Notes under the pieces: generated by a model
Told to the model about the DNA's origin: nothing
Database searches by the model: none
What the model saw: the letters and a program-made list of their open reading frames with translations, nothing else
Made by a program: the position numbers and the translations under genes
NCBI GenBank assembly: GCA_016234365.1
Contig: JACRER010000079.1
Coordinates: 15,154-79,153, forward strand
Direction: 5' to 3'
Length of the DNA stretch: 64,000 nucleotides
From: Elusimicrobiota bacterium
GTDB taxonomy: Bacteria > Elusimicrobiota > Elusimicrobia > Elusimicrobiales > UBA9959
In this document: positions 1-64,000 of the stretch, in pieces
How positions within the stretch are numbered: the first letter of the stretch is position 1
Layout: each line of letters starts with the position of its first letter

Positions 1-137
1 GCTTTAAGCGGGACCGGCGCCGCCGGGACTTCCTGCAGGGAGACCAGTTCCCGCGATAGGGAGGTTTCGAAAACGGAGGCAGGCAGGGCCGGCGCGAGGG
101 ACAGGGTCAAGATGGCCTGGAGAAGAAATTTCTTCAT
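1..137 (-). CDS. 5' end of a gene for a putative secreted protein; continues past the left edge
   Basis: Reverse-strand ATG at 135-137 with AAGGAA 5 nt upstream. Translation MKKFLLQAILTLSLAPALPASVFETSL... resembles a signal peptide. Open to position 1, so absent from the ORF track. Confidence 0.35.
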   Translation of the reverse strand, partial: MKKFLLQAILTLSLAPALPASVFETSLSRELVSLQEVPAAPVPLK

Positions 138-385
138 TGGGTTTCCTTAAAGGTAATGTTCTCAAAATATGATGGCCGCACATAGAGCCGCAGGGGGAAG
201 GTCGCCGGCGATTTTTGGCCTATCCCGCGCTGGGCCTCATGGTCCGGTGGCGGCCGGCTTCCGGATTTATGGGTCTGAAGGCCCGGAGGCACATGGGCCG
301 AAAGGGAAAAAACCGATTGACAGGAATCAATCGATTTTGCACAATTCAGGAAAGTCGTTAAGCCAAGCGTTCATAAGGAGTCTGC

Positions 386-1237
386 ATGAAGAAGATGGTA
401 GCGGCGCTGATGCTGTTCGCGGCGGTCGGCGCGGCCAATGCGGCCACTGTAAGTTTCGATAACCCCGGGCTCAGCGTTGTTCCCGCGGTCAGGGCGATAG
501 AGATCCCCTCCATGAGCTACCCCGTCCCCGAGACCGAGAAAGGTTTCGCCCTTTTCAGCAATGAAAAGATAGTTGGCGGCGTAGAAGCCGTGAAAGGCGA
601 ATTTCCCTTCCTCGTGTCCCTGCAGGCCGGTTCCTACGGCCACTTCTGCGGCGGTTCGCTGATAAAGAAGAACTGGGTGCTCACCGCGGCGCATTGCGTC
701 GAGGGCGGCTACCTTAAAGGCATCACCATCGGCCTCCACAACCAGAGCGACACCGCCGGCGTGGAGAAGTTCACCGCGCTGCAGGTGCTCAAGCACCCCA
801 AGTGGGACAAGAACACCATGGATTACGACTTCGCGCTTATCAAGCTCTCCGGGGATTCCAAGTACGCGCCGATAGCGCTTAACGCCAAGGAACTCACCGG
901 CAAGGTGGACTTTGTCACCGCCGGCTGGGGCACCACCAGCGAGGGCGGCAGCGTGTCCAAGATACTGCTCAAGGTGGGCGTGCCGCTGGTCTCCCAGGAG
1001 ACCTGCGCCGCGGCTTACGACGGCATCACCGACAGGATGATCTGCGCCGGCTTCAAGGAAGGCGGCAAGGATTCCTGCCAGGGCGACAGCGGCGGCCCGC
1101 TGATGACCGGTACCGGCGCCAGCCGCGTGCTCGCGGGCGTTGTGAGCTGGGGCGAAGGCTGCGCCCAGCCCAACAAGTACGGCGTCTACTCCAAGGTCAA
1201 CGTCGGCCTCGAGTGGATAAACAGCGTCGCGAAATAA
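386..1237 (+). CDS. secreted trypsin-like serine protease (S1A family)
   Basis: SD AAGGAG before the ATG. Signal peptide MKKMVAALMLFAAVGAANA. IVGG mature N-terminus. Triad motifs LTAAHC, DYDFALIKL, GDSGGP. Asp in the S1 pocket context KDSCQGDSGGP. Confidence 0.9.
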   Translation: MKKMVAALMLFAAVGAANAATVSFDNPGLSVVPAVRAIEIPSMSYPVPETEKGFALFSNEKIVGGVEAVKGEFPFLVSLQAGSYGHFCGGSLIKKNWVLTAAHCVEGGYLKGITIGLHNQSDTAGVEKFTALQVLKHPKWDKNTMDYDFALIKLSGDSKYAPIALNAKELTGKVDFVTAGWGTTSEGGSVSKILLKVGVPLVSQETCAAAYDGITDRMICAGFKEGGKDSCQGDSGGPLMTGTGASRVLAGVVSWGEGCAQPNKYGVYSKVNVGLEWINSVAK

Positions 1238-1254
1238 GTCTTGCGGCAAAAGAA

Positions 1255-1282
1255 GGGCCCGGCTTCGGCCGGGCCTTTTTTT
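1255..1282. terminator. bidirectional intrinsic terminator between convergent genes
   Basis: GGCCCGGC-TTCG-GCCGGGCC hairpin followed by TTTTTTT on + and preceded by an A-rich run (U-run for the - strand). Confidence 0.7.
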
Positions 1283-1298
1283 GCCTGGGTGAAGGTGG

Positions 1299-1784
1299 TT
1301 ACTTCGGTCGTGGCGGCCGGACGAAGGCTCCGCGCGAGCAGGTCCACAGGAACCAGATCGCGGCCGCGTTGAGCAGTGAAGAGGCTACGATGTAAAAGGG
1401 CGTCAGGCCGCTCTCCGGCCAGATCGGCACGCCGAAGAAGTTCTTGAAGGCCATCCAGCCGCCCAGCACCATGAGGATGCCCAGCGGATCGACGAAGACC
1501 AAGGTCATGCCTACCGCGCCTTTTATGTCCCCGCTCTTGGCGGTATCGGCCAGAAGGAAGAGGTAGATGGAGAAAGCGCGCTGCGCGAAGAGGAACAGCG
1601 TCCAGAAGACGAACATGCCCCGGGTGTAAAGGTTTTGCCGGTGCCGGCGCTTCTGTTGTTCGGGGCTGTCTTGCGGCACTGGCGCGCCGCGGTAGTTCCG
1701 GTTAGCCACGAGGTGGACCAACGAGTAAAGAAGGAAGAGGGTCGCGACAGGGACCAGTAGCGAAAATAATCGGGCGGCGAGCAT
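1299..1784 (-). CDS. small integral membrane protein, unknown function
   Basis: 161-aa ORF with about 4 hydrophobic helices (LFSLLVPVATLFLLYSLV, MFVFWTLFLFAQRAFSIYLFLL, ...). An extended -10 lies directly upstream. No family recognised. Confidence 0.5.
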   Translation of the reverse strand: MLAARLFSLLVPVATLFLLYSLVHLVANRNYRGAPVPQDSPEQQKRRHRQNLYTRGMFVFWTLFLFAQRAFSIYLFLLADTAKSGDIKGAVGMTLVFVDPLGILMVLGGWMAFKNFFGVPIWPESGLTPFYIVASSLLNAAAIWFLWTCSRGAFVRPPRPK

Positions 1785-1790
1785 CGGTTC

Positions 1791-1799
1791 ATTCTACCA
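1791..1799 (-). promoter_or_regulatory. extended -10 (TGgTAGAAT) placed 6 nt before the ATG of the 1299-1784 gene (leaderless geometry)
   Basis: Reverse strand reads TGGTAGAAT-gaaccg-ATG. There is no SD. Confidence 0.4.
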
Positions 1800-1837
1800 A
1801 AACTGCGGCGGAAAAAGGAGATAGCGATTCTTTTAGG

Positions 1838-1846
1838 TGGTATAAT
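1838..1846 (+). promoter_or_regulatory. extended -10 (TGgTATAAT) for the VOC-family gene
   Basis: TGGTATAAT at 1838-1846, 13 nt before the ATG at 1860. No SD in between. AT-rich patch in GC-rich DNA. Confidence 0.4.
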
Positions 1847-1859
1847 ATAGATATCTATT

Positions 1860-2237
1860 ATGAATACGAACTTCATCCTTTATGTGGCGGACCAGGGGAA
1901 AAGCAGGGATTTCTACGCCAAAACTCTGGCCCTGGCCCCGCGCCTGGACGTGCCCGGCATGACCGAGTTCGAGTTGGCGCCGGGCTGCGTGCTGGGTTTG
2001 ATGCCGGAAAAAGGGATAAAACGGCTGCTGCCCGGCCTGCCGGACCCTGCGGCCGGAGCCGGTATCCCCAGGGCCGAGGTCTATCTTACGGTGCCGGACC
2101 CCGCTGTTTTCCACTCCAGGGCGCTGGCGGCGGGGGCACGCGAACTGAGCCCGTTGGAGGCCAGGGGCTGGGGGGATAAGGCGGCTTACAGCCTGGACCC
2201 GGACTGCCATGTGCTGGCCTTCGCGGCCCGCCTGTAG
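1860..2237 (+). CDS. VOC / glyoxalase-bleomycin resistance family protein
   Basis: 125 aa. ILYVADQGKSRDFYAKTL... and C-terminal ...AYSLDPDCHVLAFA match the paired beta-alpha-beta-beta-beta pattern typical of VOC proteins. Confidence 0.7.
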   Translation: MNTNFILYVADQGKSRDFYAKTLALAPRLDVPGMTEFELAPGCVLGLMPEKGIKRLLPGLPDPAAGAGIPRAEVYLTVPDPAVFHSRALAAGARELSPLEARGWGDKAAYSLDPDCHVLAFAARL

Positions 2238-2244
2238 AAAAGGC

Positions 2245-2273
2245 TTTACACGAATGGGGCGTTTTGTTATAAT
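2245..2273 (+). promoter_or_regulatory. sigma70-type promoter for the ribosomal-protein operon leader
   Basis: TTTACA (2245-2250), a 17-nt spacer, then TATAAT (2268-2273). Confidence 0.55.
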
Positions 2274-2482
2274 AATCCTGTAGTTAATCGCGGCAACGCC
2301 GCGGTTTCTTTGAAAAGAAGTTTTTATTACGCTGTCGCGTTCGAAAGAATACGGGCAGCGGCCCTATAGACGGAGCGGCCTTGATTCCCTCCGCCTGCGG
2401 GCTTAATCATAGAAACTAAAAATCTAGCAGTACCACAACCGGAGCTGAAAAGTTCCGGCGCGGTCCGTTCGCTTTCCAGGCG

Positions 2483-2509
2483 AAAAACCCGGCTTTCTCC
2501 GGGGTTTTT
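2483..2509 (+). terminator. attenuator-like intrinsic terminator in the rplC leader
   Basis: AAAAACCCGG-ctttct-CCGGGGTTTTT. Stem plus U-run about 30 nt upstream of the rplC SD. Confidence 0.5.
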
Positions 2510-2542
2510 ACGTCGGATAGCGGCTCAAGGAGCGGTATAGAC

Positions 2543-3319
2543 ATGACTGAAGAAAACAAAGAGAACAAGGCCCCCGAGGCCAAACCCGAGGCGCAGCAGC
2601 TCCCCGTGGTCCATAAATTTCTCGTCGGCGAAAAGATGGGGATGACCCAGATCTTCGACGCCGCGGGCAACCTCCACGCCGTCACCGTCGTGAAGGCCGG
2701 CCCCTGCCGCGTGGCCTACACCCGCACCAAGGAAAAGGACGGCTACCAGGCCATCTGCCTCGGCTTCGGCCACAAGAAAGAGAAGAACGCTTACAAGGCC
2801 GAGCTCGGCCTGTCCAAAAAGTTCAACTCCCCGGCTCTTCGCCATCTCAGGGAATTCCGCGTTAACGACCTCGCGGGCGCCGCGCAGGGCCAGACGGCCA
2901 GCGTGGAGCGCTTCGCCGAAGGCGAGTACGTGGACGTACAGGGCGTGACCAAGGGCCACGGTTTTTCCGGCGGCATGAAGCGCCACAACTTCGCCGGCGG
3001 TTCCGCCTCTCACGGCGCCTCCGACCGCGAGCGCGCCCCGGGTTCGCTGGGTTCGCGCCGCTCTCTGGGCCGCGTGCTGCCCGGCCAGCGCATGGCCGGC
3101 CACTGGGGCGTGGAAACCTGCTCCGTGCAGAAGGTGAAGGTCATGAAAGTGATCCCCGAGCAGAACCTGATACTCGTGAACAGCGGCATCCCCGGCGCCG
3201 CCGGCAGCATGGTCTACATCACCCGCACCAACAAGAAGCTGCCCAAGCCGCCTGCCGCCCACGCGAAAGCCAAGGGCAAGAAGGAAGCGCCCAAGGCCAA
3301 GCCCGCCCCCAAGAAGTAA
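2543..3319 (+). CDS. rplC: 50S ribosomal protein L3 (with N- and C-terminal extensions)
   Basis: SD AAGGAG 8 nt upstream. GEKMGMTQIFD core start motif. Operon position. Lys/Ala/Pro-rich tail KAKGKKEAPKAKPAPKK. Confidence 0.95.
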   Translation: MTEENKENKAPEAKPEAQQLPVVHKFLVGEKMGMTQIFDAAGNLHAVTVVKAGPCRVAYTRTKEKDGYQAICLGFGHKKEKNAYKAELGLSKKFNSPALRHLREFRVNDLAGAAQGQTASVERFAEGEYVDVQGVTKGHGFSGGMKRHNFAGGSASHGASDRERAPGSLGSRRSLGRVLPGQRMAGHWGVETCSVQKVKVMKVIPEQNLILVNSGIPGAAGSMVYITRTNKKLPKPPAAHAKAKGKKEAPKAKPAPKK

Positions 3320-3338
3320 GGTGAGAAGAGGATAAAAC

Positions 3339-3965
3339 ATGGAAACTAAACTTTTAAACCTGAAAGGCAAGGAAGTGGGCAAAGTGGCCCTGCCGGAGAT
3401 CCTTTTCTCCGTAAAGCCCGACGCGGCCTTCATTCACGAGGTGGTAAAGCATTACCTCGCCAATAAGCACCGCGGCACCGCCTGCACCAAGACCCGCTCG
3501 GAAGTGTCCGGCGGCGGCAAAAAGCCCTGGAAGCAGAAGGGTACCGGCCGCGCCCGCCACGGCTCCACCCGCTCGCCGATCTGGCGCAAGGGCGGCGTCG
3601 CGTTCGGCCCCAAGCCGCGCTCGTTCCGCCAGTACCTGCCGCAGCAGAAGCTCCGCCAGGCCCTGATAGAGGCCCTCTCCGCCCGCGCCGCCGACGGCGC
3701 CGTGCTGGTGATAGAGAACCTGGCCCTCGAGGCCGCCAAGACCAGCTCCCTCAACGACCTGCGCAAAGGTCTCGACGCTAAGAGCGTCCTGTTCGTCACC
3801 GACAAGATGGACAAGAACTTCAAGACCGCGTCCAAGAACATCTCCGACTTCGGCTGGTGCCTGGCGCAGAACCTGAACGCCTACGAGGCGATGCGCAGCA
3901 CCAAGCTCGTTTTCACCTCGGCCGCCCTTAAGGCCCTGGCCGACAGCGTCAAGGAGGTCAAATGA
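3339..3965 (+). CDS. rplD: 50S ribosomal protein L4
   Basis: GGGKKPWKQKGTGRARHGSTRSPIW motif; operon order. Confidence 0.95.
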   Translation: METKLLNLKGKEVGKVALPEILFSVKPDAAFIHEVVKHYLANKHRGTACTKTRSEVSGGGKKPWKQKGTGRARHGSTRSPIWRKGGVAFGPKPRSFRQYLPQQKLRQALIEALSARAADGAVLVIENLALEAAKTSSLNDLRKGLDAKSVLFVTDKMDKNFKTASKNISDFGWCLAQNLNAYEAMRSTKLVFTSAALKALADSVKEVK

Positions 3966-4252
3966 ACTTCACTGAAGTCCTCATATCCCCGATACTCAGC
4001 GAGAAAAGTGTAATAACGAAGGACACGCAGAACCGCTACACCTTCCGCGTGAACCCCAAGGCCAACAAGAGCGAGATCAAGAAGTCCGTAGAGACCCTCT
4101 TCAAGGTTAAAGTTACCGCGGTCCGCACCGCGAACCTCCCTGGCAAGCTCCACAAAGTGGGCCGCCATGAAGGTTACCGCTCAGACTGGAAGAAAGCGGT
4201 GGTTACGGTGAAAGCCGGCCAGAAGATAGACATGACCGACCTGCCGAAGTAA
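3962..4252 (+). CDS. rplW: 50S ribosomal protein L23
   Basis: ATGA overlap with rplD. ISPILSEKS...YTFRVNPKANKSEIKKSVETLF. Confidence 0.95.
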   Translation: MNFTEVLISPILSEKSVITKDTQNRYTFRVNPKANKSEIKKSVETLFKVKVTAVRTANLPGKLHKVGRHEGYRSDWKKAVVTVKAGQKIDMTDLPK

Positions 4253-4273
4253 GGCGGAGAACAGGAAAAGAAT

Positions 4274-5116
4274 ATGCCCATCAAATCATACAGACCCTAC
4301 ACCCCCTCGCGGCGCACGCTGCAGATGGCGGACTTCTCGGAGATCACTAAAACGGATCCCGAAAAGCGTCTCACCACCGGCATGCGCAAGAACGGCGGCC
4401 GCAACAACACCGGCATGGTCATGGTCCGCCACCACGGCGGCGGCCACCGCCGGCGCTACCGCGTGATAGATTTCAAGCGCGAGAAATACGGCGTGCCCGC
4501 CAAGGTTTCCGCCATAGAATACGATCCTAACCGGAACGCCCGCATCGCCCTCCTCGTTTACGCGGACGGCGACAAGCGCTACATCCCGGCCCCGCTGGGC
4601 CTGGGCGTGGGCGCCAGCGTCATGAGCGGCCCCAAATCCGAGATACGCCTCGGCAACGCGCTGCCCATGGCTAACATCCCCGACGGTACCTTCATCCACG
4701 CTATCGAGATGATCCCGGGCAAGGGCGCGCAGTTCGTGCGCGCGGCCGGCACCCAGGCTCAGCTGATGGCTAAAGAGGGCGACTACGCCCTCGTCAAGAT
4801 GCCGTCCGGCGAGATCCGCAAAGTGCTCAAAGCCTGCATGGCCACCATCGGCCAGGTCGGCAATATCGAGCACAACACGATCACCCTCGGCAAGGCCGGC
4901 AGGCAGCGCCACATAGGCGTGAAGCCCACCGTGCGCGGCGCGGCGATGAACGCCGTGGACCACCCGCTCGGCGGCGGCCGCGGCCACTCGAAGGGCAATA
5001 ACGTGCCCCGCTCGCCGTGGAACCAGCCCTCCAAGGGCTTCAAGACCAGGACCAAATCCAAGATCTGGGGCTGGATGATAGTGCAGGACCGGCGCAAGGC
5101 GCAGGTCGGCGCTTAA
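4274..5116 (+). CDS. rplB: 50S ribosomal protein L2
   Basis: [17 protein letters not shown] and [13 protein letters not shown] motifs. Confidence 0.97.
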
Positions 5117-5130
5117 CGGAGGAAATATAA

Positions 5131-5418
5131 ATGAGCAGATCATCTAAAAAAGGCCCTTACGTAGACCAGAAACTCCTGGCAAAAGTCCAGGCGTCGGTAC
5201 AGGCCGGCGACAAGCGCCAGATCAAGACCTGGGCGCGCGCCTGCACCATAACCCCCGAGTTCGTCGGGCAGACCCTGATGGTGCACAACGGCCGCAAGTT
5301 CCTGCCGGTGTACGTCACCGAGCGCATGGTCGGCCATAAGCTCGGCGAGTTCTCTTTCCCGCGGCTGTTCAAGGGCCACGGCCAGTCGCATACCAAGGAA
5401 GCCACGGACCTGACCTAA
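5131..5418 (+). CDS. rpsS: 30S ribosomal protein S19
   Basis: [11 protein letters not shown]...[18 protein letters not shown]. Confidence 0.96.
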
Positions 5419-5446
5419 GGGCGCGTGACAATAAACGGAGAAAATC

Positions 5447-5803
5447 ATGGAAGCTAAATGCCATCTCAGATACCAGCGCTACGGCCGCCGCAAGGTCGCC
5501 CAGCTGCTCGACGCGGTACGGGGCAAGTCCCTGTACGAGGCGCAGTACATACTGGCCTCCCTGCCCCGCATAGCCACCGACGTCGTCGGTAAGGCCATAA
5601 AGTCCGCGGGCGCCAACCTGAGCGTGAAGCTCGGTAAGAAACTGGACCTCAAGCAGGTCTACGTCACCGAGTGCTTCGCCGACCAGGGCCCGATGAAGTT
5701 CCTTCGCCGCGTGCAGCCCGGCCCGCAGGGCCGCGCGATGCCGTTCAAACGCAAGATGTGCCACATCCACGTGGCTGTGTCCGATACCAAGGAGCGGAAA
5801 TAA
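5447..5803 (+). CDS. rplV: 50S ribosomal protein L22
   Basis: RKVAQLLDAVRGKSLYEAQYIL...; operon order. Confidence 0.94.
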   Translation: MEAKCHLRYQRYGRRKVAQLLDAVRGKSLYEAQYILASLPRIATDVVGKAIKSAGANLSVKLGKKLDLKQVYVTECFADQGPMKFLRRVQPGPQGRAMPFKRKMCHIHVAVSDTKERK

Positions 5804-5804
5804 T

Positions 5805-6545
5805 ATGGGTCAGAAAATACATCCCCGGGGTTTAAGGCTCGGCTACATCCAGGACTGGCAGTCCCGCTGGTTCTCCCCCAAGAAGATGCCGGAACTGATC
5901 CGCGAAGATTTCGAGATCAGGCACATGGTTACCGAGCGGTTCGCGATGGCCTCCGTCAGCTGGGTGGACATCGAACGCGCCGGCGCCTACCTGAAGGTGA
6001 CCATCCACACCGCCCGCCCCGGCGTAGTCATCGGCCGCAAGGGCGCGGACATCGAGAACCTCAAGAAGGACGTCGAGCGCCTCACGAAGCGCAAGGTGTT
6101 CATCAACGTTTCCGAGATCAAGATCCCCGAAATGGACGCCCGCCTGGTGGGGCAGTCCGTGGCGCAGCAGCTTGAGAAGCGCATCTCCTTCAAGCGCGCC
6201 ATCAAGCGCTCCATGGAACGCACCATGGGTTCCGGCGCCCTCGGCATAAAGATCATGGCCTCCGGCCGCCTCGGCGGCGCCGAGATCGCCCGCCGCGAGT
6301 GGTTCCGCAAGGGCCGCGTGCCGCTGCAGACCATTTCCGCCGACATCGATTACGGCCTTACCGAGGCGCATACCTCGATGGGCAAGATCGGCATCAAGGT
6401 GTGGATCTTCAAGAAACTGTTCTTCGCGAAGACCCCCCGCGAGCTGCGCGAGCAGCTGCTGAAGATGGAAGCCGAGAATCCGAGCGAGACGCCGGTGCTC
6501 GACGAGTCCGCCGCCGCCCGCAGGGAAGCCAATCCCAGCGCCTGA
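5805..6545 (+). CDS. rpsC: 30S ribosomal protein S3
   Basis: MGQKIHPRGLRLG start; KH domain region GVVIGRKGADIENLKK. Confidence 0.96.
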   Translation: MGQKIHPRGLRLGYIQDWQSRWFSPKKMPELIREDFEIRHMVTERFAMASVSWVDIERAGAYLKVTIHTARPGVVIGRKGADIENLKKDVERLTKRKVFINVSEIKIPEMDARLVGQSVAQQLEKRISFKRAIKRSMERTMGSGALGIKIMASGRLGGAEIARREWFRKGRVPLQTISADIDYGLTEAHTSMGKIGIKVWIFKKLFFAKTPRELREQLLKMEAENPSETPVLDESAAARREANPSA

Positions 6546-6568
6546 GACTTCTTTAAGGAGCAATAATT

Positions 6569-6982
6569 ATGTTGATGCCTAAGAGAGTAAAATACCGCAA
6601 GACGCACTCCGCGCCCCGCATAAAGGGCGTCGCGAAGCGCGGCTTCACGCTGTCCTTCGGCGAGTACGGCCTGAAGGCCCTCGAGCCCCGCTGGATCACC
6701 GCCCGCCAGATAGAAGCCTGCCGCGTGACCATCGTGCGCTACCTGCGCAAGAAAGGCAAGATCTGGGTCCGCATCTTCCCCGACAAGGCCGTGACCAAGC
6801 ACCCCGCCGAAACCCGCATGGGTAAAGGTAAGGGCGCCCCCGATCACTGGGTCGCCGTCGTGCGCCCCGGCCGCATCCTCTTCGAGGTGGAAGGCCTGGA
6901 CCTCACCAGCGCGAAGGAAGCTTTCACCCGCGCCGGCCACAAGCTGCCCATTAAGACGCGCTTCGTGAGCCGCGAGAATTAA
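6569..6982 (+). CDS. rplP: 50S ribosomal protein L16
   Basis: [11 protein letters not shown]..., [18 protein letters not shown]. Confidence 0.96.
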
Positions 6983-7000
6983 AGGAGAGCGATCCGAATT

Positions 7001-7228
7001 ATGAAAAGAAAAGACAAAGAGACCCTTAAGAACATGGGCGACGCCGAACTGAAGGCGCAGATCGCCGACCTTAAGAAGCAGATCTTCCAGATCAACTTCA
7101 AGCGCACGACCGCCCCGGTGGAGAACCCGCTGGTGCTGCGCACCGCCCGCCGCAAGATAGCCATGATGAATACCTGGCTGCGGCAGCGCGAACTGGCCAA
7201 ATCCAAGACCGCCGAGGTTAAAAAATGA
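7001..7228 (+). CDS. rpmC: 50S ribosomal protein L29
   Basis: 75 aa. LKAQIADLKKQIFQINFKRTT...; position between rplP and rpsQ. Confidence 0.9.
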   Translation: MKRKDKETLKNMGDAELKAQIADLKKQIFQINFKRTTAPVENPLVLRTARRKIAMMNTWLRQRELAKSKTAEVKK

Positions 7229-7497
7229 CCGAAAATACCGAAAACAGGAATAAGCGCAAGACCCTGCGCGGCGTAGTAGTCTCCGACAGGATGACGAAGA
7301 CCCGCGTGATCAGCGTGGACCACGTGATCAGCCACAGCGTCTACTCCAAGACCCTCCGGCGCAACCGCAAGTTCTACGCCCACGACGAGGCCAATGAGTC
7401 CAAGGCCGGCGACCTGGTCGAGATAGTCAGCACGCGCCCGCTGTCCGCCCTGAAGCGCTGGCGCGTCACCCGCATAGTGGAGAAGGCCTCCAAGTAG
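7225..7497 (+). CDS. rpsQ: 30S ribosomal protein S17
   Basis: ATGA overlap with rpm[19 protein letters not shown]...FYAHDE. Confidence 0.94.
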
Positions 7498-7522
7498 GCC
7501 CGCCGATCAACGGAGATATAAC

Positions 7523-7891
7523 ATGATACAGTTAAGAACCATGCTCAACGTCGCCGATAACTCCGGCGCCCGCAAACTCATGTGCTTCCACGTGAACGGC
7601 GGCAGCTACCGCAAGTACGCTTTCCTCGGCGACACCATCGTCGCCTCTGTGAAGGACGCCATCCCGCACGGCGCCATTAAGAAGGGCGACGTGGTGAAAG
7701 CCGTGGTGGTGCGCGTGACCAAGGAAACGCGCCGCGCCGACGGCTCGTACATCCGCTTCGACGACAACGCCGTCTGCGTGATCGACGACAACGGCGAACC
7801 CAAGGGGACCCGCGTGTTCGGCCCCGTGGCCAGAGAGCTGCGCGGGAAGAACTTCCTCAAGATCGTCTCGCTCGCCCCGGAAGTAATTTAG
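7523..7891 (+). CDS. rplN: 50S ribosomal protein L14
   Basis: [21 protein letters not shown]... Confidence 0.97.
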
Positions 7892-7950
7892 CCGTCTGAG
7901 GCGCATAGCGCCTGATACGGCATGGCCATAGGCCTAATAAGGTGGTAAAT

Positions 7951-8259
7951 ATGCTGAAACTCAAGAAGAAAGATACGGTCGTAGTGCTCGCCGGCAAGGA
8001 CAAAGGCAAAAAAGGCGAGATCAAAGAGATCATGCCCGTCGACCGCAAGGTCGTGGTGATGGGGATCAACATAGTCTCCAAGCACAAGAAGACCACCAAG
8101 GAAAAGCCCGGCGGCATCCACAAGGTGGAAGCGCCCATGGACATCTCCAACGTGCAGCTGGTCTGCCCCAAGTGCGGCAAGCCGGCCCGCGTGAAGGTGA
8201 CCGTGCAGGGCGGCGAAAAAATGCGCGCCTGCAAGAAATGCGGCGAAGCTATAGTTTAA
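7951..8259 (+). CDS. rplX: 50S ribosomal protein L24 (Cys-containing form)
   Basis: ATG at 7951 follows SD AAGGTGG; the track start at 7942 is GTG inside the SD. KOW motif VVVLAGKDKGKKGEI. CPKCG...CKKCG pair near the C-terminus. Confidence 0.93.
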   Translation: MLKLKKKDTVVVLAGKDKGKKGEIKEIMPVDRKVVVMGINIVSKHKKTTKEKPGGIHKVEAPMDISNVQLVCPKCGKPARVKVTVQGGEKMRACKKCGEAIV

Positions 8260-8273
8260 CGAGGTAATTTATC

Positions 8274-8969
8274 ATGGCGAAAGACACTCCCCCGAAGGAA
8301 GGCTCCAAGGAGCAGCAGAAGGCCCATAAGAAGGAGCAGCACCAGAAGGTGCAGGTGACCGAGGCCCCTAAAGGCGCGGTAGCCCCGCTGCCGAAGGGTT
8401 ACAGGCCGCGGCTCGCGGACGCTTACACCTCCACGGTGCAGCCCGCCCTCATGAAGGATTTTAACCTGAGCTCGCGGATGGCGACGCCCAAAATGGTGAA
8501 GATCGTCATCAACATCGGCGTCAGCGAGGCCAAGGAGAACATCCAGGCCCTCGACCTGGCCAAGGAAGATCTGACCATGATCAGCGGCCAGGCGCCGCAG
8601 GTGCGCCGCGCCAAGAAGTCGATCTCCAACTTCAAGCTTCGCGAAGGCATGCCCATAGGCGTGCGCGTGACGCTGCGCGGGATCCGCATGTACGAGTTCA
8701 TGGACCGCTTCGTGTCCCTGTCCGTGCCGCGTATCCGCGACTTCCAGGGCGTAGACCCCCGCTTCTTCGACGGCCGCGGCAACCTGAACATCGGCCTGAA
8801 AGAACACCACATCTTCCCCGAAGTCAACATGGAGAAGTCCCCGAAGGCGCGCGGCATGAACATCACGTTCGTGACCACCGCCGGCGACGACAAGAAAGGC
8901 AAGGCCCTGCTGGAATACCTGGGCATGCCGTTCAAGAAGCCCGAAGTGAAGAAGGCTGCCGTAAAGTAA
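8274..8969 (+). CDS. rplE: 50S ribosomal protein L5 (about 45-aa N-terminal extension)
   Basis: Core RLADAYTSTVQPALMKDFNLSS...VINIGVSEA...GMNITFVTTA. Lys/Gln-rich N-terminal extension. Confidence 0.94.
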   Translation: MAKDTPPKEGSKEQQKAHKKEQHQKVQVTEAPKGAVAPLPKGYRPRLADAYTSTVQPALMKDFNLSSRMATPKMVKIVINIGVSEAKENIQALDLAKEDLTMISGQAPQVRRAKKSISNFKLREGMPIGVRVTLRGIRMYEFMDRFVSLSVPRIRDFQGVDPRFFDGRGNLNIGLKEHHIFPEVNMEKSPKARGMNITFVTTAGDDKKGKALLEYLGMPFKKPEVKKAAVK

Positions 8970-8995
8970 GATCTTAAAGGAAACAGGAGAAAGAA

Positions 8996-9181
8996 ATGGC
9001 TACATACGCTTGGATGGCGAAGATGCGCAAACCCCAGAAGTTCTCTACGCGCTTCCGCAACCGCTGCCAGATCTGCGGCAGGCCGCGCGGCTACTACCGG
9101 GACTTCGGTCTCTGCAGGATCTGCCTGCGCAAAATGGCGCACGAAGGCCTGATCCCCGGCCTGCGCAAGTCCAGCTGGTAA
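8996..9181 (+). CDS. rpsN: 30S ribosomal protein S14, short zinc-binding (type Z) form
   Basis: 61 aa. [20 protein letters not shown]. Confidence 0.95.
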
Positions 9182-9209
9182 CGGCTAATTTAAGGAAGGA
9201 GAGAAACTA

Positions 9210-9617
9210 ATGGATCCCATATCTAACATGCTGTCGGCGATAAAGAACGCCACATCCAAAAAGAAAGAGCGCGTGGACGTGCCCTTCTCCGGCATTAAGG
9301 CCGGGCTGGTGAAGCTGCTCAAGGACGAGGGCTTTGTCTCGAACTTCAAGGTGCTCGACCCCAAGCTGGACAAGACCATCGACCGGCGCGGCGTGATCCG
9401 CATCACGCTGAAGTACACCATGGACAAGCAGCCGGTCATCAACGGCCTGCGCCGCGTGTCCAAGCCGGGCCTGCGCGTCTACCGCGGGCACGAAGAGATG
9501 CCCCGCGTTCGCGCCGCCTTCGGCGTGACCATAGTCTCCACCTCCAAGGGCCTGCTGACCGACGCCGAAGCCAAGAAGCAGAAACTCGGCGGCGAAGTGC
9601 TGTGCCAGGTGTGGTAA
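9210..9617 (+). CDS. rpsH: 30S ribosomal protein S8
   Basis: MDPISNMLSAIKNA...; GGEVLCQVW C-terminus. Confidence 0.96.
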   Translation: MDPISNMLSAIKNATSKKKERVDVPFSGIKAGLVKLLKDEGFVSNFKVLDPKLDKTIDRRGVIRITLKYTMDKQPVINGLRRVSKPGLRVYRGHEEMPRVRAAFGVTIVSTSKGLLTDAEAKKQKLGGEVLCQVW

Positions 9618-9642
9618 AGAAACGTTATTAAGAGGTAAAAAC

Positions 9643-10224
9643 ATGAGCCGAATTGGAAAAATGCCGATAACTATGCCCGACAAGGTGAAGGCCCGCGTCG
9701 ACGGCCGCACCGTCCACGTGGAGGGCCCGCTGGGCAAGCTTAATTATTCGCTGCCGGACGGCATCAACGCCGCCATCGCCGGCAACGTCATCAATATCAG
9801 CGTAGCGCAGGGCGCCATGGACAAGGGCGCGCTGTTCGGTACGTGCCGCGCCCGCGTCAATAACATGGTGGCCGGCGTGACCAAGGAATTCGAGAAGGTG
9901 CTGGAGATCAGCGGCGTCGGTTTCAAGGGCTCCGTTGAAGGCAACCGCGTGTCGCTGACGCTCGGCTTCTCCCACCCCGTGCTGGTGGATATCCCCGCCG
10001 GCATCAAAATGTCTTTCGACCCCAAGCAGGTCGTCCTGACGATAAAGGGCATAGACCGGGAAGTCGTTGGCAACCTGGCCGCCCAGATCAAGAGGATCAA
10101 GCGCCCCGAGCCTTATAAGGGCACCGGCATAAAGTACCAGGGCGAGCATATCATCCGCAAGGCGGGTAAGACGGCAGCGGGCGCAGGCGCCGGCGGCGCG
10201 GCTGGCGGCGCAGCCAAGAAATAA
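9643..10224 (+). CDS. rplF: 50S ribosomal protein L6
   Basis: MSRIGKMPI...; EPYKGTGIKYQGE. Gly/Ala-rich tail. Confidence 0.95.
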   Translation: MSRIGKMPITMPDKVKARVDGRTVHVEGPLGKLNYSLPDGINAAIAGNVINISVAQGAMDKGALFGTCRARVNNMVAGVTKEFEKVLEISGVGFKGSVEGNRVSLTLGFSHPVLVDIPAGIKMSFDPKQVVLTIKGIDREVVGNLAAQIKRIKRPEPYKGTGIKYQGEHIIRKAGKTAAGAGAGGAAGGAAKK

Positions 10225-10263
10225 CGGAGTGCGCAGGCACAATCCAGGAGAACTGAAAACACT

Positions 10264-10626
10264 ATGATAAGCAAACAGGAACGCTACGAATTCCGCAAGG
10301 TCCGCTCCCGCAACAGGCTGTTCGAGAACGGTATTAAGAGGCCCCGCCTCAGCGTCTACCGCGGCGCGAAGAACATCTACGCGCAGGTGGTGGACGACAT
10401 TAAGGGAGCGACCCTCGTGGCCGCTTCCAGCAACGACAAAGAGCTGAAGGGCAAGCTCAAGTCCGGCAAGAGCATAGCTTCCGCCAAAGTGGTTGGGGCC
10501 CTGCTCGGCAAGCGCGCCGTAGCTAAAGGCGTGACGGAAGTCTGCTTCGACCGCGGCGGCAGGATCTACCACGGCCGCATCAAAGCCCTCGCCGACGCCG
10601 CTCGCGAAGCCGGCCTGAAATTCTAA
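10264..10626 (+). CDS. rplR: 50S ribosomal protein L18
   Basis: [20 protein letters not shown]...[24 protein letters not shown]. Confidence 0.95.
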
Positions 10627-10640
10627 GGGAGAAAGCCAAA

Positions 10641-11192
10641 ATGCTCAGAAACCAGAAACAGCTCAAGACCAGCAAAGAACTCAGCGCCCAGGGCAAGCCC
10701 GGAGAGGCGATGGAGCTCGACCTGACCGACGCCAGGGAAGAGAAGGTAGTTACCGTGGTGATCAACCGCGTCACGAAGGTGGTCAAGGGCGGCAAGCGCT
10801 TCTCCTTCAACGCGCTCGTCGTGGTTGGCGACAACAACGGCAAGGTAGGCGTGGGCCTCGGTAAATCCAACGAGGTGCAGGGCGCCATACAGAAAGGCAC
10901 CGCCAGCGCCCGCAAGGAAATGTTCCAGTTCCCACTGCTCAACTCCACGATCCCGCACGAGGTCGAGGGTAAGTTCGGCGCCGGCAAGGTCTGGATGAAA
11001 CCCGCGGTAGACGGCACCGGCCTCATCGCCGGCGGCGGCGTCCGCGCGGTCCTCGAAGCCAGCGGCGTAAAGAACATCCTGACGAAGAACCTCGGCACCC
11101 GCAACGCTTTCAACACGGTGTACGCGACGCTCGACGCGCTGAAGCGCCTCAAGAGCCGCGAAGAAGTGCAGAAGATCCGCGGCCTCGAGTAA
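10641..11192 (+). CDS. rpsE: 30S ribosomal protein S5
   Basis: [25 protein letters not shown]...[15 protein letters not shown]. Confidence 0.95.
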
Positions 11193-11235
11193 GGCGCGGC
11201 TGTTTTAACTACCAGGAAGATACAGGAGAAACGCT

Positions 11236-11748
11236 ATGGTCGGACTGAACAATCTCAAACCTAAGTGGGGTTCCGTGCACAAGAAGAAGCGCCTCGGCAC
11301 CGGTCAGGGCTCTGGCCACGGCCAGACCTCCACCCGCGGCCAGAAAGGCCAGAACTCCACCTCGGGCGGCGCCAAGCCGGACGGGTTCGAGGGCGGCCAG
11401 ATCCCGCTGTTGCGCCGCATCCCCAAGAGCGGCTTCAGCAACAACCGCTTCCGCGTCATTTACCAGTGGGTGAACATTTCTTCGCTCGAGAAGAACTTCA
11501 AGGCCGGGGAAGAAGTGACCCCCGAAGCCATGGTGAAGGCCCGCCTGGTCAAGCACGTCGAGCTGATAAAGGTGCTCGGCGACGGCGAGATCAAGAAGGC
11601 CCTGACCGTGAAAGCGCACGCTTTCTCGGCCGGCGCCAAGGAAAAGATCGAGAAGGCCGGCGGCAAGACGTCCCTGATCGAAACCTCCAAACCCGCGGAA
11701 GTCCCCGCGAAGCCGGTCAAGAAGAACGCGAAAACGGATAAGAAATAA
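11236..11748 (+). CDS. rplO: 50S ribosomal protein L15 (C-terminal Lys-rich extension)
   Basis: LNNLKP...GQGSGHGQTSTRGQKGQ...FEGGQIPLLRRIPK. Follows rpsE directly, with no room for rpmD. Confidence 0.94.
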   Translation: MVGLNNLKPKWGSVHKKKRLGTGQGSGHGQTSTRGQKGQNSTSGGAKPDGFEGGQIPLLRRIPKSGFSNNRFRVIYQWVNISSLEKNFKAGEEVTPEAMVKARLVKHVELIKVLGDGEIKKALTVKAHAFSAGAKEKIEKAGGKTSLIETSKPAEVPAKPVKKNAKTDKK

Positions 11749-13076
11749 TGCAGCAGATAACCGATATCTTCAAGATACAGGATCTTAAGAAGCGGATATT
11801 CTTCGTGCTCGGGGCGCTGGCCGTGTACCGGCTCGGCGCCACGATCCCGATACCGGGCATCAACACTTCCGCGCTTCAGGCTATTTTCGAAGCGCAGAAG
11901 GGTTCGCTGCTGGGCTTCCTGGACATCTTCTCGGGCGGCGCCCTCGGGCGTTTCTCGATCTTCTCGATGGGCGTGATGCCTTACATCAACGCGTCCATCA
12001 TCATGAGCCTGGTGCAGGGCGCCCACGTCTTCCCCATCCTGGACCGCCTCCAGAAAGAGGGCGAGACCGGCCGCCGCAAGATAGTGCAGTTCACGCGCGT
12101 CTTTACGCTGCTCCTGGCCGCCTTCCAGTCGCTGGGCCTTACGCTGGCGCTGACCAAGATGCAGGCCGGCGGCGGCCCCTCCATAGTGCTGAACCCGACG
12201 TTCGGCTTCTATTTCGTAACCGTCACCACGCTGGTGACCGGCACGATGTTCGTGATGTGGCTCGGCGAGCAGATCACCGAGCGCGGTATCGGCAACGGCA
12301 TCTCGCTCATCATCTTCGCCGGCATCGTGGACCGCCTCCCGGCGGCCGTGATGGATATGATAAAGCTCATCCAGATAGATGAAATGAGCATCCTTACCGG
12401 CCTGCTCATCGTGGCTATGGTGCTGGCCATCATCGGCTTCGTGATCTGGGTGGAGACCGCCCAGCGCAAGATCCCGGTGCAGTACGCGCAGCGCATGGTG
12501 GGCCGCAAGATGTACGGCGGCGCCTCCACGTTCCTGCCCCTGAAGGTGGACCAGAGCGGCGTCATCGCCGTCATCTTCGCGGTGTCGCTGTTGAGCGTGC
12601 CGTATACCATCGGCTCCTTTAACCCCGGCGCGCCGTGGGCGCAGAAGCTGATGGGCCTGATGAACCACTCCAGCATCCTCTACCAGCTGTTCTACGTGGC
12701 CCTGATCATCTTCTTCTGTTACTTTTACAACTCGGTCAGCATCAACCCCAAGGACCTGGCTGAGAACATGAAGAAATGGGGCGGCTTCATTCCCGGCATA
12801 CGCCCGGGCGAACCGACGGCGTCGCACATAGAGTGGGTGCTTAACCGCATCACGCTCGGCGGCGCGCTGTTCGTGTCGCTGATAGCCGTGCTGCCCGACT
12901 ACCTGCGGGCCAAGTTCAACGTGCCGTTCTATTTCGGCGGTACGTCTCTGCTGATAGTCGTGGGCGTGGCCCTCGACACTATCGCGCAGACCGAAGCCCA
13001 CCTGGTGATGCGCAACTACGAAGGTTTTTACAAGAATTCCAGGGTCAAGGGCCGCTGGTTCAACGTCGGCAGCTGA
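11748..13076 (+). CDS. secY: preprotein translocase subunit SecY
   Basis: TAATG overlap with rplO. 10-TM profile. GINTSALQ..., MWLGEQITERGIGNGISLIIFAGI. Confidence 0.96.
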   Translation: MQQITDIFKIQDLKKRIFFVLGALAVYRLGATIPIPGINTSALQAIFEAQKGSLLGFLDIFSGGALGRFSIFSMGVMPYINASIIMSLVQGAHVFPILDRLQKEGETGRRKIVQFTRVFTLLLAAFQSLGLTLALTKMQAGGGPSIVLNPTFGFYFVTVTTLVTGTMFVMWLGEQITERGIGNGISLIIFAGIVDRLPAAVMDMIKLIQIDEMSILTGLLIVAMVLAIIGFVIWVETAQRKIPVQYAQRMVGRKMYGGASTFLPLKVDQSGVIAVIFAVSLLSVPYTIGSFNPGAPWAQKLMGLMNHSSILYQLFYVALIIFFCYFYNSVSINPKDLAENMKKWGGFIPGIRPGEPTASHIEWVLNRITLGGALFVSLIAVLPDYLRAKFNVPFYFGGTSLLIVVGVALDTIAQTEAHLVMRNYEGFYKNSRVKGRWFNVGS

Positions 13077-13155
13077 CCGCGCCAGGCGCGGGACGTGAGG
13101 CGCGGGCCGTCCGCCGCGGGGCACATTCCCCGCAGGACGCCGCCCGCGGGTGACC

Positions 13156-13800
13156 ATGAATATTATTCTCTTAGGTTATCCGGGTTCCGGAAAGGGAACC
13201 CTGGCTAAAGATCTTTCTAAAACGCTGGACATGGTGCACGTCTCCACGGGGGACATCCTGCGCGACGAGATGGCGAAGAAGACCCCTCTCGGTACGGAGG
13301 CCACGTCCTACATGGCCGGCGGCCGGCTGGTACCGGACCGCCTGGTGATGGATATGCTGAAGGCCCGCCTCGGGACCGAGTCCCGGGGGCTGCTCTTCGA
13401 CGGTTTTCCCAGGACGGTAGCGCAGGCCGAGGCGTTGGATGCCTGGTTCGCTTCCCGCGGGCAGGAGATAGACGCGGTAGTGTTCCTGAACGTGGCGGAA
13501 TCCGTGGTGATGGCCAGGCTGGGATCGCGGCGCACCTGCACCGGCTGCGGCAAGATCTACAACGTGGTCTCCAACCCGCCGGCGAAAGAGGGAGTCTGCG
13601 ACGTCTGCGGCAAGCCGCTCGCGACGCGCGAGGACGACAAGGTCGAGGTGATAACCCGGCGCATACAGGTTTACAAGGACCAGACCGAGCCCCTGCTGGC
13701 GTACTACAGGGCCTCAGCCAATTTCCTGGAGGCCGACGGCGGCAAAACGCCGGACGCCGTTACGCGGGATGTACTGGGCCTGCTGCGCGTAAAACCGTGA
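13156..13800 (+). CDS. adk: adenylate kinase (zinc-lid form)
   Basis: ATG at 13156 gives MNIILLGYPGSGKGT (P-loop); the track start 13150 is GTG. Lid CTGCG...CDVCG. Confidence 0.93.
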   Translation: MNIILLGYPGSGKGTLAKDLSKTLDMVHVSTGDILRDEMAKKTPLGTEATSYMAGGRLVPDRLVMDMLKARLGTESRGLLFDGFPRTVAQAEALDAWFASRGQEIDAVVFLNVAESVVMARLGSRRTCTGCGKIYNVVSNPPAKEGVCDVCGKPLATREDDKVEVITRRIQVYKDQTEPLLAYYRASANFLEADGGKTPDAVTRDVLGLLRVKP

Positions 13801-14558
13801 TAGAGATAAAGACGGCGGGCGAGATAGGCAGCATGCGTAAGGCCGCCCGCGTGGTGGCCGAGGTTCTTTTACAACTTAAACCGCTGGTGAAGCCGGGCGT
13901 AAGCACGGCGGAGCTGGACCAGTTCGCCGAGAGGCGCGTGCGCGAGCTTGGCGCCGTTCCCGCTTTCCTGGGCTACCGCGGCTACCCCGCCACACTCTGC
14001 GTTTCCATAAACGAGGAGATCGTGCACGGGATCCCCAGCCCGAAGCGCTTCGTGAAGGAAGGCGATATAGTCAGCCTGGACATGGGCGCGGTGATGGACG
14101 GTTTTTACGGCGACGCCGCGCTTACCGTGGCGGCGGGGAAGATCTCCCCGGAGGCGCGCCGGTTGATGGACGTTACGAGCGAGTCCCTGAACAGGGCGTT
14201 GGCGGCCGTTAAGGCCGGGGCGAGGCTCGGGGACGTTTCCCACGCGGTGGAAAAGTACGCGACCGAGCGCGGGATGTCCGTGGTGCGGGAGTTTACCGGC
14301 CACGGCATAGGCCGCAGGCTCCACGAGGAGCCCTCGATACCGAATTTCGGTCGGCCAGGTTCCGGCCCCGTGCTGAAGGCCGGCATGACGCTGGCGATAG
14401 AGCCGATGCTGTGCCTGGGCCGCGCGGACGTGATAGTGAAGAACGACGGCTGGACCGCGGTGAGCGCGGATGGCAGCCTGGCCGCCCACTACGAGCATAC
14501 GGTGGCGGTTACTGAAGACGGTTGTGAAATACTTACGGAGGCGGGAGTTACCGGCTAG
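13797..14558 (+). CDS. map: type I methionine aminopeptidase
   Basis: GTGA overlap with the adk stop. Metal ligands in DIVSLDMGAVMDGFYGD, FTGHGIG, TLAIEPM, YEHTV. Confidence 0.94.
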   Translation: MIEIKTAGEIGSMRKAARVVAEVLLQLKPLVKPGVSTAELDQFAERRVRELGAVPAFLGYRGYPATLCVSINEEIVHGIPSPKRFVKEGDIVSLDMGAVMDGFYGDAALTVAAGKISPEARRLMDVTSESLNRALAAVKAGARLGDVSHAVEKYATERGMSVVREFTGHGIGRRLHEEPSIPNFGRPGSGPVLKAGMTLAIEPMLCLGRADVIVKNDGWTAVSADGSLAAHYEHTVAVTEDGCEILTEAGVTG

Positions 14559-14571
14559 GCGCGATATTTTG

Positions 14572-14577
14572 TATAAT
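14572..14577 (+). promoter_or_regulatory. internal -10 box (TATAAT) 8 nt before the infA ATG
   Basis: ttTGTATAATatataaatATG. No SD between the box and the ATG. AT-rich island within GC-rich operon DNA. Confidence 0.45.
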
Positions 14578-14585
14578 ATATAAAT

Positions 14586-14807
14586 ATGTCAGAAAACAGC
14601 GAAAAAATAGAGGTCGAGGGCATAGTAAAAGAGTCCCTCCCCAACGCTACTTTCAAGGTGGAGATAGCCCCAGGCAAGACCATCCTGGGCATCATTTCCG
14701 GCAAGATGCGCATCCACCATATAAAGATACTGCCGGGCGACAAGGTGAAGCTGGAACTTTCGCCTTACGACCTGAGCAAGGGCCGTATAGTTTACAGGGA
14801 AAAATAG
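14586..14807 (+). CDS. infA: translation initiation factor IF-1
   Basis: [19 protein letters not shown]...[33 protein letters not shown]. Confidence 0.96.
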
Positions 14808-14846
14808 GGCCGTCCGACGGCACAACGATAAGTCAGAGGTGCTTCA

Positions 14847-14960
14847 ATGAAAGTCAGAGCGAGCGTTAAGAAGATTTGCGTGAAGTGCACGATAGTCAAG
14901 CGCAAGGGCGTGGTCCGCGTGATATGCAGCGACCCGCGGCACAAGCAGCGTCAGGGCTGA
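14847..14960 (+). CDS. rpmJ: 50S ribosomal protein L36
   Basis: Hand-translated; too short for the track. [45 protein letters not shown] upstream. Confidence 0.93.
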
Positions 14961-14999
14961 GGCCCGCGGCGAATTTCCGAACAGGAACTAGGAGAACGT

Positions 15000-15401
15000 A
15001 TGGCACGTATAGCAGGTGTGGACTTACCGAGAGAGAAAAAAATCAGCATCGCGCTGGCTTATGTATTTGGCATAGGGCGCCCGATGGCCAAGAAGATCCT
15101 GGCCGGCCTGACCGCCCAGATTCCTCCGGACACGAGGGTTAAGGACCTGACCGAAGATCAGATCGGTCTTTTGAACACCGTGATCCAGAAAGAGTACAAG
15201 GTAGAGGGCGAGCTCCGCAGGGAGATCACCGCCAACCTCAAGCGCTACATCGAGATCAACAGCTACCGCGGTTACCGGCACCGCCGGAACCTGCCGGTGC
15301 GCGGACAGCGCACCCGCACCAATGGTCGCACCCGCCGCGGACGCCGCCGCACCGTCGGCTCGGCCTCCAAGGCCCCGGCCGCCGCGCCGGCCAAGGCCTG
15401 A
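15000..15401 (+). CDS. rpsM: 30S ribosomal protein S13
   Basis: [15 protein letters not shown]...[21 protein letters not shown]. Confidence 0.96.
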
Positions 15402-15458
15402 CGGCCGCCCCTTCCCGGACAGGGAGGGGGAGACTAACTGAGAAGAGGACTTAAAATC

Positions 15459-15890
15459 ATGGCAGAAGAGAACAAGAACCCGCAGCCCCAGGACGGGGCC
15501 AAGAAACCCGAGCAGAAGGCGGCCCCCCGCCGCCGCGTGCGCACCGTGGCTTTCGCCCGCGTGTACGTGAACTGCTCCTTCAACAACACGATAATCACGT
15601 TCACCGACGAGAAGGGCGGCGTGATAGCGTGGTCCACGTCCGGAGGCAACGGCTTCCGCGGCACCAAGAAGGGCACCCCCTTCGCGGCGCAGATCACCGC
15701 CAGCAAGGCCGCCGCCAAGGCCGCCGAGTACGGCGTGCGCCAGGCGATGGTTTTTGTCAGCGGCCCCGGCCCCGGCCGCGAGACCGCGATCCGCTCGGTA
15801 GCGCAGAGCGGCATACACGTGGTGTCCATAAAGGACATCACCCCGATACCGCACAACGGCTGCAGGCCCCCTAAAGCCCGCCGCGTGTAA
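15459..15890 (+). CDS. rpsK: 30S ribosomal protein S11
   Basis: [14 protein letters not shown]...[14 protein letters not shown]...[17 protein letters not shown]. Confidence 0.96.
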
Positions 15891-15915
15891 GTCAGAAAGC
15901 AAGGAGACTTTTAAA

Positions 15916-16563
15916 ATGTCGAGATATACCGGACCCAGCTGTAAGAAATGCACCAAGGTCAGCCAGAAGCTGTTCCTTAAGGGAACCAAGTGCCACACCA
16001 ATTGCCAGGTGGACAAGGCGCAGAGAGCCGAAAAAGAAAAGCGTTTCGGCGGCGGCGGCAGGCCCAACAAGATGTCGGACTACGCCAAGCACCTGCGCGA
16101 GAAGCAGATAGCCCGCCTGACGGCCCAGGTGACCGAGGCGCAGTTCAAGCGCTTCTTCACGAAAGCCTCCAAGGACAAGGGCCAGACCGGCGCCGCGCTG
16201 TTCCGCTTCCTGGAAGTCCGCCTCGATAACATCGTGCGCAGGCTCGGCTTCGCGGTGTCGCTGAAAGCGGCCCGCCAGCTGGTAAATCACGGCCACATCA
16301 ACGTGAACGGCCGCTGCCTCTCGATACCGTCCGCCATCCTTAAGCCCGGCGACGAGATCACCATTAACCCGGCCAAGGCGAAAACGCTCGACACCGTGCT
16401 GGTGAAGCAGGGTCTTGAGCACGCGGAAAAGACCACCCAGCGCCCCAGCTTCCTGGCTTGGGACGCGGGCTCCAAGAAGGGCAAGCTCGTGCGCTGGCCC
16501 GACCGCGCCGAGTCCAGCATCAACGCCAACGAGCAGTTGATTGTAGAATTCTATTCCAAGTAA
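15916..16563 (+). CDS. rpsD: 30S ribosomal protein S4 (Cys-rich N-terminus)
   Basis: MSRYTGPSCKKC...KCHTNC; S4 domain RLDNIVRRLGFAVSLKAARQLVNHGHINVNG. Confidence 0.95.
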   Translation: MSRYTGPSCKKCTKVSQKLFLKGTKCHTNCQVDKAQRAEKEKRFGGGGRPNKMSDYAKHLREKQIARLTAQVTEAQFKRFFTKASKDKGQTGAALFRFLEVRLDNIVRRLGFAVSLKAARQLVNHGHINVNGRCLSIPSAILKPGDEITINPAKAKTLDTVLVKQGLEHAEKTTQRPSFLAWDAGSKKGKLVRWPDRAESSINANEQLIVEFYSK

Positions 16564-16576
16564 GCGAGGATAATTA

Positions 16577-17551
16577 ATGGCAACTTTCTCAAAGCAGCTC
16601 GTCATTCCCGAAAAGTTCGAAGTCGAGGAGAAGACGAAGACCGATAACTACGCGAAGTTCATCGCCGAACCCTACGAAAAGGGCTACGGCCACACGATAG
16701 GCAACTCCCTGCGCCGCATCCTGCTGTCGTCCCTCGAGGGCGCGGCCGTGGTGGCCGTGCGCATCAAGGGCGCCCGGCACGAGTACGCCGCCATCAACGG
16801 CGTGCAGGAAGACGTGGTGAACGTCGTCCTGAACCTCAAGAAGCTGCGCGTGCGTATGAAGGGCGACGGCCCCGAGACGCTGCTGATCTCCCTGAAGGGC
16901 AAGAAAGAAGTGAAGGCCTCCGATATAAAGGAGAACGCCAACGTAGAGATCATCAATAAGGACCTCGTGATAGCCCACGTGGAGTCCGGCGCCGAGTTCG
17001 AAGCCGAGCTCGAGATCGCCAAGGGTTCCGGCTACCGCACCTCCGAGGAGATCCGCGGCAGCATGAACCTGCCCATGGAATTCATTCCGATGGACGCCAT
17101 TTTCTCCCCGGTGCAGAAAGTGCACTACATCGTGGACAACGCCCGCGTGGGCCAGCGCACCGACTACGACAAGCTCGTGCTCGAGGTCTGGACCGACGGC
17201 ACCGTTAGCCCCTCCGACGCGGTGAGCAACACCGCGGCGCTGCTGCGCCGCTCCATCATGCCGTTCCTGCCGCCGGAAGAGGCCGCCAAGGAACCCGCCA
17301 AGGCTCAGGAGTCCAAGAAGGAAGGCGGCGGCGAGATGTCCTCCAAGCTGGAGCAGGGCGTGGAGATGATAGAACTCTCCTCGCGCGCTTCCAACTGCCT
17401 TAAGGTCGCCGGCATCCGCACCATCGGAGAACTGGTCCGCAAGTCCGAGGACGACCTGCTGGCCGTGAAGAATTTCGGTCAGAAGTCCCTGGACGAGATC
17501 AAGGAAAAGCTCAAGGAAATGGGCCTCGACCTCGGGATGAAGATCGACTAA
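16577..17551 (+). CDS. rpoA: DNA-directed RNA polymerase subunit alpha
   Basis: GYGHTIGNSLRRILLSS...; C-terminal domain ELSSRASNCLKVAGIRTIGELV. Confidence 0.96.
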   Translation: MATFSKQLVIPEKFEVEEKTKTDNYAKFIAEPYEKGYGHTIGNSLRRILLSSLEGAAVVAVRIKGARHEYAAINGVQEDVVNVVLNLKKLRVRMKGDGPETLLISLKGKKEVKASDIKENANVEIINKDLVIAHVESGAEFEAELEIAKGSGYRTSEEIRGSMNLPMEFIPMDAIFSPVQKVHYIVDNARVGQRTDYDKLVLEVWTDGTVSPSDAVSNTAALLRRSIMPFLPPEEAAKEPAKAQESKKEGGGEMSSKLEQGVEMIELSSRASNCLKVAGIRTIGELVRKSEDDLLAVKNFGQKSLDEIKEKLKEMGLDLGMKID

Positions 17552-17572
17552 CCAGACCGTTTAGGAACCCCT

Positions 17573-17914
17573 ATGATAAGAAACCTCGGAGCAAAGAAAC
17601 TTTCCAAGACCGGCTCTCACCGCCGCGCGATGTTCTCCAACATGGCCACGAGCCTCCTGCTGCACGAGAAGGTCGAGACGACCCTCCCGAAGGCCAAGGA
17701 ACTGCGCCGCGTAGTGGAGCGCGTGGTGGCCGACGCCAAGAACGGCCGCCATGTGGAAGTGCGCCGCGTCATCAAAGACAAGGCCGTCTACCACAAGGTG
17801 TTCGACGTTATCGCCCCGCGCTACAAAGAGCGCCCTGGCGGCTGCACGCGCATCCTGAAACTGGGAATGCGCCGCGGCGACGCCACCGAAACGGCACTGG
17901 TGAGGCTCGTCTAA
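17573..17914 (+). CDS. rplQ: 50S ribosomal protein L17
   Basis: [37 protein letters not shown]. Confidence 0.95.
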
Positions 17915-17918
17915 AAAA

Positions 17919-18959
17919 ATGTTCGACTACTTCTTCAGCCTGTTCTCAAACGATATCGGCATTGACCTCGGCACCGCGAATACCCTTGTCTACGTTAAAG
18001 GCAAGGGTATCGTGCTGCGCGAACCCTCGGTGGTCGCTATAGACAAGAACAGGCGGAAGGTGCTGGCGGTGGGCGCGGAGGCCAAGCTGATGCTGGGCCG
18101 CACCCCTTCCAACATAACGGCCGTAAGGCCCCTGCGCAACGGAGTTATTGCGGACTTCGAAGTTACGCAGGAGATGATAAAGTATTTCATCCGCAAGGTG
18201 CACAACCGGAGAAGCCTCCTGCACCCCCGCATAGTGATAGGCATCCCGTCAGGCATAACCGAAGTTGAGAAGCGCGCCGTGCAGGAATCCGCCGAGCAGG
18301 CGGGTGCCCGCGAGGTGGCGCTGATAGAGGAGCCGATGGCCGCCGCCATAGGTTCCGATCTGCCCGTTTCCGAGCCCCATGCCAGCATGATCTGCGATAT
18401 AGGCGGCGGTACCACCGAGGTGGCCGTTATTTCCCTCGGAGGCATGGTCGTAGCTAAGTCCCTCGACGTGGCCGGCGACGAGATGGACGACTGCATAGTG
18501 CAGTATTTCCGGCGCAAGCACAATTTAGTCATAGGTGAAACTACCGCTGAAGAGGTAAAGATACAGATAGGATCGGTTTTCCCGCTTAAAGAAGAGAAGA
18601 CGATAGAAGTTAAGGGCCGGGACCAGGCCAAGGGTCTGCCCAAGACGATTCTCGTGACTTCGGAAGAGATAAGGCAGGCCCTGATGGAGCCTGTCCAGCT
18701 TATTGTGGACGTTATCAAGCAGGTGCTGGAAGAGACGCCTCCGGAACTTTCCTCGGACCTCGTGGACCGCGGGATGGTGCTGGCGGGCGGGGGTTCGCTG
18801 CTGCGCGGCTTCCCTGAGCTCATCCGCCAGGAAACTGAACTGCCCGTCCACAGGGCCGCCGATCCTCTCAGCTGTGTCGCCTTGGGCTGCGGTAAGTACC
18901 TCGAAGAGCTGGATAAGATCCAGCAGAGGCCCGAATTCCTGAAGTCGTACCGCAGCTGA
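17919..18959 (+). CDS. mreB: rod-shape-determining actin homologue MreB
   Basis: [14 protein letters not shown]..., [28 protein letters not shown]. Begins 4 nt after the rplQ stop. Confidence 0.96.
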
Positions 18960-19011
18960 ACCCCCGCAAGGGGGTGTCGGCTTTTCAGGCGGGTCCCAAC
19001 CAGGGATCGCG

Positions 19012-19872
19012 ATGAGCAGAGAAAGAGACGCAGCCAATTACGCCTTAGTGTTTTTTGCCGTCCTTTCGGTCCTTCTGTTGTTGTTCCCCGCCGCCAAATT
19101 TGCCCACACCGCCCGCATAGCCGTCAGCTACAGCCTTTATCCCTCGCTGCATTACGGGGCCAAGTACGGCCATTTTGTCCGCAACGTCCCGTCCAACTTC
19201 GTCAAACTGCTCGAAACCGACCAGGAGACCCGGGCCCTCGAAGAGAAGGTCCGGGACCTGGAGGTGAAGTTGCGCAACGCCTCGGCCTCCGTGTCCGAGA
19301 ACGAACGCCTGACGCGCGAGATGCGCCTGGCGCGCTCGTTGCCGTGGACAGGCGCCTGGGCCCGCATCGTAAATAAAACCCCGGCCGACTGGTACGGTTC
19401 TTTTTATATAGACAAGGGTTCCGCGGACGGCATAGGCGTTAACGATACCGTGCTTGGTATGCAGGACGACCGGGCGGGGCTGGCCGGGCGGGTGTTCGAA
19501 GTCTATCCTAAATTCTCGAAAGTGCTGCTCCTGACCAACAGCGCCGCGTCCGCCGTCTGCGCCATAGAGCCCGGCGGGCTCGAGGCGCTGGTGGAGGGCA
19601 AGGGCACGTGGCTCCTTAAGATGAACTACGTGCCGGAAGAGGCCGCGCTGCAGCCCGGCGTGGAACTGGTGACCTCTCCCGGAGGCCTGCTGTTCCCGGC
19701 GGGCATCTACGTGGGCCAGGTGACCAAGGTCTACCCGCGCGAGTCTTTCATGAATTTCATCACCGCCGATATAGCGCCGGCGGTGGACGTTAACATGCTC
19801 AAAGAGGTTTTTGTCGTGCGCCGCAATATCCCGGGCGAGCTCGCCGGATCGCGGCTGGGGGCGGGGAAATGA
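19012..19872 (+). CDS. mreC: rod-shape-determining protein MreC
   Basis: N-terminal TM, coiled-coil (LEEKVRDLEVKL), beta-barrel domain GVNDTVLG...GRVFEV...SPGGLLFPAGIYVGQV. Position after mreB. Confidence 0.88.
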   Translation: MSRERDAANYALVFFAVLSVLLLLFPAAKFAHTARIAVSYSLYPSLHYGAKYGHFVRNVPSNFVKLLETDQETRALEEKVRDLEVKLRNASASVSENERLTREMRLARSLPWTGAWARIVNKTPADWYGSFYIDKGSADGIGVNDTVLGMQDDRAGLAGRVFEVYPKFSKVLLLTNSAASAVCAIEPGGLEALVEGKGTWLLKMNYVPEEAALQPGVELVTSPGGLLFPAGIYVGQVTKVYPRESFMNFITADIAPAVDVNMLKEVFVVRRNIPGELAGSRLGAGK

Positions 19873-20348
19873 GCTTCATAGGCGATATACTTCTTTACCT
19901 CGCTTCCGGCGCCGCCTACTGGTGGTGGACGCAGAACCTGGCCGTCTTCGGGCTGGCCCCGAACCTGATCTTCGCCGCCGCGCTTTCCGCCGCCATCCTG
20001 GCCGGCCCGGTCAAGGGCGTGGCCTGGGGTTTCTTCCTCGGGCTGTACGCCGACATGCTGGGGGCCAATATGTTCGGCGGCTACGCGCTGACGTACACGC
20101 TGATGGCTTACGCGGTGCATACCCTCAAACGCCATTTCGACATGGACAGCCTGTTCTCGCAGCTGGTGGCGGCGCTCGCGCTGTCGTGGGCCTGCATGTT
20201 CTTCTATCAGGGGCTGAGCCTGGCCTTCTCAAGGCTTAACCCGCTCGGGCTTAAAATTTTCCTCGCGGAGCCGTTCCTGAACGCGCTGGCTGTGCCGGTC
20301 GTGTTCCAGGTCTTCTACTGGCTCAAGCGGCGGGCCGGCTTGCTATGA
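19869..20348 (+). CDS. mreD: rod-shape-determining protein MreD
   Basis: 159-aa polytopic membrane ORF overlapping the mreC stop (ATGA). Position between mreC and mrdA. Confidence 0.8.
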   Translation: MSFIGDILLYLASGAAYWWWTQNLAVFGLAPNLIFAAALSAAILAGPVKGVAWGFFLGLYADMLGANMFGGYALTYTLMAYAVHTLKRHFDMDSLFSQLVAALALSWACMFFYQGLSLAFSRLNPLGLKIFLAEPFLNALAVPVVFQVFYWLKRRAGLL

Positions 20349-22201
20349 TAGACCGCCAGATACCGCAGGAACGCCTGGAACTGGTCTGGGTAATGGCCTA
20401 TTGCGCCGCTCTGCTGTTCCTGTTGCGCCTTGTGAACCTGCAGATCATAGGCGCCGCGCACTACCGCGAGATCGCCGAGAAGAACCGCACGCAGATCATA
20501 GGCCAGGCCGCCCCCCGCGGCCGCATCTTCTCTTCCGACGAGACCGCGATAGCCACCAGCAAGCCATCCTTCAGCCTCATCTATTTCCCCGGCCAGGTAA
20601 AGAACAACGCGGAGCTGGAGCGCATGGCCCGCGCCCTTACGCGGCCTCTCGGCGCGGACTACGAGGACCTGCGCGGCGTTATTTTCAAGGCCGCGGCGCG
20701 CGAGAAGCCGGTGCGCCTCGCAGAGAACCTGCCGCCCAAGGTGATGCTGGTCCTGTCCGAGCTCAAGGCTATCTATCCCGGCATCGACATCATCGTCGAG
20801 GCCCGGCGCTACTATCCTTTCGGGGCGTACCTCAGCCACCTGCTCGGCTACATCGGCAAGATGGATTCCCGCGACTGGGCCGCGCTTTCCAAAGACAAGA
20901 ATTATTCCATGGAGTCCCGCCTGGGCAAGGCCGGCCTGGAAAAGACCTATGAGAAGGAGCTGAAGGGCAAGGACGGCGGCATCTACCTGGAGGTGGACTC
21001 CCGCGGCAAGCTCAACCGCGTGCTGGAAAGCCGCAAATGGGTGCCCGGCGCCGACATCTTCCTGACCATAGACTCCAAGGCCCAGGCCGCCGCCGAAGAA
21101 GGTCTTAAAAAATCCGTCAGCGGCAAGGGGGCCGTGGTGGCCCTGGACCCGCGCGACGGCCGCATTATAGCTTTCGCTTCCGCCCCGGACTACGATCCCA
21201 ACATCTTCGTGCTTTCCGGGACCGAGCGCGAAGGCCTGCCCGCTGGCAAGATCCTGCCGGAATTCAACGTGGCGCTGCAGGGGTCTTATCCGCCCGGCTC
21301 CATCTTTAAGATAATCACCGCCGCCGCCATCCTTGAGTCCGGCCGCGTGCGCCCCGAAGAGCGCGTGGTCTGCCCGGGTTATTACGACGCCGGCAACCGC
21401 ATCTTCAAGTGCTGGGATAAGAAAGGCCACGGCAGCGTGGACTTCACCGAAGGCCTTTCCCATTCCTGCGACGTATATTTTTACGTGAATGGCCAGCGCG
21501 CGGGGCCGCTCAATATAGAACGCTACGCCCGGATGTTCCGCCTGGGCCAGACCTCCGGCATAGCGCTGCCCGAAGAGAAGCCGGGTAACGTCTTCGGCCC
21601 CAGCTCGCGCGCCGCCAAAAAAAGCTACTGGTTCATAGGCGACACCCTCAACCTGTCCATCGGGCAGGGCGAGACCCTGATGACGCCTATGCAGGCGGCC
21701 GGGGAAATAGCCGCGGTGGCCAACGGCGGAATATTCCACAGGCCCTTTTACGTGGACCGCATAGTGCGCAGCGACGGGGAGACGATCTTTAAGGGCGAGT
21801 CCGAGACGCTCAGCCGCGCCGAACTGAAGCCCGCTACCTGGGACCTTATCCGCGCCGGCCTGCATAGCGTCGTGGAGGAAGGCACCGGCAAGATAGCACG
21901 GATAGAGGGCGCCGACATTTACGGCAAGACCGGCACCGCGCAGAATCCGCAGGGCAAGGACCACGCGTGGTTCGTGGCCTACGCCACCGTCAACGGCGAG
22001 CCGTCCAAGATAGCCGTGGCGGTGCTGGTGGAGCACGGCGAACACGGGGCTTCGGCCGCGGCGCCCATAGCCAGGGACGTGATGGAGGCCGCGCTGCGCG
22101 AAGACCTTAAAAAAGCGCGGGCCGCCGCGCGCGAAAAGCTGGCTCCGGAAGTCCCGGCCGCCCTCCCGGCGGCGCCGCCCGCAGTAAAGGGGGCCCTGTG
22201 A
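20345..22201 (+). CDS. mrdA: penicillin-binding protein 2 (elongasome transpeptidase)
   Basis: ATGA overlap with mreD. Motifs SIFK (SxxK), SHSCDVYF, KTGTA. N-terminal TM. Confidence 0.93.
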   Translation: MIDRQIPQERLELVWVMAYCAALLFLLRLVNLQIIGAAHYREIAEKNRTQIIGQAAPRGRIFSSDETAIATSKPSFSLIYFPGQVKNNAELERMARALTRPLGADYEDLRGVIFKAAAREKPVRLAENLPPKVMLVLSELKAIYPGIDIIVEARRYYPFGAYLSHLLGYIGKMDSRDWAALSKDKNYSMESRLGKAGLEKTYEKELKGKDGGIYLEVDSRGKLNRVLESRKWVPGADIFLTIDSKAQAAAEEGLKKSVSGKGAVVALDPRDGRIIAFASAPDYDPNIFVLSGTEREGLPAGKILPEFNVALQGSYPPGSIFKIITAAAILESGRVRPEERVVCPGYYDAGNRIFKCWDKKGHGSVDFTEGLSHSCDVYFYVNGQRAGPLNIERYARMFRLGQTSGIALPEEKPGNVFGPSSRAAKKSYWFIGDTLNLSIGQGETLMTPMQAAGEIAAVANGGIFHRPFYVDRIVRSDGETIFKGESETLSRAELKPATWDLIRAGLHSVVEEGTGKIARIEGADIYGKTGTAQNPQGKDHAWFVAYATVNGEPSKIAVAVLVEHGEHGASAAAPIARDVMEAALREDLKKARAAAREKLAPEVPAALPAAPPAVKGAL

Positions 22202-23538
22202 TAACCGGCGCTTCCTCCGGGCTGAAGAAGAGCCGCATGGACTGGGTACTTTTGCTCGCCGTGCTGGCGCTGCTGGCCGTAGGCACGATAGCCGTTTTTT
22301 CTTCCGTGGCCGTGCTCCCCAGCCAGGCCCGCATCATCCGCACGCAGCTCATCGCCATCCCGTTCGGGCTCATCGCGTTCGCCATAGCGTGGAGCCTGAA
22401 CTACCAGATCTACCAGGACCAGTGGAAATACGTCTACGGTTTTTTGCTGGTGTTCCTGGCCGGGGTGCTCCTGTTCGGCGTGGTGGACAAGGGCGCGCGT
22501 TCCTGGTACCGCCTGCCGTTCTTCTCGGTGCAGCCGTCGGAATTCGCGCGCGTAGGCCTTATCCTGGCGCTGGCCAATTTCCTCGACAAACGCATAGGCA
22601 AGATCAAGGAACTGCAGACCGTGCTGGGCGCCTTCGCGCTCTGCCTGCCGGTCTTCTTCCTGCTGATCAAGCAGCCGGACTTCTCCGCCATCCTCATCAC
22701 CTTCCCGGTGGCGCTCATCATGCTGTTCGCCGCGGGCGCCAGCTTCTTCCACCTTTCTATCATCGTCGGTTACGCTTTCATCTCCGGGCTGTTCCCGGTG
22801 CTGTGGACCATCATTTCGCTGAACCCGGAACTTACGGACAGCGCGCTGGTAAGCTATTTCTTCCGGCTGTCCGACTCCTGGCTGGGCGCGCTGGGCTTTG
22901 TGGCGGTGGTGGCTGCCGGGGCCTGGGCGATGTGGCGGCTGTCGGTCAAGCTGTACGCCAACGTGACCGGGATCTATTTCGCCGGCGTAGCGCTGGTGCT
23001 GATCTTCGGCTTCTTCTCCGGCATGCTGGTGAAGAACCAGATGAAGGATTACCAGCAGAAGCGCCTGGAAGTGTTCCTGTCTCCGGAATCGGACCCGCGC
23101 GGCGCGGGCTACAACCTCCTGCAGGCGCGCATAGCTATCGGTTCCGGCGGTATCCTGGGCCGCGGCGTGTTCTCCGGAACGCAGTCGCGCCTGGGCTTCG
23201 TGCCGGAGCGGCACACGGACTTTATCCTGGCCGTGGTGGGAGAGGAGATGGGCTTCTGGGGGATGCTGCTGGTGATGGGTCTTTACGTGCTGGTGATGCG
23301 CCGCATCATGCAGGGGGCGCGCCTGGCGCGCGACCGGTTCGGCTACCTGGTGAATTGCGGCGTTTTCGCCATGTTCATGGTCTATTTCCTGATAAATTTC
23401 GGCATGCTGCTGGGGCTGGCCCCGGTGGCGGGGGTGCCGCTGCCGCTGCTGTCTTACGGCGGCTCCAACCTGGTGGCCACTATGGCCGCCGTGGGGATAG
23501 CCGAGTCGGTCTACGCGCGGAGGTACGCGCTGGTGTGA
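22198..23538 (+). CDS. rodA: SEDS-family peptidoglycan polymerase RodA
   Basis: GTGA overlap with mrdA. FSVQPSEFARV, FLSPESDPRGAGYNLLQARIAIGSGG, ERHTDFI, PLPLLSYGGS. The start is uncertain; an internal Met at MDWVLLL is possible. Confidence 0.9.
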   Translation: MITGASSGLKKSRMDWVLLLAVLALLAVGTIAVFSSVAVLPSQARIIRTQLIAIPFGLIAFAIAWSLNYQIYQDQWKYVYGFLLVFLAGVLLFGVVDKGARSWYRLPFFSVQPSEFARVGLILALANFLDKRIGKIKELQTVLGAFALCLPVFFLLIKQPDFSAILITFPVALIMLFAAGASFFHLSIIVGYAFISGLFPVLWTIISLNPELTDSALVSYFFRLSDSWLGALGFVAVVAAGAWAMWRLSVKLYANVTGIYFAGVALVLIFGFFSGMLVKNQMKDYQQKRLEVFLSPESDPRGAGYNLLQARIAIGSGGILGRGVFSGTQSRLGFVPERHTDFILAVVGEEMGFWGMLLVMGLYVLVMRRIMQGARLARDRFGYLVNCGVFAMFMVYFLINFGMLLGLAPVAGVPLPLLSYGGSNLVATMAAVGIAESVYARRYALV

Positions 23539-23539
23539 T

Positions 23540-24217
23540 ATGACGGAAGGCCCTAAGTCACGTATACGGCTCAAGTTCGCGCGCCTCGCGGCGGCGAAGG
23601 ACCTGAGCCACCTGGAGCAGATAAAGGCGCTGCGCGCGCGCGCCGCCGGCTGCGGCCTGAAGTTCTGGCCGGCCAAGGTGGGCGGCGCCTCGGTGCCGCG
23701 CATGGCTTTCGGACCGGCGGTTTCGGTGGGGCACGAGAGCCTCTGCGAGTACGGGGACCTTTACCTCGAGGAATTCGCGCAGGCGGCGGCCGCGCTGGAG
23801 CGCCTGCAGCCGCTGGACGACGATAAGTTCCGCCTGCTGTCGGCGCGGCGCATCCCGGTGTTCTTCCCGTCCATAGAGGCGGCGGTGAACGCGGCGGAGT
23901 ATTTCATGGAGGCCGAGTTCCCGGCGGCCTTCGCGCAGCCGGCGGTGGACGCGTTCATGGCGCTGAAGGAACTGCCGTACGAGAAAGTGAAGCCTTCGGG
24001 CGAGCGCAAGACGCTGGACGCGCGCGCCCCGGTGCTGTCCGCCTCCTTGGACCCGGCGGCGGGCCTCCTGAAGGTGACGCTGAAGCTGGTGCCGGGCGGC
24101 AACGTCAAGCCGGAGACGGTGGCGGAGCTGATGTGCGGCGGCAAGCCCGTTTTCAGGCGCATAGTGCGCAAAGAGCTGTACTGGTTCGATTCTAGCGGTA
24201 AATTGGAAGTATTCTGA
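23540..24217 (+). CDS. DUF2344 / TIGR03936-like (radical-SAM-linked) protein
   Basis: RIRLKFARLAAAKDLSHLEQIKALRARAA...PRMAFGPAVSVGHESLCEYGDLYLEE matches my memory of this family's pattern. The family is commonly next to rng. Confidence 0.5.
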   Translation: MTEGPKSRIRLKFARLAAAKDLSHLEQIKALRARAAGCGLKFWPAKVGGASVPRMAFGPAVSVGHESLCEYGDLYLEEFAQAAAALERLQPLDDDKFRLLSARRIPVFFPSIEAAVNAAEYFMEAEFPAAFAQPAVDAFMALKELPYEKVKPSGERKTLDARAPVLSASLDPAAGLLKVTLKLVPGGNVKPETVAELMCGGKPVFRRIVRKELYWFDSSGKLEVF

Positions 24218-24232
24218 GTTTAGGAGCTTAAC

Positions 24233-25678
24233 ATGGCAAACAAGATAAAGAAGGAAATTTTCGCGAACACCTCGTTCGAGGAGACGCGCATAGCGATCCT
24301 GGAGGGCGGCAAACTGAGCGAGCTGTTCTGGGAGCGCCGCAGTTCCGGCAACATCGTGGGCAACATCTACAAGGCCATAGTGGAGAACGTGCTGCCCGGC
24401 ATCTCCAGCGCGTTCATGAACATCGGCCTCGACAAGAACGCCTACATCTATATCTCCGATGTGCTGGATAACCAGAAGGAGCCCATAGACAAGCTCCTAA
24501 AGAAGGACCAGGAAGTTATGGTCCAGGTGACGAAGGACGCTATCAGCACTAAGGGCATGAAAGTGACGATGGACGTCTCGCTGCCCGGCCGCTACCTGGT
24601 GCTGACGCCGTTCCAGGATTTTGTGGGTGTGTCTAAAAGCATAGAGAACGACGCGGAGCGCAAGCGGCTCTCCGAGATCATGCGCAAGATAGCCGATTCC
24701 AAGATGCTCGGCACCAAGGGCTGCATAGTGCGCACCGAGGCGGAAGGGGCCAGCGAAGACGAGCTCAAACGGGAAGTGGAATACCTGCTCAAGATGTGGG
24801 ACTCCATCCAGGCCCGCTATGACGCCTCCCGCCCCCCGGCGCTGCTGCACAAGGATATGGATATGACCATGCAGGTGGCGCGGGACATACTCTCCGAGGA
24901 CACCACCATCTACATGCTCGACAATAAGGACGACTTCCACAACGTCCAGGAGCTGGCGGCCAAAATCTCCCCGGACCTGAAGGAGAAGATCAAGTTCTAC
25001 GAAAGTAAGACGCCGATTTTCAAGGCCTTCAATATCGAGAGAGAGATAGACGAACTGCGCCGCGTCAAAGTGCCGCTTCCCAACGGCGGCAGCATCATCA
25101 TCCAGGAGGCGGAGTCGCTGTGCGCCATCGACGTGAACACCGGCCGCTTCACCGGCAACAAGTCCCAGGAAGAGACCGTCACCGCCACCAACATCGAGGC
25201 GGCGGCCGAGGTGGCCCGCCAGCTGCGCCTGCGCAACATAGGCGGCATCATCGTCATAGACTTCATAGACATGAAGAAGGCCTCCAACCGCCACAAGGTG
25301 GTACAGGCGCTGGAAAACGCCGTCGCGGTGGACCGGGCCAAGATCCGCATTCTGCCCATCACCCGCCTGGGCCTGGTGGAAATGACGCGCGAACGCAAGC
25401 GCGTGAGCACCGTGAGCCTGCTGACCGAGGAATGCCCGGAGTGCCACGGTTCCGGCCGCGTGCTCTCCAGCGAGAGCATCCGCATCAAGATCCAGCGCGA
25501 GATCCACAACATCACGATGGGGCGCCCCGGCGGCAACCTGCGCATAGTGACGCACCCCATACTCGCCGAGGTGCTCAAGAAAAAGCTGACCATGATAGAG
25601 AAGAACGTGCACCGCGCCGTTAAGATAGCCTCCGACCCGCAGCTGACGTGGGAGGACTACCGGATCATCCTGGAGTAG
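24233..25678 (+). CDS. rng: ribonuclease G/E family endoribonuclease
   Basis: S1 domain GNIYKAIVENVLPGISSAFMNIGLDKNAYIYISD. DNase-I-like region AIDVNTGRF. Zn-link CPECHGSG. Confidence 0.92.
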   Translation: MANKIKKEIFANTSFEETRIAILEGGKLSELFWERRSSGNIVGNIYKAIVENVLPGISSAFMNIGLDKNAYIYISDVLDNQKEPIDKLLKKDQEVMVQVTKDAISTKGMKVTMDVSLPGRYLVLTPFQDFVGVSKSIENDAERKRLSEIMRKIADSKMLGTKGCIVRTEAEGASEDELKREVEYLLKMWDSIQARYDASRPPALLHKDMDMTMQVARDILSEDTTIYMLDNKDDFHNVQELAAKISPDLKEKIKFYESKTPIFKAFNIEREIDELRRVKVPLPNGGSIIIQEAESLCAIDVNTGRFTGNKSQEETVTATNIEAAAEVARQLRLRNIGGIIVIDFIDMKKASNRHKVVQALENAVAVDRAKIRILPITRLGLVEMTRERKRVSTVSLLTEECPECHGSGRVLSSESIRIKIQREIHNITMGRPGGNLRIVTHPILAEVLKKKLTMIEKNVHRAVKIASDPQLTWEDYRIILE

Positions 25679-25730
25679 CCGCCTGTTGCTTTACCCGGCG
25701 GCCAGTTGCTATAAATTGGAGATGGGGACT

Positions 25731-27281
25731 ATGCTAAAACGTTTATCCGTACTGTTGCTCCTGGGGGCGCTCTGCGCTCCGGCGCTCGCCCGCGTGGACG
25801 AGATCACGTACCAGAAGAACGGGGTCTACTCCGGCAAGATAGGGACCTACAGCCTTAACGGCACGGCCTACCTTAACGCTTCGGAGGCGGCCAAGCTCAT
25901 AGGCGGCAAGATCTACTGGTACCCGGTCTCGGGCAAGCTGATGATGCAGATCAAGGGCAACAAGGTAGTCTTCTTCATGAAGTCCGACTCGGTGCTTATC
26001 AACGACGAGAAGCAGGAGTTCCCCAACCCGATGATAGTGCGCGGCGGCAAGGCCTTCCTGGCGCTGGACTTCTTTATTTCCAAATACTTCGCCGAGGCTT
26101 TCGGCTTCAGGCTGGACTACAACAAGGCTACCGGCGCCCTCTCGGCGCAGCGCGACGTGAACATAACGTCGGTGAACTTCTTCTCCTACCAGGACAAGAC
26201 GCGCATAGTGGTGTACATGGAAGAGCCGCTGGAGCTGCAGACCACTCAGAAGGAGAACAACCTCTTTAAAGTCACCATCCTGGGCGGCGTGATAGCCGGA
26301 GAGGAAAAACTTAAGATCGGCGACGGGGCGGTGAAGGGCGTGGACCTGATCCAGGAGAACAAGATGGCCCGCCTGGTGATAGACCCCGACGATAATTTCG
26401 GCGGCGTCAACGTCTTCAAGCTGACGGACCCGGACCGCGTGGTCATAGATATAACCAAGCTCAAGAGTTCCATCCCGCAGTCCATAACCGGCGACGCCGC
26501 GGCCGCGGTGATCCCGCCGGCGCCGCCGGCCGGCATGGATACGGCCATTTCCACCTTATCGCCGGTAAACATCCCGGACAAGATGACCGTGGAGCGCTCC
26601 GGCCGCAAAATGGTGGTGGTGGACGCCGGGCACGGCGGCAAGGACGCCGGCGGGCGCAAGTTGTTCGGCCTCAAGGAAAAGGAAATGAACCTGGCGGTGG
26701 CCAAAGAACTCTACGACCTGCTCAAGGGTGAGGAATTGTTCGCCGTCACTATGACGCGCGATACCGACGATTTCGTGCCGCTGGCCGACCGCTCCGTGAT
26801 GGCGAACAACGCCAAGGCGGACCTGTTCGTTTCCATCCACGCCAACGCGTCGCGCGACCGGCGGGAAAAAGGCTTCGAGATCTATTTCATGTCGGAGAAG
26901 GCTTCCGACCCCTGGGCCGCCGAAGTGGCCGATTACGAAAACTCCGTGGTGGGCCTGGAGGACGGCGGCGGCCAGAACGATTCCGCGGCCATGCTGCTGC
27001 ACTCGATGGCGCGCAACGAGTACCTCAACGAGGGCGGCAAGCTGGCGGGCCTCATTACGGCCGAAATGGAAAAGAAGACGCCCTTCGTTAACCGTGGCGT
27101 AAAACAGGCCGCGTTCTACGTGCTGCGGGGCACTTACGCCCCCGGCGTGCTGGTGGAGATGGGGTTCATGACCAACTCTTCCGACGAGAAGAATCTTAAC
27201 GACAAGAAGGTGCGCGCCAAGGTGGCGAACGCCATCTTTAAGGGCATCAGGAAGTACGCGGAGAGCAAGCAGTGGAAATGA
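25731..27281 (+). CDS. N-acetylmuramoyl-L-alanine amidase with AMIN and N-terminal stalk-like domains
   Basis: ATG at 25731 gives the signal peptide MLKRLSVLLLLGALCAPALA. AMIN-like VNFFSYQDKTRIVVYMEEPLE. Amidase_3 VVVDAGHGGKDAG...SIHANA...FMTN. Confidence 0.9.
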   Translation: MLKRLSVLLLLGALCAPALARVDEITYQKNGVYSGKIGTYSLNGTAYLNASEAAKLIGGKIYWYPVSGKLMMQIKGNKVVFFMKSDSVLINDEKQEFPNPMIVRGGKAFLALDFFISKYFAEAFGFRLDYNKATGALSAQRDVNITSVNFFSYQDKTRIVVYMEEPLELQTTQKENNLFKVTILGGVIAGEEKLKIGDGAVKGVDLIQENKMARLVIDPDDNFGGVNVFKLTDPDRVVIDITKLKSSIPQSITGDAAAAVIPPAPPAGMDTAISTLSPVNIPDKMTVERSGRKMVVVDAGHGGKDAGGRKLFGLKEKEMNLAVAKELYDLLKGEELFAVTMTRDTDDFVPLADRSVMANNAKADLFVSIHANASRDRREKGFEIYFMSEKASDPWAAEVADYENSVVGLEDGGGQNDSAAMLLHSMARNEYLNEGGKLAGLITAEMEKKTPFVNRGVKQAAFYVLRGTYAPGVLVEMGFMTNSSDEKNLNDKKVRAKVANAIFKGIRKYAESKQWK

Positions 27282-27283
27282 CT

Positions 27284-27361
27284 GGGGACACACATTCCTA
27301 ACTTCCATGCGAAAAAAAACCGAACTATTTAAAAAGGCCGGAGTTAGGAATGTATGTCCCC
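27284..27361. repeat. 20-bp inverted repeat (19/20) enclosing the murI start codon
   Basis: GGGGACACACATTCCTAACT (27284-27303) pairs with AGTTAGGAATGTATGTCCCC (27342-27361). The 38-nt loop contains the ATG at 27307. Confidence 0.8.
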
Positions 27362-28161
27362 GGCCTTCTGAGCGCCCCATAGGCGTCTTCGATTCCGGAC
27401 TGGGCGGGCTGACCGTCTTCCGGGAGCTGCGCGCGCAGCTGCCGGGGGAGAACCTGGTCTACTTCGGCGACACCGCCCGCGTGCCGTACGGCACCAAGTC
27501 CGCCGAGGCCGTGCGGGCCTTCTCCCTGGAGATAACCGCTTTCCTGCTGAAGAAAAAGGTAAAGCTGCTGGTGGTGGCCTGCAATACCGCGTCCTCGCTG
27601 GCGCTGGACCAGATACGCGAACTTTCCCCGGTGCCGGTGCTGGGTGTGATCCTGCCCGGAGTGGAAGCCGCGCTGGCCGCCGCGCCGGCCGGCGGGAAGG
27701 TGCTGGTCACCGGCACGTCCGCCACCGTCAACAGCCGGGCCTATTCCAGGGCGCTGGCCGCCACCGGGGCGCGGGTGCGCGTGCTGGAGAAGGCTTGCCC
27801 TCTTTTTGTGCCCATCGTCGAAGAAGGCTGGTGCGACCGGCCGGTGGCCGAAGCCGTGGCCAGGGAGTATCTGTTGCCTTTCAGGAAGAAAAAGGTGGAC
27901 GCGCTGATACTGGGCTGCACGCATTACCCGCTGCTCAAGAAAATAATAGCGCGCGTGATGGGGCCGCGCGTGCGCATAGTGGATTCCGCGCACGCCGCCG
28001 CCGCCAGGGCGAGGCTGGACCTCGCGGAGCGCGGCCTGCTCAATTCCGGGCGGCTGGGCTGGTCGCAGTTCATAGTAAGCGACGCGCCCGAAAGATTTTC
28101 CGCCCTCGCAATGAAGCTTCTCGGGATAAAGACGGGAAAAGTCTCGGTCAAGCGGTTTTAA
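27307..28161 (+). CDS. murI: glutamate racemase
   Basis: IGVFDSGLGGLTV, VVACNTAS, ILGCTHYPLL. Only in-frame canonical start upstream of the conserved core. Confidence 0.92.
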   Translation: MRKKTELFKKAGVRNVCPRPSERPIGVFDSGLGGLTVFRELRAQLPGENLVYFGDTARVPYGTKSAEAVRAFSLEITAFLLKKKVKLLVVACNTASSLALDQIRELSPVPVLGVILPGVEAALAAAPAGGKVLVTGTSATVNSRAYSRALAATGARVRVLEKACPLFVPIVEEGWCDRPVAEAVAREYLLPFRKKKVDALILGCTHYPLLKKIIARVMGPRVRIVDSAHAAAARARLDLAERGLLNSGRLGWSQFIVSDAPERFSALAMKLLGIKTGKVSVKRF

Positions 28162-28171
28162 CGGAGGCCTT

Positions 28172-28708
28172 ATGAAAAAAACTTTACTAGCGTTGCTGCT
28201 TGCCGCCTGCGCCTGCCCGGCGTTGGCGCAGGCGCAGGGCCAGGCGGCGCAGCCGGACCAGGCCAAGGCGGAGTCGCAGCAGAAGAAGCGCGCCCCCAAA
28301 GCCGCCAAAGCGCAGGCCGAAAAAACTGCGGCCGTGGCCGCGCAGCCCGCGGCCCAGGCGCCCCAGGCCCAGCCCGCGCCCGTAAAGAGGCCCGCCGCGG
28401 CGGCGCCCAAACCGGCCGAGCAGGAGCCGGAAGAGTCCGTGGTGATGATAGATTCCAAAGGCGACCAGGAAGAGACGGGCAGGTTCTCCTCGGGCTCGGC
28501 CCGGGGCGAACAGGAAGAAGCCCCGGCCGCGCCGGGAGGGATGCCGTCCTCTTATGGCCAGTTGAAAGGCGTTATGAACGAGGCCGGCCGCACCCTGCTG
28601 GTGCTGGAAAGCCCCGACGACGGGACCATTACCTTTGTGCAGGTGACCGCCGGCCGCAACGGCGTTGCCTGGAAACTGGTGGACCGGATCCCCCGCAGCA
28701 TGGATTGA
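28172..28708 (+). CDS. secreted low-complexity (Ala/Gln/Pro/Lys-rich) protein
   Basis: SD GGAGG. Signal peptide MKKTLLALLLAACACPALA. Long AQP-rich spacer, then a small globular C-terminal domain. Confidence 0.6.
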   Translation: MKKTLLALLLAACACPALAQAQGQAAQPDQAKAESQQKKRAPKAAKAQAEKTAAVAAQPAAQAPQAQPAPVKRPAAAAPKPAEQEPEESVVMIDSKGDQEETGRFSSGSARGEQEEAPAAPGGMPSSYGQLKGVMNEAGRTLLVLESPDDGTITFVQVTAGRNGVAWKLVDRIPRSMD

Positions 28709-28727
28709 CGGGCCGCCCCGCTGAAAA

Positions 28728-28758
28728 GCCGGCGCTCCTGAAAAGGGCGCCGGTTTTT
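28728..28758 (+). terminator. intrinsic terminator
   Basis: CCGGCGC...GCGCCGG stem followed by TTTTT. Confidence 0.65.
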
Positions 28759-28807
28759 ATTTCCGGACCCCCGCCAAACTGCTAAAATATATTCAAGCGA
28801 GGTGTGT

Positions 28808-28993
28808 ATGAAACGCAAAGATTTGGTCAGACATCTTGTCGGCAAAGGTTGCGTGCTGTCGCGCGAAGGCGGGAAGTATTCCGTTTTCATGAACCCCGTC
28901 ACCAACAAGGAAGTCCCGGTCACAAGGCATAACGAGATCGCCGACTTCACGGTCCGCAAGATCTGCAGGGACCTCGGCGTAGACCAGCCCTGA
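28808..28993 (+). CDS. hicA: HicA/YcfA-family mRNA interferase toxin (no adjacent HicB)
   Basis: ATG at 28808 after SD GAGGTG. MKRKDLVRHLVGKGCVLSREGGKYSVFMNPVTNKEVPVTRHNEIADFTVRKICRDLGV fits the HicA pattern, including the RH...EI region. Confidence 0.7.
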   Translation: MKRKDLVRHLVGKGCVLSREGGKYSVFMNPVTNKEVPVTRHNEIADFTVRKICRDLGVDQP

Positions 28994-29021
28994 CGGCTCC
29001 CGGCCCCGACGGCCGAAAAAA

Positions 29022-29420
29022 GTGTCATATAAATCCTTTCTCCCGCTCCTCCTGCTGCCGGCGCTGTGCGCCTGCGCCGCGTCGCGCCTGGATATAATAC
29101 AGGTCGGGCCCTGGTTCCCGGCGCGGGACTGGCGCGCGGTGGAGGTGTTCGAGGACCGCAACCAAACCACCCGCCCGTGGGGGGGGATCGCCATTATTCA
29201 CGGCGAACGGTTCAACCCCGAGGCCGGGCAGCGCGAACAGGAGCGCCAGAAGCTGCAGGCGCGCAAGGCCGCGGCCGCCATGGGCGCCGACGGCGTCATT
29301 ATGACCGTGGATTCCGCCATCGCCGGCCCGGCGCTGGGCGTTTACCAGGAACCTGAAGTTTTTGTCAGCGCGCTGGCTATAAAATATGTCGTCCCCTCTT
29401 CTACCCCGTCCGCGAAATGA
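29022..29420 (+). CDS. lipoprotein, unknown function
   Basis: GTG start. Lipobox LPALCAC. 132 aa. No catalytic motif recognised. Confidence 0.55.
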   Translation: MSYKSFLPLLLLPALCACAASRLDIIQVGPWFPARDWRAVEVFEDRNQTTRPWGGIAIIHGERFNPEAGQREQERQKLQARKAAAAMGADGVIMTVDSAIAGPALGVYQEPEVFVSALAIKYVVPSSTPSAK

Positions 29421-30084
29421 GGTCCGCATCGCGCTGGACCGCTCCGAGGCGCTCACCTGGCGCGGGCGCGGCATTGTAATAGACCTGTTCCGGTTCTCCA
29501 ATACCATCTGCGCCCTCCTGGAGAGCGGCCGCCGGGACGTGCGCGTATACGCCGAGCCTGCGTTGGCGCTGAGCGCCCGCCGGCAGCTCAAGGATTCCGA
29601 CCTTTTCTCGGAAATGGACCTCTGCGTGGAGCACTACGACAATTCCCCGTATACCGCGCTCCACGCTTCCGACCCCGCGCGCACGGCGCTGTCGGTAACT
29701 AATTCCGGCTCGCCGGCTGCGGCCTCGCTGATACTGGCGGCGGAAACGCTGGTGGCCTGCTTCGCCAATTTCGCCGCGCTGACCGCCTATTGCCTTAAGT
29801 ATCCCAAGCCGACCCTCATAGTGCCGGCGTGCCTGTTCTACGACGCCCGGCACGTGGAGGACATGATCTGCGCGCGCGCCCTGGTGGACGAACTGGAGGG
29901 ACGCGATTCTTTCGACGCCGCGCTCGGCGAGATACACGGCAGCGGCCGCGTGCTGGATTTTATGGCCTTCCGTCCCGAGACCGGCAAGCGGGATATGGAA
30001 CTGGTGCTCAGGAAAAGCTGGATGAAGGCCGTGCCGCGCATAAAATTCAAAGCCGGAGCCGGCCTGGTGGAGAACGCCGTATGA
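29386..30084 (+). CDS. 2-phosphosulfolactate phosphatase (ComB)-like family protein
   Basis: IVIDLFRFSNTICALLESG..., YDNSPY, VTNSGSPA, LIVPAC...HVEDMICARALV follow the ComB-family pattern as I recall it. Overlaps the upstream gene by 35 nt; its stop overlaps the queC ATG. Confidence 0.45.
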   Translation: MSSPLLPRPRNEVRIALDRSEALTWRGRGIVIDLFRFSNTICALLESGRRDVRVYAEPALALSARRQLKDSDLFSEMDLCVEHYDNSPYTALHASDPARTALSVTNSGSPAAASLILAAETLVACFANFAALTAYCLKYPKPTLIVPACLFYDARHVEDMICARALVDELEGRDSFDAALGEIHGSGRVLDFMAFRPETGKRDMELVLRKSWMKAVPRIKFKAGAGLVENAV

Positions 30085-30755
30085 GGAAAAAAGCCGTAGT
30101 CCTTTTTTCGGGCGGATTGGATTCCACTACCGCCCTGTGCTGGGCTTTGAAGAAGGGCTATGAGTGCCTGGCGGTGTCGTTCGACTACGGGCAGCGTCAC
30201 GCGCGCGAGAACGCCGCCGCCCGGGCCATAGCGCGCCGGCTGGGCGTTAAACTCTACGAGATAAACCTGGCCTTCCCCTGGTTCGACACCTGCTCGCTGG
30301 TGAATAAGAAGCTGAAACTGCCCGACGTGAAACTGGCTAAGATAGGCAGGAAGGGGGACATCCCTTCCACCTATGTGCCGGGCCGCAACCTGGTGTTCGC
30401 TTCGGTAGGTTTTTCCCTGGCGGATTCCGTGGGCGCCGAAGCCATAGTGCTGGGCCCCAACGTGGTGGACTATTCCGGCTACCCGGACTGCCGCCCCGAA
30501 TTCTACCGCGCGCTGCAAAAAGCGGCGGCATTCGGCACGCGCCGCGGCGCCGGCGGCCGCCCGATAAAGATCCTGACGCCGCTGATAAAGCTCAGCAAGG
30601 CCGGTATCGCCAGGCTTGGCGCCCGGCTTAAAGCCCCGCTCGAACTCACCTGGTCCTGCTACAGCGGCGGAAAAAAGCCCTGCGGCGGCTGCGATTCCTG
30701 CAAGCTGCGCGCTAAGGGCTTCGCCGACGCCGGGCTTGAGGACCCGGCCCTCTGA
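30081..30755 (+). CDS. queC: 7-cyano-7-deazaguanine synthase
   Basis: Start trimmed to MRKKAVVLFSGGLDSTT (PP-loop). YGQRH. Zn site CYSGGKKPCGGCDSC. Confidence 0.92.
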   Translation: MRKKAVVLFSGGLDSTTALCWALKKGYECLAVSFDYGQRHARENAAARAIARRLGVKLYEINLAFPWFDTCSLVNKKLKLPDVKLAKIGRKGDIPSTYVPGRNLVFASVGFSLADSVGAEAIVLGPNVVDYSGYPDCRPEFYRALQKAAAFGTRRGAGGRPIKILTPLIKLSKAGIARLGARLKAPLELTWSCYSGGKKPCGGCDSCKLRAKGFADAGLEDPAL

Positions 30756-30759
30756 CCCT

Positions 30760-31464
30760 ATGAAAGGACCTACGGCTCCCGTCGCCGAGATCTTCGGCTC
30801 GCTGCAGGGCGAGGGGCTTTACGCCGGCCAGCGGCAGGTCTTCCTGCGCTTCGCCGGCTGCAACCTGCGCTGCGGCTACTGCGACGAGCCGGCCGCTCTT
30901 GACGAGGCGGGGGCGGCTGAAATGACCGCGGGAGAGGCCGCGGCCGCGGTGCTTAAACTGGCCCGCGCCCGCCGCGCCAAGGACGTTTCTTTGACCGGCG
31001 GCGAGCCGCTGCTGCGCTGGCGGTTCATAAAGGCGCTGGCGCCGCGCCTGAAGCGCGCCGGGCTGCGCGTCCACCTTGAGACCAACGGCGTGCTCTACAA
31101 GGAGCTCGGGAAAGTGGCCAGGCTGGCGGACGTGATAGCGATGGACATCAAGCTGCCGTCGGCCACGGGGCAGCGCGCGCGCTGGGCGGAGCACGGGAAA
31201 TTCCTGGCCGTGGCGCCGGAAAAGACTTTCATTAAAACGGTGGTGGCGGCCGGCACAAAACTGGCCGAGGTGGAGAAAGCCGTGGAACTGGCCGCCGCCG
31301 CGAGGCCCGGCATCCCGTTCTTCATCCAGCCGGCCACGGCCCGCCGCGGCAAAGCCCGGCCGCCTTCCGCGGCTTTTGTGGAAAAAGCCTGCTGCCTGGC
31401 GGCGGAAAAGCTGCGCCGGGTAAGGGTGCTGCCGCAGCAGCATCCGCTCTGGGGGATAAAATAA
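30760..31464 (+). CDS. queE: 7-carboxy-7-deazaguanine synthase (radical SAM)
   Basis: Start trimmed to MKGPTAPVAEIFGSLQGEG. Cluster motif CNLRCGYCDE. SLTGGEPLL. Confidence 0.88.
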   Translation: MKGPTAPVAEIFGSLQGEGLYAGQRQVFLRFAGCNLRCGYCDEPAALDEAGAAEMTAGEAAAAVLKLARARRAKDVSLTGGEPLLRWRFIKALAPRLKRAGLRVHLETNGVLYKELGKVARLADVIAMDIKLPSATGQRARWAEHGKFLAVAPEKTFIKTVVAAGTKLAEVEKAVELAAAARPGIPFFIQPATARRGKARPPSAAFVEKACCLAAEKLRRVRVLPQQHPLWGIK

Positions 31465-31769
31465 TGTCCGATGGAACTTTTCTGGTGGAGTGCCCATGCT
31501 GCAAGGCGCGCATAGAGGTGGACCGCAGGACCGGCAAGGTGCTAAAGCACTGGGATAAGCCGCAGGTCAAGGAAGGCGGGGACCTGATGCAGGAGGCGAT
31601 GAAAAAAATGCAGGCCGACAAGAACCGCCTGGACGCCTACTTCTCCAACGCAGGCAAGTCCATGGAGGAGAAGAAGAAAGAGCTGGAGGAGAAGTTAGAG
31701 AAGGAAAAAAAGCGGATAGAGGAGTCAGGGGATACCTCCAAGCCGCCGAGTCCCTTTGATTTGGATTAA
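31464..31769 (+). CDS. small zinc-ribbon plus coiled-coil protein, unknown function
   Basis: TAATG overlap with queE. ECPCCKARIEVD then a Lys/Glu-rich helix (EEKKKELEEKLEKEKKRIEE). Confidence 0.5.
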   Translation: MSDGTFLVECPCCKARIEVDRRTGKVLKHWDKPQVKEGGDLMQEAMKKMQADKNRLDAYFSNAGKSMEEKKKELEEKLEKEKKRIEESGDTSKPPSPFDLD

Positions 31770-31792
31770 TAATATAGATATCTATATTATTA
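31767..31792. promoter_or_regulatory. 26-bp perfect AT-only palindrome centred on GATATC
   Basis: TAATAATATAGATATCTATATTATTA. Shares the 17-mer ATAATATAGATATCTAT with 1842-1858. Confidence 0.6.
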
Positions 31793-31854
31793 TGCGGGCG
31801 CGTATGATTCCCGCGCGCGCGGGTACATAGCAGCGTTGGCTTAGATTGCCCCAA

Positions 31855-31882
31855 GGGCCCAGATTTCTCTGGGCCCTTTTTT
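31855..31882 (+). terminator. intrinsic terminator
   Basis: GGGCCCA-gatttctc-TGGGCCC followed by TTTTTT. Confidence 0.75.
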
Positions 31883-31929
31883 GGGCCTTCCGGGCCTTTC
31901 CGGCCCTTTAAGAAAACGCCGCCGCACCC

Positions 31930-31935
31930 TATAAT
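31930..31935 (+). promoter_or_regulatory. -10 box TATAAT 6 nt before the ATG of the PLD-like gene (leaderless geometry)
   Basis: cccTATAATatagccATG; no SD. Confidence 0.45.
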
Positions 31936-31941
31936 ATAGCC

Positions 31942-33492
31942 ATGACGAACAAAAAACTCGCACTTGCTCTCTTGGTTTCTTGTGTCATTATCCCCCAGTT
32001 CTCCGCCGCGCAGACCGGCTCCGGCATGGACGACCTCACCGTCGCCGCCGGGATCGAAACCGGTGGTAATGCTTTTGACGTTCCGGCCGTGGCGCCCGTG
32101 AAGGCCGCCACACAGGAATTCGCCGGCCCGGAACCTGTTTCTTATTCCGGTACCGCCGTCACCCTCTGGCACGCGCTCGGTACGCAGATAGCCGACCTCG
32201 GCTGGATACCCGGCACCGGGGCTCCTTCTTTCGAAGAGATCTCCAAGCGCGTGATCAAAGCTTCCAAATCTTCCGCGTTCCCGGCCCGCCAGGCCGGCCA
32301 GCCTTCCCTGTTCACCGACCCCGGCTTTGTGGCCGAGTTCGAACAGGTGACCGGCGCCCGCTTCTCTTCCGGCAACTATACCCGCTTCCTTATAAACGGC
32401 GAGGCTTCCTTTGAGGCCAAGGACGCCCTTATAAAGAACGCCAAGAAGAGCCTGCTGATCTCCAGCTGGGCCTTCTACGACGACAAGACCGGGTACGAAG
32501 CCGCCCAGATGCTGATAGCCAAGCATAAGGAAGGCGTGGACGTTAAGGTCATAATCGACGATATCGTGTCCTCCAGCCACGGCAAGAAAGTGGTGAAGCT
32601 GATGACGGACGCCGGCGTGCCTGTGATACGCCACGCCGACCTGGACCGCTCCGGCGACATCTGGCACGTGAAGGTGATGATAGCCGACGATAAGTACGCC
32701 ATCGCCGGCGGCATGAATTTCGGGGACGTCTACTCGCACAAGGCCGGCACCGTGCTGTGGCGCGATACCGACGTGATGTTCTCCGGGCCCGCCGTGGCCG
32801 AAGCCAAGCGCCTGCTGGGCGGCGTGTGGAACAAGCAGGTGGAAGCCAAGAAGCTGGGCTATAAATCCGTGGACCTGCGCGGCCTTGAGAGCGCGGACTA
32901 CCAGGGCGGTTCCTCCCGCGTGGCGGTAGTGCTGCAGAACCCGCCCAAGAGCTCCCCTATCCTGGTCAGCATCGTGAAGGCCATGTACGGCGCCACCAAG
33001 CGCATCAATATAGAGAACGCTTACTTCGTGGCTATCCCGGCGGTTACCGAGGCCGTGCTCGACGCCCGCGCCCGCGGCGTTGAAGTCAACATCCTCACCA
33101 ATTCGGCCGACAGCATAGACGCCGAGGGCAAGCCGATAGTGGACGCCATGGCCAAGTGCCTCATCCCGCTGCAGCAGGCCGGCGTGAATATATACCTCAA
33201 GCAGGGCACCCTGCAGACGCTGCACTCCAAGTTCATGACGGTGGACGGCGAGTTCGCGGACATCGGTTCCTACAACCTGCACCCCCGCGGCGAGCGCATA
33301 GACACCGAAGTGAACGTGAACGTGCTGGACCGGGCCTCCGTTTACCAGCTCGACAGCGCCTTCGCGCAGGACCTGGCCGCGGCCAAAAAGATCACCGACC
33401 CCAAGCAGCTCGAGACCAAGCCGGGCCTGGTGTCGCAGATCATGTCCAACTTCTTCTACGCGCAGCTCTCCCAGTCCCCGCTCAAGCGGTAA
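31942..33492 (+). CDS. secreted phospholipase D / cardiolipin-synthase-like protein (two HKD motifs)
   Basis: Signal peptide MTNKKLALALLVSCVIIPQFSAAQ. HKD motifs HVKVMIADDKYAIAGGMN and HSKFMTVDGEFADIGSYN. Confidence 0.85.
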   Translation: MTNKKLALALLVSCVIIPQFSAAQTGSGMDDLTVAAGIETGGNAFDVPAVAPVKAATQEFAGPEPVSYSGTAVTLWHALGTQIADLGWIPGTGAPSFEEISKRVIKASKSSAFPARQAGQPSLFTDPGFVAEFEQVTGARFSSGNYTRFLINGEASFEAKDALIKNAKKSLLISSWAFYDDKTGYEAAQMLIAKHKEGVDVKVIIDDIVSSSHGKKVVKLMTDAGVPVIRHADLDRSGDIWHVKVMIADDKYAIAGGMNFGDVYSHKAGTVLWRDTDVMFSGPAVAEAKRLLGGVWNKQVEAKKLGYKSVDLRGLESADYQGGSSRVAVVLQNPPKSSPILVSIVKAMYGATKRINIENAYFVAIPAVTEAVLDARARGVEVNILTNSADSIDAEGKPIVDAMAKCLIPLQQAGVNIYLKQGTLQTLHSKFMTVDGEFADIGSYNLHPRGERIDTEVNVNVLDRASVYQLDSAFAQDLAAAKKITDPKQLETKPGLVSQIMSNFFYAQLSQSPLKR

Positions 33493-33510
33493 GCGGCCGG
33501 ACAGGCAGGG

Positions 33511-33543
33511 AAGCCGGGGCCGGTGCCCCGGCTTCTTCTTTTT
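33511..33543 (+). terminator. intrinsic terminator
   Basis: AAGCCGGGG-ccggtg-CCCCGGCTT followed by a T-rich tail. Confidence 0.75.
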
Positions 33544-33598
33544 AGGATGCCCCCGCGCCTCCTGTACTTTTGTCATAGGCAAACGGGCTTAAAAAATC

Positions 33599-33604
33599 TA
33601 AAAT
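33599..33604 (+). promoter_or_regulatory. -10 box TAAAAT 6 nt before the hpt ATG (leaderless geometry)
   Basis: atcTAAAATgtaagtATG; no SD. Confidence 0.4.
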
Positions 33605-33610
33605 GTAAGT

Positions 33611-34150
33611 ATGCACAAGGACCTCCAGGAGATACTTATCTCCAAGGAAGAACTGGCCGCCGGCGTGAAGTCGCTGGGCGAGCGCATCTCGGCGGACTAC
33701 GCCGGGCGCTGCCTCACGCTGGTCGGGGTGCTCAAGGGCAGCGTTTTTTTTATGACGGACCTGGCCCGGCACATCACCACCGACGTGCGGCTGGATTTCA
33801 TGATGTTGTCCTCCTACTCCGGCATGCATTCTACCGGGGTCGTGCGCATCCTCCTGGACCTCAAGGAAAGCATAGAAGGGTCCGACGTGCTGATAGTGGA
33901 GGATATAGTGGATTCCGGGCTGACGATGAAGTACATGCTGCAGAACCTCGGTACGCGCCTGCCGAAGTCTCTGGAGGTCTGCACGCTGCTCGATAAGCCC
34001 AGCCGCCGCCGCGCGCAGGTGCCCATAAAGTATTCCGGCTTCACGATAGAGGATAAGTTCGTGGTAGGGTACGGCCTGGATTATAACGGCATCTACCGCA
34101 ACCTGCCGTACGTCGGCGTGCTCAGGAAAGAAGTGACCGAAGGGAAATAA
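33611..34150 (+). CDS. hpt: hypoxanthine-guanine phosphoribosyltransferase
   Basis: PRPP motif VLIVEDIVDSGLTM; FVVGYGLDYNGIYRNLPYV. Confidence 0.93.
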   Translation: MHKDLQEILISKEELAAGVKSLGERISADYAGRCLTLVGVLKGSVFFMTDLARHITTDVRLDFMMLSSYSGMHSTGVVRILLDLKESIEGSDVLIVEDIVDSGLTMKYMLQNLGTRLPKSLEVCTLLDKPSRRRAQVPIKYSGFTIEDKFVVGYGLDYNGIYRNLPYVGVLRKEVTEGK

Positions 34151-34152
34151 AC

Positions 34153-35970
34153 ATGCCTCTCAAGAAAAATTTAAGGCAGCTGCTGTTCTGGTTCCTGGCG
34201 TTCACGCTGTTCGTGGCCGTGTATCAGAACGTCAAGAACGTCCAGACCGAGCGCCAGGTCCCCTATTCCGAGTTCAAGGCCAAGCTGCGCGACAAGCTGG
34301 TGAGCAAGGTTTCCGTGCGCCAGGACCTGATCCGCGGCGAACTGAAGGACGGCGACAAGACCGTAGCGTTCAAGACCATCCCGCTCTCCGACCCCAAACT
34401 GATCGAGGATATGGAAGCCGCCGGCGTGAAGGACTTCGAGGCGGCGGCCGACCGCGGCTGGATCGCCACGCTGATACTCAACGTCGGCTGGATAGTGCTG
34501 TTCATTTTCCTGTGGTGGTTCCTGTTCATGCGCCAGGCCCAGATGGGCGGCAAGCAGGCCATGTCCTTCGGCAAATCCAAGGCCAAGCAGCAGGACCTTA
34601 AGAAGCAGAAGGTGACGTTCAAGGACGTGGCCGGCTGCGACGAGACCAAGGACGAGCTGCGCGACATCGTGGATTACCTCAAGAATCCCAAGAAGTACCA
34701 GACGCTGGGCGGCGAACTGCCCAAGGGCGTGCTGTTGTACGGCCCTCCCGGCACCGGCAAGACTTTGCTCGCCCGCGCGGTAGCCGGCGAAGCCGGCGTA
34801 CCGTTCTTCACCTCTTCCGGCTCCGAGTTCGTGGAAATGTTCGTGGGCGTGGGTGCGAGCCGCGTGCGCGACCTGTTCGAACGCGCCAAGAAATCGGCCC
34901 CGGCCATTATCTTCCTCGACGAACTGGACGCCGTGGGCCGCTCCCGCTTTGCCGGCATAGGCGGCGGCCACGACGAGCGCGAGCAGACGCTCAACCAGAT
35001 GCTGGTGGAGCTGGACGGCTTCGAATCCAAGGAAGGCATTATCCTGATAGGCGCCACCAACCGCCCGGACGTGCTGGACACGGCCCTGCTGCGCCCCGGC
35101 CGCTTCGACCGCCGCATCAACGTGCCGGTACCCGACATCAAGGGGCGCCTTGAGATCCTGGGCGTGCACGCCAAAAAGATAAAGATGACCGAAGGCACCG
35201 ACCTTGGCGTTATCGCCCGCCACACCCCCGGCTTTACGGGCGCGGACCTGGCCAATATCGTCAACGAGGCCGCCATCATAGCCGCCAAGAAAGAGCAGAA
35301 GTCGGTGGACTTGAAGGACCTGGAAGAGGCCATAGAAAAGAACATCGCCGGGCCCCAGCGCAAGTCCCGCATAATTTCGGAGAACGAGAAGAAAGTGGTG
35401 GCCTATCACGAGGCCGGCCACACCCTGGTGGCCAAGATGCTGCCCGGCTGCGACCCGGTGCACAAGGTGACCATTATCCCGCGCGGTCCCGCGCTCGGCT
35501 ACACGCTGCAGATGCCGCTGGAGGACAAGTACCTCACCTCCAAGACCGAGATCCTCAACCGCCTGTGCGTGCTGCTGGGCGGCCGCGCCGCGGAAGAGAT
35601 AGCCATAGGCGAGATCACCACCGGCGCCCACGACGACCTTTCCAAAGTTACCAACTACGCGCAGAAGATGGTGCTTGAGTTCGGCATGAGCGAGAAGATA
35701 GGGCAGATGTCGCTGAAGAAGGAAGATTCCGAAGTGTTCCTTGGCCGCGACATCGTGCGGCAGGCCGGCTATTCCAACGAGACGGCGCGCATAGTGGACG
35801 AGGAAGTTAAACGCATAGTCAGCGACGCCTACATGAAGGCCAAGGCCGCGCTGACCGGCAACCGCAAGGCGCTGGACGCCATAGCGGGGCGCCTCATAGA
35901 GAACGAGGTTATAGACGCCGTAGAGATAGATTCGCTGATAGCGGCCGCCAGGACGGCGCGGGCGGCTTAA
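34153..35970 (+). CDS. ftsH: ATP-dependent zinc metalloprotease FtsH
   Basis: Walker [36 protein letters not shown], zinc site HEAGH. Confidence 0.97.
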
Positions 35971-35983
35971 GGACGGGGGAAAC

Positions 35984-36820
35984 TTGTTCAGATACGTCAG
36001 GGACCTGGCCGACATACTGGCCGTTTATTACATAGTCTACAGGCTGATCCTGCTGCTCAAGGGCACGCGCGCCATGCAGGTCATCTGGGGCGTGTTCATT
36101 CTCGCCCTAGTTACCGCCGTGGCGCAGGCGCTGCACCTCGCCGCCACCGTGTGGCTCATGCAGCAGTTCTGGCTGGCCGGCATCCTGCTTTTGATAGTGG
36201 TTTTCCAGCCGGAGATCCGGTTCGCTCTTGCCAACATCGGCTCCAACCCCTTGGGCCGCGTGATGGTGTCCCAGGAATACCGTTTTATCGGCGAGATGAT
36301 GGAAGCGGTGCGCTCGGCGATGGAAGAGAAGATGGGCATGCTCATAGTCCTCGAACAGGACATGGCCCTGCGCGACATCGTGGAGACCGGCGTGAGCATC
36401 AACGGCGCGGTCTCCAAGGAACTGCTGCTGACCGTCTTCCACGAGAACACGATCCTGCACGACGGGGCCGCCGTGATAGCCAATAACCGGCTGGTGGCCG
36501 CCGGCTGCATCCTGCCGCTGACCGAGCAGCAGGAACTCTCCAAGATCCTGGGCATGCGCCACCGCGCGGCGCTGGGCCTGAGCGAGGCTGCGGACGCCAT
36601 AATCGTTATAGTTTCCGAGGAGACCGGCACGCTCTCCATAGCGCGCAACGGCAAGCTGCAGCAGCGCGTGGACCCCAAAGACCTGGAGGCGATGCTCTAC
36701 CAGCTGTACCGCTCCAAGGCCGAGAAGACGCTGCTGCGCAAGGCGGCGCGGCCGGAGGCTGCGCCCGCGGCGACTCCCCCGCCTACCGCGGCCCAGTCGC
36801 AGCAGCCGCCGCAGGCTTAG
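35984..36820 (+). CDS. cdaA: membrane-anchored diadenylate cyclase CdaA
   Basis: TTG start after GGGGGA. 3 N-terminal TMs. DAC motifs HDGAAVI and GMRHRAA...VSEETGTLSIA. Confidence 0.88.
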   Translation: MFRYVRDLADILAVYYIVYRLILLLKGTRAMQVIWGVFILALVTAVAQALHLAATVWLMQQFWLAGILLLIVVFQPEIRFALANIGSNPLGRVMVSQEYRFIGEMMEAVRSAMEEKMGMLIVLEQDMALRDIVETGVSINGAVSKELLLTVFHENTILHDGAAVIANNRLVAAGCILPLTEQQELSKILGMRHRAALGLSEAADAIIVIVSEETGTLSIARNGKLQQRVDPKDLEAMLYQLYRSKAEKTLLRKAARPEAAPAATPPPTAAQSQQPPQA

Positions 36821-36829
36821 GACCAGCCC

Positions 36830-36928
36830 ATGAACATCCAGGAACTTTTTACCCGCAACTGGCAGATAAAACTGCTTTCCCTGATCATCGCCCTGATGAT
36901 CTGGTACTTCATCACCAGCAACCTCTGA
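36830..36928 (+). CDS. 32-aa ORF resembling only the N-terminal membrane anchor of CdaR/YbbR (stub or remnant)
   Basis: Hand-translated MNIQELFTRNWQIKLLSLIIALMIWYFITSNL*. Compare the N-terminal NRW-x-KxxxL hydrophobic pattern of YbbR-domain CdaR. No YbbR domains follow. Confidence 0.4.
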   Translation: MNIQELFTRNWQIKLLSLIIALMIWYFITSNL

Positions 36929-37046
36929 TCCCGCTGCCCTGCCGGCCCATTCCGGCCTAGGCCTTAAAACGGCCTTTTCCTGCCCTTTCGGTTCTATTGC
37001 GTTCCTTAAATTACAGGCATAATATAAGTACAGTAAGGAGACGCCA

Positions 37047-38174
37047 ATGAAAAAAACTTCCCTGTCCCTCGCCTGCCTTTTCTCTATACTCCCTTTTTCG
37101 CTCTCTCACGCTTCCGGCCTGGGCCTGCCCGGGGATCCCGCTTCCGTAGAGGTGCCTGCCGTGCAGGCCCCCGCGCCGGACCAGAACGCGATGATGAAGG
37201 AATATTTCGATTATTACTCCGCCCTCAAGGTCTACTCCAACGTGGCCTTCGTCTCTCCCCAGAACAGCCCCGCTTACCTGGAAGCCGCCGCCGCCGGGCA
37301 GTACCTGCGCTCCAGGCTCGAAAATGCGGGCGCGCGCCTCTCCAGCGAGGCCGGCGTTTCCCGGGAAACCCTCAGCCATATCAGCGACAGGCGCGGCGCC
37401 GCGGTTTCCTGGACCGTGCAGAGCGAGCTTAACGACGTCTTCGGTTTCAACGTGCCTGGCGGTATCCGCGGGGACGAGTCGCGCGGCGTGCCGATCAAGG
37501 CCGGCTACTGCCAGATCAACTACGTAAAGAACAACACCCCCTTCCTGGTCCAGTACGACGGTTTCCTTAATAAGGGCGAGGTCATCCTCACTTTCGACGA
37601 CGGCCCCGGCGCGCTGACCGAGGAGGTCTCCGCGGCCATGAAAGAGGGCAACGCCCCTTCCGTTTTCTTCGTGCTGGGCCGCAACATAACCGGCGAGACC
37701 GGCCGTGCCCGCATAAAGGCCGAGGCGGCCGACGGCCACTCGGTGGCGGTGCACGGCTATAACCACGCAGCGGCCGGCGACAAGCCTTTCACGGCCATGT
37801 CCACCGAGGAAGCCGTGAAGCAGCTGGGCGGCGTCAAAGGTTCCATAAAGGATACTACCGGCGCCGCGCCGAAACTTTTCAGGCCGCCCTACGGCATAAT
37901 CACCGTGGAGCAGCTGAAGGCCGCCGATTCCGAGCTGGGCCTGATCCCCGTCGGTTGGACCATAGATACCCTGGACTGGTCCACCAAGGACCCGGAAGCC
38001 CTTTTCCAGAATACCGTGAAGATGATACAGCAGCGCGGCAAAGGCATAGTGCTGATGCACGACATCCACGCGCAGAGCCGCACCGCTTCCAAGCGGCTGG
38101 TGGGTTGGCTGGCCGAGAACGGCTACAAGGTGGTTTCACCCGAGCGGATAGTGAAGGCTTACAGAGGGGAATAA
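37047..38174 (+). CDS. secreted polysaccharide deacetylase (CE4 / NodB domain)
   Basis: SD AAGGAG. Signal peptide. NodB motifs TFDDGP, HGYNH, FRPPYG, VLMHD. Confidence 0.85.
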   Translation: MKKTSLSLACLFSILPFSLSHASGLGLPGDPASVEVPAVQAPAPDQNAMMKEYFDYYSALKVYSNVAFVSPQNSPAYLEAAAAGQYLRSRLENAGARLSSEAGVSRETLSHISDRRGAAVSWTVQSELNDVFGFNVPGGIRGDESRGVPIKAGYCQINYVKNNTPFLVQYDGFLNKGEVILTFDDGPGALTEEVSAAMKEGNAPSVFFVLGRNITGETGRARIKAEAADGHSVAVHGYNHAAAGDKPFTAMSTEEAVKQLGGVKGSIKDTTGAAPKLFRPPYGIITVEQLKAADSELGLIPVGWTIDTLDWSTKDPEALFQNTVKMIQQRGKGIVLMHDIHAQSRTASKRLVGWLAENGYKVVSPERIVKAYRGE

Positions 38175-39167
38175 TTAGCGGGAATTTTCCAGTTCTTTGA
38201 CCCAGGCTTCGGCCTCGGCCATGGCGGCGTCCGACGAGGGCGCCGCTTTTCTTTTGAGCCCGTAGAGGACCCGCAGCAGGGCCAGGGCCGGGCGCGGCAG
38301 GAAACTGGCGGAGAGCAGCTTAAGGAAAACCGGTCCGCGCGAAGCGGCGAGGAAAAGATACTCCCGGGCCTTTCCGGGCTGGAGGTTCTTCAGGTATACC
38401 TCGGCCTGCTTCAGGTAGACATAGTCTTTCAGTTCGCGTCCGGCAGCCTCGGGCGGCGCGGCCGTTTCCAGGGCGGCGCGGAAATCCGCTATGCCGTCGT
38501 CCCACTTCAGCGTAAGGCTCGAAGGATTTGCCGAAAGCCCGTGGATGCGGTATACCGACAGCGGTTGGGCTATGAAGTCCGCCTCCCAGTCCCGCAGTAT
38601 CTTCACATAAAGTTCCATGTCCTCCAGGTGGCTAAGGTCCTGGCGGAACGGCCCGGTTTTTGCCAGGACCTCGCGTTTAAAGGCCACGTTGGTGGTGACG
38701 TAGGGCAGCCACTTGTCGGAGATGGCCATGTAGGGCGGCAGCTTGCCGCGAGGAACGGCTCGGCGTTCGTCGAAAAATTTGGAGGTGAGGCGTCCCTCGC
38801 GCAGGATGTAGCCGTTGGAGAAAATAAATCCCGCGGCCGGGTTGCGCCCGATCAGGTCCGCGAATTTTTCCAGCCGGCGCGGCAGCCACAGGTCGTCCGC
38901 GTCCAGGAACGTGATATAGTCCCCGGCTGCGCGCTCCATGGCGTAGTTGCGGCAGCCGCCCTGACGGCGGTTCTCTTCGAACCTGATGAAATTCCAGCCC
39001 TGCTTTCCCGCGAACTCTTTGAACACCTCCGGGGTGGCGTCCTTCGAACCGTCGTCGATTATGAAGGCCTCGTAATCCGTGAAAGTCTGCGCGGCCAGGC
39101 TTTTAAGCGTGAGGCGCAGCAGGTCCGCGCGGTTGTAGGAAGGGATTATTGCGGTGAAGAGCGGCAT
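38175..39167 (-). CDS. family 2 glycosyltransferase with helical C-terminal extension
   Basis: Start trimmed to MPLFTAIIPSYNRADLL...DDGSKD...LDADD. 2 nt after the stop of the upstream gene. Confidence 0.85.
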   Translation of the reverse strand: MPLFTAIIPSYNRADLLRLTLKSLAAQTFTDYEAFIIDDGSKDATPEVFKEFAGKQGWNFIRFEENRRQGGCRNYAMERAAGDYITFLDADDLWLPRRLEKFADLIGRNPAAGFIFSNGYILREGRLTSKFFDERRAVPRGKLPPYMAISDKWLPYVTTNVAFKREVLAKTGPFRQDLSHLEDMELYVKILRDWEADFIAQPLSVYRIHGLSANPSSLTLKWDDGIADFRAALETAAPPEAAGRELKDYVYLKQAEVYLKNLQPGKAREYLFLAASRGPVFLKLLSASFLPRPALALLRVLYGLKRKAAPSSDAAMAEAEAWVKELENSR

Positions 39168-39169
39168 TG

Positions 39170-40372
39170 TCAGCGGCTCCCGAGCCTGCCGCCCAGCAGG
39201 GCCAGCGCGCGCAGCGCCCCGCCGGCGAAGCCGCGCAGGAAAGCGGCGGGGCCGTAGCCGAACAGGCGCCCCGCCATGCCGGCGGCGCCGGAGAAATTGC
39301 CGCGCCGCAGCAGGGAGAACATGGTGAAGGCCAGGCAATTGACGGCCTTGGCTTTGAACGCGCCGCTAAGGAAGACCGGCAGGTCCGCCGGGTTGGCCAG
39401 GTCCTTGTCCGCCAGGGCGGCGGCCAGGGCTTGCGCGGTAGTTTTGGCGTAGGCCTCCGGAGTGTACTCCCTCATGGCCCTGGCGTGGGCGGCGGCCGCC
39501 ATGGCTTCCCGCTTGTCCGGGTTGGCCAGGTAGTAGCGCACCTTCTCCAGCAGTTCTTCCTTGCCGGAGAAGACGTCTATTTCGCGGCCCACTTCGAACA
39601 TCTCCCCGATGGCCGGGGAGCGCTCGGTAAGGCAGAAAGAACCCGCGATAGCTATTTCCCTTGGCCTGCCGGTGTTCTGGCGCACGCGGTTGAGGATGGG
39701 TTCGTCGCCGTTTATCCAGTCCGGATCGGCCAGCTGCGAAAAATTAAGTACTACCTTGCTGCGCGACTGGACGTCGTAGATCTTGTCGGGGGCGAGGTAG
39801 CCGTTGGCTGAACCGGCGCCGTAGACCACCGGCTTCAGGCCGTTGGCTTCGAGATGGCCGATATAGCCGCGGCGGCCTTTCTTGCGCATGTCGCCTACGA
39901 AGCAGACGTCTATGTCGCGGGCCTTGGCCGGAGGAGTTATTGCGTTAGGGACCACTATCTCCTGGCAGAGCACCGCCGGGATGCCCAGCCGCCGGTAGGC
40001 GTGAACGGCCAGGTGGTCCGCGGTTATCACCGCGTCGCCGGCCTGGGCGTAGTATTTGCAGTAGGAATCGAAATAGGTGGAATCGTCGGCGAACCAGAAG
40101 ACCACTTTTACGGAACTGCGCAGCGCCGCGAAGAATTCAGGCGATAACTGGAAGTCGGTGGAGAAGGGGCAGCAGATCAGGATGTCCGGGCGGTCGAGCC
40201 GCACCGCCCGGGTTATGGCCTCTTCGGCCGCGGCGGCGCCGAGGCCGTAGACCAGGTCGGCGTAATTTACCAGTTTCACCTCGCCGAAATGGGGCAGGAA
40301 CGGGTCGAAACGCCGCACGAACCCGTTGAGGTCCGTGGGGTAGAGGATGAGGATGTTCTTGCCTTGCGTCAT
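39170..40372 (-). CDS. CgeB-family glycosyltransferase-like protein (DUF3880 + Glyco_trans_1_2-like)
   Basis: VCFVGDMRKKGRRGYIGHL..., NRVRQNTGRPREIAIAGSFCLTE, ELLEKVRYYLANPDKREAMAAAAHARAMREYT match the CgeB-like pattern from memory. Confidence 0.6.
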   Translation of the reverse strand: MTQGKNILILYPTDLNGFVRRFDPFLPHFGEVKLVNYADLVYGLGAAAAEEAITRAVRLDRPDILICCPFSTDFQLSPEFFAALRSSVKVVFWFADDSTYFDSYCKYYAQAGDAVITADHLAVHAYRRLGIPAVLCQEIVVPNAITPPAKARDIDVCFVGDMRKKGRRGYIGHLEANGLKPVVYGAGSANGYLAPDKIYDVQSRSKVVLNFSQLADPDWINGDEPILNRVRQNTGRPREIAIAGSFCLTERSPAIGEMFEVGREIDVFSGKEELLEKVRYYLANPDKREAMAAAAHARAMREYTPEAYAKTTAQALAAALADKDLANPADLPVFLSGAFKAKAVNCLAFTMFSLLRRGNFSGAAGMAGRLFGYGPAAFLRGFAGGALRALALLGGRLGSR

Positions 40373-40378
40373 CGGGCC

Positions 40379-41701
40379 TCAGAGCAGCGGCCGCTTGCGT
40401 TTGTCGTAGTCGTCGTAAGCTTTCTGCTGGTACTTCATCAGATCTTCGTCCGAAACCTCGGACAGGTTGGCCGCCACGCGCTGGTAATAGGTGTAATCGC
40501 AGTAGTCGTCGGGGTCGTGGCCGGTCAGCAGGCCGCGCTCCACGGCCATCTCGTGCAGGCGGGTGCCAGGGTACGGGGTGGAGATCATGAACTTGGCCAC
40601 TTCGGAGTCCAGCTCGTTGGCGAAGTCCAGCGTGGCTTTGATGGACTCATGGGTGTCGCCGGGCAGCCCTACGATATAGCTGGTCACGCACGGCAGGCCG
40701 GCGTCCTTAAGGATGCGCACGGCCTTGCGGATCTGGTCCTTGGTCTCGCCCTTGCGGATCAGTTTGAGGATCTTCTCGTCCCCTGATTCCACGCCGATGG
40801 CCACCGCGAAACAGCCGGCGCGCTTGAGCGTGGCGGCCAGCTCCGCGTCCAGCGTGTCGGCGCGCGACTGGACGTAGAAACGGATCTTGAGGCCCTTCTT
40901 AATGAGCGTCTCGCAGATCTCGGTGGCGCGGCGCTTGTCTATGGTGAAAGTGTCGTCGTAGAACATGAACTCGCTGATGCCGAACTTGTTGACGAGCAGT
41001 TCTATCTCGGCGATGATATCCGCCGGCGGGCGCAGGCGCGTCTTGCGGCCCCAGATCACCTTCGAGGCGCAGAAGATGCAGTCGAACGGGCAGCCGCGGC
41101 CCAGGATCAGCCCGGCGTGCGCGCCCTTGAAGGTGGAGGGGTCGCGGTAGGCGTCCAGCTCCAGCAGGTCCCAGGCGGGCAGGGGCAGGGCGCCAAGGTC
41201 CTTCAGGAGCGGGCGCAGCGGGTTCACCACGGTGCGGCCGCCGGCCCGGTAGATCAGGTTCAGGATGGCGTCGGGGGATTTGCCGGCCTGCAGGGCGTTG
41301 AGCAGCTCCAGGAACGGCTCCTCGCCCTCTCCCGCCACCGCGTAGTCCACGCAGGCCTCGTCCAGGGCGCGCTTCGGGTCGCCGCTCACGTGCGGACCGC
41401 CGAAGACCACCGTGGTCCGCGGCGAGGCTTTCTTGCATTCGGCCGCTATTTTCAGCGCCGCCGGGTAGCGCGGCGTCAGGCAGGTAAAGCCCACCAGGTC
41501 GGGCTTGCTGTCCAGTATTTTCGCGGCCAGCTCCGCGGGGGTGCCGCCGTGTATGTCGAAATCTATGATGCTGACTTCGTGGCCGTGCGGGCGCACGTAG
41601 GCGGCCAGTATCGCCAGGTTGGTGGGGGTGCGGAAAACCTTCTGCTGCTCCCATTTGCCGGAGCGCTGGAAATTGGGCGGTTCGACCAGTACTATTTTCA
41701 T
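40379..41701 (-). CDS. B12-binding-domain (class B) radical SAM enzyme
   Basis: N-terminal cobalamin-binding-like Rossmann (KIVLVEPP...LAILAAYVRPHGHEV...DLVGFTC). CxxxCxxC as GCPFDCIFC. Confidence 0.85.
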   Translation of the reverse strand: MKIVLVEPPNFQRSGKWEQQKVFRTPTNLAILAAYVRPHGHEVSIIDFDIHGGTPAELAAKILDSKPDLVGFTCLTPRYPAALKIAAECKKASPRTTVVFGGPHVSGDPKRALDEACVDYAVAGEGEEPFLELLNALQAGKSPDAILNLIYRAGGRTVVNPLRPLLKDLGALPLPAWDLLELDAYRDPSTFKGAHAGLILGRGCPFDCIFCASKVIWGRKTRLRPPADIIAEIELLVNKFGISEFMFYDDTFTIDKRRATEICETLIKKGLKIRFYVQSRADTLDAELAATLKRAGCFAVAIGVESGDEKILKLIRKGETKDQIRKAVRILKDAGLPCVTSYIVGLPGDTHESIKATLDFANELDSEVAKFMISTPYPGTRLHEMAVERGLLTGHDPDDYCDYTYYQRVAANLSEVSDEDLMKYQQKAYDDYDKRKRPLL

Positions 41702-41722
41702 CTTAGCGGTGTCTCCCGGGCC

Positions 41723-42781
41723 TCAGAACGGGCCCTTGAATTCCTTGTAGAGGCGTTTTTTGTACTCGGCGGACGGCAGTTCCACGCCGTGGTCCTTCCT
41801 GCCTTTCGCCAGGCGGCAGATCGCGTCGGCGACGGTGCCCATGTCGGGGTAGAAGTGGTTCTCCAGCGTCTTGGCCGTGGGACAGGGCGAATGCGCCTGC
41901 GCTATTTCAATTATGGGGGCCTTCAGCAGGCCGGGGTCGGACGTGGCTACCAGGCGCGAAACTTCCGCGCAGACGCCGAACGGCGCCCAGCCCGCGTCGG
42001 CCACCACCAGGCGGCCGGTCTTGCGCAGGCTGGCGAGCAGCATTTTGGAATCCAGCCGCGTCAGGCAGTGCAGGTCTATGACTTCCGCCTCTATGCCGGC
42101 GCGTTCGCTGAGGAACTTGGCGGCGTTAACGGCGTCGGCCACCATCACGGAGGTGGCAGCCACGGTCACGTCTCGGCCTTCCCTGACCAGGCGCGAGGTG
42201 AAAGGGTCGGGCTGGGGCTTAAGGCCGTCCATGTTGAAGGAATAGTCGTAAAGCGAACGGTGCTCGAACGAGACCACGGGGAAGCGCGCCTTGGTGGCGG
42301 CGTACTCGTAGGTATCCAGCACGCTCTGCGCCGAGGCGGGCATCACCACGGTGAGGCCCGGCACGTGCGACAGCAGGGCCTGCAGGCTCTGGGAATGCTG
42401 GGCGCCCTGGCCCCAGCTGCGGCCTATCACGGCCCGGATCAGGAGCGGCAGTTCGAACAGCCCGCCGTACATGTATTTGTACTTGGCGATGGAGTTCACC
42501 AGCTGGTTCATGGCCAGCAGCATGAAATCCGCGCGGATATGGATATGGACGGGGTAGATGCCGTTGAGGGCCGCGCCCACGGCGAAACCGGTCATGGCGT
42601 CCTCGGAGAGCGGCGTGTCGAACACGCGGCCCGGCCCGAAATCCTTCTCGAGACCCAGCGTGGTGCCGAAGATGCCGGTGAAATCCGTGACGCCCAGGCC
42701 GTAGACCACCGCCGACGGGTTCTTCTCCAGCGCGCCGCGCATGGCCTGCGCCAGCGCCTCCCTGTAGGTCATGGTCTTCAT
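41723..42781 (-). CDS. ThDP-dependent dehydrogenase E1 beta-like subunit (transketolase Pyr and C-terminal domains)
   Basis: MTYREALAQAMRGALEKNPSAVVYGLGV...FDTPLSEDAMTGFAVGAAL...GAQHSQS. ATG at 42781 shares one nt with the alpha-subunit stop (TGATG). Confidence 0.85.
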   Translation of the reverse strand: MKTMTYREALAQAMRGALEKNPSAVVYGLGVTDFTGIFGTTLGLEKDFGPGRVFDTPLSEDAMTGFAVGAALNGIYPVHIHIRADFMLLAMNQLVNSIAKYKYMYGGLFELPLLIRAVIGRSWGQGAQHSQSLQALLSHVPGLTVVMPASAQSVLDTYEYAATKARFPVVSFEHRSLYDYSFNMDGLKPQPDPFTSRLVREGRDVTVAATSVMVADAVNAAKFLSERAGIEAEVIDLHCLTRLDSKMLLASLRKTGRLVVADAGWAPFGVCAEVSRLVATSDPGLLKAPIIEIAQAHSPCPTAKTLENHFYPDMGTVADAICRLAKGRKDHGVELPSAEYKKRLYKEFKGPF

Positions 42782-43704
42782 CAGCACACGTCCTTGAGCA
42801 CTTCGTCGCAGGAGGGGAAGGGCGAGCGCTCGGCAAAGTCCACGGCGGCCGCTATTTCCCTGTCCAGCTCCGACTTGAATTTAGCTATCAGCGTTTTGTC
42901 GGTGGCCAGCGGGTCGCGGGCCCGCCAGGCCTCGTACTCGGCCCTGTCGCGGTAGCCTTTGTCGAAATCCTGCGCCACTCCGACGTGCTGCATGTAGCGG
43001 TAGGCGCGGATCTCGTAGACCTCGGGGCCGCCGCCGGCGCGCACGCGGGCGGCTATGCGGCCCGCGGCCCCGGCCACGGCGGGCATGTCCAGCCCGTCTT
43101 TGGAAAGAGTGTAGGGTATGCCGTACGCCCCGGCTAGCTTTTCCAGCGAGAAAGCCTGCCGCGTCGCCAGGTGGGAGTGGATGGCGAGGCCGTTGTTCTC
43201 TATCACGAACAGGAGCGGCAGTTTTTTGAGCGCCGCGAAGTTGAGGCATTCGTGGAATACGCCTTCCTCGGTGGAGTCGTCGCCCGTCAGCGACACCACT
43301 ATCTCGCTGCGGCCGCGCAGCTGGAAGGCGTAGGCGGCGCCGAGCGCGTGGGAGAGCGTGGCCGCTACGATGGCCGAGGAGCCCATCAGGCCCGTCTCCG
43401 GCCAGCAAAGATGCATGGAGCCGGCCTTGCCCTTGGAGACTCCGGCCGCCTTGCCGTAAAGTTCGGCGAACATGCGCGGCATGTCGCCGCCCTTGGCCAG
43501 GTAGGCGGCGTGGCTGCGGTAAGTGGTGTAGAGCTGGTCGGTATCCGCCAGCGCGGCTATGAGCGCCGCCGTGTGCGGCTCCTGGCCTATGGACAGGTGC
43601 ACGGGGCTCTGGATCTTGTCGCTGGGGTAGATCTCGGCGATCTTTTCCTCGGCCAGGCGGATGCGCAGCGCCTGGCGGAACATTTCCTCGTAGGAGGTTT
43701 TCAT
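42781..43704 (-). CDS. ThDP-dependent dehydrogenase E1 alpha-like subunit
   Basis: Start trimmed to MKTSYEEMFRQALRIRLAEEKI. SPVHLSIGQE, YRSHAAYLAKGG, ThDP motif GDDSTEEGVFHECLNFAALKKLPLLFVIENN. ATGA overlap with the upstream gene. Confidence 0.85.
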   Translation of the reverse strand: MKTSYEEMFRQALRIRLAEEKIAEIYPSDKIQSPVHLSIGQEPHTAALIAALADTDQLYTTYRSHAAYLAKGGDMPRMFAELYGKAAGVSKGKAGSMHLCWPETGLMGSSAIVAATLSHALGAAYAFQLRGRSEIVVSLTGDDSTEEGVFHECLNFAALKKLPLLFVIENNGLAIHSHLATRQAFSLEKLAGAYGIPYTLSKDGLDMPAVAGAAGRIAARVRAGGGPEVYEIRAYRYMQHVGVAQDFDKGYRDRAEYEAWRARDPLATDKTLIAKFKSELDREIAAAVDFAERSPFPSCDEVLKDVC

Positions 43705-44693
43705 CTGCCGGCCTCCCGGGCGACTTCCGCCCGGCAGTGCTCCAGCAGGAAGGCCACGCTGTCCTTGAAGGAGTAGCGCGGCTTCCAGCCGGTCTGCCGC
43801 GCGAACTTGCGCACGTCCGGGATCTGGAGGGTCACGTCGGTGGGCCTGAAAAGTTTCGGGTCGGGCTTGGAGGGGACGGGGCACTTGGCCAGTTTCTTGA
43901 GCAGCGCCAGGAACTCGCCCACTTTTATGACGGTAGTGCCGCCGATGTTGTAGGCCTGGCCGAACTCACAGCGGTTCATGGCCGCCCAGTAGGACGCCAT
44001 GGCGTCGCGCACGTCTATGAGCGTGCGCGTGGAGTCCAGGTTGCCGTGCAGCAGCGTCTTCTGCAGGCCGGCCTCGATGCGGGCCACCTGCATGGCGAAC
44101 GACGTGGCGAACAGGTCCGCGCGGCGCGGGTTGAGGTAGGCGAACATGCGGGTGCGGATAACCTTCATGCCGTAGTTGGCGAAGTAGGTGTAGCCCAGCA
44201 GGTCCTGCGCCGCCTTGGAGACGGCGTACGGGCTGGCCGGGCGGAAGCGGCATTCCTCGGAGATCGGCACGTCCTTCTTTTCCACCTGGCCGTAGACCTC
44301 GGAGGTGCTGCACAGCTGTATTACCGGGTTGGCGCCGGAAGCGCGGACCGCTTCGAACAGGTTGGCCGTGCCCATGACGTTGTTGTTGAGCACCGCCAGC
44401 GGCGTGGCGAAGGAGGCGCGCACGTTGGCGTGGGAGGCGATATGGAAGATGCCGTCGGGGCGCACCGCGCGCACCGTGTCCAGCACGGACTTGAAATCCA
44501 GCAGGTCGCATTCGTGCAGGGTCACGCGGCCGCGGCACAGGGCGAGGTTCTTGCCCGAGGAAGTGCTGTGCCAGCGCGAGATGCCGTGGACGGCCGTGCC
44601 GGGGTGGTTGTCCGCTATATAGTCCGCCAGGTAGCTGCCGCCGGAGCCGGTGATGCCGGTGATTATGACCCGCTTGAATTTCCTGTTCTTCAT
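43701..44693 (-). CDS. NDP-sugar 4,6-dehydratase of the GDP-mannose dehydratase (Gmd) type
   Basis: ITGITGSGGSYLADYI, HIASHANVRASF, STSEVYG, PASPYAVSKAA, NLDSTRTLIDVRD parallel Gmd motifs. Confidence 0.75.
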   Translation of the reverse strand: MKNRKFKRVIITGITGSGGSYLADYIADNHPGTAVHGISRWHSTSSGKNLALCRGRVTLHECDLLDFKSVLDTVRAVRPDGIFHIASHANVRASFATPLAVLNNNVMGTANLFEAVRASGANPVIQLCSTSEVYGQVEKKDVPISEECRFRPASPYAVSKAAQDLLGYTYFANYGMKVIRTRMFAYLNPRRADLFATSFAMQVARIEAGLQKTLLHGNLDSTRTLIDVRDAMASYWAAMNRCEFGQAYNIGGTTVIKVGEFLALLKKLAKCPVPSKPDPKLFRPTDVTLQIPDVRKFARQTGWKPRYSFKDSVAFLLEHCRAEVAREAGR

Positions 44694-45631
44694 CAGACGT
44701 TCCCGTACCTGGAATTGCGCAGGATCGCGTAGCCTTTTATGAGCTCGTCGATGCCGTCGTCCAGGGAGTAGCCGGGGCGGAAGCCCGTCTTCTCTATCTT
44801 TTCGTTGGAAACTATGTAGTCGCGCTTGTCCACGTCCTCGCCTACCGGGGACTCCAGGTAGACGAACTTGGGCAGGTGCTCCTTGATCTTGGCGCAGAGC
44901 TGCAGTTTGGAGAGATTGGCCTGGCTCAGGCCCACGTTATAAGCCCCGCCGCGCATCTTGCCGAACTTGTTGAGCACGTGGGAGAAGGCCTTGGCCACGT
45001 CCATGATGTGTATGTAGTTGCGGCGGAAGTGGCCTTCGAAGATGATGACGAAGCGGTCGGTGACGGCCCGGTAGACGAAGTCGTTCACCAGCAGGTCCAG
45101 GCGCATGCGCGGCGACATGCCGAACACCGTGGCCAGGCGCAAGCTGACCGAATTTTCGCGGGCCAGTACGGCTTTCTCCGCGTCCACTTTTACGCGGCCG
45201 TAGAGGGAAATGGGGTTCAGGGGTGTCTTTTCGGTGCAGTACTTGTCTTTGGCGCCTATGCCGTAGCCGCTGTTGGTGGTGGGGTAAACTATGCGCTGCT
45301 CCCTGGCGGCGTTCCTGGCTATCCAGCGCACCGCCTCGAAGTTGACGGTTTTGGCGGCGGTGACGTCGTTGTCGCAGAGCGGGGCGCCTACCAGCGCCGC
45401 CAGCGGGATGACCACGTCCGCCTTTTTCAGCAGAGGTTTAACCTTGCGCGGGTCGCGCGCGTCGCCGCGCACCACGTTGAAGGCTTTGTTGCGGCAGCAG
45501 TCGGCCAGGGAATTCTGGCCGTACATGAAATTATCCAGCACGGTGACCCGGTGGCCCAGCGAAAGCAGCTGCGGTACCAGCACCGACCCAAGGTAACCGG
45601 CCCCGCCGGTTACGAGTATGTCCTGTCCCAT
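44693..45631 (-). CDS. NAD(P)-dependent sugar epimerase/reductase (extended SDR)
   Basis: VTGGAGYLGS Rossmann motif; YGRVK (YxxxK). 1-nt overlap with the downstream gene. Confidence 0.8.
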   Translation of the reverse strand: MGQDILVTGGAGYLGSVLVPQLLSLGHRVTVLDNFMYGQNSLADCCRNKAFNVVRGDARDPRKVKPLLKKADVVIPLAALVGAPLCDNDVTAAKTVNFEAVRWIARNAAREQRIVYPTTNSGYGIGAKDKYCTEKTPLNPISLYGRVKVDAEKAVLARENSVSLRLATVFGMSPRMRLDLLVNDFVYRAVTDRFVIIFEGHFRRNYIHIMDVAKAFSHVLNKFGKMRGGAYNVGLSQANLSKLQLCAKIKEHLPKFVYLESPVGEDVDKRDYIVSNEKIEKTGFRPGYSLDDGIDELIKGYAILRNSRYGNV

Positions 45632-45661
45632 TTTTATCTCCGTCGCGGCCCTCGCGGGCCG

Positions 45662-46864
45662 CTATATCTTTCCAGTTAAGAACCGTTTCGTCAGTTCTAT
45701 GAAATAGTCTATGTGTTCCTCGTTGATGTCCTGGTGCAGGCCGATGTGCAGGCCGTTGTCGGCGCAGTATTCCGCCTCGGGGAATTCGCCGAGCTTGTGC
45801 CCCAGGAAAGAGAAGCCCGGGCACTGCGTAGGCATGGAGAGGAACAGGCTGCGGGTGTCCACGCCGTTGTCTTCAAGGTACGTCATGAGCTGGTCCCGGG
45901 TGAACTTGGCGCCGGGGGGCACCAGCACGGGGAAAGCGTAGGGCGCCATCTCCTCGCCGGCCACTGGGTCTATGGTCAGCAGGTGCGGTTTGAGGGCGGC
46001 GAACTGCTTGTGGATATACTTGAAATTGCGCAGGCGCGCCGCGAAGATCTTGGGGTAGATGTCCAGGTAGCCCAGGCCGATGGCGGCCTCCAGTTCGTTC
46101 ATCTTGGCGGAGAAGCCCACGCGCTCGAAGATGAAGCGGATGTCGGTGCCGCGCTTGAAGCGCTTGTCGCAATGGCCGCCGCTGACGCTCATCATGCAGG
46201 TTTCGCATTTGCAGGCGCGGCCGTGCGCGCGCAGCGAGCGCAGGGTGTTGGCGTATTCCGGGTTGTTGGTGGCCACTATGCCGCCCTCGCCGGTGGAGAT
46301 GACGTGCGCGATGTAGAGGCTGAAGGCCGCCATGTCGCCCAGCGTGCCTATCTCCTTGCCGCGGTAGGTGCCGCTCTGCGCTTCGGCCGCGTCCTCCACC
46401 ACCAGCAGTTTGTGCTTCTTGGCGACGCGGTTAACGGCCTCCATGTCGGCCGGTTTGCCCATCAGGTGCACGGGCATGATGGCCCTGGTGCGCGGGCCGA
46501 CGGCGGCCTCTATCTTTTTAGGATCGATGTTGAGGGTGGTCCGTTCTATGTCCACGAATTTGGGGATAAAGCCGGCCTGCAGCACGGCGTTGCCGGTGGC
46601 CACGAACGAGAGCGACGGGACGATGACCTCGTCGCCGCGTTTGGCGCCGAGGTCGTAGAGCACGGCCAGCGCCAGCGCGTCGGCGTCGGTGCCCGAGGAC
46701 ATGGCCACGGCTTCCTTGGTGCCGACCAGCTTGGCGAAGCCGCGCTCGAATTCGCGCACCAGTTTGCCGCCGGAGATGCGGCCGGAGTCCAGCGCGCCGT
46801 TCACCAGCTGTTTGGTCTTGTCGGTTATCGTTATCGTGCCGAAGGGGTAGCGGAGTTTTTTCAT
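45662..46864 (-). CDS. DegT/DnrJ/EryC1-family PLP/PMP enzyme with His replacing the Schiff-base Lys (E1/ColD-type sugar 3-dehydratase candidate)
   Basis: AFSLYIAHVISTGEGG has His at the position 5 residues before GEGG where aminotransferases have Lys. Cys cluster CKCETCMMSVSGGHC starts 31 residues after that His. Confidence 0.65.
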   Translation of the reverse strand: MKKLRYPFGTITITDKTKQLVNGALDSGRISGGKLVREFERGFAKLVGTKEAVAMSSGTDADALALAVLYDLGAKRGDEVIVPSLSFVATGNAVLQAGFIPKFVDIERTTLNIDPKKIEAAVGPRTRAIMPVHLMGKPADMEAVNRVAKKHKLLVVEDAAEAQSGTYRGKEIGTLGDMAAFSLYIAHVISTGEGGIVATNNPEYANTLRSLRAHGRACKCETCMMSVSGGHCDKRFKRGTDIRFIFERVGFSAKMNELEAAIGLGYLDIYPKIFAARLRNFKYIHKQFAALKPHLLTIDPVAGEEMAPYAFPVLVPPGAKFTRDQLMTYLEDNGVDTRSLFLSMPTQCPGFSFLGHKLGEFPEAEYCADNGLHIGLHQDINEEHIDYFIELTKRFLTGKI

Positions 46865-47559
46865 ACCAGATGCCCTGCTTTCCTGAGTACGGCTTCCGCC
46901 GTTGCGTATCTTTCCGGGGTGCCAATATCGAGCAGCGGCGCCGCGGTCCTGAACCCGTAAAGCCTGCCGAGCCGGGGGAACAGGTCGTATTCGAAAGAGT
47001 ATTTTTTGCCGGCGGGTATTTCCGCAAGCAGCGACCTGTCCAGCAGGTAGACTCCCGCGTTCACCAGGCCGCCGGCCTTGCGCCCCGTCTTTTCAAGGAA
47101 GGCGGTTATCCGGCCTCCGGCCGCCAGCCGCACCGTGCCCACGTCGCCGCGGCCCGAGGGTTTGGCCAGCGCCACCGAGGCCAAGGCCCGCTTGCGCCGG
47201 TGGAAGGCCGCGAAACGTTTCAGGTCCACCGCGCAGAAAGAATCCCCGTTGAGTACCAGGAAGCTGGTCCCCTTTATGAGCCGCCGCGCGTTCTTTACCG
47301 CGCCGGCCGTGCCCAGGGGTTTGGCTTCCACGGAGACGGCTACGTCGGCCGCCGCGGCGTAATGCCGCTTTATGACCCCGGCCCTGTAGCCGGCGCACAG
47401 CACGAACCTGCGCACTCCGCGCCGGCGCAGGCCCGCCAGCAGCAGGTCCAGAAAAGGCTTGCCGGCCACCTCGGCCATAGGCTTGGGGCGGCCTTTAACC
47501 GCCGCCCGCAGGCGCCGTCCGAGGCCGCCGCAGAGGATGACCGCTTCCGGGCCGGTCAT
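46861..47559 (-). CDS. sugar-1-phosphate nucleotidyltransferase (HddC/ManC-like)
   Basis: AVILCGGLGRRLR...KPMAEVAGKPFLD, PLGTAGA, NGDSF. ATGA-type overlaps on both sides. Confidence 0.8.
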   Translation of the reverse strand: MTGPEAVILCGGLGRRLRAAVKGRPKPMAEVAGKPFLDLLLAGLRRRGVRRFVLCAGYRAGVIKRHYAAAADVAVSVEAKPLGTAGAVKNARRLIKGTSFLVLNGDSFCAVDLKRFAAFHRRKRALASVALAKPSGRGDVGTVRLAAGGRITAFLEKTGRKAGGLVNAGVYLLDRSLLAEIPAGKKYSFEYDLFPRLGRLYGFRTAAPLLDIGTPERYATAEAVLRKAGHLV

Positions 47560-48557
47560 TTCCAGTCGGTCCCGTGCGAATAATAAATTATCTGGCTGCC
47601 GAAGTACTCGAACTTAAAGGGAATGAACAGCAGGTCCTTCAGCGCTTCCTTTATCTTCGCCTGCTTTTCCGGCTCGGCGTAAAAGAGCATGAACCCGCCG
47701 CCGCCGGCGCCCAGCAACTTGCCGCCTTCGGCGCCGCAGCGCAGCGCGGTCTCGTGGATCTGGTCGATGTGGGAGTTGCTGATCTTGCCCGACAGGGAGC
47801 GCTTCATCTTCCAGGTCTCGTTGAGCAGGCGTCCGAAAGCCGGCAGGTCCGGCTTGTGCGCGGTGACGAGCCCGCAGGCCTCGTCCACCAGGGCGGCCAT
47901 GCGCTCGAGCTCGCGCCCGTTGCGCCCGACGTTGGCTATCTGTTCGTGCGCTATGTCGGAAGCGTTGCGCGACAGGCCGGTAAAGACCAGCATCAGCCGG
48001 TTCTCCAGGGCCGCCACGTTCTCCGTGGTCATGATCACCGGGGAAACCACTATCTCCCGGTTGGGAAGGAATTCGATGCGGTTAAAGCCGCCGTGCGCCG
48101 CGAACACCTGGTCCTGCGAGCCCACGTTCTCGGCTATATCGTTCTGCTCTATGTCGATGGCGAGCTCGCCGAGGTCGCCCTTGGAGATGGCCTTGCCGTC
48201 CATGGCGTGCATGGCGTTGAGCAGCCCCACCGTGAAGGCGGAGCTGGAGCCCATGCCGGAGCGGGCCGGGATGTCCCCGTCGTGGTGTATGGAAATGCCT
48301 TTGGCGTACTTGAGGCGTTTGAGCACGGCCTTGACCGCCGGGTGGGCGATCTCGTCTATCTCCTTTACGTTCTCCATGCGGGAATAGACGATGCGGTGCT
48401 TGTGTTCGAAGAAGGGGGGGAGTTCGCGGACTATGAGGTAGCAGTATTTGTCTATGGCGGCGCCCAGCACCTTGCCGCCGTGCTTGAGATACCAGGACGG
48501 GTAGTCGGTCCCGCCGCCGAAAAATGAGATCCTGTGCGGAGTCTTGGTTATGATCAT
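47556..48557 (-). CDS. GHMP-family sugar kinase (HddA / fucokinase-like)
   Basis: ATG at 48557 gives MIITKTPHRISFFGGGTDY. GHMP motif PARSGMGSSSAF. Confidence 0.8.
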   Translation of the reverse strand: MIITKTPHRISFFGGGTDYPSWYLKHGGKVLGAAIDKYCYLIVRELPPFFEHKHRIVYSRMENVKEIDEIAHPAVKAVLKRLKYAKGISIHHDGDIPARSGMGSSSAFTVGLLNAMHAMDGKAISKGDLGELAIDIEQNDIAENVGSQDQVFAAHGGFNRIEFLPNREIVVSPVIMTTENVAALENRLMLVFTGLSRNASDIAHEQIANVGRNGRELERMAALVDEACGLVTAHKPDLPAFGRLLNETWKMKRSLSGKISNSHIDQIHETALRCGAEGGKLLGAGGGGFMLFYAEPEKQAKIKEALKDLLFIPFKFEYFGSQIIYYSHGTDWK

Positions 48558-48582
48558 AGGCCCGGCCGCGCCGGAAACCAAT

Positions 48583-48610
48583 ATTATATTAATAATTAAA
48601 GGCCGTTCAA
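48583..48610 (-). promoter_or_regulatory. sigma70-type promoter internal to the glycan locus
   Basis: Reverse strand reads TTGAAC-16 nt-TATAAT, about 25 nt upstream of the kinase ATG. It overlaps a weak GGCCG/CGGCC hairpin plus T-rich run just after the methyltransferase stop. Confidence 0.5.
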
Positions 48611-48623
48611 ACGGCGGCCGGGG

Positions 48624-49604
48624 TCAGCCGCGGCGGGCGGCTATGGCGAACAGCTGGGTGCCGCGCCCGGGCCGCGTCAGCCTGTAGTAGAGCATCATCC
48701 AGAAGAAGACCGGGAAGGTGAACACGTGCAGGACGTCGTAAAAAGCCTTTACCAGCCGCTGGCGCGTCCTGGCCGAGCGCAGGAAGCCGGGCGTGCCGGC
48801 GCCGGCGGCGGCCGCCGCGGTGAAGGTGACCGAGTCGGGGGTGCCTTTGGGCAGCAGCACGGCCCGCGCCGCCTTCATGGCCAGTTCCCGCAGCGCGCTG
48901 ATGAAGCGCCGCGAAAATTCCCAGACCGGCAGGTAGGAAGAATCCAGCCGAACTATCTCCAGCCCGTGGCTGGCCAGGAAGGCCGTAAGCGCGCCGCGCG
49001 TCCAGCGGGTCAGGTGGTGGGGCGGCATGTCGAAATAATCGCGCCCGAACGGCAGCGGCCGGTCGGTATTGGGCGTGGTCAGGGCCAGCTGCCCGCCGTC
49101 TTTGAGCAGCGAGGAGATCCGGTCCAGTTCGGCGTTGGGATCGTCGAGGTGTTCGATGCAGTCGAAATAGGTGATGAGGTCGAACTTCAGGCCGGGGAAT
49201 TTTTCGCGGAAGGCGTTAAGGTCGCCCATGAAGAGGTTGGCGAGGCCTTTTGCGCGCGCCGCCGCTATGGCCTCGGGGTTGATGTCTATGCCGTAAGCCT
49301 CGAAACCGGCCGCCTGCGCCATCGCCAGGAAGACGCCGGTGCCGCAGCCTATGTCCAGCGCCAGCCGGCCGCGTCCGTCTTGGCCGCGCAGTACCTCTTT
49401 AAAATGGGGCTTGGGGGTTTCCTCGTAGCCGGCGGCGCTGGAGAACCTGGCGTACCAGCCGGCCCCCGGGTTTTTAAAGGGGTCCGCGAATTCCACGCCG
49501 CAGCCGGCGCAGCGCAACACGGCGTAGGAGGCCTTGTCCACCGGGTCCAGCCAGGTTTCCAGGCGCGTGTGCGCGGAGACGGAGCCGCAGACGGGGCAGT
49601 TCAC
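48624..49604 (-). CDS. class I SAM-dependent methyltransferase with N-terminal zinc ribbon and C-terminal hydrophobic tail
   Basis: CPVCG...CAGCG. Motif I LDIGCGTG. Motif post-II ITYFDCIEHL. Confidence 0.8.
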   Translation of the reverse strand: MNCPVCGSVSAHTRLETWLDPVDKASYAVLRCAGCGVEFADPFKNPGAGWYARFSSAAGYEETPKPHFKEVLRGQDGRGRLALDIGCGTGVFLAMAQAAGFEAYGIDINPEAIAAARAKGLANLFMGDLNAFREKFPGLKFDLITYFDCIEHLDDPNAELDRISSLLKDGGQLALTTPNTDRPLPFGRDYFDMPPHHLTRWTRGALTAFLASHGLEIVRLDSSYLPVWEFSRRFISALRELAMKAARAVLLPKGTPDSVTFTAAAAAGAGTPGFLRSARTRQRLVKAFYDVLHVFTFPVFFWMMLYYRLTRPGRGTQLFAIAARRG

Positions 49605-50575
49605 GCGGCGCTCCCGGAGCGCGGAGAGCGCAGCCTGGCGTAGAAGGAGTGCAGGCGCAGATAAAGGGAGGGGCTCAGGACGGAAAAGACCAGCGTCGCC
49701 GCGGTGAAAAAACGGCGCGGGGAGGAGCTGCGGAGGACCTCTTTTATGATGGTCCCCAGCGCGGCCCGGCGTTCGCCGCGGCGGGAATAGTAGAGGACGC
49801 GGGCTTTGGCAAGTTCCATGGGCAGCGGCACGTTCGTCTTCTTTATATCCACGCCGGCCGCCTTAAGCCTGGCGGCCAGTTCCTTAAGGATCACCGCCTT
49901 GACCTTGATGTAGTTGCCCAGGCGGCGCGTGTCCGCCATGGTGCCGGCGAACCAGTTGGCGCCGTGGATCTTCTTGAAGCCGAGCACCGAATTTATGGAC
50001 CGGACGCGGGAGTGGATAAGGATGCAAAGGTAAAGGTACTCGTCGGCGCAGTAGAAGAGGCCGGCGGGCACGGGCAGGACCCTGTCGAGGAAGGAACGGC
50101 GGAAAGCCAGCCCGCTGGTGCCGGTGAAACTCGCCCGGCCTTCCAGCAGGTCCTTGAGTTCGTAATGGTCCGGCCGCCGGTCGAACTGCTGGCTCAGCGG
50201 GTTGCCGGCCGGGTCCACGTCCATCATGAAATGCTGCACCATGCCGATATCCGCGGCTTCGGCGAAGGCCGCGGCCGCGGCCTTGAGCTTGTCCGGTTTC
50301 CACGCGTCGTCGGCGTCCAGCAGGCAGACGAACTCCCCGGAGGCTTCCCTGAGCCCGGTGTTGAAGGCCGAGGCCTGCCCCGAGTTCTCCTGGTAAAAAT
50401 ATTTTACGCCTCGGCCGTACCTGGCCAGGCGCAGCGCGGTGTCGTCGGTGGAACCGTCGTCCACCACTATCAGCTCAAATTCCCCGCGCGGGAAGTCCTG
50501 CGCGAGTACGCTGTCCACCGCTTCCTCTATGTAGCGGCCGTAGTTGTAGGTGCCTATGATGACCGAAAATTTCAC
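49601..50575 (-). CDS. family 2 glycosyltransferase
   Basis: KFSVIIGTYNYGRYIEEAVDSVLAQ...VVDDGSTD...LLDADD. Confidence 0.88.
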   Translation of the reverse strand: MKFSVIIGTYNYGRYIEEAVDSVLAQDFPRGEFELIVVDDGSTDDTALRLARYGRGVKYFYQENSGQASAFNTGLREASGEFVCLLDADDAWKPDKLKAAAAAFAEAADIGMVQHFMMDVDPAGNPLSQQFDRRPDHYELKDLLEGRASFTGTSGLAFRRSFLDRVLPVPAGLFYCADEYLYLCILIHSRVRSINSVLGFKKIHGANWFAGTMADTRRLGNYIKVKAVILKELAARLKAAGVDIKKTNVPLPMELAKARVLYYSRRGERRAALGTIIKEVLRSSSPRRFFTAATLVFSVLSPSLYLRLHSFYARLRSPRSGSAA

Positions 50576-52008
50576 GCCGCCCCTCCGTCCCGGCCGAAGC
50601 CGGCGGTGCGCGCCAGCAGGGCCAGGTCTTCTCTGGTAACGCCTTTCAGCAGCAGCAGCGCGGCGGCGTAGGCAGCGGCGCCCGCCCCGATAAGGAGAAA
50701 AACGTTGCGGCCGCCCAGGGCCGCCAGCAGCAGCGCCATCAGCGCCGAGGCCGCCAGCGGCTTCAGGGACTGCCTGAGCGGCACCGTGTAGACCGCGCGG
50801 GTCTGGAAATAATAGACGGCGTTGGTGACGCCGTAGGAGGCCACGAAGGAGGCCGCCAGCCCGACGGAGCCGTAAACCGGGATCAGCAGCAGGCCCAGGG
50901 CCACCGACAGCAGCGCCTGCGTGAAGCTGATCCAGAGGTTCTTGTTCTGCTTATGCGCGGCCAGCAGCGAGAAGGAAAAAATATTGTTCAGGAAGATCAG
51001 GTACGGCAGCACCGCCAGGACCTTCAGGAGCAGCCCGGCCTCCAGGAATTTGTCGCCGTAGATCAGGTGGATGATGGGGTCCGCCAGCATGAAGAGCCCC
51101 GTTATGGCGGGGTAGCTGACTATGGCCATCCATTTCAGCGTCACGTCCATTATTTTTTTGAAGGTTTCGGGGTTGTGCAGGTAATGCTTGGAGATGGCGG
51201 GGAACACCGCCGCGGCATAGGCGACCAGGGCCTCGACGAGGATCCAGATGATCTTGTAGGCGGCGGAGAAATAGCCCACTTCCTGCGTACCGCGCGTGAA
51301 GCCCAGGATGGTCACCCCGGAGTTGAGGACTATTATGGTCATCACGCCCCAGACGGCCACCGGCAGCGTCTGCCTGAAAACCTCTTTGGAGAATTCCGGG
51401 ACGAAGCGGAAAGCGTAGCCGGGATCGAGGCGGCGGTAGGCCAGGAACATGAAGAGGACGGCGGCGGCCTGCGCGGCCAGCAGCAGCAGCGGGATGCGCG
51501 GCAGGTCGGCGCTGCCGCCCACGAACAGCAGCACGGCGCCCAGGTAGACCAGCCCCTGCAGGACCGCGGCGGCGCCCAGGAATTCCATCCGCTCTATGCC
51601 CTGGAAGACCCAGTCGAAGGTAAGCACGTTGGCCGTGAACATGGTCAGGCCGTAAGCCGCGGTGAGCAGTTTCAGTTCCCGGCCCTGCGGCATGAAAAAG
51701 GCGAAAGCCGCCAGCAGCGTGAACGAGGCCAGGCCCAGCACCAGCTTCAGGCTGATGTTGGCGTTGATGTAGTCTCCCTGGCCGGCCTGCCGCTGGGCCA
51801 ATTCGCGGATGCCTACGGTGCCCAGGCCCAGGTGCGCCAGGATGGCGAAATAGCTGACCAGCGCCAGCGCGAAGTTCATGGCCCCGAAATCCTCCGGGCC
51901 CAGCACGCGCGCCAGGTACACCACCGTCATCAGGCCGAAGGCCTTTGAGACGGCGTTTGAGAAGGTGAGCGACAGGAAATTCCTGAAAATAGTGCTGCCG
52001 GCGTTCAT
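50572..52008 (-). CDS. MOP/Wzx-type polysaccharide flippase
   Basis: 478 aa, about 12-14 TMs. N-terminus FRNFLSLTFSNAVSKAFGLMTVVYLARVLGPEDFG is typical of the polysaccharide biosynthesis protein family. Confidence 0.85.
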   Translation of the reverse strand: MNAGSTIFRNFLSLTFSNAVSKAFGLMTVVYLARVLGPEDFGAMNFALALVSYFAILAHLGLGTVGIRELAQRQAGQGDYINANISLKLVLGLASFTLLAAFAFFMPQGRELKLLTAAYGLTMFTANVLTFDWVFQGIERMEFLGAAAVLQGLVYLGAVLLFVGGSADLPRIPLLLLAAQAAAVLFMFLAYRRLDPGYAFRFVPEFSKEVFRQTLPVAVWGVMTIIVLNSGVTILGFTRGTQEVGYFSAAYKIIWILVEALVAYAAAVFPAISKHYLHNPETFKKIMDVTLKWMAIVSYPAITGLFMLADPIIHLIYGDKFLEAGLLLKVLAVLPYLIFLNNIFSFSLLAAHKQNKNLWISFTQALLSVALGLLLIPVYGSVGLAASFVASYGVTNAVYYFQTRAVYTVPLRQSLKPLAASALMALLLAALGGRNVFLLIGAGAAAYAAALLLLKGVTREDLALLARTAGFGRDGGAA

Positions 52009-52113
52009 GCGATTAAAAAGTATACTAAAAATGGGCAGGGTTTACGGGGTGCGGCCAAAATTGTAGTATTACTCCGCAAGAGAGGGGAAACCGCCGGCCG
52101 CGCAGTCCGCGGG

Positions 52114-52872
52114 ATGGCCAGGGGAGCGGGTAAATTTATGGGAGAGACCAGGATCTATTCCGTCCGCGGTTGCGGCGGGCCTGAGAACACCGCGGCGGCG
52201 TTCCGCGAGGCCTTCGCGGCCGGGGCCGACGCCTGCGGCTGCGATATCCGCCGCACGGCAGACGGGCAGTTCGTGGCGTTTCGCGACGCTTCCGCGGGGA
52301 GGCTTTGCGGCCGCGGGTGGAAGATAGCCGCCACCGAGTGGGCCCACCTCAAGAGCCTGCGTGTGGCGGGCCGCGAACCCATAGCGCACCTGGACGATAT
52401 CCTTAACATCCTTATATTACGGCCCGGAGCGGAATTTTTCCTGCGGCCGGCCGGCCTTGGCGAAAGGGATGCCGCCGACCTGGCCCTGCAGGTGGCGCGC
52501 GCCGGAGTGCAGGACCGTGTCTTTATGACCGCGAGGCCCTGCGGGCGCGCCCTGCTGGCGGCCGCCGCCGGCGCCGTGCCGGCCATTGGCCTGGCGGTGA
52601 CGCCGCGCACCGTTTACGACCTTGTGGGCGCCGCGTGGAAGGCCGGGGCCGCCCGCGCCTGCGCCGGCTGGAGCTGCCCGTTCTCCAAAACCCTGTTTTA
52701 CGCTTCCGCTTCCGCCTTCGGCCTGCGGGCGCAGTGCGAAGAGGCCGCCGCCGCGGGCGTGGAAATTTCGGCCGGCCCGGCGGACCACCCGCGCGACGTG
52801 CGCCGGCTGCGCGCCCTGGGCGTGAAGGCGGTCTGGACCAACGACGTGGAAATGGCGGCCAGGTACATCTAA
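52114..52872 (+). CDS. glycerophosphodiester phosphodiesterase (GDPD)-like protein with divergent active-site residues
   Basis: GGPENTAAAFREAFAAGADACGCDIRRTADGQFVAFRD follows the GDPD N-terminal pattern. VRG, C-D and RD stand where HRG, E-D and HD are expected. The start is uncertain (alternative ATG at 52138). Confidence 0.5.
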   Translation: MARGAGKFMGETRIYSVRGCGGPENTAAAFREAFAAGADACGCDIRRTADGQFVAFRDASAGRLCGRGWKIAATEWAHLKSLRVAGREPIAHLDDILNILILRPGAEFFLRPAGLGERDAADLALQVARAGVQDRVFMTARPCGRALLAAAAGAVPAIGLAVTPRTVYDLVGAAWKAGAARACAGWSCPFSKTLFYASASAFGLRAQCEEAAAAGVEISAGPADHPRDVRRLRALGVKAVWTNDVEMAARYI

Positions 52873-53139
52873 GGGTCTGTTAGGGAATTAATGACACATT
52901 TGGAGGCGCAGATTTGAGACATATGCGAGGCGCGACGATTGAACACTGCTTTAGTAGTGTGAATGAGGAGCAACGAAGTAGATGGCCAAAGATGCGCCTC
53001 CCCCTTGGGGGCCAAGGCAATTTTGGGCTGCGACTGCGTCGCGAATTCGCTTACATAGCGCTGCTATGCCACGCTCTTCGCTCCTTGTCTCGCTCCAAAA
53101 TTGCCCTGGCAAATGTTTCATTAATTCCCTAACAGACCC
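52873..53139. mobile_element. 267-bp MITE-like element with 30-bp terminal inverted repeats
   Basis: GGGTCTGTTAGGGAATTAATGACACATTTG (52873-52902) versus the reverse complement of 53110-53139, 29/30 identical. Flanked by TAA/TAA (or CTAAG/CTAAG). Internal sub-hairpins. No transposase. Confidence 0.65.
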
Positions 53140-53150
53140 TAAGGACGGCT

Positions 53151-53840
53151 ATGTTCAAGAAAATACTTCTAGTGGACGACGATAAACTGGTGCTGAATTC
53201 CACCAAACGCTACCTGGAGGGCCAGGGCTTTAACGTGGCGGCGGCCGACAACGGCGCCGAGGCGGTGGCGCTGGCCAGCGATTTCACCCCCGACCTGGTG
53301 GTGACCGACGTGGAGATGAAGGGGCTGGATGGCTTTGCGCTGTGCAAGGCGCTCAAGGAGACGGAGGGTTTCTCCGGCATCCCCGTGATCATAGTCTCCG
53401 GGCGCAAGGTCAGCGAGGACGATATCCTGGCCGGCTACAATAAAGGCGCCGACGACTACGTTATAAAGCCGTTCTCTTTCCCGGTGCTGCTGGCCAAGAT
53501 GAAAGCCGTGATGAAGCGCTACGAGGGCGTGGCCGCCAAGACCGAGAAGATAAAGAAGCTCGGCATGCTCATAGACCCGGCCGGGCGCACCGTTTCCATA
53601 AAAGGCTCCATCATAAACCTGACGCGCAAGGAATTCGACCTGCTGATGGCGCTGATCACCGAGGAAGGCCGCCTGCTGGCCGTGCCGTACCTGCTGGAGA
53701 CCGTCTGGGGTTACGACCCGGCCAGCTACAACGACCCGCATACCGTTGGCGTGCACGTTTCTTCCCTGCGCAAGAAGCTGGGGGCCGACATAGGCGCCCA
53801 TATTACCAGCGTTACCGGGCACGGTTACAAATTTGACTGA
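53151..53840 (+). CDS. OmpR/PhoB-family response regulator
   Basis: REC domain LLVDDD...LVVTDVEMKGLDG...KPF. Winged helix LTRKEFDLLMAL...HVSSLRKKLG...GHGYKF. Confidence 0.92.
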   Translation: MFKKILLVDDDKLVLNSTKRYLEGQGFNVAAADNGAEAVALASDFTPDLVVTDVEMKGLDGFALCKALKETEGFSGIPVIIVSGRKVSEDDILAGYNKGADDYVIKPFSFPVLLAKMKAVMKRYEGVAAKTEKIKKLGMLIDPAGRTVSIKGSIINLTRKEFDLLMALITEEGRLLAVPYLLETVWGYDPASYNDPHTVGVHVSSLRKKLGADIGAHITSVTGHGYKFD

Positions 53841-53909
53841 AATTTGACGTTTTTTTGTCCTTTACAGGACCCCCTGCCGACTAGACTATAGTCAGGACCA
53901 GGAGGGGTT

Positions 53910-54815
53910 ATGAAAAGGACCATTAAAATCTTCCTCAGCTTAGCCGCCGCGGCTCTGCTCCTCGTGTCCGGCAACGCTTTCGCCGCCGAAGACGTCTACA
54001 AGAAAATGGCGAACAACTTCGCCAAGTACTCCACCAGCAACAAAGTCAAGAACGTGGCCGTGATCGGGTTTTCCCGCAAGGCCAAGACCTCCCGCGAGGA
54101 GACCGAGTACGTTTCCGAAAAACTGCTCAGCTGCCTGGTGGCCTCAGGCAAGGTGAACCTGCTGGAACGCTCCCAGCTGGATAAGGTGCTGGAAGAGCGC
54201 CGCCTGTCCGCGGCCGGGGTGGCGGAAGAGGCTCCGGACGGCTCCCCTAAGAAGATGAACCCTTCGGACGCCATAATAGTAGGGACTATCTTCGGCACCA
54301 AGGACCAGCTCATGATCATCGCCAAGATGATAGACCCGCTTACCGGCGCCGTGCTGCACACCGTGGAGGCCAATACCGAGCGCCAGTGGGAGATCCTGCC
54401 CGAGCGCCCCGAGTTCTCCTTCGACGTGCCCGACCTGAAAGAGATAGCGGCGATGTTCGGGGAGGACGACATTCAGCCGGCCTTCGTGGATTTCCGCGAC
54501 GCGCCGGTCAGCCTGAACACGGAGATGTGCAACTCGCGCAAGCAGGCCCTGATGGCCAAGCAGCTGGCCGCTCTCGACGTCAAGGCCCGCTACTGGGCGC
54601 TGCAGATGCGCGACCCGGCCTTCAATTCCGGAGCCCTGCGCCGCAACCCCGGCGGCGAGATAATGGACGAAGCCGCCAGGCAGAAGTTCTACGGCCTGCT
54701 CAACGCCTACCACAGGGATGGCGCCGCGCCGGCCCTGAGCCCGGAGGAATTCTCCTCCATCACCGCGCTGGCGGCGGAGGAAGGGCGGATCTCGGACGAG
54801 TGCGGGCTTCATTGA
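53910..54815 (+). CDS. secreted protein with FlgO/CsgG/LpoB-like N-terminal domain
   Basis: SD AGGAGG. Signal peptide. VAVIGFSRKA...LLERSQLDKVLEERRLSAAG...DAIIVGTIFG...IIAKMIDPLTGAVL resembles that scaffold family. C-terminal half unassigned. Confidence 0.55.
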   Translation: MKRTIKIFLSLAAAALLLVSGNAFAAEDVYKKMANNFAKYSTSNKVKNVAVIGFSRKAKTSREETEYVSEKLLSCLVASGKVNLLERSQLDKVLEERRLSAAGVAEEAPDGSPKKMNPSDAIIVGTIFGTKDQLMIIAKMIDPLTGAVLHTVEANTERQWEILPERPEFSFDVPDLKEIAAMFGEDDIQPAFVDFRDAPVSLNTEMCNSRKQALMAKQLAALDVKARYWALQMRDPAFNSGALRRNPGGEIMDEAARQKFYGLLNAYHRDGAAPALSPEEFSSITALAAEEGRISDECGLH

Positions 54816-54862
54816 GGCCGCGGGCGCGGCGCGGTGTTCAGGTTGTTGCTGCCGGCGGCCGG

Positions 54863-55225
54863 CTAGGCGCCGATGGCTTTGTCCGCGAGGGCGCGGATCT
54901 CGTCTATACCGAAAGGCTTTATCAGGAAGCCGTCCACTTCTACTCCGGGGACGATGGGACTGGTGATGTTGGAGACGGAACCGGTGATGACGATGATCTT
55001 TACCGCCGGCCAGCCCTGCCTGATGCGCTTGATCACTTCCTCGCCGCGCATGTCCGGCATCTTCAGGTCGCAGATCACCACGTCGAAAGCTTCGCGGCCC
55101 AGCAGGTCCAGGGCTGACGCGCCGTCGGCCATCTCGGTAACGGCCCAGCCGCGGCTGGCCAGCGCGCGCCGCACGTAGTTGCGCACCAGCGCCTCGTCGT
55201 CTATTATCAGGATCTTTTTCCCCAT
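54863..55225 (-). CDS. single-domain (CheY-like) response regulator
   Basis: KILIIDDE...VVICDLKMPDMRG...IVITGS...KPF. Starts 4 nt after the kinase stop. Confidence 0.9.
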   Translation of the reverse strand: MGKKILIIDDEALVRNYVRRALASRGWAVTEMADGASALDLLGREAFDVVICDLKMPDMRGEEVIKRIRQGWPAVKIIVITGSVSNITSPIVPGVEVDGFLIKPFGIDEIRALADKAIGA

Positions 55226-55229
55226 AGGG

Positions 55230-56780
55230 TCAGACCGGCAGGCTGATGGTGAACGTGGACCCCTGGCCCGGGGCGCTGTGTGCCTTTATGGCGCCGTTAT
55301 GTTTATGGATTATCCCCAGGCAGACGGAGAGCCCCAGGCCCGTGCCCTTGCCCACCGGCTTGGTGGTGAAGAACGGGTCGAAGATCTTATTTATGATATC
55401 GGGCGGGATGCCCGCGCCGGTATCGGTGATGGAGGTCATCAGCAGTTCGGCGCCGCCCGGGGTTTTTAGCAGGCTGGTCGCCACGGTCAGTTCGCCTCCG
55501 TCGGGCATGGCGTCGCGCGCGTTGGTGAACAGGTTCAGGAACACCTGCATCAGCTGCTGGAAATCCGCGCTTACCATGGGCAGGGCCGGCGCCAGCTGGC
55601 GGGTTATCTTTATGTGTTTGAGCTCCATCTGCCGCGCGCAGAGCGTCAGCGTTTCCTCTATGACCTCGTTGATGTTGACCTGCTCTATAGTGGCCTTTTC
55701 CTGCCGCGAGAAAGACAGCAGCGAGACGATGATCTTTTTGCAGCGGAACACGGCCTTCTCTATTTCCTTGATGTCGGCGTAGTTCTGGCTGCCCTTCTCC
55801 AGATTCTCCAGCACCAGCTGCGCCAGGCCCAGGATGCCGGACAGGGGGTTGTTTATCTCGTGGGCGAGGCCGCCGGCCAGCTGGCCCAGCGCGGACATTT
55901 TTTCCGCCTGGATCAGCTGCCCCTGCGTTTCCTGCAGCTGCCGGTAGAGGCTGGAGTTGCGCAGCGCCAGGTTCACCAGCGACCCGAAAATGCGCGCGCG
56001 CTGCATGTCGTCCTCGGTGAAATAGGCTTCCTCCTCGTCGCGGTTGATGCAGATGAGGCCGGCGGGCTTGTTGTCCTCCACCAGCGGCAGGAAGAGGGAA
56101 AATTTTATCTTCTCGAGGTTCTTGATGTCGGAGAATCTTTTTTCCAGCCCCGGGGCCTCCACCAGTTGCAGGGCCTTGGCGGCTTCGGCCGGCTGGGCCA
56201 TTACGCGCGCGCACATTTCCAGGCGCGAGGACAGCGCCTCCTCGGTTTCCAGCCCTCCGGAAACCGCCACGCGAGGCTTGCCGTCGCGGTCGGGCAGCAC
56301 CAGCAGCGACTCGTCGGCCTTGAGGATGCGCGTGACGGCGTCTATGATGACGCGCAGCTGGTCTTCCGGCTTTATGGTGGAAAAGATCACCTTGGCGATG
56401 TCGTTGAACTTGCGCTTCTCCAGCGCGCGCTCCACCACCTTCAGCAGTTCCTTCAGTTCGAACGGCTTGTGCAGGTAGTCGAAAGCGCCTTTGCGTAAGC
56501 TCTGGATGGCGGTGCTCATGGTGCCGTGGCCGGTGGCGATGATCACTTCCAGCTCCGGGTCTATTTTCTTCATCTCGCCCAGGGCGGTGATGCCGTCCAT
56601 CTCCGGCATCTGGATGTCCATGATGGCCAGGTCGAATCTTTCCTGCGATACGCGCTTGAGCCCCTGGCTGCCGTTGTAGGCCACCGCCGCCGTGTAGCCG
56701 TTGGCCTCCAGCGTGGCCAGGATCATCTCGGCTATCTGGGCTTCGTCGTCGACTATAAGGATGTTCGCTTTTGCCGTCAT
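55230..56780 (-). CDS. soluble hybrid sensor kinase: REC, GAF-like region, HisKA, HATPase
   Basis: Start trimmed to MTAKANILIVDDE. DIQMPEMDG. H-box GGLAHEINNPL. N/G boxes LFTNARDAM, DTGAGIP, GTGLGLS. No TM segments. Confidence 0.9.
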   Translation of the reverse strand: MTAKANILIVDDEAQIAEMILATLEANGYTAAVAYNGSQGLKRVSQERFDLAIMDIQMPEMDGITALGEMKKIDPELEVIIATGHGTMSTAIQSLRKGAFDYLHKPFELKELLKVVERALEKRKFNDIAKVIFSTIKPEDQLRVIIDAVTRILKADESLLVLPDRDGKPRVAVSGGLETEEALSSRLEMCARVMAQPAEAAKALQLVEAPGLEKRFSDIKNLEKIKFSLFLPLVEDNKPAGLICINRDEEEAYFTEDDMQRARIFGSLVNLALRNSSLYRQLQETQGQLIQAEKMSALGQLAGGLAHEINNPLSGILGLAQLVLENLEKGSQNYADIKEIEKAVFRCKKIIVSLLSFSRQEKATIEQVNINEVIEETLTLCARQMELKHIKITRQLAPALPMVSADFQQLMQVFLNLFTNARDAMPDGGELTVATSLLKTPGGAELLMTSITDTGAGIPPDIINKIFDPFFTTKPVGKGTGLGLSVCLGIIHKHNGAIKAHSAPGQGSTFTISLPV

Positions 56781-56820
56781 GGTAAGCCAATTGTATAAAA
56801 AATAGCCGGCCCGGGGCGGG

Positions 56821-56848
56821 AAAAGCAAAAAGCCCCTTGCGGGGCTTT
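56821..56848 (-). terminator. intrinsic terminator (reverse strand) immediately upstream of the kinase promoter
   Basis: Reverse strand reads AGCCCC-gcaa-GGGGCT followed by TTTTTGCTTTT. Confidence 0.65.
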
Positions 56849-57066
56849 AAAATTGGAACGGAGCTTCAGGGTGAAAGTTCGACACTACTTTGCGTCACAT
56901 CCCGAGGTTAACTTATAAATACCGCTGATCAGCCGTGAAATCTGCGGTAGGGGCCCACACGCCGGCCCATCAGAGGGCCGGCTGCGGGCTCGCTCTGCTC
57001 CACCATAAGGTGCCCCGCTCTTATTGCAGATACAGAAAATTATTCCCCGCGCGCACTGCAAAGAGT
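56821..57066 (-). ncRNA. candidate structured RNA (independent sRNA or cis leader of the kinase operon), class unknown
   Basis: No credible ORF. TATAAA-like box near 57068-57073 on the reverse strand. Several stems, e.g. GCCGGCCC-tctgat-GGGCCGGC and CTCTTTGCAG/CTGCAAtaAGAG. Ends in the terminator above. Confidence 0.3.
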
Positions 57067-57182
57067 TTATAAATGTTTACCTTGCAGACTCTGCCCGCGC
57101 TAGCCAGTGGCTGCGCCACTCGCGGCGCGGGCTTGTTCCTGTTAACGTTGAGGAGCATTAATGCCGGTGGCCCCGGAATAAT

Positions 57183-57232
57183 AAAACACCGCCCCGGCGC
57201 CCGCTGCTGCGGCCGCCGCGGCGGTCTTTTTT
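57183..57232. terminator. GC-rich bidirectional terminator-like hairpin in gene-free DNA
   Basis: AAAAC-ACCGCC...GGCGGT-CTTTTTT, with an A-run on the left and a T-run on the right. Confidence 0.45.
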
Positions 57233-57414
57233 GTCAATTATTTGTAGCCACCGGCAGAGGCAGAGCCCAACAAAAAATAAGGTGGGACCAGGGCGGTCGC
57301 GGCTTGCCGCGGGATGGCCGCCGCCCCCGCCCTGGCCCGGCCTATTCCCCAACTTGTGGGCCGTCTGCGTGATTTTGTAAGGACAATTGTTATAGAATAG
57401 GCCATGGTTAGGCT

Positions 57415-58140
57415 ATGGGCAACTCGATATTAATTACCGAAGACGAGAAGTCTTATCTCAGGTCGCTTTCTCAGTATTTCACGCTATTGGGCTTTACCGT
57501 CCATGCCGCTACAAATTCTAAGGACACTATCCGCCTCGCTTCCGAACATCTCCCAGACTGTTTTCTGCTGGACTATAACCTCGGCGATGAGACCGTCGCA
57601 CCGGCCTGTCTTTTTATCCGTTCACACTCCCAGCTCAGGAGCGCGCCAATTATTGTCCTGAGCGGCGCGCATGAAAAGGCGGAAGAGTGCTATAACAACT
57701 GCAACGCCGACCTGTTCCTTGAAAAGGGTAAGCCTTTTACCGAAGTGGGGGCGGCGGTCAAACGACAGTTGCGCCGCATGGCGGTGCCGCCTTCTGTAAA
57801 ATCTTCGGATATTGTGGTTTCTGAGGAGCGCCTGAGCATTACAAGAGAAGGCTATTCGGAGATACTGCTCTCCGCGGAGCAGTTTAAGCTCTTCTTGCTG
57901 CTTTTTCAGAGAAGTCCAGGATTTGTTTCCGAAGATGAGATTTGCTCCGCCGTTCTCAACTCTGATTGCGGGGACAAACGGGAAGCTATAAATATGCTTG
58001 TTTACCGGCTGCGGAGCCGCCTTGGACTACGGCTCGGAAAGCGGATAAAGAGCCGGAAGCGTCTCGGTTGGGCTTATGTGCAGCCCAGGGTCCGGGGCGA
58101 GGCGCCGCCAAAGTCATCCGATGAAACTGCCAGTCGCTAA
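57415..58140 (+). CDS. orphan OmpR-family response regulator (divergent acidic pocket)
   Basis: ILITEDE, CFLLDYNLGD, IIVLSG, EKGKP. Winged helix LSAEQFKLFLLLFQ...LVYRLRSRLG...LGWAY. No kinase adjacent. First gene of the lower-GC segment. Confidence 0.8.
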   Translation: MGNSILITEDEKSYLRSLSQYFTLLGFTVHAATNSKDTIRLASEHLPDCFLLDYNLGDETVAPACLFIRSHSQLRSAPIIVLSGAHEKAEECYNNCNADLFLEKGKPFTEVGAAVKRQLRRMAVPPSVKSSDIVVSEERLSITREGYSEILLSAEQFKLFLLLFQRSPGFVSEDEICSAVLNSDCGDKREAINMLVYRLRSRLGLRLGKRIKSRKRLGWAYVQPRVRGEAPPKSSDETASR

Positions 58141-58237
58141 GTTCAGGCTCCCTGAAAAAGCAGTGTTGTAACCCGTTTTCGGGGTCTTTTTGGGACCCGA
58201 TTCGCCATTTTATTCTCATTGGTAAAACCCGCTAAAT

Positions 58238-58282
58238 AATAACGCTAGCGTTATTGACAATCACACTGGCACCCCATATACT
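58238..58282 (+). promoter_or_regulatory. near-consensus sigma70 promoter overlapped by an 18-bp perfect palindrome (operator candidate)
   Basis: AATAACGCTAGCGTTATT (58238-58255) overlaps TTGACA (58254-58259). A 17-nt spacer precedes TATACT (58277-58282). SD GAGGGGA before the ATG at 58329. Confidence 0.65.
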
Positions 58283-58328
58283 ATTGCCGGGAATTTGATT
58301 TTATGCTGGCATCGGTAGAGGGGAAGCT

Positions 58329-59315
58329 ATGAAAGATCTCAAATACGCCTTGTTTCTTGGCATTATGGTCTTTGCCGGGGCATACGTCTGGGCCATTCCT
58401 GCAGGCTTCAACATCCAGGGACGGCTTACGGACGCCAACGGGGTTAATAAGGATGGGACCTTACAGATAAAATTCTCGGTTTACCCAGGGGATATAGGAG
58501 GATCTCCAGTCTGGGAAAAGAACTTTACCTCTGTTGTGGTCAAGAACGGCAATTTCCAGGTTATACTCCAGGGGCAGGGAGATAATTCAGTGCAACTCGA
58601 AACGGCTGTAAAGGACCTGGAGGCCGCCTATGTGGAGATAAAAGTGGGCACAGAGGCTCCGCTGGTGCCGCGGCAGCCGCTATTGCGCTCTCCATTCGCC
58701 TCGTCGGATAAGATTGTTTCCAAAACAGACGTGCTGGTGCAAAGCGACAGCCAGAGTTCCGGCTCCGGACTCATAACTCTGCGCACTGGCAGCGCTGACC
58801 GCCTCACCATCCTTAATAACGGCAATGTCGGTGTAGGGAACAATGCCCCGGATAAAAAGCTTGTGGTCTCGGGCGATGCGGCCATAACGGGCAACCTCTC
58901 CGCCGGCAACTTGGTCGGTGCGGTTATGTTCTTTGCCGGGGCCGCATGCCCAGCGGGATGGCTTCAGCTTAACGGTGCCGCGCTGCAGGCGTCCGAATAC
59001 CCGGGGCTTTTCACCCAAATCGGGTATCTCTATGGCGGAAGCGGAGCCAGTTTTCTGCTTCCAAACATGACCGATGGCTCTTTTATCCGTGCCACCGGCG
59101 GAAACGCCGCGCCTGTCGGCGCAAAACAAGCGGATGCTATTATCTCTCATACGCACACCACGCCGTCACTGGGCTACTATCGGGATTATGGGCCAGGCAG
59201 ATATGGCCTGAATGATTATGCCCCGGGAAATGTCCCAACAAACAGCCAAAACCCGCCTGGCGCGGCGGAAACTCGACCCTTGAACTATTCCATGACGCCG
59301 TGCATAAAATTTTAG
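58329..59315 (+). CDS. secreted or anchored tail-fibre-like protein with C-terminal phage tail-collar domain
   Basis: N-terminal hydrophobic segment. Fibre-like FNIQGRLTDANG...VWEKNF...NGNFQVIL and NGNVGVGN. Collar domain VMFFAGAACPAGWLQLNGAAL...YPGLFTQIGYLYGGSGASFLLPNMTDGSFIR. Confidence 0.8.
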   Translation: MKDLKYALFLGIMVFAGAYVWAIPAGFNIQGRLTDANGVNKDGTLQIKFSVYPGDIGGSPVWEKNFTSVVVKNGNFQVILQGQGDNSVQLETAVKDLEAAYVEIKVGTEAPLVPRQPLLRSPFASSDKIVSKTDVLVQSDSQSSGSGLITLRTGSADRLTILNNGNVGVGNNAPDKKLVVSGDAAITGNLSAGNLVGAVMFFAGAACPAGWLQLNGAALQASEYPGLFTQIGYLYGGSGASFLLPNMTDGSFIRATGGNAAPVGAKQADAIISHTHTTPSLGYYRDYGPGRYGLNDYAPGNVPTNSQNPPGAAETRPLNYSMTPCIKF

Positions 59316-59356
59316 TGTTCAGCGGCAAGTGGCATATGAGACTGGGAGGTAAATTT

Positions 59357-59824
59357 ATGTCTTCGTTAAAACTGTCGGTTCTTGTGGTAGTTTCAATGCT
59401 TCTGGGAGCAAAAGCCATGGCCCAGGAAGTCTCTGGCTCTTTTATCCCATCAATTTTTTGGGATGCGAATGTGGACAAGGGGATTTTGCTTATCTCCCCG
59501 GATAAGATGGAAATCTTTGATCGAAAAGGTGCCGCTTACGGCGAGATAACCGCGAAAGGCCAGGTCTTGAACGTGTACATGTCACCAGACGGAAAGAAAC
59601 TGGTTTACTCCACAGCCACGGGCTTGTGGATGGTGAAGCTTGACACAAAGACGACAAGTGCGCTTGCCTCCGGGTTTTGTAACTACTTCTCCTGGGATGG
59701 TGCAGGGACAAGCTTTACGTTTGCGATCTATGCGAAAACGGAAGGCACTGGCGCCAATGCGTATAATATCAGGCTTTTCTGGGCCGACGGGGACGGGAAG
59801 AACCTGAAGCAAGTTTATCCGTGA
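59357..59824 (+). CDS. small secreted protein with PD40/TolB-like beta-propeller motifs
   Basis: ATG at 59357 after SD GGGAGG. Signal peptide MSSLKLSVLVVVSMLLGAKAMA. SPDGKKLVY and ADGDGKNLKQV motifs. Confidence 0.65.
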   Translation: MSSLKLSVLVVVSMLLGAKAMAQEVSGSFIPSIFWDANVDKGILLISPDKMEIFDRKGAAYGEITAKGQVLNVYMSPDGKKLVYSTATGLWMVKLDTKTTSALASGFCNYFSWDGAGTSFTFAIYAKTEGTGANAYNIRLFWADGDGKNLKQVYP

Positions 59825-59891
59825 CGATGCGCGGCCTAACCAATGGCGGTATTACACAATGCCGGGAGATGAAAAGGCGGAAAGGTTTGTT

Positions 59892-60878
59892 ATGCGAAAA
59901 CTAGGAGCGCTTGTCTGGTGCTTGCTGTTCGCGCCCCGCTGCTTTGCGGTAGAGCCGGCTACTGGGCAGGGGGTGGACCGTATTGGGCAAGGTGATTTGA
60001 GGAATCTCTATAAGGAACTAAAAGAGCAAAAACGGGATAAGGATGTCGAAATTTATTATAAGCAGGAAACCGTTATAAAAGAACCGGAGGACCAGGACGC
60101 ATACCTGAAGCATTTGCTTAGCGAATTGAACAAGACGCTGAAAAAAGGCAAAAAACAGGGGGTGGTGAGACGGGTGCAGGGGGATCTGGTGGAAATAGAC
60201 AAGGGCTCGGTGCATAAGATACGTGAGCGGGATGTGTACGTGGTATATGACTCCAGCGATCGATATAAAGCCAAACTGGAGGTGGAGGCGATTGCGGATG
60301 CTACCTCTATCGCCGTTAGTTATGAACGGGAAAAGAAAATAGAGCCTGGTGATGCAGTTAGGTTTCGCGGACAACGTAAATTGCTGGAGCTGGGATTGAT
60401 ATATGGATTTGATGGGATTGGGGGAAGTAGAAAGTATTCGGGATTAGGAATGATCTGGGAATATAATCTTCGCAACGGTTGGGGGGTCGATTTCCTCGGG
60501 ACTAATTTTGAACGGATTTGGGAAAAGAGATTCGACGGGGAATGGCAGGATGGAAGATTCCGTATTCCCCTGGCGCTGGGAGTAAGAAAATATTTTTACT
60601 ATCCATTTTGGGTTTCTCCCTTTGTCGGCTTGGGCGGCAGTTATCTAAAGGTGGATCTCACACATACTTATACTGGATATCCCGCCGCAGAGGGGGAGTC
60701 CCAGTTATCAACGATAAGACTTATGCCTTATTTTGTAATTGGCACGCAGTTCTCGGGCGCACAGTTCCATCTTAATCTTGAGGCACGGTATTTTCACGGC
60801 CCCAAGCTGAATATTGAGCCGGAACCTGTAAAAATACGCCCGACCATTTATTGCGGCTCGATTTCATTCGCCTGGTAA
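59892..60878 (+). CDS. outer-membrane beta-barrel protein with N-terminal periplasmic domain
   Basis: Signal peptide MRKLGALVWCLLFAPRCFA (alternative start 59859). Alternating-hydrophobic strands in the C-terminal half. Terminal ...GSISFAW aromatic OMP signature. Confidence 0.6.
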   Translation: MRKLGALVWCLLFAPRCFAVEPATGQGVDRIGQGDLRNLYKELKEQKRDKDVEIYYKQETVIKEPEDQDAYLKHLLSELNKTLKKGKKQGVVRRVQGDLVEIDKGSVHKIRERDVYVVYDSSDRYKAKLEVEAIADATSIAVSYEREKKIEPGDAVRFRGQRKLLELGLIYGFDGIGGSRKYSGLGMIWEYNLRNGWGVDFLGTNFERIWEKRFDGEWQDGRFRIPLALGVRKYFYYPFWVSPFVGLGGSYLKVDLTHTYTGYPAAEGESQLSTIRLMPYFVIGTQFSGAQFHLNLEARYFHGPKLNIEPEPVKIRPTIYCGSISFAW

Positions 60879-60916
60879 CTAGCGCAGTGTGGTGTGGATT
60901 TCCGTGTGGGATCTCG

Positions 60917-60991
60917 ATGGCGGTAGACGGGGACGAAAAAAATCTGAAGCAGGTGTGCCCGTGGAAGACGGGATTTATGGTAAGTGTATGA
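60917..60991 (+). pseudogene. relic of the 3' end of a PD40-like gene, ending in an ATGA overlap with the M23 gene start
   Basis: 60926-60964 is 30/39 identical to 59786-59824. In frame, DGDEKNLKQVCP compares with DGDGKNLKQVYP*. Confidence 0.35.
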
Positions 60992-63105
60992 AGATAACCG
61001 GCAGAATCCTTCTGATTGCGATGCTTTTGGGCATTGTGGGGAATTCTTTTGCCGCGACAAAGACATTGACTCCCAGCGGGCAGACAAAATTAAACGATTG
61101 GGCGCAAAAAGTCGCCCGCATCTATGCGACTGCGTTGAAAAACATGTCCGCCAACAATGCCTCGGGGGAGAAAACGGTGTATGTCTATGCCAAGGATGCT
61201 TCCGGGTTTTCAACGAGCGGGAAGATCGTTGCAAATTATTCAAATCTGAACATGACGGCAGCCCCCGGCTGTTCAGCCGGGGCGACGCTTCCAGCGGGGG
61301 CGTCGCTTCCATGGGGTTGTCCCGGAGATCCGCGGTATGTGGAGTTTTCCGCGGCGGATCACGGCGCATATAACCCGTTGGGCTATAATTTTTTCAAGTT
61401 CGACACGTATGGTCCTCAGGAGCAGTGCCTGGTGGGGAGTTATGGTTTTGGGCTTTGTCTTGGCAGGACGGTCGTTTCGGCTACGCGGGCCTCGTGCATA
61501 ATCGGTGCAAGAAGAGTAGGCTATAAGTTCCTTAACAACAACTACGCATATTGCCAGGTGGGCGAGGGATTTTTAGGGACAATCACCTCGTACACGATGC
61601 TGCCGGATGATAAATGTCTGGCGGCCTCCGGGTTGAAGACATCTTATGTTCCTGAACCTGTTTCCTGTGCAACTCTGTCTGCAACGGCGGTATTAAAAGA
61701 TAAACTTCAGGCTTATCGGGCGTACCAGGCCGCCTGTAATTCCAACCTGCTGCCTGCCGCAGGAAACGTGGATCTGGCCGAGCTTGACACAGTGCTGAGC
61801 GAGATTGAGAACGGCATCCAGCTTTCCGCCGGGGACGTTCAGGGGGACACCAATCCTCCGCCTGCCCAAAACCCCTGGACGGCACAAATGCCAAAGTTTG
61901 AGGCGGGCGGCCTTGCCAGCCAGACATTCCTTGTCGGCGGCCTTCTCCCTGAAAAACTTAAGGTAAAAGTTACCAGCCCGGATGGAACTGGCCCAAGCGG
62001 CGTTCAGGTCGGGTTTTCTGTGGACAGCGCGCCAAGCGCGGATTGGTCTTTCGATAGCGGGAACGCGGGTCAGCCGGCAACTCTCGCCACCATAAATGGA
62101 ACCGCTGAAACCGGATTTAAACTCGGAACTGCCTCCGGAACCTATTCAATAAAAGCGACCTGCGGGGACTGTTGTCCCAGTGAGGTTCGCTTTTCCGCTA
62201 AGGCTATTTCGGATAAGACAAGAATAAATGGGAAGATTAAAAATGGCCAATGCGGGAGCCTGACTTTCGGAGAGCGGGCCATCCCGGTTAATGCGGATGG
62301 GACGTTCGTGATAGATGATGTGAAGCTTATTGCGAAGGAGGAAAATGGCGTTACTAAAGTAGATTATGAGGATTTTCTAAGTGCCGGCGCCTGCCAGGTG
62401 GATGTGCTCTGCCCTGAAGGAAACGCGTTTCTGGGGGATCCCGGCTATCCCGGCTGCGGAAATGGCGCGCATAGAAACGCGGACCCACCGGCGGGCTATA
62501 AGAAGAAAAGGAAAAAACACTACGGGGTGGATATTCATGGCGCTGAAGGTTTTGTGGTAAGGGCGGTCAAGGCGGGAACGGTAATTCATGTGGGGGAATT
62601 TAAAAAAGGTGATGCATTGAGAAAAGAGAGTTTTGGCTGGATAGTGATTACAAAGACCAAGGTCGGTAATAGGTTTGAGTATATTATGTACGCGCATTTA
62701 CAGGCGCCGACCCCAGAAGAAGATCCTCTTGTGAAAGTTCCGACAAGGCCCGGAGACATAGTAAATGCCGGCGATCCTATAGGGTTGATGGGGGCCACAG
62801 GCAATGCAAGTAAGGTCGGTTGTCCGCCGCATGTGCATATAGAGATGCGGCGCTCTTCTTTGGAGATTAAGACTATCAACAATACGGAATTAATGCCGGG
62901 AAAGGGCAGAGATTTTAATTCCGGGAAGGACACCTCAAATAAATTCATAAGTTCCAACGTGTTTTTAAACACCTGTGTGAAATGGAATAAAAAAGGAGAA
63001 TGCCTTAAAAGGACCGATCCTAAAAATGCTCTAAAGAGTGACATTAATTCCGATTGTGAGTTGGGGTGTAAGTACTATGGGAAATGCACACAAAAGAAAA
63101 AATAA
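60988..63105 (+). CDS. large secreted Cys-rich protein with Ig-like domain and C-terminal M23 (LytM-type) metallopeptidase
   Basis: Start trimmed to MKITGRILLIAMLLGIVGNSFA. Ig-like KVKVTSPDGTG...TYSIKATC. M23 motifs HYGVD (HxxxD) and PHVHIE (HxH). Confidence 0.85.
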   Translation: MKITGRILLIAMLLGIVGNSFAATKTLTPSGQTKLNDWAQKVARIYATALKNMSANNASGEKTVYVYAKDASGFSTSGKIVANYSNLNMTAAPGCSAGATLPAGASLPWGCPGDPRYVEFSAADHGAYNPLGYNFFKFDTYGPQEQCLVGSYGFGLCLGRTVVSATRASCIIGARRVGYKFLNNNYAYCQVGEGFLGTITSYTMLPDDKCLAASGLKTSYVPEPVSCATLSATAVLKDKLQAYRAYQAACNSNLLPAAGNVDLAELDTVLSEIENGIQLSAGDVQGDTNPPPAQNPWTAQMPKFEAGGLASQTFLVGGLLPEKLKVKVTSPDGTGPSGVQVGFSVDSAPSADWSFDSGNAGQPATLATINGTAETGFKLGTASGTYSIKATCGDCCPSEVRFSAKAISDKTRINGKIKNGQCGSLTFGERAIPVNADGTFVIDDVKLIAKEENGVTKVDYEDFLSAGACQVDVLCPEGNAFLGDPGYPGCGNGAHRNADPPAGYKKKRKKHYGVDIHGAEGFVVRAVKAGTVIHVGEFKKGDALRKESFGWIVITKTKVGNRFEYIMYAHLQAPTPEEDPLVKVPTRPGDIVNAGDPIGLMGATGNASKVGCPPHVHIEMRRSSLEIKTINNTELMPGKGRDFNSGKDTSNKFISSNVFLNTCVKWNKKGECLKRTDPKNALKSDINSDCELGCKYYGKCTQKKK

Positions 63106-63106
63106 T

Positions 63107-64000
63107 ATGCTTAAAATAATTTTTCTCATTTTAGTTCTTCCGATGGCCGGAGCGGTTTTTGCCGAGCCGTATAATCCGGGGGAGGAGTTGTTCTTGACGC
63201 TCAGCCTGAGAGATCATAAATTAGGCCGGCCCTGGAAAGGCAATGATCTGTTTTTCTGCGATGACTTTAAAGGGATGTATCTTGAGGATTTCACGGGCGT
63301 GATAGACGACACTGTGACGCGGTATGACGACCGTGGGAACGTGATGTGGAGGAAATTCTTTCAATTGAGACCGACATTCTCCCCCGACTGTAAGTATATC
63401 GTTATGAAGACTACTGCTTCTGATACCGAGGGTTATATCTATGACGGCGAAACTGGCAAGTTGCTGGTTTACTCGAAACAGCTTTTGGGCTATGGGTGGG
63501 TGTATTTTTCAAAAAACAACAAGTACATTGTAAGCAGTGAAGGCTATGTGGAGCCCGGTGACTATGCAACACGGGAGGGCGGGGCCGTTACTGCTGTGGA
63601 AGGAAAGAGGATGTTGTTCAGCCGCAAGGAGGCGGCAGGGGAGCCTGTGTTTAATAATAGGTATTTTATCGGGAATGAGGCTGTTTACGATGGGAAGGGA
63701 AAAGTTAAATGGGTCCTGGATTATAACCCGCTGGATACAGCGGCAGATGCGGCTGGGCACAATATGTTCGGTTTTCCAATAGGACGGTATCCTCTTTTTG
63801 GTTTTTCCAAATACCCGGCGGAGCGGGTGTATGTGAATTTTAAGGCATTCTCTAAGGACGGCATGTATTTTGTGGTAGAAGAGTCACAGGATACGGATTC
63901 CGACGAAGTGAAAAGCAACTATTATCTTGGCAAGTGGAATGAAAAAGGGTTCGAGCGTATAAAAGAACTTCCCGCGGGGCTGTATCTTTTCTCGGATGAC
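63107..64000 (+). CDS. secreted protein, unknown function (beta-propeller-like motifs); truncated by the window end
   Basis: Hand-translated from the ATG at 63107, one nt after the M23 stop. MLKIIFLILVLPMAGAVFA signal. FSPDCKYIVMK, NNKYIVSSEG, SKDGMYFVVEE repeats. Open to 64000, so absent from the track. Confidence 0.6.
   Translation, partial: MLKIIFLILVLPMAGAVFAEPYNPGEELFLTLSLRDHKLGRPWKGNDLFFCDDFKGMYLEDFTGVIDDTVTRYDDRGNVMWRKFFQLRPTFSPDCKYIVMKTTASDTEGYIYDGETGKLLVYSKQLLGYGWVYFSKNNKYIVSSEGYVEPGDYATREGGAVTAVEGKRMLFSRKEAAGEPVFNNRYFIGNEAVYDGKGKVKWVLDYNPLDTAADAAGHNMFGFPIGRYPLFGFSKYPAERVYVNFKAFSKDGMYFVVEESQDTDSDEVKSNYYLGKWNEKGFERIKELPAGLYLFSDD

Follow-up and report, generated by a model that had tools for sequence, protein, structure and literature searches.

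Two-carbon branches can be attached to keto sugars, with the use of pyruvate, by enzymes of the alpha-KADH2 type, as supported for aldgamycin by knockout and feeding experiments and for KbDH in vitro (PMC12247030). The known pairs (AviB1/AviB2, Pau11/Pau12, the aldgamycin pair and KbDH-alpha/beta) consist of E1 alpha and E1 beta without E2 or E3, encoded amid NDP-sugar genes beside an SDR that forms a keto sugar, often with an AKR or SDR close by to reduce the acetyl branch, and their expected reaction is transfer of a pyruvate-derived C2 unit onto a ring ketone (PMC12247030, PMC4753412); the AKR Pau7, for instance, reduces branches made by alpha-KADH2 enzymes (PMC4753412). The Elusimicrobiota locus described here resembles these systems (AKRs lie near many of the loci related to it), a likeness to AviB1, Pau11, AlmDI and KbDH that is drawn from gene content and family and not from sequence alignment. 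However, the substrates of the known members are (d)TDP-deoxyhexoses or pentoses, in Gram-positive secondary metabolism, whereas the present pair is found in a Wzx-type surface-glycan locus with GDP-heptose genes.

Three other systems invite comparison. Yersiniose A, made from CDP-3,6-dideoxy-4-keto-glucose by YerE and then YerF, has in common with the route proposed below a 4,6-dehydration, an E1-type 3-deoxygenation, a ThDP-dependent C2 addition at C4 and a destination in a surface polysaccharide, but YerE, which consists of one chain and depends on flavin and ThDP, belongs to the decarboxylase (AHAS-like) superfamily, of which this locus has no gene, and CDP and a hexose take the place of GDP and a heptose. 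The capsular GDP-heptose system of Campylobacter jejuni (HddA, HddC, 4,6-dehydratase, Cj1427 and the HS:5 C3-dehydratase) comprises five enzyme types with homologues here; Cj1427 is about 62% identical to its counterpart, and the dehydratase, kinase and nucleotidyltransferase (NTase) are each the best PDB match of theirs. Cj1427 is a GDP-heptose C4-dehydrogenase that forms a 4-keto group, and in vitro both Cj1427 with the C3-dehydratase and the dehydratase with the C3-dehydratase yield 3-deoxy-4-keto-heptoses (PMC10680097). The C. jejuni system ends, in contrast, with epimerases and C4-reductases, which are absent from the present locus (as is GmhA), where E1 alpha/beta and a radical SAM enzyme are found instead. 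Finally, the split-gene transketolases of miharamycin and amipurimycin, for which hydroxyacetyl branching has been proposed, are paralleled in related loci L092-L094, where a split transketolase stands in for E1 alpha/beta, again next to the heptose, DegT and radical SAM genes; the window (the whole 64-kb stretch of contig analysed) has no transketolase, and the role is unproven in the antibiotic pathways too (PMC12247030).

Organisation and setting of the locus

All 13 open reading frames (ORFs) of the locus lie on the minus strand between positions 38175 and 52008 of the window, and they are real genes of the families named in the initial annotation, as Pfam and NCBIfam profile searches of the ORFs confirmed (Table 1). 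The first unit comprises Polysacc_synt/Wzx, GT2 and Methyltransf_23 members, while the second contains the sugar genes (GHMP kinase, NTP_transferase, DegT and two extended SDRs, one of them GDP_Man_Dehyd-type) together with E1_dh, Transket_pyr + Transketolase_C, B12-binding + Radical_SAM, Glyco_trans_1_2 and GT2. Overlaps of 1-4 nt had been described throughout; these exist at seven of the 12 junctions (five of 4 nt, and 1 nt each for SDR/dehydratase and for E1 alpha/E1 beta, the latter on the assumption that ATG 42781 is the E1 beta start, which overlaps the E1 alpha stop codon), but at the remaining five the genes are 2-66 nt apart. Among the gene starts, that of E1 alpha is corrected from 43884 to 43704 (MKTSYEE), that of the last GT2 is 39167, and the kinase probably begins MIITKTP. 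There is no GC anomaly over the locus, and housekeeping genes (FtsH, CdaA, MreBCD and ribosomal proteins) flank it.

Table 1. Features of the glycan locus, in order of transcription, with supporting matches.
Feature	Coordinates	Strand	Length (aa)	Evidence
Wzx-type polysaccharide flippase	50572..52008	-	478	Pfam Polysacc_synt 1.5e-31, Polysacc_synt_3, MurJ
GT2 glycosyltransferase, hydrophobic C-terminal segment	49601..50575	-	324	Pfam Glycos_transf_2 3.5e-33
Class I SAM methyltransferase, N-terminal Cys4 ribbon and C-terminal membrane segment	48624..49604	-	326	Pfam Methyltransf_23 1.1e-25
Candidate sigma-70-like promoter, TTGAAC-16-TATAAT, between the two units	48583..48610	-		10/12 consensus matches
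HddA-like GHMP sugar kinase (likely start ATG 48557)	47556..48581	-		Pfam GHMP_kinases_N/C
HddC-like sugar-1-phosphate guanylyltransferase	46861..47559	-	232	Pfam NTP_transferase
Putative PLP/PMP-dependent sugar 3-dehydrase, E1(RfbH)/ColD type, His for catalytic Lys, four-Cys insert	45662..46864	-		Pfam DegT 4.5e-95
Cj1427-like NAD-dependent GDP-heptose C4-dehydrogenase	44693..45631	-	312	PDB 6VO6/6VO8, E 8e-112
GDP-heptose 4,6-dehydratase-like SDR (DmhA-like)	43701..44693	-	330	Pfam GDP_Man_Dehyd 3.5e-64
ThDP-dependent E1 alpha subunit, sugar-cluster subfamily	42781..43704	-	307	Pfam E1_dh 1.7e-46
E1 beta subunit	41723..42787 (ATG 42781)	-		Pfam Transket_pyr + Transketolase_C
B12-binding-domain radical SAM enzyme, variable tailoring slot	40379..41701	-	440	Pfam B12-binding + Radical_SAM
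Glyco_trans_1_2 (CgeB-like) glycosyltransferase	39170..40372	-		Pfam PF13524 1.8e-22
Second GT2 glycosyltransferase	38175..39167	-	330 (from MPLFT)	Pfam Glycos_transf_2 1.2e-33

The promoter proposed to divide the two units is indeed present as a sequence (48610-48583), in the only AT-rich intergenic gap, past the methyltransferase stop codon, and it ranks best among the promoter-like sites, but the statistics are not compelling (four sites in 14.5 kb against 2.3 +/- 1.4 expected in shuffles), so that as a promoter it is plausible, the evidence being suggestive only. Among the genes for export, transfer and decoration, the flippase and the second GT2 are syntenic in related locus L006 (74% and 87% identity, respectively); the methyltransferase, for which every NCBIfam match falls under its cut-off, is relocated there and just 38% identical. 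The CgeB-like glycosyltransferase has no match in NCBIfam or the PDB, but it adjoins the pathway genes in related loci L001, L003, L005, L006 and L093 and is likely to be the transferase for the special sugar.

Nature of the sugar scaffold

In NCBIfam the kinase is matched best by HddA, though at 163 bits against a cut-off of 600, and in the PDB by heptose kinases (3K85, 4N3O and WcbL, 4USK; about 1e-43). The guanylyltransferase matches ManC(Rv) and HddC, both under their cut-offs, and its best PDB matches are 6JQ8/5XHW, a '6-deoxy-D-mannoheptose pathway protein' (1e-35). Together with the dehydratase and the SDR, these enzymes all have Campylobacter or Yersinia GDP-heptose pathway enzymes as their best solved homologues (HddA-type, HddC, 4,6-dehydratase 7US5 and Cj1427 6VO6), so that a heptose, previously left open, is now the better-supported scaffold.

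The primary reading had been of a GDP-mannose or other NDP-hexose scaffold, leading to a yersiniose-like 3,6-dideoxy-4-C-(acetyl/hydroxyethyl)-hexose, i.e. an octose. This now seems unlikely, although it survives better than the alternatives considered further on: neither gmhA nor gmhB was found in the 64-kb window, the kinase, NTase and dehydratase all score under the heptose equivalog cut-offs, GMD and Rmd are further matches of the dehydratase, and over its N-terminal half the DegT enzyme most resembles GDP-perosamine synthase, an enzyme with a GDP-hexose substrate. Set against this, it would be necessary to discount the heptose-pathway affinities of four separate enzymes, one at about 62% identity; related clusters have GmhA, GmhB and NTase-GmhB fusions embedded within them (GmhB-like genes in 30 related loci, GmhA in seven); and a GHMP anomeric kinase is not needed for GDP-mannose synthesis.

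Proposed pathway and its alternatives

This is a real surface-sugar locus, and its product is most likely a deoxygenated seven-carbon sugar with a two-carbon branch added by a vitamin-B1 enzyme. To the fuller reading, in which the locus serves the synthesis and export of a surface glycan containing a rare GDP-heptose-derived sugar by the steps that follow, deduced from homology and gene neighbourhood, we assign a probability of roughly 0.5. The HddA-like kinase and HddC-like guanylyltransferase would activate D-glycero-D-manno-heptose, GmhA and GmhB being encoded elsewhere in the genome; a 4-keto group would be introduced by the DmhA-like 4,6-dehydratase (giving a 6-deoxy form) and/or the Cj1427-like C4-dehydrogenase (keeping the 6-hydroxyl); and the His-variant DegT enzyme would take off the 3-hydroxyl to give a 3-deoxy- or 3,6-dideoxy-4-keto-heptose. 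E1 alpha/beta would then decarboxylate pyruvate on ThDP and pass the C2 unit to the C4 carbonyl, yielding a branched sugar of nine carbons, a tertiary alcohol with a 4-C-acetyl group. This would be YerE chemistry performed by an enzyme of the alpha-KADH2 type, as is the case for avilamycin, paulomycin, aldgamycin and kibdelomycin, the position of the new C-C bond at C4 being inferred only by analogy. The strain-variable B12-radical SAM enzyme would tailor the product, the Glyco_trans_1_2 and GT2 enzymes would transfer it, the methyltransferase would decorate the glycan, and Wzx would flip it.

The interpretation offered initially is supported in part. Its pathway logic (activation, 4-keto formation, E1/ColD-type 3-deoxygenation and ThDP-dependent C2 addition) holds up, with recurrence in distant taxa, Azospirillum lipoferum included, of the same trio of 4-keto-forming SDR, His-variant DegT and E1 alpha/beta, with heptose-activation genes; the role given to the SDR is revised, and the possible C-methylation by the radical SAM enzyme is joined by other options. 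Rather than being a generic reductase of the downstream product, the SDR aligns gap-free over residues 1-311 with the 313-aa C. jejuni protein of 6VO6/6VO8, and is reassigned as a Cj1427-like C4-dehydrogenase. Since it stands beside a 4,6-dehydratase, the locus has two 4-keto-forming enzymes, which may imply that two products are made or that the steps run in another order.

The DegT enzyme scores highest in NCBIfam with RfbH (270 bits, under the 423-bit cut-off), and its full-length PDB matches are 3BCX (E1) and 2GMS (ColD). The His variant reported earlier is real: in the alignment, segment FSLYIAHVISTGEGG places His opposite His220 of Yersinia E1 and opposite the residue that in perosamine synthase is the catalytic Lys. 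Orthologues keep this His and CxCx2Cx8-10C, and ColD-type His variants are also present in other E1 alpha/beta loci. Two points count against the proposed pathway, namely that C193, the first Cys in the [2Fe-2S] motif of Yersinia E1, is missing from the enzyme, and that there is no E3-type reductase in the locus.

The radical SAM enzyme scores under the cut-offs of all NCBIfam models (best HpnJ and BchE), and its best PDB match is AprD4 (6FD2, 7e-39). It shares with AprD4 and the class B enzymes (GenK, Fom3, TokK, HpnJ) a B12-binding domain, a CxxxCxxC core and a sugar-pathway context, but meets no family cut-off and is shorter than most methylases. With a diol dehydratase as best solved homologue and HpnJ as best model, C-methylation is one option among several, and the enzyme may catalyse methylation, AprD4-like dehydration or rearrangement.

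Dehydration of this kind would be central to a quite improbable scheme in which the radical SAM enzyme converts the heptose 6,7-diol to a side-chain carbonyl and the ThDP enzyme adds its C2 unit there, giving a linear higher-carbon sugar, with the 4-keto chemistry serving deoxygenation and epimerisation only. The AprD4 match would fit, the 440-aa radical SAM family recurs in heptose and ThDP clusters and is always accompanied by a ThDP enzyme, and a split transketolase fills the E1 alpha/beta slot in relatives, the usual acceptors of transketolases being aldehydes. However, the AprD4 match covers the radical SAM core only (156 bits against a family cut-off of 500, with HpnJ and BchE scoring higher), and close relatives swap the radical SAM slot (30% identity in L006, against 83-95% for the rest of that locus) while E1 alpha/beta stays, as expected of a late tailoring step. 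Moreover, some E1 alpha/beta loci have no radical SAM gene at all, and it is ring keto sugars that figure in the precedents for both alpha-KADH2 enzymes and split transketolases (PMC12247030).

There is also a slim chance that two sugars are made, a branched 6-deoxyheptose by the DmhA-like enzyme and E1 alpha/beta (with or without the radical SAM enzyme) and an unbranched 3-deoxy-heptose by the Cj1427-like and DegT enzymes, both being incorporated by the three glycosyltransferases that the locus contains. Divergent operons hold the two modules in L001, most E1 alpha/beta loci have the DmhA-like gene only, with neither a Cj1427-like nor an E1-type DegT gene, and some C. jejuni serotypes use the dehydratase and Cj1427 for two heptoses (PMC10680097). 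The second sugar would nevertheless find no C4-reductase candidate in the window, because its only two SDRs are already assigned, and plasmid AZO_p6 of A. lipoferum 4B, which also has an NTase-HAD fusion, carries a contiguous set of genes for a Cj1427-like SDR (66% identical), both E1 subunits and a DegT enzyme of the ColD type, without a DmhA-like gene, so that the ThDP step is linked to the Cj1427-like/DegT module too.

The ThDP enzyme and its recurrence

In NCBIfam both subunits score under the cut-offs of their best models, E1 alpha with PDH_E1_alph_y (239 against 394 bits) and E1 beta with PRK09212 (247 against 321 bits). The ThDP motif of E1 alpha reads GDD (G143D), as against GDG in a 99%-identical relative (P0001) and GDG or GEG in the other 19 aligned relatives, so that this copy may be impaired. 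The possibility that the glycan locus merely houses a standard pyruvate or acetoin dehydrogenase E1 is already disfavoured and scarcely credible: PDH E1 subunits are indeed the best NCBIfam and PDB matches and the active-site His residues are kept (alpha YRYxxH, beta QHSQ), but both subunits fall short of PDH equivalog status, AcoA-type proteins are just ~38% identical, the subfamily-specific motifs DKIQSPVH and GKAGSMHL track sugar genes across phyla, E1 alpha is translationally coupled to the dehydratase gene (whose stop codon overlaps its start by 4 nt), and the E2/E3 partners in relatives that had been named as evidence against a sugar role were not found (E3 by tblastn in 0 of 87 related loci; lipoyl or E2 domains in none of 14 Pfam-annotated contexts). 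The subfamily fits the alpha-KADH2 sugar C-branching enzymes, by analogy, as a version moved to a surface-glycan setting.

In 42 GTDB loci whose flanks are complete, a DmhA-like gene occurs in 37, a kinase in 32, a further SDR in 38, a large B12-radical SAM gene in 24 and an AKR in 23; the stop and start codons of dehydratase, E1 alpha and E1 beta overlap in turn. No described locus had been thought to have exactly this combination, and no paper describing it was found in the literature searchable here, but the module itself is not rare. The E1 alpha subfamily occurs in 507 GTDB species, almost always neighboured by heptose-activation and 4-keto-forming genes, and relatives of this uncharacterised pathway are spread over hundreds of bacterial species.

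The gene locus and its surroundings

Calling of open reading frames followed by Pfam and NCBIfam profile searches bears out the initial annotation in its description of 13 consecutive minus-strand genes at 38175-52008, each belonging to the family that had been suggested for it. The assignments are collected in the table below.

Genes of the locus, their positions in the window and the profile libraries on which the assignments rest
Gene product	Position	Strand	Basis
Wzx/Polysacc_synt flippase	50572-52008	-	Pfam, NCBIfam
GT2	49601-50575	-	Pfam, NCBIfam
Methyltransf_23 methyltransferase	48624-49604	-	Pfam, NCBIfam
GHMP kinase	47556-48581	-	Pfam, NCBIfam
NTP_transferase	46861-47559	-	Pfam, NCBIfam
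DegT enzyme	45662-46864	-	Pfam, NCBIfam
Extended SDR	44693-45631	-	Pfam, NCBIfam
GDP_Man_Dehyd-type SDR	43701-44693	-	Pfam, NCBIfam
E1_dh alpha subunit (true start MKTSYEE)	42781-43704	-	Pfam, NCBIfam
Transket_pyr/Transketolase_C beta subunit	41723-42787	-	Pfam, NCBIfam
B12-binding radical SAM protein	40379-41701	-	Pfam, NCBIfam
Glyco_trans_1_2 protein	39170-40372	-	Pfam
Second GT2	38175-39167	-	Pfam, NCBIfam

The genes had also been described as chained by overlaps of 1-4 nt, which holds for seven of the 12 junctions, while the other five are gaps of 2-66 nt. The proposed TTGAAC-16-TATAAT promoter (48610-48583) is indeed present, in the sole AT-rich gap, but statistically it must be regarded as suggestive rather than proven, since the 14.5 kb contain just 4 promoter-like sites, as against 2.3 +/- 1.4 in shuffled sequences.

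The locus is flanked by housekeeping genes (FtsH, CdaA and MreBCD-PBP2-RodA), as well as by an apparent ribosomal-protein operon, recognised solely by the sizes of its ORFs. The GC content of the locus (0.63-0.66) is uniform and agrees with that of these flanks, for which reason recent horizontal transfer was rejected, and an Rfam scan of the entire 64-kb window gave no match. On one side, 52114-56828 holds a divergently transcribed gene for a GDPD phosphodiesterase, followed in the list by an OmpR-type regulator, a CsgG-like lipoprotein, a single-domain response regulator and a hybrid GAF histidine kinase; on the other, a secreted polysaccharide deacetylase gene (37047-38174) is convergent with the locus. 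At 57000-64000 the GC content falls from about 0.62 to 0.48-0.57 and the GC skew is strongly positive; this stretch, which encodes an OmpR-type response regulator (57415-58140), a phage tail collar domain protein (58329-59315), a 738-aa M23 peptidase (60889-63105) and two proteins without a Pfam match, looks like a foreign island or phage-tail-like element.

Candidate enzymes of heptose activation, oxidation and deoxygenation

The initial annotation had left a hexose or a heptose scaffold open for the sugar concerned; with the assignments now sharpened, the sequences of the kinase, nucleotidyltransferase, dehydratase and 312-aa SDR all point to GDP-heptose pathways. For the kinase, the closest solved structures are the heptose kinases 3K85, 4N3O and WcbL (about 1e-43) and the best NCBIfam model is HddA (163 bits, far under the equivalog cut-off of 600), while for the nucleotidyltransferase they are 6JQ8 and 5XHW, each a "6-deoxy-D-mannoheptose pathway protein" (1e-35), with an HddC score of 133 bits, far under the equivalog cut-off of 300. 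On this measure neither enzyme is close to its equivalog, HddA or HddC. The GDP_Man_Dehyd-type SDR finds as its top PDB match the GDP-heptose 4,6-dehydratase 7US5 (1.9e-50), and in the alignment with 7US5 the catalytic S/T-x-E and YxxxK motifs are present (as CSTSEVYG and YAVSK); the second PDB match is Rmd, and this SDR may have a reductase role. Neither gmhA nor gmhB was found in the 64-kb window.

The 312-aa SDR aligns without gaps over 311 residues with PDB entries 6VO6 and 6VO8 (E 8e-112, ~62% identity), the 6VO6 chain being a 313-aa Campylobacter jejuni protein. We take these entries to be Cj1427, going by the depositor's name and Huddleston et al. 2020. Cj1427 is a GDP-heptose C4-dehydrogenase that recycles its own bound NADH with alpha-ketoglutarate (PMC10680097), and because of this homology the 312-aa SDR is more likely to be a second enzyme forming the 4-keto group than, as had originally been suggested, one that could reduce the product. 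Cj1427-like proteins constitute a very large, highly conserved family. In two loci from other genomes, a gene for a DAO-family FAD oxidoreductase (L090, 6591-7802; L091, 6100-7215) adjoins kinase, nucleotidyltransferase and Cj1427-like genes; one might speculate that it is an L-2-hydroxyglutarate oxidase, renewing alpha-ketoglutarate for a ping-pong dehydrogenase of the Cj1427 type.

In common with the 3-dehydrases E1 (RfbH/DdhC) and ColD, the DegT enzyme has His at the position of the PLP-binding Lys of aminotransferases, aligned with His220 of Yersinia E1. The [2Fe-2S] motif of E1-type enzymes is C-X57-C-X-C-X7-C, and they work with an E3 reductase partner. The window enzyme contains a CxCx2Cx8-10C insert, kept in orthologues, that overlaps the Fe-S ligand region of E1: its CxC aligns with C251/C253 and is followed by two more Cys, while the equivalent of C193 is Ala. 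No gene for an E3-type reductase partner was found within the locus.

Related loci in other genomes

The search for syntenic loci that the initial annotation had proposed did yield relatives, of which the nearest species representative, Elusimicrobia bacterium GWA2_62_23 (locus L006), carries all 13 genes, 12 of them in the same order as in the window and the methyltransferase gene relocated. Comparison of the two shows core enzymes that are 83-95% identical, together with a radical SAM protein at the same position that is 30% identical, a Glyco_trans_1_2 protein at 54% and the relocated methyltransferase at 38%. The radical SAM and Glyco_trans_1_2 positions are themselves kept (L006 11986-14573 matches window 39170-41701), and the difference is a cassette-like replacement of a tailoring enzyme and its transferase. 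Such a variable slot fits a late, diversifying tailoring step, the product of which would be read by the adjacent glycosyltransferase; the Glyco_trans_1_2 protein has no PDB or NCBIfam homologue.

The window's E1 alpha is a member of a tight subfamily (motifs DKIQSPVH and GKAGSMHL), which searches located in 507 GTDB species spread over many phyla. Neighbouring genes were counted over the 42 loci whose 10-kb flanks are complete, the ORFs of relatives having been called with a GC3 filter against antisense mis-calls in high-GC DNA. Near E1 alpha/beta these loci encode a DmhA-like SDR, i.e. one resembling GDP-heptose 4,6-dehydratase (37/42), an HddA-like kinase (32/42), a further SDR (38/42), a large B12-radical SAM protein (24/42), an aldo-keto reductase (23/42), an RmlC-like epimerase (22/42) and an NTase-GmhB fusion (15/42); over the 87 related loci L001-L087, GmhB-like proteins occur in 30 and GmhA in 7. 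Clusters of this kind are also reached when Cj1427-like proteins are the starting point: one Nitrospirae contig encodes GmhA, kinase, nucleotidyltransferase, E1 alpha/beta and a split transketolase, and on a JGI contig, which has genes for GmhA, an HddC-GmhB fusion and Wzm/Wzt, the Cj1427-like gene is followed immediately by a split transketolase. Homologues of the window's 440-aa radical SAM protein lie beside genes for a kinase, a nucleotidyltransferase, a DegT enzyme and an SDR, and their ThDP enzyme is a split transketolase in some clusters and E1 alpha/beta in others, while on plasmid AZO_p6 of Azospirillum lipoferum 4B five contiguous genes encode an NTase-HAD fusion, a Cj1427-like SDR (66% identical), E1 alpha, E1 beta and a ColD-type (SHH) DegT enzyme, the E1 pair bearing the tags AZOLI_RS29260/29255. 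From these counts and contexts we infer a recurring unit, in which predicted GDP-heptose activation is followed by 4-keto formation through a dehydratase or a dehydrogenase, often by 3-deoxygenation, by a ThDP-dependent C-C enzyme and by reductases, methyltransferases or radical SAM enzymes.

Variants of this arrangement also occur. A split transketolase (its N and C halves being separate genes) replaces E1 alpha/beta at L092 9001-11726, L093 11355-14114 and L094 5165-7897, and immediately follows an SDR gene, Cj1427-like or of another type, which points to transfer of a hydroxyacetyl instead of an acetyl group by these organisms. At L009 15012-16999 and L086 12118-14113 there is a further, divergent E1 alpha/beta pair with 37-43% identity to the first one, so that a single pathway may include two ThDP-dependent steps. 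At L087 1-9100 (GCA_900093605.1, FLYE01000046.1) a cluster of E1 alpha/beta, kinase and split transketolase adjoins FliF, FlgE, FlgD and a Glyco_trans_1_2 gene, and GT41 and TPR genes lie near the AZO_p6 cluster; some members of the pathway family may glycosylate flagellin.

A predicted route to branched sugars and its alternatives

A wider and more novel reading, to which we give a probability of roughly 0.4, is that ThDP enzymes, either E1 alpha/beta or a split transketolase, act along with B12-domain radical SAM enzymes to turn GDP-4-keto-heptoses into branched or chain-extended sugars of at least nine carbons, not found described, on surface glycans and possibly flagellins of hundreds of species in many phyla (Elusimicrobiota, Nitrospirota, Alphaproteobacteria such as Reyranella and Azospirillum, Cyanobacteria and Bacteroidota), the radical SAM and glycosyltransferase slots being the diversifying positions. 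In the most likely mechanism, judging from the enzyme families present, a heptose would be activated as its GDP derivative, oxidised at C4 by 4,6-dehydration and/or direct dehydrogenation, and relieved of its 3-OH by the His-variant DegT enzyme; E1 alpha/beta would then decarboxylate pyruvate and add the hydroxyethylidene-ThDP carbanion to the C4 ketone, giving a 4-C-acetyl tertiary alcohol, that is, a branched nine-carbon sugar, which the radical SAM enzyme would modify and which would be transferred by the Glyco_trans_1_2 and GT2 enzymes and exported by Wzx. C4 is assumed, by analogy, to be the site of C-C bond formation. For the 3-deoxy-4-keto intermediate with its 6-hydroxyl retained, PMC10680097 gives an [M-H]- of 616.08, and the 6-deoxy counterpart would weigh 16 Da less.

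A hexose scaffold in place of heptose is the strongest of the alternatives, unlikely as it is; against it stand the heptose-directed matches of the activating and oxidising enzymes. The known C-branched sugars of bacterial surfaces (yersiniose, erwiniose and caryophyllose) are built on hexoses, with YerE-type enzymes as their makers. YerE adds a C2 unit to CDP-3,6-dideoxy-4-keto-glucose, and the same chemistry is known for PDH-E1-like alpha-KADH2 pairs of actinomycetes, for aldgamycin from knockout and feeding experiments and for kibdelomycin from in vitro work on KbDH-alpha/beta, their role in avilamycin and paulomycin being proposed (PMC12247030, PMC4753412, PMC9306805). The single-chain ThDP/FAD domains of YerE-type enzymes (TPP_enzyme_N/M/C) are found in none of the 13 window proteins; here the ThDP fold is heteromeric (E1_dh, Transket_pyr and Transketolase_C in Pfam). 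In its context the window's pair resembles alpha-KADH2, being a free-standing E1 alpha/beta in an NDP-sugar cluster beside a keto-sugar-forming enzyme, with translational coupling to the DmhA-like gene.

Rather more doubtful is an extension of the side chain following AprD4-like dehydration. The radical SAM protein combines a B12-binding domain with a CxxxCxxC core (GRGCPFDCIFC in translation), and AprD4 diol dehydratase is its best solved homologue; its top NCBIfam models are HpnJ, BchE and ApyD, all 32 NCBIfam matches are under their cut-offs, and no methyltransferase equivalog is matched above its own. Two separate sugars are, if anything, slightly harder to credit. Dehydratase and C4-dehydrogenase in one locus could mean two products, or else the Cj1427-like enzyme could reduce the branch. 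That E1 alpha/beta is an ordinary PDH or acetoin E1 is very unlikely, its top PDB match to human PDH E1 alpha (2e-34, for the alpha subunit) notwithstanding, given that scores fall short of the NCBIfam PDH equivalog cut-offs (238.7 vs 393.85 bits for alpha, 246.7 vs 321 for beta) and that, of the E2 and E3 partners named in the initial annotation as counter-evidence, E3 (query, E. coli Lpd) had no match in the window or the 87 loci L001-L087 and E2 (Biotin_lipoyl or 2-oxoacid_dh domains) none in any Pfam-annotated context. The active-site His residues (YRYxxH in alpha, QHSQ in beta) were dropped as a test because they do not separate lipoyl-dependent E1 from carboligase.

The original observation stands, and its interpretation is partly supported. 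The component kinds of enzyme are known. In the literature that could be searched, no surface-glycan locus turned up in which a GDP-heptose pathway feeds an E1-type ThDP carboligase and a variable radical SAM enzyme, yet this combination is phylogenetically widespread. A review assigns YerE-like enzymes to cell-envelope glycans, and alpha-KADH2 enzymes and transketolases to antibiotics (PMC12247030); the present locus and its relatives would give the latter two a place in envelope glycans too, acting on a heptose scaffold. If this is correct, there would be a second, widespread cell-envelope route to branched sugars, with a predicted heptose-derived nine-carbon sugar not found described, and the Campylobacter GDP-heptose tool-kit would reach into C-C bond formation. 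Azospirillum lipoferum 4B, Reyranella soli and Terasakiella would offer cultivable test organisms, and biocatalysis would gain new ketone-accepting ThDP carboligases, a class that, according to the same review, has no experimental structure (PMC12247030).

Two further observations concern E1 alpha/beta. Homologues on Streptomyces plasmids (41-45% identical) lie outside sugar clusters, and were set aside as an uninformative bridge to antibiotic sugar clusters because the surroundings of one are a butyrolactone/NRPS-PKS region and those of the other are free of sugar genes. The ThDP motif (GDG-X26-NN type) of the window E1 alpha reads GDD...NN, codon 143 being GAC (43276-43278), as against GDG in P0001, a 99%-identical metagenomic protein with only four differences (D54N, D143G, S278P and S294A), and GDG or GEG in 19 other aligned homologues; the window sequence may represent a weakened (hypomorphic) allele, but strain variation or an error of assembly could also account for it.

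Follow-up and report, generated by a model that had tools for sequence, protein, structure and literature searches.

A pair of adjacent genes in the window (the whole 64-kb stretch of Elusimicrobiota DNA analysed here) codes for the alpha and beta subunits of an E1-type ThDP enzyme, which probably acts as a carboligase in sugar biosynthesis. Judging by sequence and gene context, the pair would transfer a pyruvate-derived acetyl group onto C4 of a GDP-4-keto-(3-deoxy)heptose, in the manner of AviB1/B2, Plm8/9 and KbDH, and so would do the job of YerE. An alpha2beta2-type ThDP enzyme is thus predicted to work as a free-standing carboligase of nucleotide-sugar biosynthesis, outside any dehydrogenase complex. 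Pyruvate as donor, C4 as the site of attachment and a heptose in preference to a hexose are our inferences.

The E1 gene pair and its clade

Both genes lie on the minus strand in the order alpha, then beta. The alpha gene (42781..43704) encodes a ThDP/Mg-binding subunit of 307 aa that matches Pfam E1_dh (8.8e-47). The beta gene (41723..42781) encodes a subunit of 352 aa composed of the pyrimidine-binding and C-terminal domains (Transket_pyr 4.9e-27, Transketolase_C 6.7e-23). These matches confirm the coordinates and gene calls of the original prediction. It had also described the two genes as translationally coupled to each other and to a 4,6-dehydratase gene, and the junction sequences read exactly so. 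The alpha start ATG overlaps the stop TGA of the dehydratase gene (...GGC AGA TGA AAA..., ATGA at 43701-43704), and the beta ATG shares one base with the alpha TGA (...TGC TGA TGA AG..., TGATG at 42779-42783).

Domain set and gene order are those of the heterotetrameric 2-oxoacid dehydrogenase E1 fold (alphaKADH2 superfamily), and the best relatives of both subunits in PDB are E1 alpha and beta of human and bacterial PDH and BCKDH. Nevertheless, both scored below the cut-offs of the NCBIfam PDH E1 families: 238.7 bits for E1 alpha with TIGR03182 (cut-off 393.85) and 246.7 bits for E1 beta with NF006667 (cut-off 321). A split transketolase is not indicated: in place of Transketolase_N, E1 alpha matches E1_dh, with DXP_synthase_N matching just weakly. 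No TPP_enzyme_N, _M or _C domains, which make up the single-chain YerE-type enzymes, were found by Pfam in the window operon.

The clade to which the pair belongs is represented in up to 572 species genomes from about 18 phylum-level lineages. Among the organisms that have it, cultures exist of Marinomonas aquimarina CECT 5080, Catenovulum maritimum Q1, Azospirillum oleiclasticum, Rhodospirillum sp. A1_3_36, Mucilaginibacter sp. PPCGB 2223 and Nitrospira. Its members are 50-90% identical among themselves (medians 56-60%). Their identity to five E2-linked E1s is 29-36% for beta and 24-36% for alpha, while these five are 28-50% identical to one another. Phylogeny against acetoin, PDH and BKD E1s had been suggested as a check, with tight clustering beside acetoin dehydrogenase E1, together with lipoamide-dependent activity, as the outcome that would speak against a carboligase. 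In neighbour-joining trees the pair falls into a separate monophyletic clade, apart from the E2-linked acetoin, PDH and BKD E1s. The sole outside sequence placed within this clade comes from a sugar-context pair on an Azospirillum thermophilum plasmid. The E1s inspected on Streptomyces and Streptantibioticus plasmids were E2- or lipoyl-linked, or unannotated. A literature search that included O-antigen, capsule and flagellin-glycosylation contexts found no paper on this E1 clade.

The surrounding glycan operon

The pair is contained in a 13-gene glycan operon on the minus strand (38175-52008), where most genes are linked by similar 1- or 4-nt overlaps. The first gene codes for a Wzx-type polysaccharide flippase (50572..52008, Polysacc_synt 1.5e-31, MurJ-like). 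It is followed by the genes of a family-2 glycosyltransferase (49601..50575), which is 74% identical to its homologue in the related locus L005 and cross-matches the last gene product of the operon, and of a SAM-dependent methyltransferase-like protein (48624..49604) with weak NCBIfam methyltransferase matches (UbiG 1.8e-11). At the other end of the operon are a putative Glyco_trans_1_2 (CgeB-like) glycosyltransferase (39170..40372, PF13524 1.8e-22) and, as the last gene, another family-2 glycosyltransferase (38175..39167, Glycos_transf_2 8.6e-34), which is 87% identical in L005.

The GHMP sugar kinase (47556..48581, GHMP_kinases_N and _C) is HddA-like, that is, of the heptose-7-phosphate anomeric kinase type. 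Its top PDB matches are the D-glycero-D-manno-heptose phosphate kinases 3k85, 4n3o and WcbL 4usk (1e-41 to 1e-43). The HddC/ManC-like sugar-1-phosphate nucleotidyltransferase (46861..47559, NTP_transferase 9.7e-26) is probably a guanylyltransferase; its top PDB matches, 6jq8/5xhw (about 1e-35), are named as a 6-deoxy-D-mannoheptose pathway protein.

The next gene (45662..46864, DegT_DnrJ_EryC1 4.5e-95, with RfbH as the top NCBIfam match) codes for a PMP-dependent sugar 3-dehydrase of the E1/RfbH (DdhC) type. An aminotransferase identity was rejected, because His187 is found where perosamine synthase has Lys186; in the Yersinia E1 dehydrase the aligned residue is likewise a histidine, His220. 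The CxCxxC...C cluster of the protein lines up in part with the Cys-rich segment of the Yersinia enzyme, which binds its [2Fe-2S] cluster. Pfam scans and comparisons of the window turned up neither GmhA nor GmhB, nor an E3-type reductase to partner the Fe-S-type 3-dehydrase.

Two SDR genes separate the 3-dehydrase from the pair. The one adjoining E1 alpha (43701..44693, Pfam GDP_Man_Dehyd 3.5e-64) codes for a GMD-like protein resembling GDP-sugar 4,6-dehydratases, which probably generates the 4-keto-6-deoxy acceptor. It has the STSEvYG and PRR motifs in common with dehydratases, whereas two Rmd reductases have GPGQ in place of PRR. Since STSE is common to both groups, it is the PRR motif that lends modest support to a dehydratase rather than an Rmd-type reductase. 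The other, an extended SDR (44693..45631), is a second candidate 4-keto generator. It aligns with PDB 6vo6 over residues 1-311 of both proteins (8.3e-112, 376 bits) and is a close homologue of the 6vo6/6vo8 protein, which we take to be the C. jejuni GDP-heptose C4-dehydrogenase Cj1427. The function of Cj1427 has been described (PMC10680097). In the Elusimicrobia, Sulfurimonas and Azospirillum thermophilum loci, conservation of the extended SDR is 60-94%. With two candidate 4-keto generators in one operon, a different role is conceivable for one of them, or for the GMD-like enzyme.

Starting 21 nt past E1 beta is the gene of a B12-binding-domain radical SAM enzyme (40379..41701, Radical_SAM 1.6e-33, B12-binding 1.2e-26). 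The AprD4 diol dehydratase comes first among its PDB matches (7.1e-39) and B12 methyltransferases come next, and it is a putative tailoring enzyme for either C-methylation or radical dehydration. The same position is filled likewise in the related loci L005, L008 and L037, at merely about 30% identity. The SDRs and the methyltransferase are further possible candidates for branch tailoring in the window, none of these enzymes being assignable to the branch. Rfam and tRNA scans of the window gave no match.

Among solved structures, the kinase, the nucleotidyltransferase, the second SDR and the 4,6-dehydratase all best match GDP-heptose enzymes. The sugar-nucleotide setting described in the original prediction holds as far as an NDP-sugar operon is concerned, but there are two possible 4-keto generators and not one, and a GDP-heptose is likelier than a generic hexose.

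Gene context in related loci

Synteny was counted in 43 related loci with full flanks, and adjacency to the pair over 82 loci. No partner of the E1 pair is better conserved than the GMD-like gene, which is present in 41 of the 43 full loci and directly adjoins the pair in 44/82. A heptose-type GHMP kinase occurs in 38 and a nucleotidyltransferase in 25 of the 43. Cj1427-like genes were found in 6 loci, and in L085 such a gene is the sole 4-keto generator.

DegT-family genes near the pair number 20, of which 18 code for His-type 3-dehydratases (His in place of the PLP lysine). These belong to two subfamilies, E1/RfbH-like and ColD-like. A reading of the DegT genes of L008, L037 and L085 (29-34% identical) as true aminotransferases was rejected, since a His replaces the Lys in their products, which are dehydratases of the ColD type. 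The presence beside the pair of two unrelated kinds of 4-keto generator and two 3-dehydratase subfamilies is the pattern to be expected if the common need is a (3-deoxy-)4-keto sugar.

Less regular neighbours of the module include GmhA and/or GmhB (8 related loci) and an aldo-keto reductase (20 related loci), which in L001 and L006 is located next to E1 beta.

Proposed pathway

The following route is based at each step on homology and synteny. The HddA-like kinase and the HddC-like nucleotidyltransferase would produce GDP-heptose, which the 4,6-dehydratase-like SDR, or else the Cj1427-like C4-dehydrogenase, would convert to a GDP-4-keto sugar. Removal of the 3-OH by the His-type PMP 3-dehydrase is expected to yield a GDP-3-deoxy (or 3,6-dideoxy)-4-keto-heptose. 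E1 alpha/beta would then turn pyruvate into hydroxyethylidene-ThDP and add it to the C4 carbonyl, giving a 4-C-acetyl tertiary alcohol. Tailoring of the branch may involve reduction, the neighbouring radical SAM enzyme, or both. Finally, the glycosyltransferases of the operon would put the sugar onto a lipid-linked glycan to be flipped by the Wzx protein. The predicted end product is a yersiniose-like branched sugar on a heptose base.

Carboligation onto a keto sugar had been put forward as the simplest alternative to a lipoamide-dependent reaction. The synteny with NDP-4-keto-sugar enzymes and the precedent of E1 pairs in actinomycete sugar pathways both support it.

Considerably less probable is a role of the pair in the sugar pathway with ThDP chemistry of another kind. 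Its donor might be a 2-oxo acid other than pyruvate (hydroxypyruvate, 2-oxobutyrate), or it might attack a C3 carbonyl; it might also extend or cleave the chain beside the keto group, or supply an acyl or aldehyde unit for glycan decoration. The gene context places the pair in nucleotide-sugar metabolism without specifying donor or position. Furthermore, separate split-transketolase genes are present in about 30 related loci, and the Elusimicrobia locus L001 has a YerE-like protein with TPP_enzyme_N, _M and _C domains besides the E1 pair, so several C-C bond-forming steps would take place in the neighbourhood. The clade also departs from classical E1s near the active site, with EEG instead of NQG after GDG and a 3-residue insertion in an alpha loop. 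On the other hand, the E1-type (alphaKADH2) sugar enzymes characterised so far are limited to pyruvate and C2 branches according to a review (PMC12247030), and the pair is repeatedly accompanied by 3-dehydratases whose products, 3-deoxy-4-keto sugars, are acceptors of the YerE type. We prefer acetyl transfer from pyruvate to C4.

Active-site residues and the GDD motif

The original prediction held the motifs of both subunits to be intact-looking. This is true of the beta catalytic residues Glu60 (PLSEDA) and His129 (AQHSQS), alpha His240 (YMQHVG) and the asparagines that close the ThDP motif (NN), all of which match the reference sequences in the alignment and are kept across the clade. It does not apply to the GDG part of the motif. 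The window alpha reads GDDSTEEG, where the second Gly of canonical GDG is replaced by Asp (G143D) as a result of a one-base change, GGC to GAC. Of 73 clade members, only the window has Asp at position 143; the remaining 72 have Gly, as do 7/7 reference E1 alphas. The exact E1 alpha protein of the window is not on record as an independent copy, the closest being that of L005 (83% identical).

The alpha signatures of the clade are QSPVHLSIGQE, YRSHA and GDGAtEEG...ENNG, and its beta subunits carry a specific C-terminal extension of about 25 aa terminating in GPF.

The GDG...NN motif of ThDP enzymes binds Mg-diphosphate, and an Asp unique among 73 clade sequences and 7 references could mean that the window copy is catalytically dead or crippled, whatever the clade does generally. 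We regard this as improbable. Mg-binding Asp142 and Asn170/171 are kept, 29 positions apart (the canonical pattern is GDG-X(~26)-NN). The alpha gene, which is otherwise 83% identical to its L005 orthologue, has neither frameshift nor stop and retains its coupling, and the single-base change may be a sequencing or assembly error. Besides, some ThDP enzymes accept Ala or Ser at the second-Gly position. In short, the window copy could be impaired by G143D, or the base could be an assembly error.

Search for E2 and E3

The original prediction noted that neither a lipoyl-acyltransferase nor a dihydrolipoamide dehydrogenase is encoded nearby, and a wider search bears this out. Nine E2/E3 probes from five organisms gave no tblastn match at E <= 1e-3 in the 64-kb window, and the same probes found none in 85 related loci (+-10 kb), whereas they cross-detected all control loci. 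Nor were E2 or E3 found by Pfam in the operon, its flanks and the sampled ORFs of the ribosomal-protein and low-GC window ends. The absence of E2/E3 from the window and the 85 loci, the separate clade and the scores below the PDH E1 cut-offs make lipoamide an unlikely acceptor, as had been proposed, to the extent that sequence data can tell.

An ordinary acetoin, pyruvate or branched-chain 2-oxoacid dehydrogenase E1 with E2/E3 encoded elsewhere and an incidental place in the operon would fit the full E1 fold, the catalytic residues (every one of which is also required for reductive acylation) and the automated homologue names ('acetoin:DCPIP oxidoreductase' or 'PDH E1 beta'), but it is very improbable given that E2/E3 are near 0/85 loci, that sugar-gene synteny is maintained in about 18 phylum-level lineages, that the clade stands apart from E2-linked E1s and below the family cut-offs, and that the conserved extension of about 25 residues changes the end of the beta subunit, presumably the region contacting the E2 binding domain in Geobacillus E1.

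Comparison with known systems

AcoA/AcoB and the heterotetrameric PDH and BCKDH E1s share with the window pair the domain architecture, the alpha-beta order and the catalytic Glu and His. Unlike them, the window and the related loci are devoid of E2, E3 and lipoyl protein, and the pair has its own beta extension and alpha motifs.

E1 alpha/beta pairs are known to put pyruvate-derived C2 branches on keto sugars of avilamycin, paulomycin, aldgamycin and kibdelomycin, and for the kibdelomycin pair this was shown in vitro with ketone analogues (PMC12247030, PMC4802897, PMC4753412). The pairs in question, AviB1/AviB2, Pau11/12 (= Plm8/9), AlmDI/DII and KbDH-alpha/beta, resemble that of the window in lying among NDP-sugar genes without E2/E3 and with an adjoining 4,6-dehydratase. 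Their reaction, proposed or demonstrated, moves a C2 unit derived from pyruvate to a keto sugar, after which the branch is reduced or tailored in another way; in the case of paulomycin the branch reductase is Pau7, a member of the aldo-keto reductase family (PMC4753412). The likeness drawn here is one of gene context and described chemistry. These systems serve secondary metabolism of Gram-positive actinomycetes and use dTDP-deoxyhexoses, whereas the window pair has GDP-heptose-type partners within a surface-glycan operon with Wzx and glycosyltransferases and comes from Elusimicrobiota.

YerE/YerF of the yersiniose A pathway (Yersinia pseudotuberculosis O antigen), ErwE and MygE share with the window a surface polysaccharide setting and an acceptor made by a 4,6-dehydratase and an E1/RfbH-type PMP 3-dehydrase. 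YerE performs the same branching on CDP-3,6-dideoxy-4-keto-glucose (PMC9306805). A 3,6-dideoxy-4-keto sugar that receives an acyl branch at C4 by ThDP catalysis is the outcome that we propose for the window too. The means differ: YerE is a single-chain flavoprotein of the decarboxylase superfamily (TPP_enzyme_N/M/C) acting on a CDP-hexose, while the window has a two-subunit E1 fold and GDP-heptose-type partners.

So far, sugar C-branching by E1 alpha/beta has been documented for actinomycete antibiotics only, and for the branched sugars of LPS a 2025 review names YerE-like enzymes as responsible. The branching chemistry is already known from antibiotic pathways, and the large, widespread clade would be a new setting for it. 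We tentatively suggest, with less confidence than for the window pair itself, that the clade consists of E1-fold carboligases building undescribed C-branched heptose-derived sugars (C9-C10) on GDP intermediates for surface polysaccharides, in Nitrospirales and Terasakiella probably for flagellin glycans. If so, the division of the field into YerE-type enzymes for LPS sugars and E1-type enzymes for antibiotics would be wrong, and E1-type branching would be mainstream in bacterial glycan biosynthesis. In that case, branched heptose-derived sugars of a new class would be expected on the surfaces and flagella of bacteria, new carboligases for chiral tertiary alcohols would become available, and hundreds of 'acetoin/pyruvate dehydrogenase E1' annotations would need correction.

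The prediction is directly testable, since candidate GDP-keto-heptose substrates are already accessible by enzymatic synthesis (PMC10440746, PMC10680097). In C. jejuni, GDP-3,6-dideoxy-4-keto-heptose has been demonstrated as a pathway intermediate (PMC10440746). The C. jejuni GDP-heptose pathways (HddA, HddC, Cj1427, GDP-heptose 4,6-dehydratase and C3-dehydratase), or their Yersinia and Burkholderia counterparts, supply the best solved relatives of four window enzymes. However, epimerases and C4-reductases complete the C. jejuni pathways, which lack a ThDP step, whereas the window has the E1 pair at this point. The 3-dehydrases differ as well, being of the Fe-S (E1/RfbH) type in the window and of the ColD type in C. 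jejuni.

Organisation of the E1 operon

E1 alpha (307 aa, 42781-43704) and E1 beta (352 aa, 41723-42781) lie on the minus strand, exactly where the original prediction had placed them, as confirmed by Pfam domain matches: a full E1_dh domain (8.8e-47) in alpha, Transket_pyr (4.9e-27) and Transketolase_C (6.7e-23) in beta. Their nearest solved structures (PDB) are the E1 alpha and beta subunits of human and bacterial PDH/BCKDH. The pair belongs to a tightly packed operon of 13 minus-strand genes (38175-52008), most of them sharing 1 or 4 nt with a neighbour. From first to last gene it codes for a Wzx flippase, a GT2 glycosyltransferase, a methyltransferase, a GHMP kinase, a nucleotidyltransferase, a DegT-family protein (45662-46864), a short-chain dehydrogenase-type enzyme (the Cj1427-like SDR, 44693-45631), a GDP-mannose-dehydratase-like (GMD-like) SDR (43701-44693), E1 alpha, E1 beta, a B12-domain radical SAM enzyme, a CgeB-like glycosyltransferase and another GT2 glycosyltransferase. 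Junctions suited to translational coupling are seen in the sequence, as predicted: the E1 alpha ATG shares bases with the stop codon of the upstream GMD-like gene (ATGA), and the E1 beta ATG overlaps the E1 alpha stop by one base (TGATG). The radical SAM enzyme directly downstream of E1 beta has AprD4 diol dehydratase as its top PDB match, followed by B12 methyltransferases.

The active-site motifs, originally described as intact-looking, are intact only in part. The alignment shows conservation of the catalytic beta Glu, of the His residues in beta and alpha and of the NN that closes the ThDP motif, but E1 alpha has GDD where GDG is canonical, being found in all 72 other clade members and all seven reference E1 alphas. 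At codon 143 (43276-43278, minus strand) GAC (Asp) replaces Gly, the second G of GDG (G143D), a one-base change (GGC to GAC) relative to the closest related locus, L005 (whose E1 alpha is 83% identical and has GDG). The protein is absent from the public protein collection, which thus holds no second copy for comparison of GDD. The change may be harmless, may impair the enzyme or may be an assembly error.

A separate clade of E1 pairs without E2 and E3

The claim that no lipoyl acyltransferase (E2) or dihydrolipoamide dehydrogenase (E3) gene is nearby held in two kinds of search. Pfam scanning of the operon and its flanks, and of ORFs sampled at the ribosomal-protein and low-GC ends, revealed neither lipoyl nor 2-oxoacid_dh nor dihydrolipoamide dehydrogenase domains. 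Nine E2/E3 probes, drawn from five operons with annotation (Phaeobacter, Streptomyces, Acinetobacter aco, Sphingobium PDH and S. aureus PDH) find one another's loci, a positive control, and gave zero tblastn matches (E <= 1e-3) across the whole window and 85 related loci.

In a search of one genome per GTDB species, at least 572 stretches encode relatives of the pair. The best 80 of these, at 50-90% identity, represent Elusimicrobiota, Nitrospirota, many Alphaproteobacteria, Gammaproteobacteria, Desulfobacterota-type lineages, Verrucomicrobiota, Omnitrophota, Marinimicrobia, Chloroflexota, Bacteroidota, Actinomycetota, Cyanobacteria/Sericytochromatia, Campylobacterota and others. The MAG Elusimicrobia bacterium GWA2_62_23 is the closest genome, with 90% identity in E1 beta and synteny throughout the operon; plasmid-borne classical E1 beta genes reach at most about 40% identity.

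Sequences of 78 beta and 73 alpha subunits were aligned with five E2-linked references and placed in neighbour-joining trees. They form one clade, and all five references fall outside it, at a median identity to the clade of 24-36% (29-35% for beta); among themselves the references are 28-50% identical. Tight clustering with acetoin dehydrogenase E1, named beforehand as the refuting result, was not seen. Both subunits score well under the NCBIfam PDH E1 cut-offs. The sole outside sequence inside the clade is an Azospirillum thermophilum plasmid pair, downstream of which lie a DegT-family gene and an SDR. Signatures of the alpha clade include QSPVHLSIGQE, YRSHA, GDGAtEEG and a 3-residue insertion in the loop which bears the phosphorylation sites of eukaryotic E1; those of beta include GqGVdD, GRSWGQGAQHSQS, PCPTAK and a conserved C-terminal extension of about 25 residues with GPF at its end.

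Another stand-alone E1 alpha/beta pair without E2/E3, on Azospirillum argentinense plasmid p2 (L090, 7000-8984), lies outside this sugar clade. It adjoins a TRAP transporter and TauD-type dioxygenases and is thus an orphan E1-fold pair put to another use.

Partner genes across related loci

Neighbourhoods were compared by tblastn of the window proteins against related loci and by clustering of all their ORFs, partners being counted only in loci whose 10-kb flanks are complete, 43 in all. E1 alpha is present in all 43, the GMD-like SDR in 41, an HddA-like GHMP kinase in 38, the nucleotidyltransferase in 25 and the Cj1427-like SDR in six. Of 82 loci, 44 have a GMD-like gene immediately next to the E1 pair. 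One locus (L085) has the Cj1427-like SDR and lacks the GMD-like gene, the reverse of most other loci.

Twenty DegT-family genes were found near E1 pairs, and 18 of their products have His at the PLP-lysine position. They form two subfamilies, an E1/RfbH-like one (YIAHVISTGEGG; window, L005, L006, L011, L004) and a ColD-like one (FSHHISTMEGG; eleven other loci). His187 of the window protein corresponds in alignment to Lys186 of perosamine synthase (the position marked by a K186A mutant entry) and to His220 of Yersinia CDP-6-deoxy-4-hexulose 3-dehydrase (marked by an H220K mutant entry). Its CxCxxC...C segment aligns partially with the Cys-rich segment of the Yersinia enzyme, which binds the [2Fe-2S] cluster of the latter.

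By gene content, the E1 pair accompanies predicted makers of 4-keto and 3-deoxy-4-keto nucleotide sugars. Since non-orthologous keto-sugar enzymes swap for one another beside it, the pattern argues that the keto sugar itself is what the pair needs. Partner synteny, the lack of E2/E3 and the separate clade together support the original prediction of a keto-sugar acceptor rather than lipoamide.

Other recurring neighbours are split transketolases (27-30 loci), NUDIX hydrolases (24), RmlC-like epimerases (22), aldo-keto reductases (20), further SDRs, B12-radical SAM enzymes and methyltransferases. Three different ThDP systems occur together in a sugar locus of Elusimicrobia RIFOXYA12_FULL_51_18 (L001/L002/L006, about 9-17.6 kb): E1 alpha/beta, a YerE-like TPP_enzyme_N/M/C protein and a split transketolase. 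The locus, which also encodes a B12-radical SAM enzyme and an aldo-keto reductase, suggests that C-C bonds are formed in several steps on a single sugar.

In Nitrospirales (L017, L018, L021, L022, L024, L027, L031, L033, L035, L036, L038, L061, L064) and Terasakiella magnetica (L003), the neighbours of the E1/GMD-like/GHMP module include flagellar genes (FlgK, FlgL, FliW; FlgE, FlgD, FliF), and the module may be part of a flagellin glycosylation island.

Gene order is shared between the window and L005, with 73-94% identity across the sugar-synthesis core (GHMP kinase through E1 beta). Within 38175-41701 and 48624-49604, the genes for the radical SAM enzyme (30%), the methyltransferase (37%) and the CgeB-like glycosyltransferase (54%) have divergent versions in L005; this looks like serotype-style cassette variation.

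GDP-heptose as the probable scaffold

Four window enzymes, the GMD-like protein among them, have their best solved relatives (PDB) in GDP-heptose metabolism. The GHMP kinase matches the heptose-phosphate kinases 3k85, 4n3o and WcbL (1e-41 to 1e-43), and the nucleotidyltransferase matches a Yersinia 6-deoxy-manno-heptose pathway protein (6jq8/5xhw). A PRR motif is common to the GMD-like protein and three dehydratases; two Rmd reductases have GPGQ there. The Cj1427-like SDR aligns over its full length (8.3e-112) with C. jejuni Cj1427 (6vo6/6vo8). Cj1427 is an alpha-ketoglutarate-recycled GDP-heptose C4-dehydrogenase (PMC10680097). No GmhA/GmhB homologue was found in the window; GmhA and/or GmhB homologues adjoin the module in eight related loci. 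Because of these and the GDP-heptose-type best relatives, the scaffold is most likely a GDP-heptose.

From the observed gene anatomy we infer each catalytic step of a possible route. GDP-heptose would be converted into a 4-keto sugar by 4,6-dehydration or C4 oxidation, and the 3-OH would then be lost through the putative PMP-dependent enzyme of the DegT family. E1 alpha/beta would decarboxylate pyruvate and attach the hydroxyethylidene-ThDP carbanion at C4, so that a 4-C-acetyl tertiary alcohol is formed. Tailoring, glycosyl transfer and Wzx-dependent export would follow. We consider the carboligase role of the pair rather probable on these comparative grounds, and are less confident of the specific donor, position and sugar.

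Such chemistry has precedents. E1 alpha/beta pairs were proposed or shown to add pyruvate-derived C2 branches to keto sugars in the avilamycin, paulomycin, aldgamycin, kosinostatin and kibdelomycin pathways (PMC12247030, PMC4753412, PMC4802897). YerE carries out C2 branching for yersiniose of Yersinia LPS (PMC9306805), and GDP-3,6-dideoxy-4-keto-heptose is a demonstrated intermediate in C. jejuni (PMC10440746). A 2025 review, citing about 120 gene clusters with E1-type enzymes, links YerE-like enzymes to the sugars of LPS and E1-type ones to secondary metabolites (PMC12247030). The antibiotic-pathway (AviB-type) pairs, compared here by description, belong to secondary metabolism, whereas the window pair shares a surface-glycan operon with enzymes of GDP-heptose type. 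This arrangement, in a broad conserved clade on which our literature search found no publication, appears to be new.

Other features of the window

The remainder of the window is chromosomal housekeeping DNA (the ribosomal protein/SecY/Adk/Map/RpoA operon, mreBC-PBP2-RodA, FtsH and others). At 57000-64000 the GC content falls from about 62% to 48-57%; this stretch codes for a phage tail collar domain protein (58329-59315), a 738-aa M23 peptidase-domain protein (60889-63105) and several ORFs without a Pfam match, and may be horizontally acquired. Immediately upstream of the ribosomal protein operon lies a gene for a trypsin-family serine protease (386-1237; Pfam Trypsin, 4.3e-63), a family uncommon in bacteria.

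Follow-up and report, generated by a model that had tools for sequence, protein, structure and literature searches.

E1, SpnQ and ColD form a textbook case in which a single PLP/PMP scaffold supports two routes of sugar 3-deoxygenation, one reductive and dependent on an Fe-S cluster, the other transaminative with regeneration of PMP. A gene in the 64-kb stretch of Elusimicrobiota DNA analysed here (the window) raises the question of which route is taken by an enzyme that carries an E1-type loop with a different arrangement of ligands and belongs to a probable GDP-heptose pathway, a setting from which ColD-type enzymes alone are known. The gene product is most likely an uncharacterised, widespread variant of the E1/SpnQ-type 3-dehydratases, and as such a known type of enzyme rather than a new kind.

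Fold, active site and cysteine loop

The gene and the features that define its product are as follows.

45662..46864, minus strand: His-type DegT-fold gene, an ATG-started ORF of 400 amino acids
46304-46306, minus strand: codon of His187, where aminotransferases have their Schiff-base Lys
46136..46219, minus strand: putative Fe-S binding loop R216-R243, GR-A-C-K-C-E-T-C-x8-C-D-K-R-F, E1-like
45821..45823, minus strand: Cys348 (in PTQCPGF), a fifth Cys that does not vary among the close homologues

The 400-residue protein belongs to the DegT/DnrJ/EryC1/StrS superfamily (PF01041, fold type I), matching the DegT_DnrJ_EryC1 profile with E=4.5e-95 over positions 4-357 of 360. An AlphaFold2 (AF2) model has a pLDDT of 89.5 and TM scores of 0.80-0.87 to Per, E1, ArnB and ColD. 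An exact-sequence lookup gave no match. By HMMER the protein is nearly equidistant from three characterised enzymes: E1 (AscC/DdhC/RfbH; the Yersinia pseudotuberculosis CDP-6-deoxy-L-threo-D-glycero-4-hexulose 3-dehydrase, 3BCX; 190 bits, 28-29% identity, TMq 0.86), ColD (WbdK; the E. coli O55 GDP-4-keto-6-deoxy-D-mannose 3-dehydratase, 2GMS; 177 bits, about 30% identity) and the GDP-perosamine synthase Per of Caulobacter crescentus (3BN1/3DR4; 211 bits, 34% identity, TMq 0.84-0.85). The alignments to both E1 and ColD span the full length, although the N-terminus is about 37 residues shorter than that of E1. Per is the top match by both HMMER and Foldseek and is especially similar over the N-terminal 190 residues (172.7 bits), a likeness consistent with a GDP-sugar ligand.

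Residues 181-195 read FSLYIAHVISTGEGG, in which His187 lies five residues ahead of G192 in GEGG. An earlier note on this DNA had proposed from the letters that this His replaces the aminotransferase Lys in a 3-dehydratase-type DegT protein, and the alignments bear this out. In HMMER alignments His187 pairs with E1 His220 (3bcx) and with K186, the Lys that Per carries at this place; a MAFFT alignment pairs it with His188 of ColD (2gms), located in SHHIATMEGG. Per is a true aminotransferase that keeps its Lys, whereas E1 and ColD share both the fold and the His with our protein. We rejected the idea that a Lys elsewhere substitutes as the Schiff-base residue: by alignment, the invariant K254 appears to be the conserved Arg/Lys of G-x-N-x-R/K in E1, ColD and Per. 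A second invariant Lys, K137, is specific to the family.

Four of the six Cys residues in the protein, Cys218, Cys220, Cys223 and Cys232, fall at +31, +33, +36 and +45 from His187 within CKCETCMMSVSGGHC, as the earlier note had described; the other two are at 348 and 367. Both HMMER and MAFFT align this segment with the E1 loop GRDCYCAPGCDNTCKKRF, and we regard the two loops as homologous on the basis of these alignments. The GR-C-x-C portion corresponds to E1 C251/C253 with identical spacing from the His (+31/+33). The last loop Cys, Cys232 in C-D-K-R-F, pairs with E1 C261 in C-K-K-R-F, past an insertion of five residues. The residues of PDB chain 3bcx (H220, C251 at +31, C253 at +33, C257, C261 and C192/C193) were verified, and the E1 numbering that the note had given is right for this chain. 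According to Agnihotri et al. 2004, the E1 cluster ligands are reportedly C193, C251, C253 and C261.

The correspondence with E1 is therefore partial, just as had been claimed for the ligands beyond the first two. The E1 motif C193...C251-x-C253-x7-C261 has equivalents in C218, C220 and C232, but Ala160 occupies the C193 position, and the third loop Cys, Cys223, lies near the position of E1 C257 (CxCx2C, as against CxCx3C in E1). GDP-perosamine synthase lacks the loop of roughly 25 residues altogether, and the loop of ColD (HGWTRNLPKKNK...) is Cys-free and holds no Fe-S cluster. Taken with the homology to E1, the loop is a probable iron-sulfur site. The AF2 model, confident elsewhere, has pLDDT values below 50 at residues 215-231 and 246-250; such values would be expected of a cofactor-dependent loop, yet they are no evidence for metal binding.

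A predicted GDP-heptose cassette

The gene is part of an operon whose other members, listed from head to end, are these.

50572-52008, minus strand: flippase
49601-50575, minus strand: GT2 glycosyltransferase
48624-49604, minus strand: SAM methyltransferase
47556..48581, minus strand: HddA-like GHMP heptose kinase (NCBIfam HddA, 163 bits)
46861..47559, minus strand: HddC-like sugar-1-phosphate guanylyltransferase (NCBIfam ManC-type, 160 bits; HddC, 133 bits)
44693..45631, minus strand: Cj1427-like SDR, predicted GDP-D-glycero-D-manno-heptose C4-dehydrogenase making the 4-keto substrate (PDB 6vo6/6vo8)
43701..44693, minus strand: Gmd/DmhA-like NDP-sugar 4,6-dehydratase (PF16363, 217.8 bits; TSE and YxxxK motifs)
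42781..43704, minus strand: PDH-E1-alpha-like TPP subunit (PF00676, 159 bits)
41723..42787, minus strand: PDH-E1-beta-like TPP subunit (Transket_pyr and Transketolase_C)
40379..41701, minus strand: B12-binding radical SAM enzyme, candidate C-methyltransferase (PF02310 and PF04055)
39170-40372, minus strand: glycosyltransferase (Glyco_trans_1_2)
38175-39338, minus strand: glycosyltransferase (GT2)

Two genes predicted to form 4-keto sugars, the Cj1427-like and the DmhA-like gene, lie directly downstream of the DegT-fold gene, and the HddC-like gene overlaps its start by 4 bases. The Cj1427-like SDR matches PDB 6vo6/6vo8 over its full length with 376.5 bits and is 50-55% identical to 6VO6, which is Cj1427 by its entry title. 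Its single-sequence AF2 model was poor (pLDDT 38), so that the structural scores are meaningless and only this entry title was gained from it. The best PDB matches of the HddC-like protein are 6jq8/5xhw, a '6-deoxy-D-mannoheptose pathway protein' (126 bits), and the HddA-like kinase matches the heptose kinases 3k85, 4n3o and 4usk with about 145-152 bits. The PDH-E1-alpha-like gene probably starts at the ATG at 43704, which has a Shine-Dalgarno sequence, while the mechanical ORF runs to 43884.

The core of kinase, transferase, Cj1427-like SDR and His-type DegT protein recurs at more than 25 loci, spread over several phyla. The Cj1427-like SDR is the most conserved neighbour across the family (about 420 bits, 20+ loci), and the HddA-like kinase is conserved at about 380-400 bits. 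Because the conserved partners are a Cj1427-like C4-dehydrogenase and HddA/HddC-like proteins, the sugar is most likely a heptose, and the pathway is most likely of the GDP-heptose type, neither GDP-mannose nor CDP-glucose. This assignment draws on neighbour homology of 125-376 bits. The partners of E1 in the CDP-glucose pathway are a G1P cytidylyltransferase, CDP-glucose 4,6-dehydratase and the reductase E3 (AscD); at this locus the HddA-, HddC-, Cj1427- and DmhA-like genes stand instead. GmhA and GmhB are absent from the window.

The Gmd-like, GDP-type dehydratase that the earlier note had named as the companion was correctly read as far as 43701..44693 is concerned, whose best PDB match is 7us5, a GDP-D-glycero-D-manno-heptose 4,6-dehydratase (175 bits; Rmd 2pk3, 163 bits). 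As the partner conserved in the family, however, it has to give way to the Cj1427-like C4-dehydrogenase; among the family loci, the Gmd/DmhA-like gene is conserved in L006 only. Other family loci have a split transketolase in place of the PDH-E1-like pair, and the B12-radical-SAM gene is recurrent among them. The PDH-E1-alpha/beta-like pair is a candidate for the enzyme that installs a C2 branch, for which the TPP branching enzymes AviB1/AviB2 and YerE are precedents (PMC4753412).

The note had also called attention to the lack of an E3-type reductase gene. Pfam annotation of the large ORFs indeed found no E3 in the window, and a ferredoxin-motif scan of the window gave no credible match; these regular-expression scans for E3 and ferredoxin returned only spurious antisense GC-rich matches, and the plant-type expression was used without a true E3 as positive control. 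Likewise, no ferredoxin, flavodoxin or E3-type genes lie within ±10 kb of 20 loop-bearing loci. However, this lack is not distinctive, because the one canonical E1-type locus examined (L046) is also without E3 within about 5 kb and SpnQ has no dedicated reductase (PMC8987622).

Conservation of the loop and position in the tree

The close family consists of 120 homologues with 61-91% identity, giving 121 sequences with the query. H187, C218, C220, C223 and C232 are invariant in 121/121 of these, whereas most other loop positions vary; judged from the alignment, the pattern of one His and four Cys is not due to chance. Cys348 is invariant in all 121 sequences as well. E1 and most of the other clades have Q or H there instead.

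A wider comparison suggests that the remaining ligand has two alternative sources. Among representatives of the His-type proteins with a CxC loop, the third loop Cys is present in 15/15 that lack the Cys equivalent to E1 C193, and conversely 8/8 without the third loop Cys have the C193-equivalent one. None lacks both candidate ligands (Fisher p=0.003, not phylogeny-corrected). Loops of the CxCx2C...C type occur in many clusters formed at 50% identity and on both sides of the tree, which is that of a very large radiation, uncharacterised for the most part, whose loops are of many types.

In a neighbour-joining tree, ColD clusters with E1-type sequences, apart from the query clade, which forms a separate, deep and populous group of His-type DegT proteins as far as can be judged from this tree. 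The description of the enzyme as a hybrid of ColD and E1, offered by the earlier note, is therefore only loosely apt. A literal chimera of the two was rejected: there is no domain-wise mosaic, the N-terminal half is most like GDP-perosamine synthase, and the clade stands apart from both.

Hosts of the cassette include Elusimicrobia, anammox bacteria, Nitrospirae, Omnitrophota and other lineages; the Elusimicrobia, anammox bacteria and Omnitrophota seem to be, for the most part, anaerobes that are not in culture. In Omnitrophota (and others), the same cassette encodes orthologues from which the whole loop is cleanly lost, and the loop is therefore dispensable for the pathway.

A probable reductive C-3 dehydratase and its alternatives

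We give a little more than even credence to the view that the gene product is a C-3 dehydratase that depends on PMP and is mechanistically of the E1/SpnQ type, acting reductively through an Fe-S cluster in the loop. The substrate is probably a GDP-4-keto-heptose. PMP would form a Schiff base with the 4-keto group of the GDP-linked heptose, supplied by the adjoining Cj1427-like C4-dehydrogenase or, in its 6-deoxy form, by the DmhA-like 4,6-dehydratase. His187 would take the C4' proton with expulsion of the 3-OH, and the sugar-enamine-PMP adduct would be reduced by two one-electron transfers through a cluster, most likely [2Fe-2S], whose ligands Cys218, Cys220, Cys223 and Cys232 would all be located in one loop. 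As the neighbourhood holds no dedicated E3 gene, we propose a housekeeping ferredoxin or flavodoxin system as the electron source. The 3-deoxy-4-keto-heptose could then serve the adjacent TPP enzyme as electrophile and gain a two-carbon branch at C-4. The B12-radical-SAM enzyme and the SAM methyltransferase might next add methyl groups, after which the glycosyltransferases and the flippase would see to transfer and export of the finished sugar.

Several known systems favour this mechanism. RfbH/E1 is the closest curated family: RfbH is the best NCBIfam match at 269.6 bits, although this is under the NF011936 cutoff of 423, which counts against the assignment. E1 and SpnQ hold a [2Fe-2S] cluster through a four-Cys motif that ColD lacks (PMC8987622). 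SpnQ, the Saccharopolyspora spinosa TDP-4-keto-2,6-dideoxyglucose 3-dehydratase, combines PMP with this cluster and works with general ferredoxin/flavodoxin reductase pairs, the mode proposed here, although its TDP-2,6-dideoxyhexose pathway belongs to actinomycete secondary metabolism; the likeness is drawn from the description in that review (PMC8987622). Yersiniose biosynthesis offers a precedent for coupling a 3-dehydratase to a TPP branching enzyme, with E1 acting before YerE in yersiniose-type clusters, and the E1-type locus L046 shows the same combination.

The strongest alternative, which we hold to be unlikely, is that the protein uses ColD-type chemistry, with C-3 dehydration, enamine hydrolysis and recovery of PMP from glutamate as in ColD, and that the loop is structural, serving as a Zn site or a disulfide/redox sensor. 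The loop-less orthologues in the same cassette speak for this and against the reductive mechanism, as does the finding that no reductase partner or ferredoxin, flavodoxin or E3 gene lies nearby. The characterised GDP-heptose C3-dehydratases of C. jejuni HS:5/HS:11 point the same way: they are 62-67% identical to ColD, need PLP and glutamate only, and act on GDP-6-deoxy-4-keto-heptose and in vitro also on the product of Cj1427 (PMC10440746). Cj1427 itself needs alpha-ketoglutarate, and alpha-ketoglutarate made by a glutamate-dependent dehydratase could feed the Cj1427-like dehydrogenase as oxidant. Even SpnQ can transaminate with glutamate if it is given no reductase (PMC8987622). However, the loop is homologous to that of E1, a reported [2Fe-2S] binder via four Cys, while the loop of ColD and its relatives is of another kind and Cys-free. 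The strict conservation of four Cys within an otherwise variable loop, and the complementary distribution of candidate fourth ligands between clades, also count against this alternative.

Less probable still is a variant of the reductive mechanism in which the four loop Cys are ligands of [4Fe-4S] instead of the [2Fe-2S] cluster seen in E1. A short loop with four Cys might just as well bind Zn or [4Fe-4S], which weakens the case for [2Fe-2S], and here the ligands are contiguous in CxCx2Cx8C, unlike the remote C193 of E1. The apparently anaerobic lifestyle of most hosts and the fifth invariant Cys, Cys348, also fit this variant. Homology to the E1 loop nevertheless makes [2Fe-2S] the default expectation, the motif is unlike the classical CX2CX2CX3C of ferredoxins or the CX3CX2C of radical-SAM enzymes, and no sequence rule tells the two cluster types apart.

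That the protein is no 3-dehydratase at all, carrying out instead transamination, epimerisation or 4-deoxygenation of GDP-4-keto-heptose or acting on another substrate, is improbable: the subcutoff RfbH score, the breadth of the uncharacterised radiation and the non-catalytic transamination by E1 H220K (PMC8987622), which implies some plasticity of the scaffold, lend it some room, but the characterised His-for-Lys members in the same review (E1, ColD, SpnQ) are all 3-dehydratases, the C. jejuni enzymes are likewise (PMC10440746), and the gene is flanked by one enzyme predicted to form the 4-keto sugar and by a TPP enzyme directed at C-4, which recalls the logic of yersiniose.

Returning to the reductive mechanism, a broader reading can be offered tentatively, as a possibility that we rate as rather doubtful in its entirety. 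The clade would be a third, hitherto undescribed solution to sugar C-3 deoxygenation, specific for GDP-heptose, with the Fe-S site wholly on the CxCx2Cx8C loop and general reductants as electron donors; the loop-less orthologues would mark a recent switch from E1-like reductive to ColD-like transaminative chemistry; and the cassette would make an undescribed 3-deoxy, 4-C-branched, C-methylated heptose. Such a product would be a new branched deoxy-heptose at the cell surface of bacteria that are widespread but uncultivated, anammox bacteria included, and the enzymes of the cassette could widen the chemo-enzymatic toolbox for GDP-heptose derivatives. The natural loop-deletion orthologues, found in the same context, offer a comparative system for the role of the cluster and the interconversion of mechanisms; they retain Cys348 in part.

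A four-cysteine loop in a His-type DegT protein

The minus-strand ORF at 45662-46864 encodes a 400-aa protein that matches PF01041 (DegT/DnrJ/EryC1) over its full length (E=4.5e-95). The gene model is sound, since its ATG shares 4 bases with the stop codon of the preceding gene and homologue alignments begin at query residue 1-3. The translation carries the features described in the earlier note: His187, within residues 181-195 (FSLYIAHVISTGEGG), lies five residues ahead of GEGG, and Cys218, 220, 223 and 232 follow it at +31, +33, +36 and +45. Two additional Cys are present at 348 and 367. An AlphaFold2 model (70 sequences) has an overall pLDDT of 89.5, with values below 50 at residues 215-231 and 246-250, which constitute the Cys loop.

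The HMMER alignment with the Yersinia Fe-S 3-dehydrase E1 (3bcx; 190 bits) spans the full query length. The query segment 'slyiAHvistGEGG' pairs with 'sfypAHhitmGEGG' of E1 and with 'sffgnKiittGEGG' of GDP-perosamine synthase. E1 residues 36-432, reconstructed from HMMER output, include H220, C192, C193, C251, C253, C257 and C261 in PDB numbering. This confirms the E1 positions given by the earlier reader (H220, C251, C253 and C261), and query and E1 share the same +31/+33 spacing. Agnihotri et al. (2004) reportedly assigned the E1 cluster ligands to C193, C251, C253 and C261.

A MAFFT alignment of the query, E1, GDP-perosamine synthase, diverse relatives and ColD (a sequence identical to PDB 2gms residues 3-390) reveals 'GR-x-C-x-C' in both query and E1, and places Cys232 ('C-D-K-R-F') in register with E1 C261 ('C-K-K-R-F'). 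The query has a 5-residue insertion ahead of Cys232, and E1 'EDCCD', which holds C193, is 'EDAAE' in the query. The ColD loop has a different, Cys-free sequence, while GDP-perosamine synthase lacks the loop entirely. In E1 and in the Fe-S 3-dehydratase SpnQ a four-Cys motif binds [2Fe-2S], and this motif is absent from ColD (PMC8987622).

This uncharacterised protein is best viewed as a 3-dehydratase of E1/SpnQ type from a GDP-heptose pathway, with presumed Fe-S dependence and four candidate ligands all located in one loop. The earlier interpretation as a ColD/E1 hybrid was right in part: it applies loosely and functionally, to the pairing of a GDP-sugar substrate with a cofactor loop like that of E1, but not as mosaic ancestry. 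The protein is not of ColD type, because the Cys loop is carried, and it is not E1 itself, because the RfbH equivalog score falls under the cutoff and the pathway context is not that of a CDP sugar. No description of an Fe-S-type GDP-sugar 3-dehydratase was found in the literature searched.

Among the 120 best database matches (61-91% identity), there is no variation at His187, Cys218, Cys220, Cys223, Cys232 or Cys348; Cys367 does vary, as do most of the other positions in the loop. Where a source is named, it is a MAG of Elusimicrobia, Endomicrobia, Nitrospirae or Omnitrophica, and the protein bears a generic name ('DegT family aminotransferase'). The fifth invariant Cys, Cys348 (PTQCPGF; window 45821-45823; 121/121 close family members), has Gln or His as its counterpart in E1 and the majority of other clades, and in orthologues lacking the loop is either kept or Thr. 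Lys137 ('HLMGKPADM'; window 46454-46456) is also invariant in the close family; at the equivalent position GDP-perosamine synthase has Gln, and both E1 and ColD have Asn.

When 1.84 billion cluster representatives were searched exhaustively with HMMER, 5,245 matched at E≤1e-30. Most of the best 150 carry His instead of Lys, and several loop types occur.

Loop types among the best 150 of 5,245 matches
Query type: HGR-x-C-x-C-x2-C-x5-10-C
E1 type: WGRDC-x-C-x7-C plus a C193-equivalent Cys
ColD type: HGW-x-R..., without Cys
Acidic type: 'HGRDSIYLSIDDDD', without Cys
Short loops

The acidic 'HGRDSIYLSIDDDD...' loop marks a large His-type group (representative proteins P0133, P0143-P0146, P0151, P0155, P0156, P0168, P0172 and others), many of which are fusions of 600-800 aa; none of its members is known to have been characterised. 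In a rough NJ tree, Lys-type and His-type proteins split apart, ColD-like and E1-like sequences fall together, and the query clade lies elsewhere; CxCx2C loops occur on both sides. Among His-type representatives bearing a CxC loop, the third loop Cys is present in 15/15 that lack the C193-equivalent Cys, the latter is present in 8/8 that lack the third loop Cys, and none lacks both (Fisher p=0.003, a statistic that ignores phylogeny). This pattern is suggestive of a site with four ligands, the fourth of which can be exchanged, although half of it carries little information because the C193-equivalent Cys also occurs in 76/86 loop-less His types.

The operon and its probable GDP-heptose pathway

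The His-DegT gene is part of a 13-gene minus-strand operon extending from 52008 to 38175.

Operon genes, with nearest solved structures
50572-52008 (-) flippase
49601-50575 (-) GT2 glycosyltransferase
48624-49604 (-) SAM methyltransferase
47556-48581 (-) GHMP kinase; heptose kinases 3k85, 4n3o, WcbL, ~150 bits
46861-47559 (-) nucleotidyltransferase; HddC 6jq8/5xhw, '6-deoxy-D-mannoheptose pathway protein', 126 bits
45662-46864 (-) His-DegT enzyme
44693-45631 (-) SDR; full-length match to 6vo6/6vo8, 376 bits
43701-44693 (-) Gmd-like SDR; 7us5, GDP-D-glycero-D-manno-heptose 4,6-dehydratase, 175 bits
42781-43704 (-) PDH-E1α-like TPP subunit
41723-42787 (-) PDH-E1β-like TPP subunit
40379-41701 (-) B12-radical-SAM enzyme
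39170-40372 (-) glycosyltransferase-like protein
38175-39338 (-) GT2 glycosyltransferase

The structures matched by the SDR at 44693-45631 (50-55% identity) are Cj1427 by PDB entry title, an enzyme that oxidizes C-4 of GDP-D-glycero-α-D-manno-heptose with α-ketoglutarate as co-substrate (PMC10680097). The Gmd-like SDR has TSE and YxxxK motifs, and mannose-1-P guanylyltransferases are the second-nearest solved structures to the nucleotidyltransferase. To judge from the solved structures matched by the kinase, the transferase and both SDRs, the pathway is a GDP-heptose pathway, and neither the CDP-glucose pathway of E1 nor the GDP-mannose pathway of ColD. As called mechanically, the E1α ORF (42781-43884, -) has GTG 43884 as its start and a 184-nt overlap with the Gmd-like gene. 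Translation more likely begins at ATG 43704; GGGAGG precedes this codon, which shares 4 bases with the stop of the gene before it.

A widespread cassette and orthologues without the loop

The entire operon is syntenic in the closest genome relative, Elusimicrobia bacterium GWA2_62_23 (locus L006; 91% identity). In ~30 further loci the His-DegT gene is accompanied by the kinase (~380-400 bits), the transferase (~200 bits) and the Cj1427-like SDR (~420 bits). The cassette (window 38175-52008 (-); loci L001, L003, L005, L007-L023, L026, L028-L034) is found in Elusimicrobia, Ca. Brocadia, Nitrospirae, Omnitrophota, Dehalococcoidia, a CPR bacterium (Wildermuthbacteria) and Woesearchaeota. Its core is the His-DegT gene plus those for an HddA-like kinase, an HddC-like guanylyltransferase and a Cj1427-like C4-dehydrogenase. 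Usually a TPP enzyme, either PDH-E1αβ-like or a split transketolase, is encoded as well, along with one to three B12-radical-SAM enzymes. The Gmd-like companion proposed in the earlier note does have a GDP-heptose 4,6-dehydratase (7us5) as its nearest solved relative, but it is not the family's conserved partner: among these loci it is kept only in L006, whereas the Cj1427-like SDR is widespread, and the C4-dehydrogenase is therefore the evolutionarily stable substrate supplier. The ancestral His-DegT substrate is probably GDP-D-glycero-4-keto-heptose, and the window enzyme may use a 6-deoxy form additionally or instead.

Omnitrophota and Planctomycetales MAGs contain orthologues (L020-L023, L025-L030, L034; match near 10001-11119 in most) that share 51-58% identity with the query and keep the catalytic His, but in them a clean ~32-residue deletion removes the whole Cys loop. 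Those on long enough contigs have the same cassette neighbours as the query. Wherever the loop is kept, so are all four Cys. In an NJ bootstrap analysis excluding loop columns, the loop-less Omnitrophota clade has 95% support and the main loop-bearing family 84%; together with the loop-bearing L024 and a second loop-less group they form a 97% clade, within which the branching order has just 30-34% support. Given these clades and the four-Cys loop in every outgroup, loop loss is the parsimonious reading, with the loop-less Omnitrophota clade nested among loop-bearing sequences. These orthologues show that the pathway can run without the Cys loop, presumably by ColD-type chemistry, which would also furnish the Cj1427-like enzyme with α-ketoglutarate. 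This is a common family with expected chemistry, and it offers an enzymology lead with a built-in natural control in the loop-less orthologues.

Electron source and predicted product

As the earlier note had observed for an E3-type reductase (E3 being the dedicated reductase of E1), no large ORF in the 64-kb window was found to encode an E3-like protein, a ferredoxin or a flavodoxin. The remainder of the window holds housekeeping genes (ribosomal proteins, SecY, RpoA, cell wall) and regulators. The ±10 kb around 20 loop-bearing homologues likewise yielded none of these genes, and no E3-type reductase lies within ~5 kb of the E1-type gene in a Thiobacillus MAG (L046). B12-radical-SAM enzymes, which are encoded in the same operons as His-DegT, require a general low-potential reductant. 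Because SpnQ receives its electrons from general reductase pairs (PMC8987622) and L046 has no nearby E3, the failure to find such genes is no argument against an Fe-S mechanism.

Cj1427 together with a ColD-type C. jejuni dehydratase made GDP-3-deoxy-4-keto-heptose in vitro, and the resulting 3-deoxy-heptoses were called novel by the authors (PMC10680097). The content of the cassette suggests that such sugars are also produced naturally. TPP-dependent acetyl branching at C-4 uses 3,6-dideoxy-4-keto sugars as acceptors and is carried out by YerE in yersiniose and by the two-subunit AviB1/AviB2 complex in avilamycin biosynthesis (PMC4753412). In L046 (8016-15144), a canonical E1-type gene (loop GRDCYCAPGCDNTC, EDCCD) is directly followed by one for a YerE-like three-domain TPP enzyme; this locus also encodes an SDR, an NTP transferase and a 4,6-dehydratase, and next to E1 a class I/II aminotransferase. 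By analogy, the E1αβ-like TPP pair of the window fits yersiniose-type branching logic. The operon product would be a 3-deoxy (or 3,6-dideoxy), 4-C-branched heptose, possibly C- and O-methylated as well and destined for a surface glycan; the cassette predicts an undescribed 3-deoxy, C-branched, C-methylated heptose.

Elsewhere in the window, a trypsin-family serine protease (PF00089, 213 bits) at 386-1237 (+) adjoins the ribosomal protein operon. A gene group at 58329-63105 (+) lies downstream of a hybrid histidine kinase and two response regulators. It consists of a gene for a phage tail collar-domain protein (58329-59315, +), an ORF that matches no family (59859-60878, +) and a gene for a 738-aa protein with an M23 peptidase domain (60889-63105, +).
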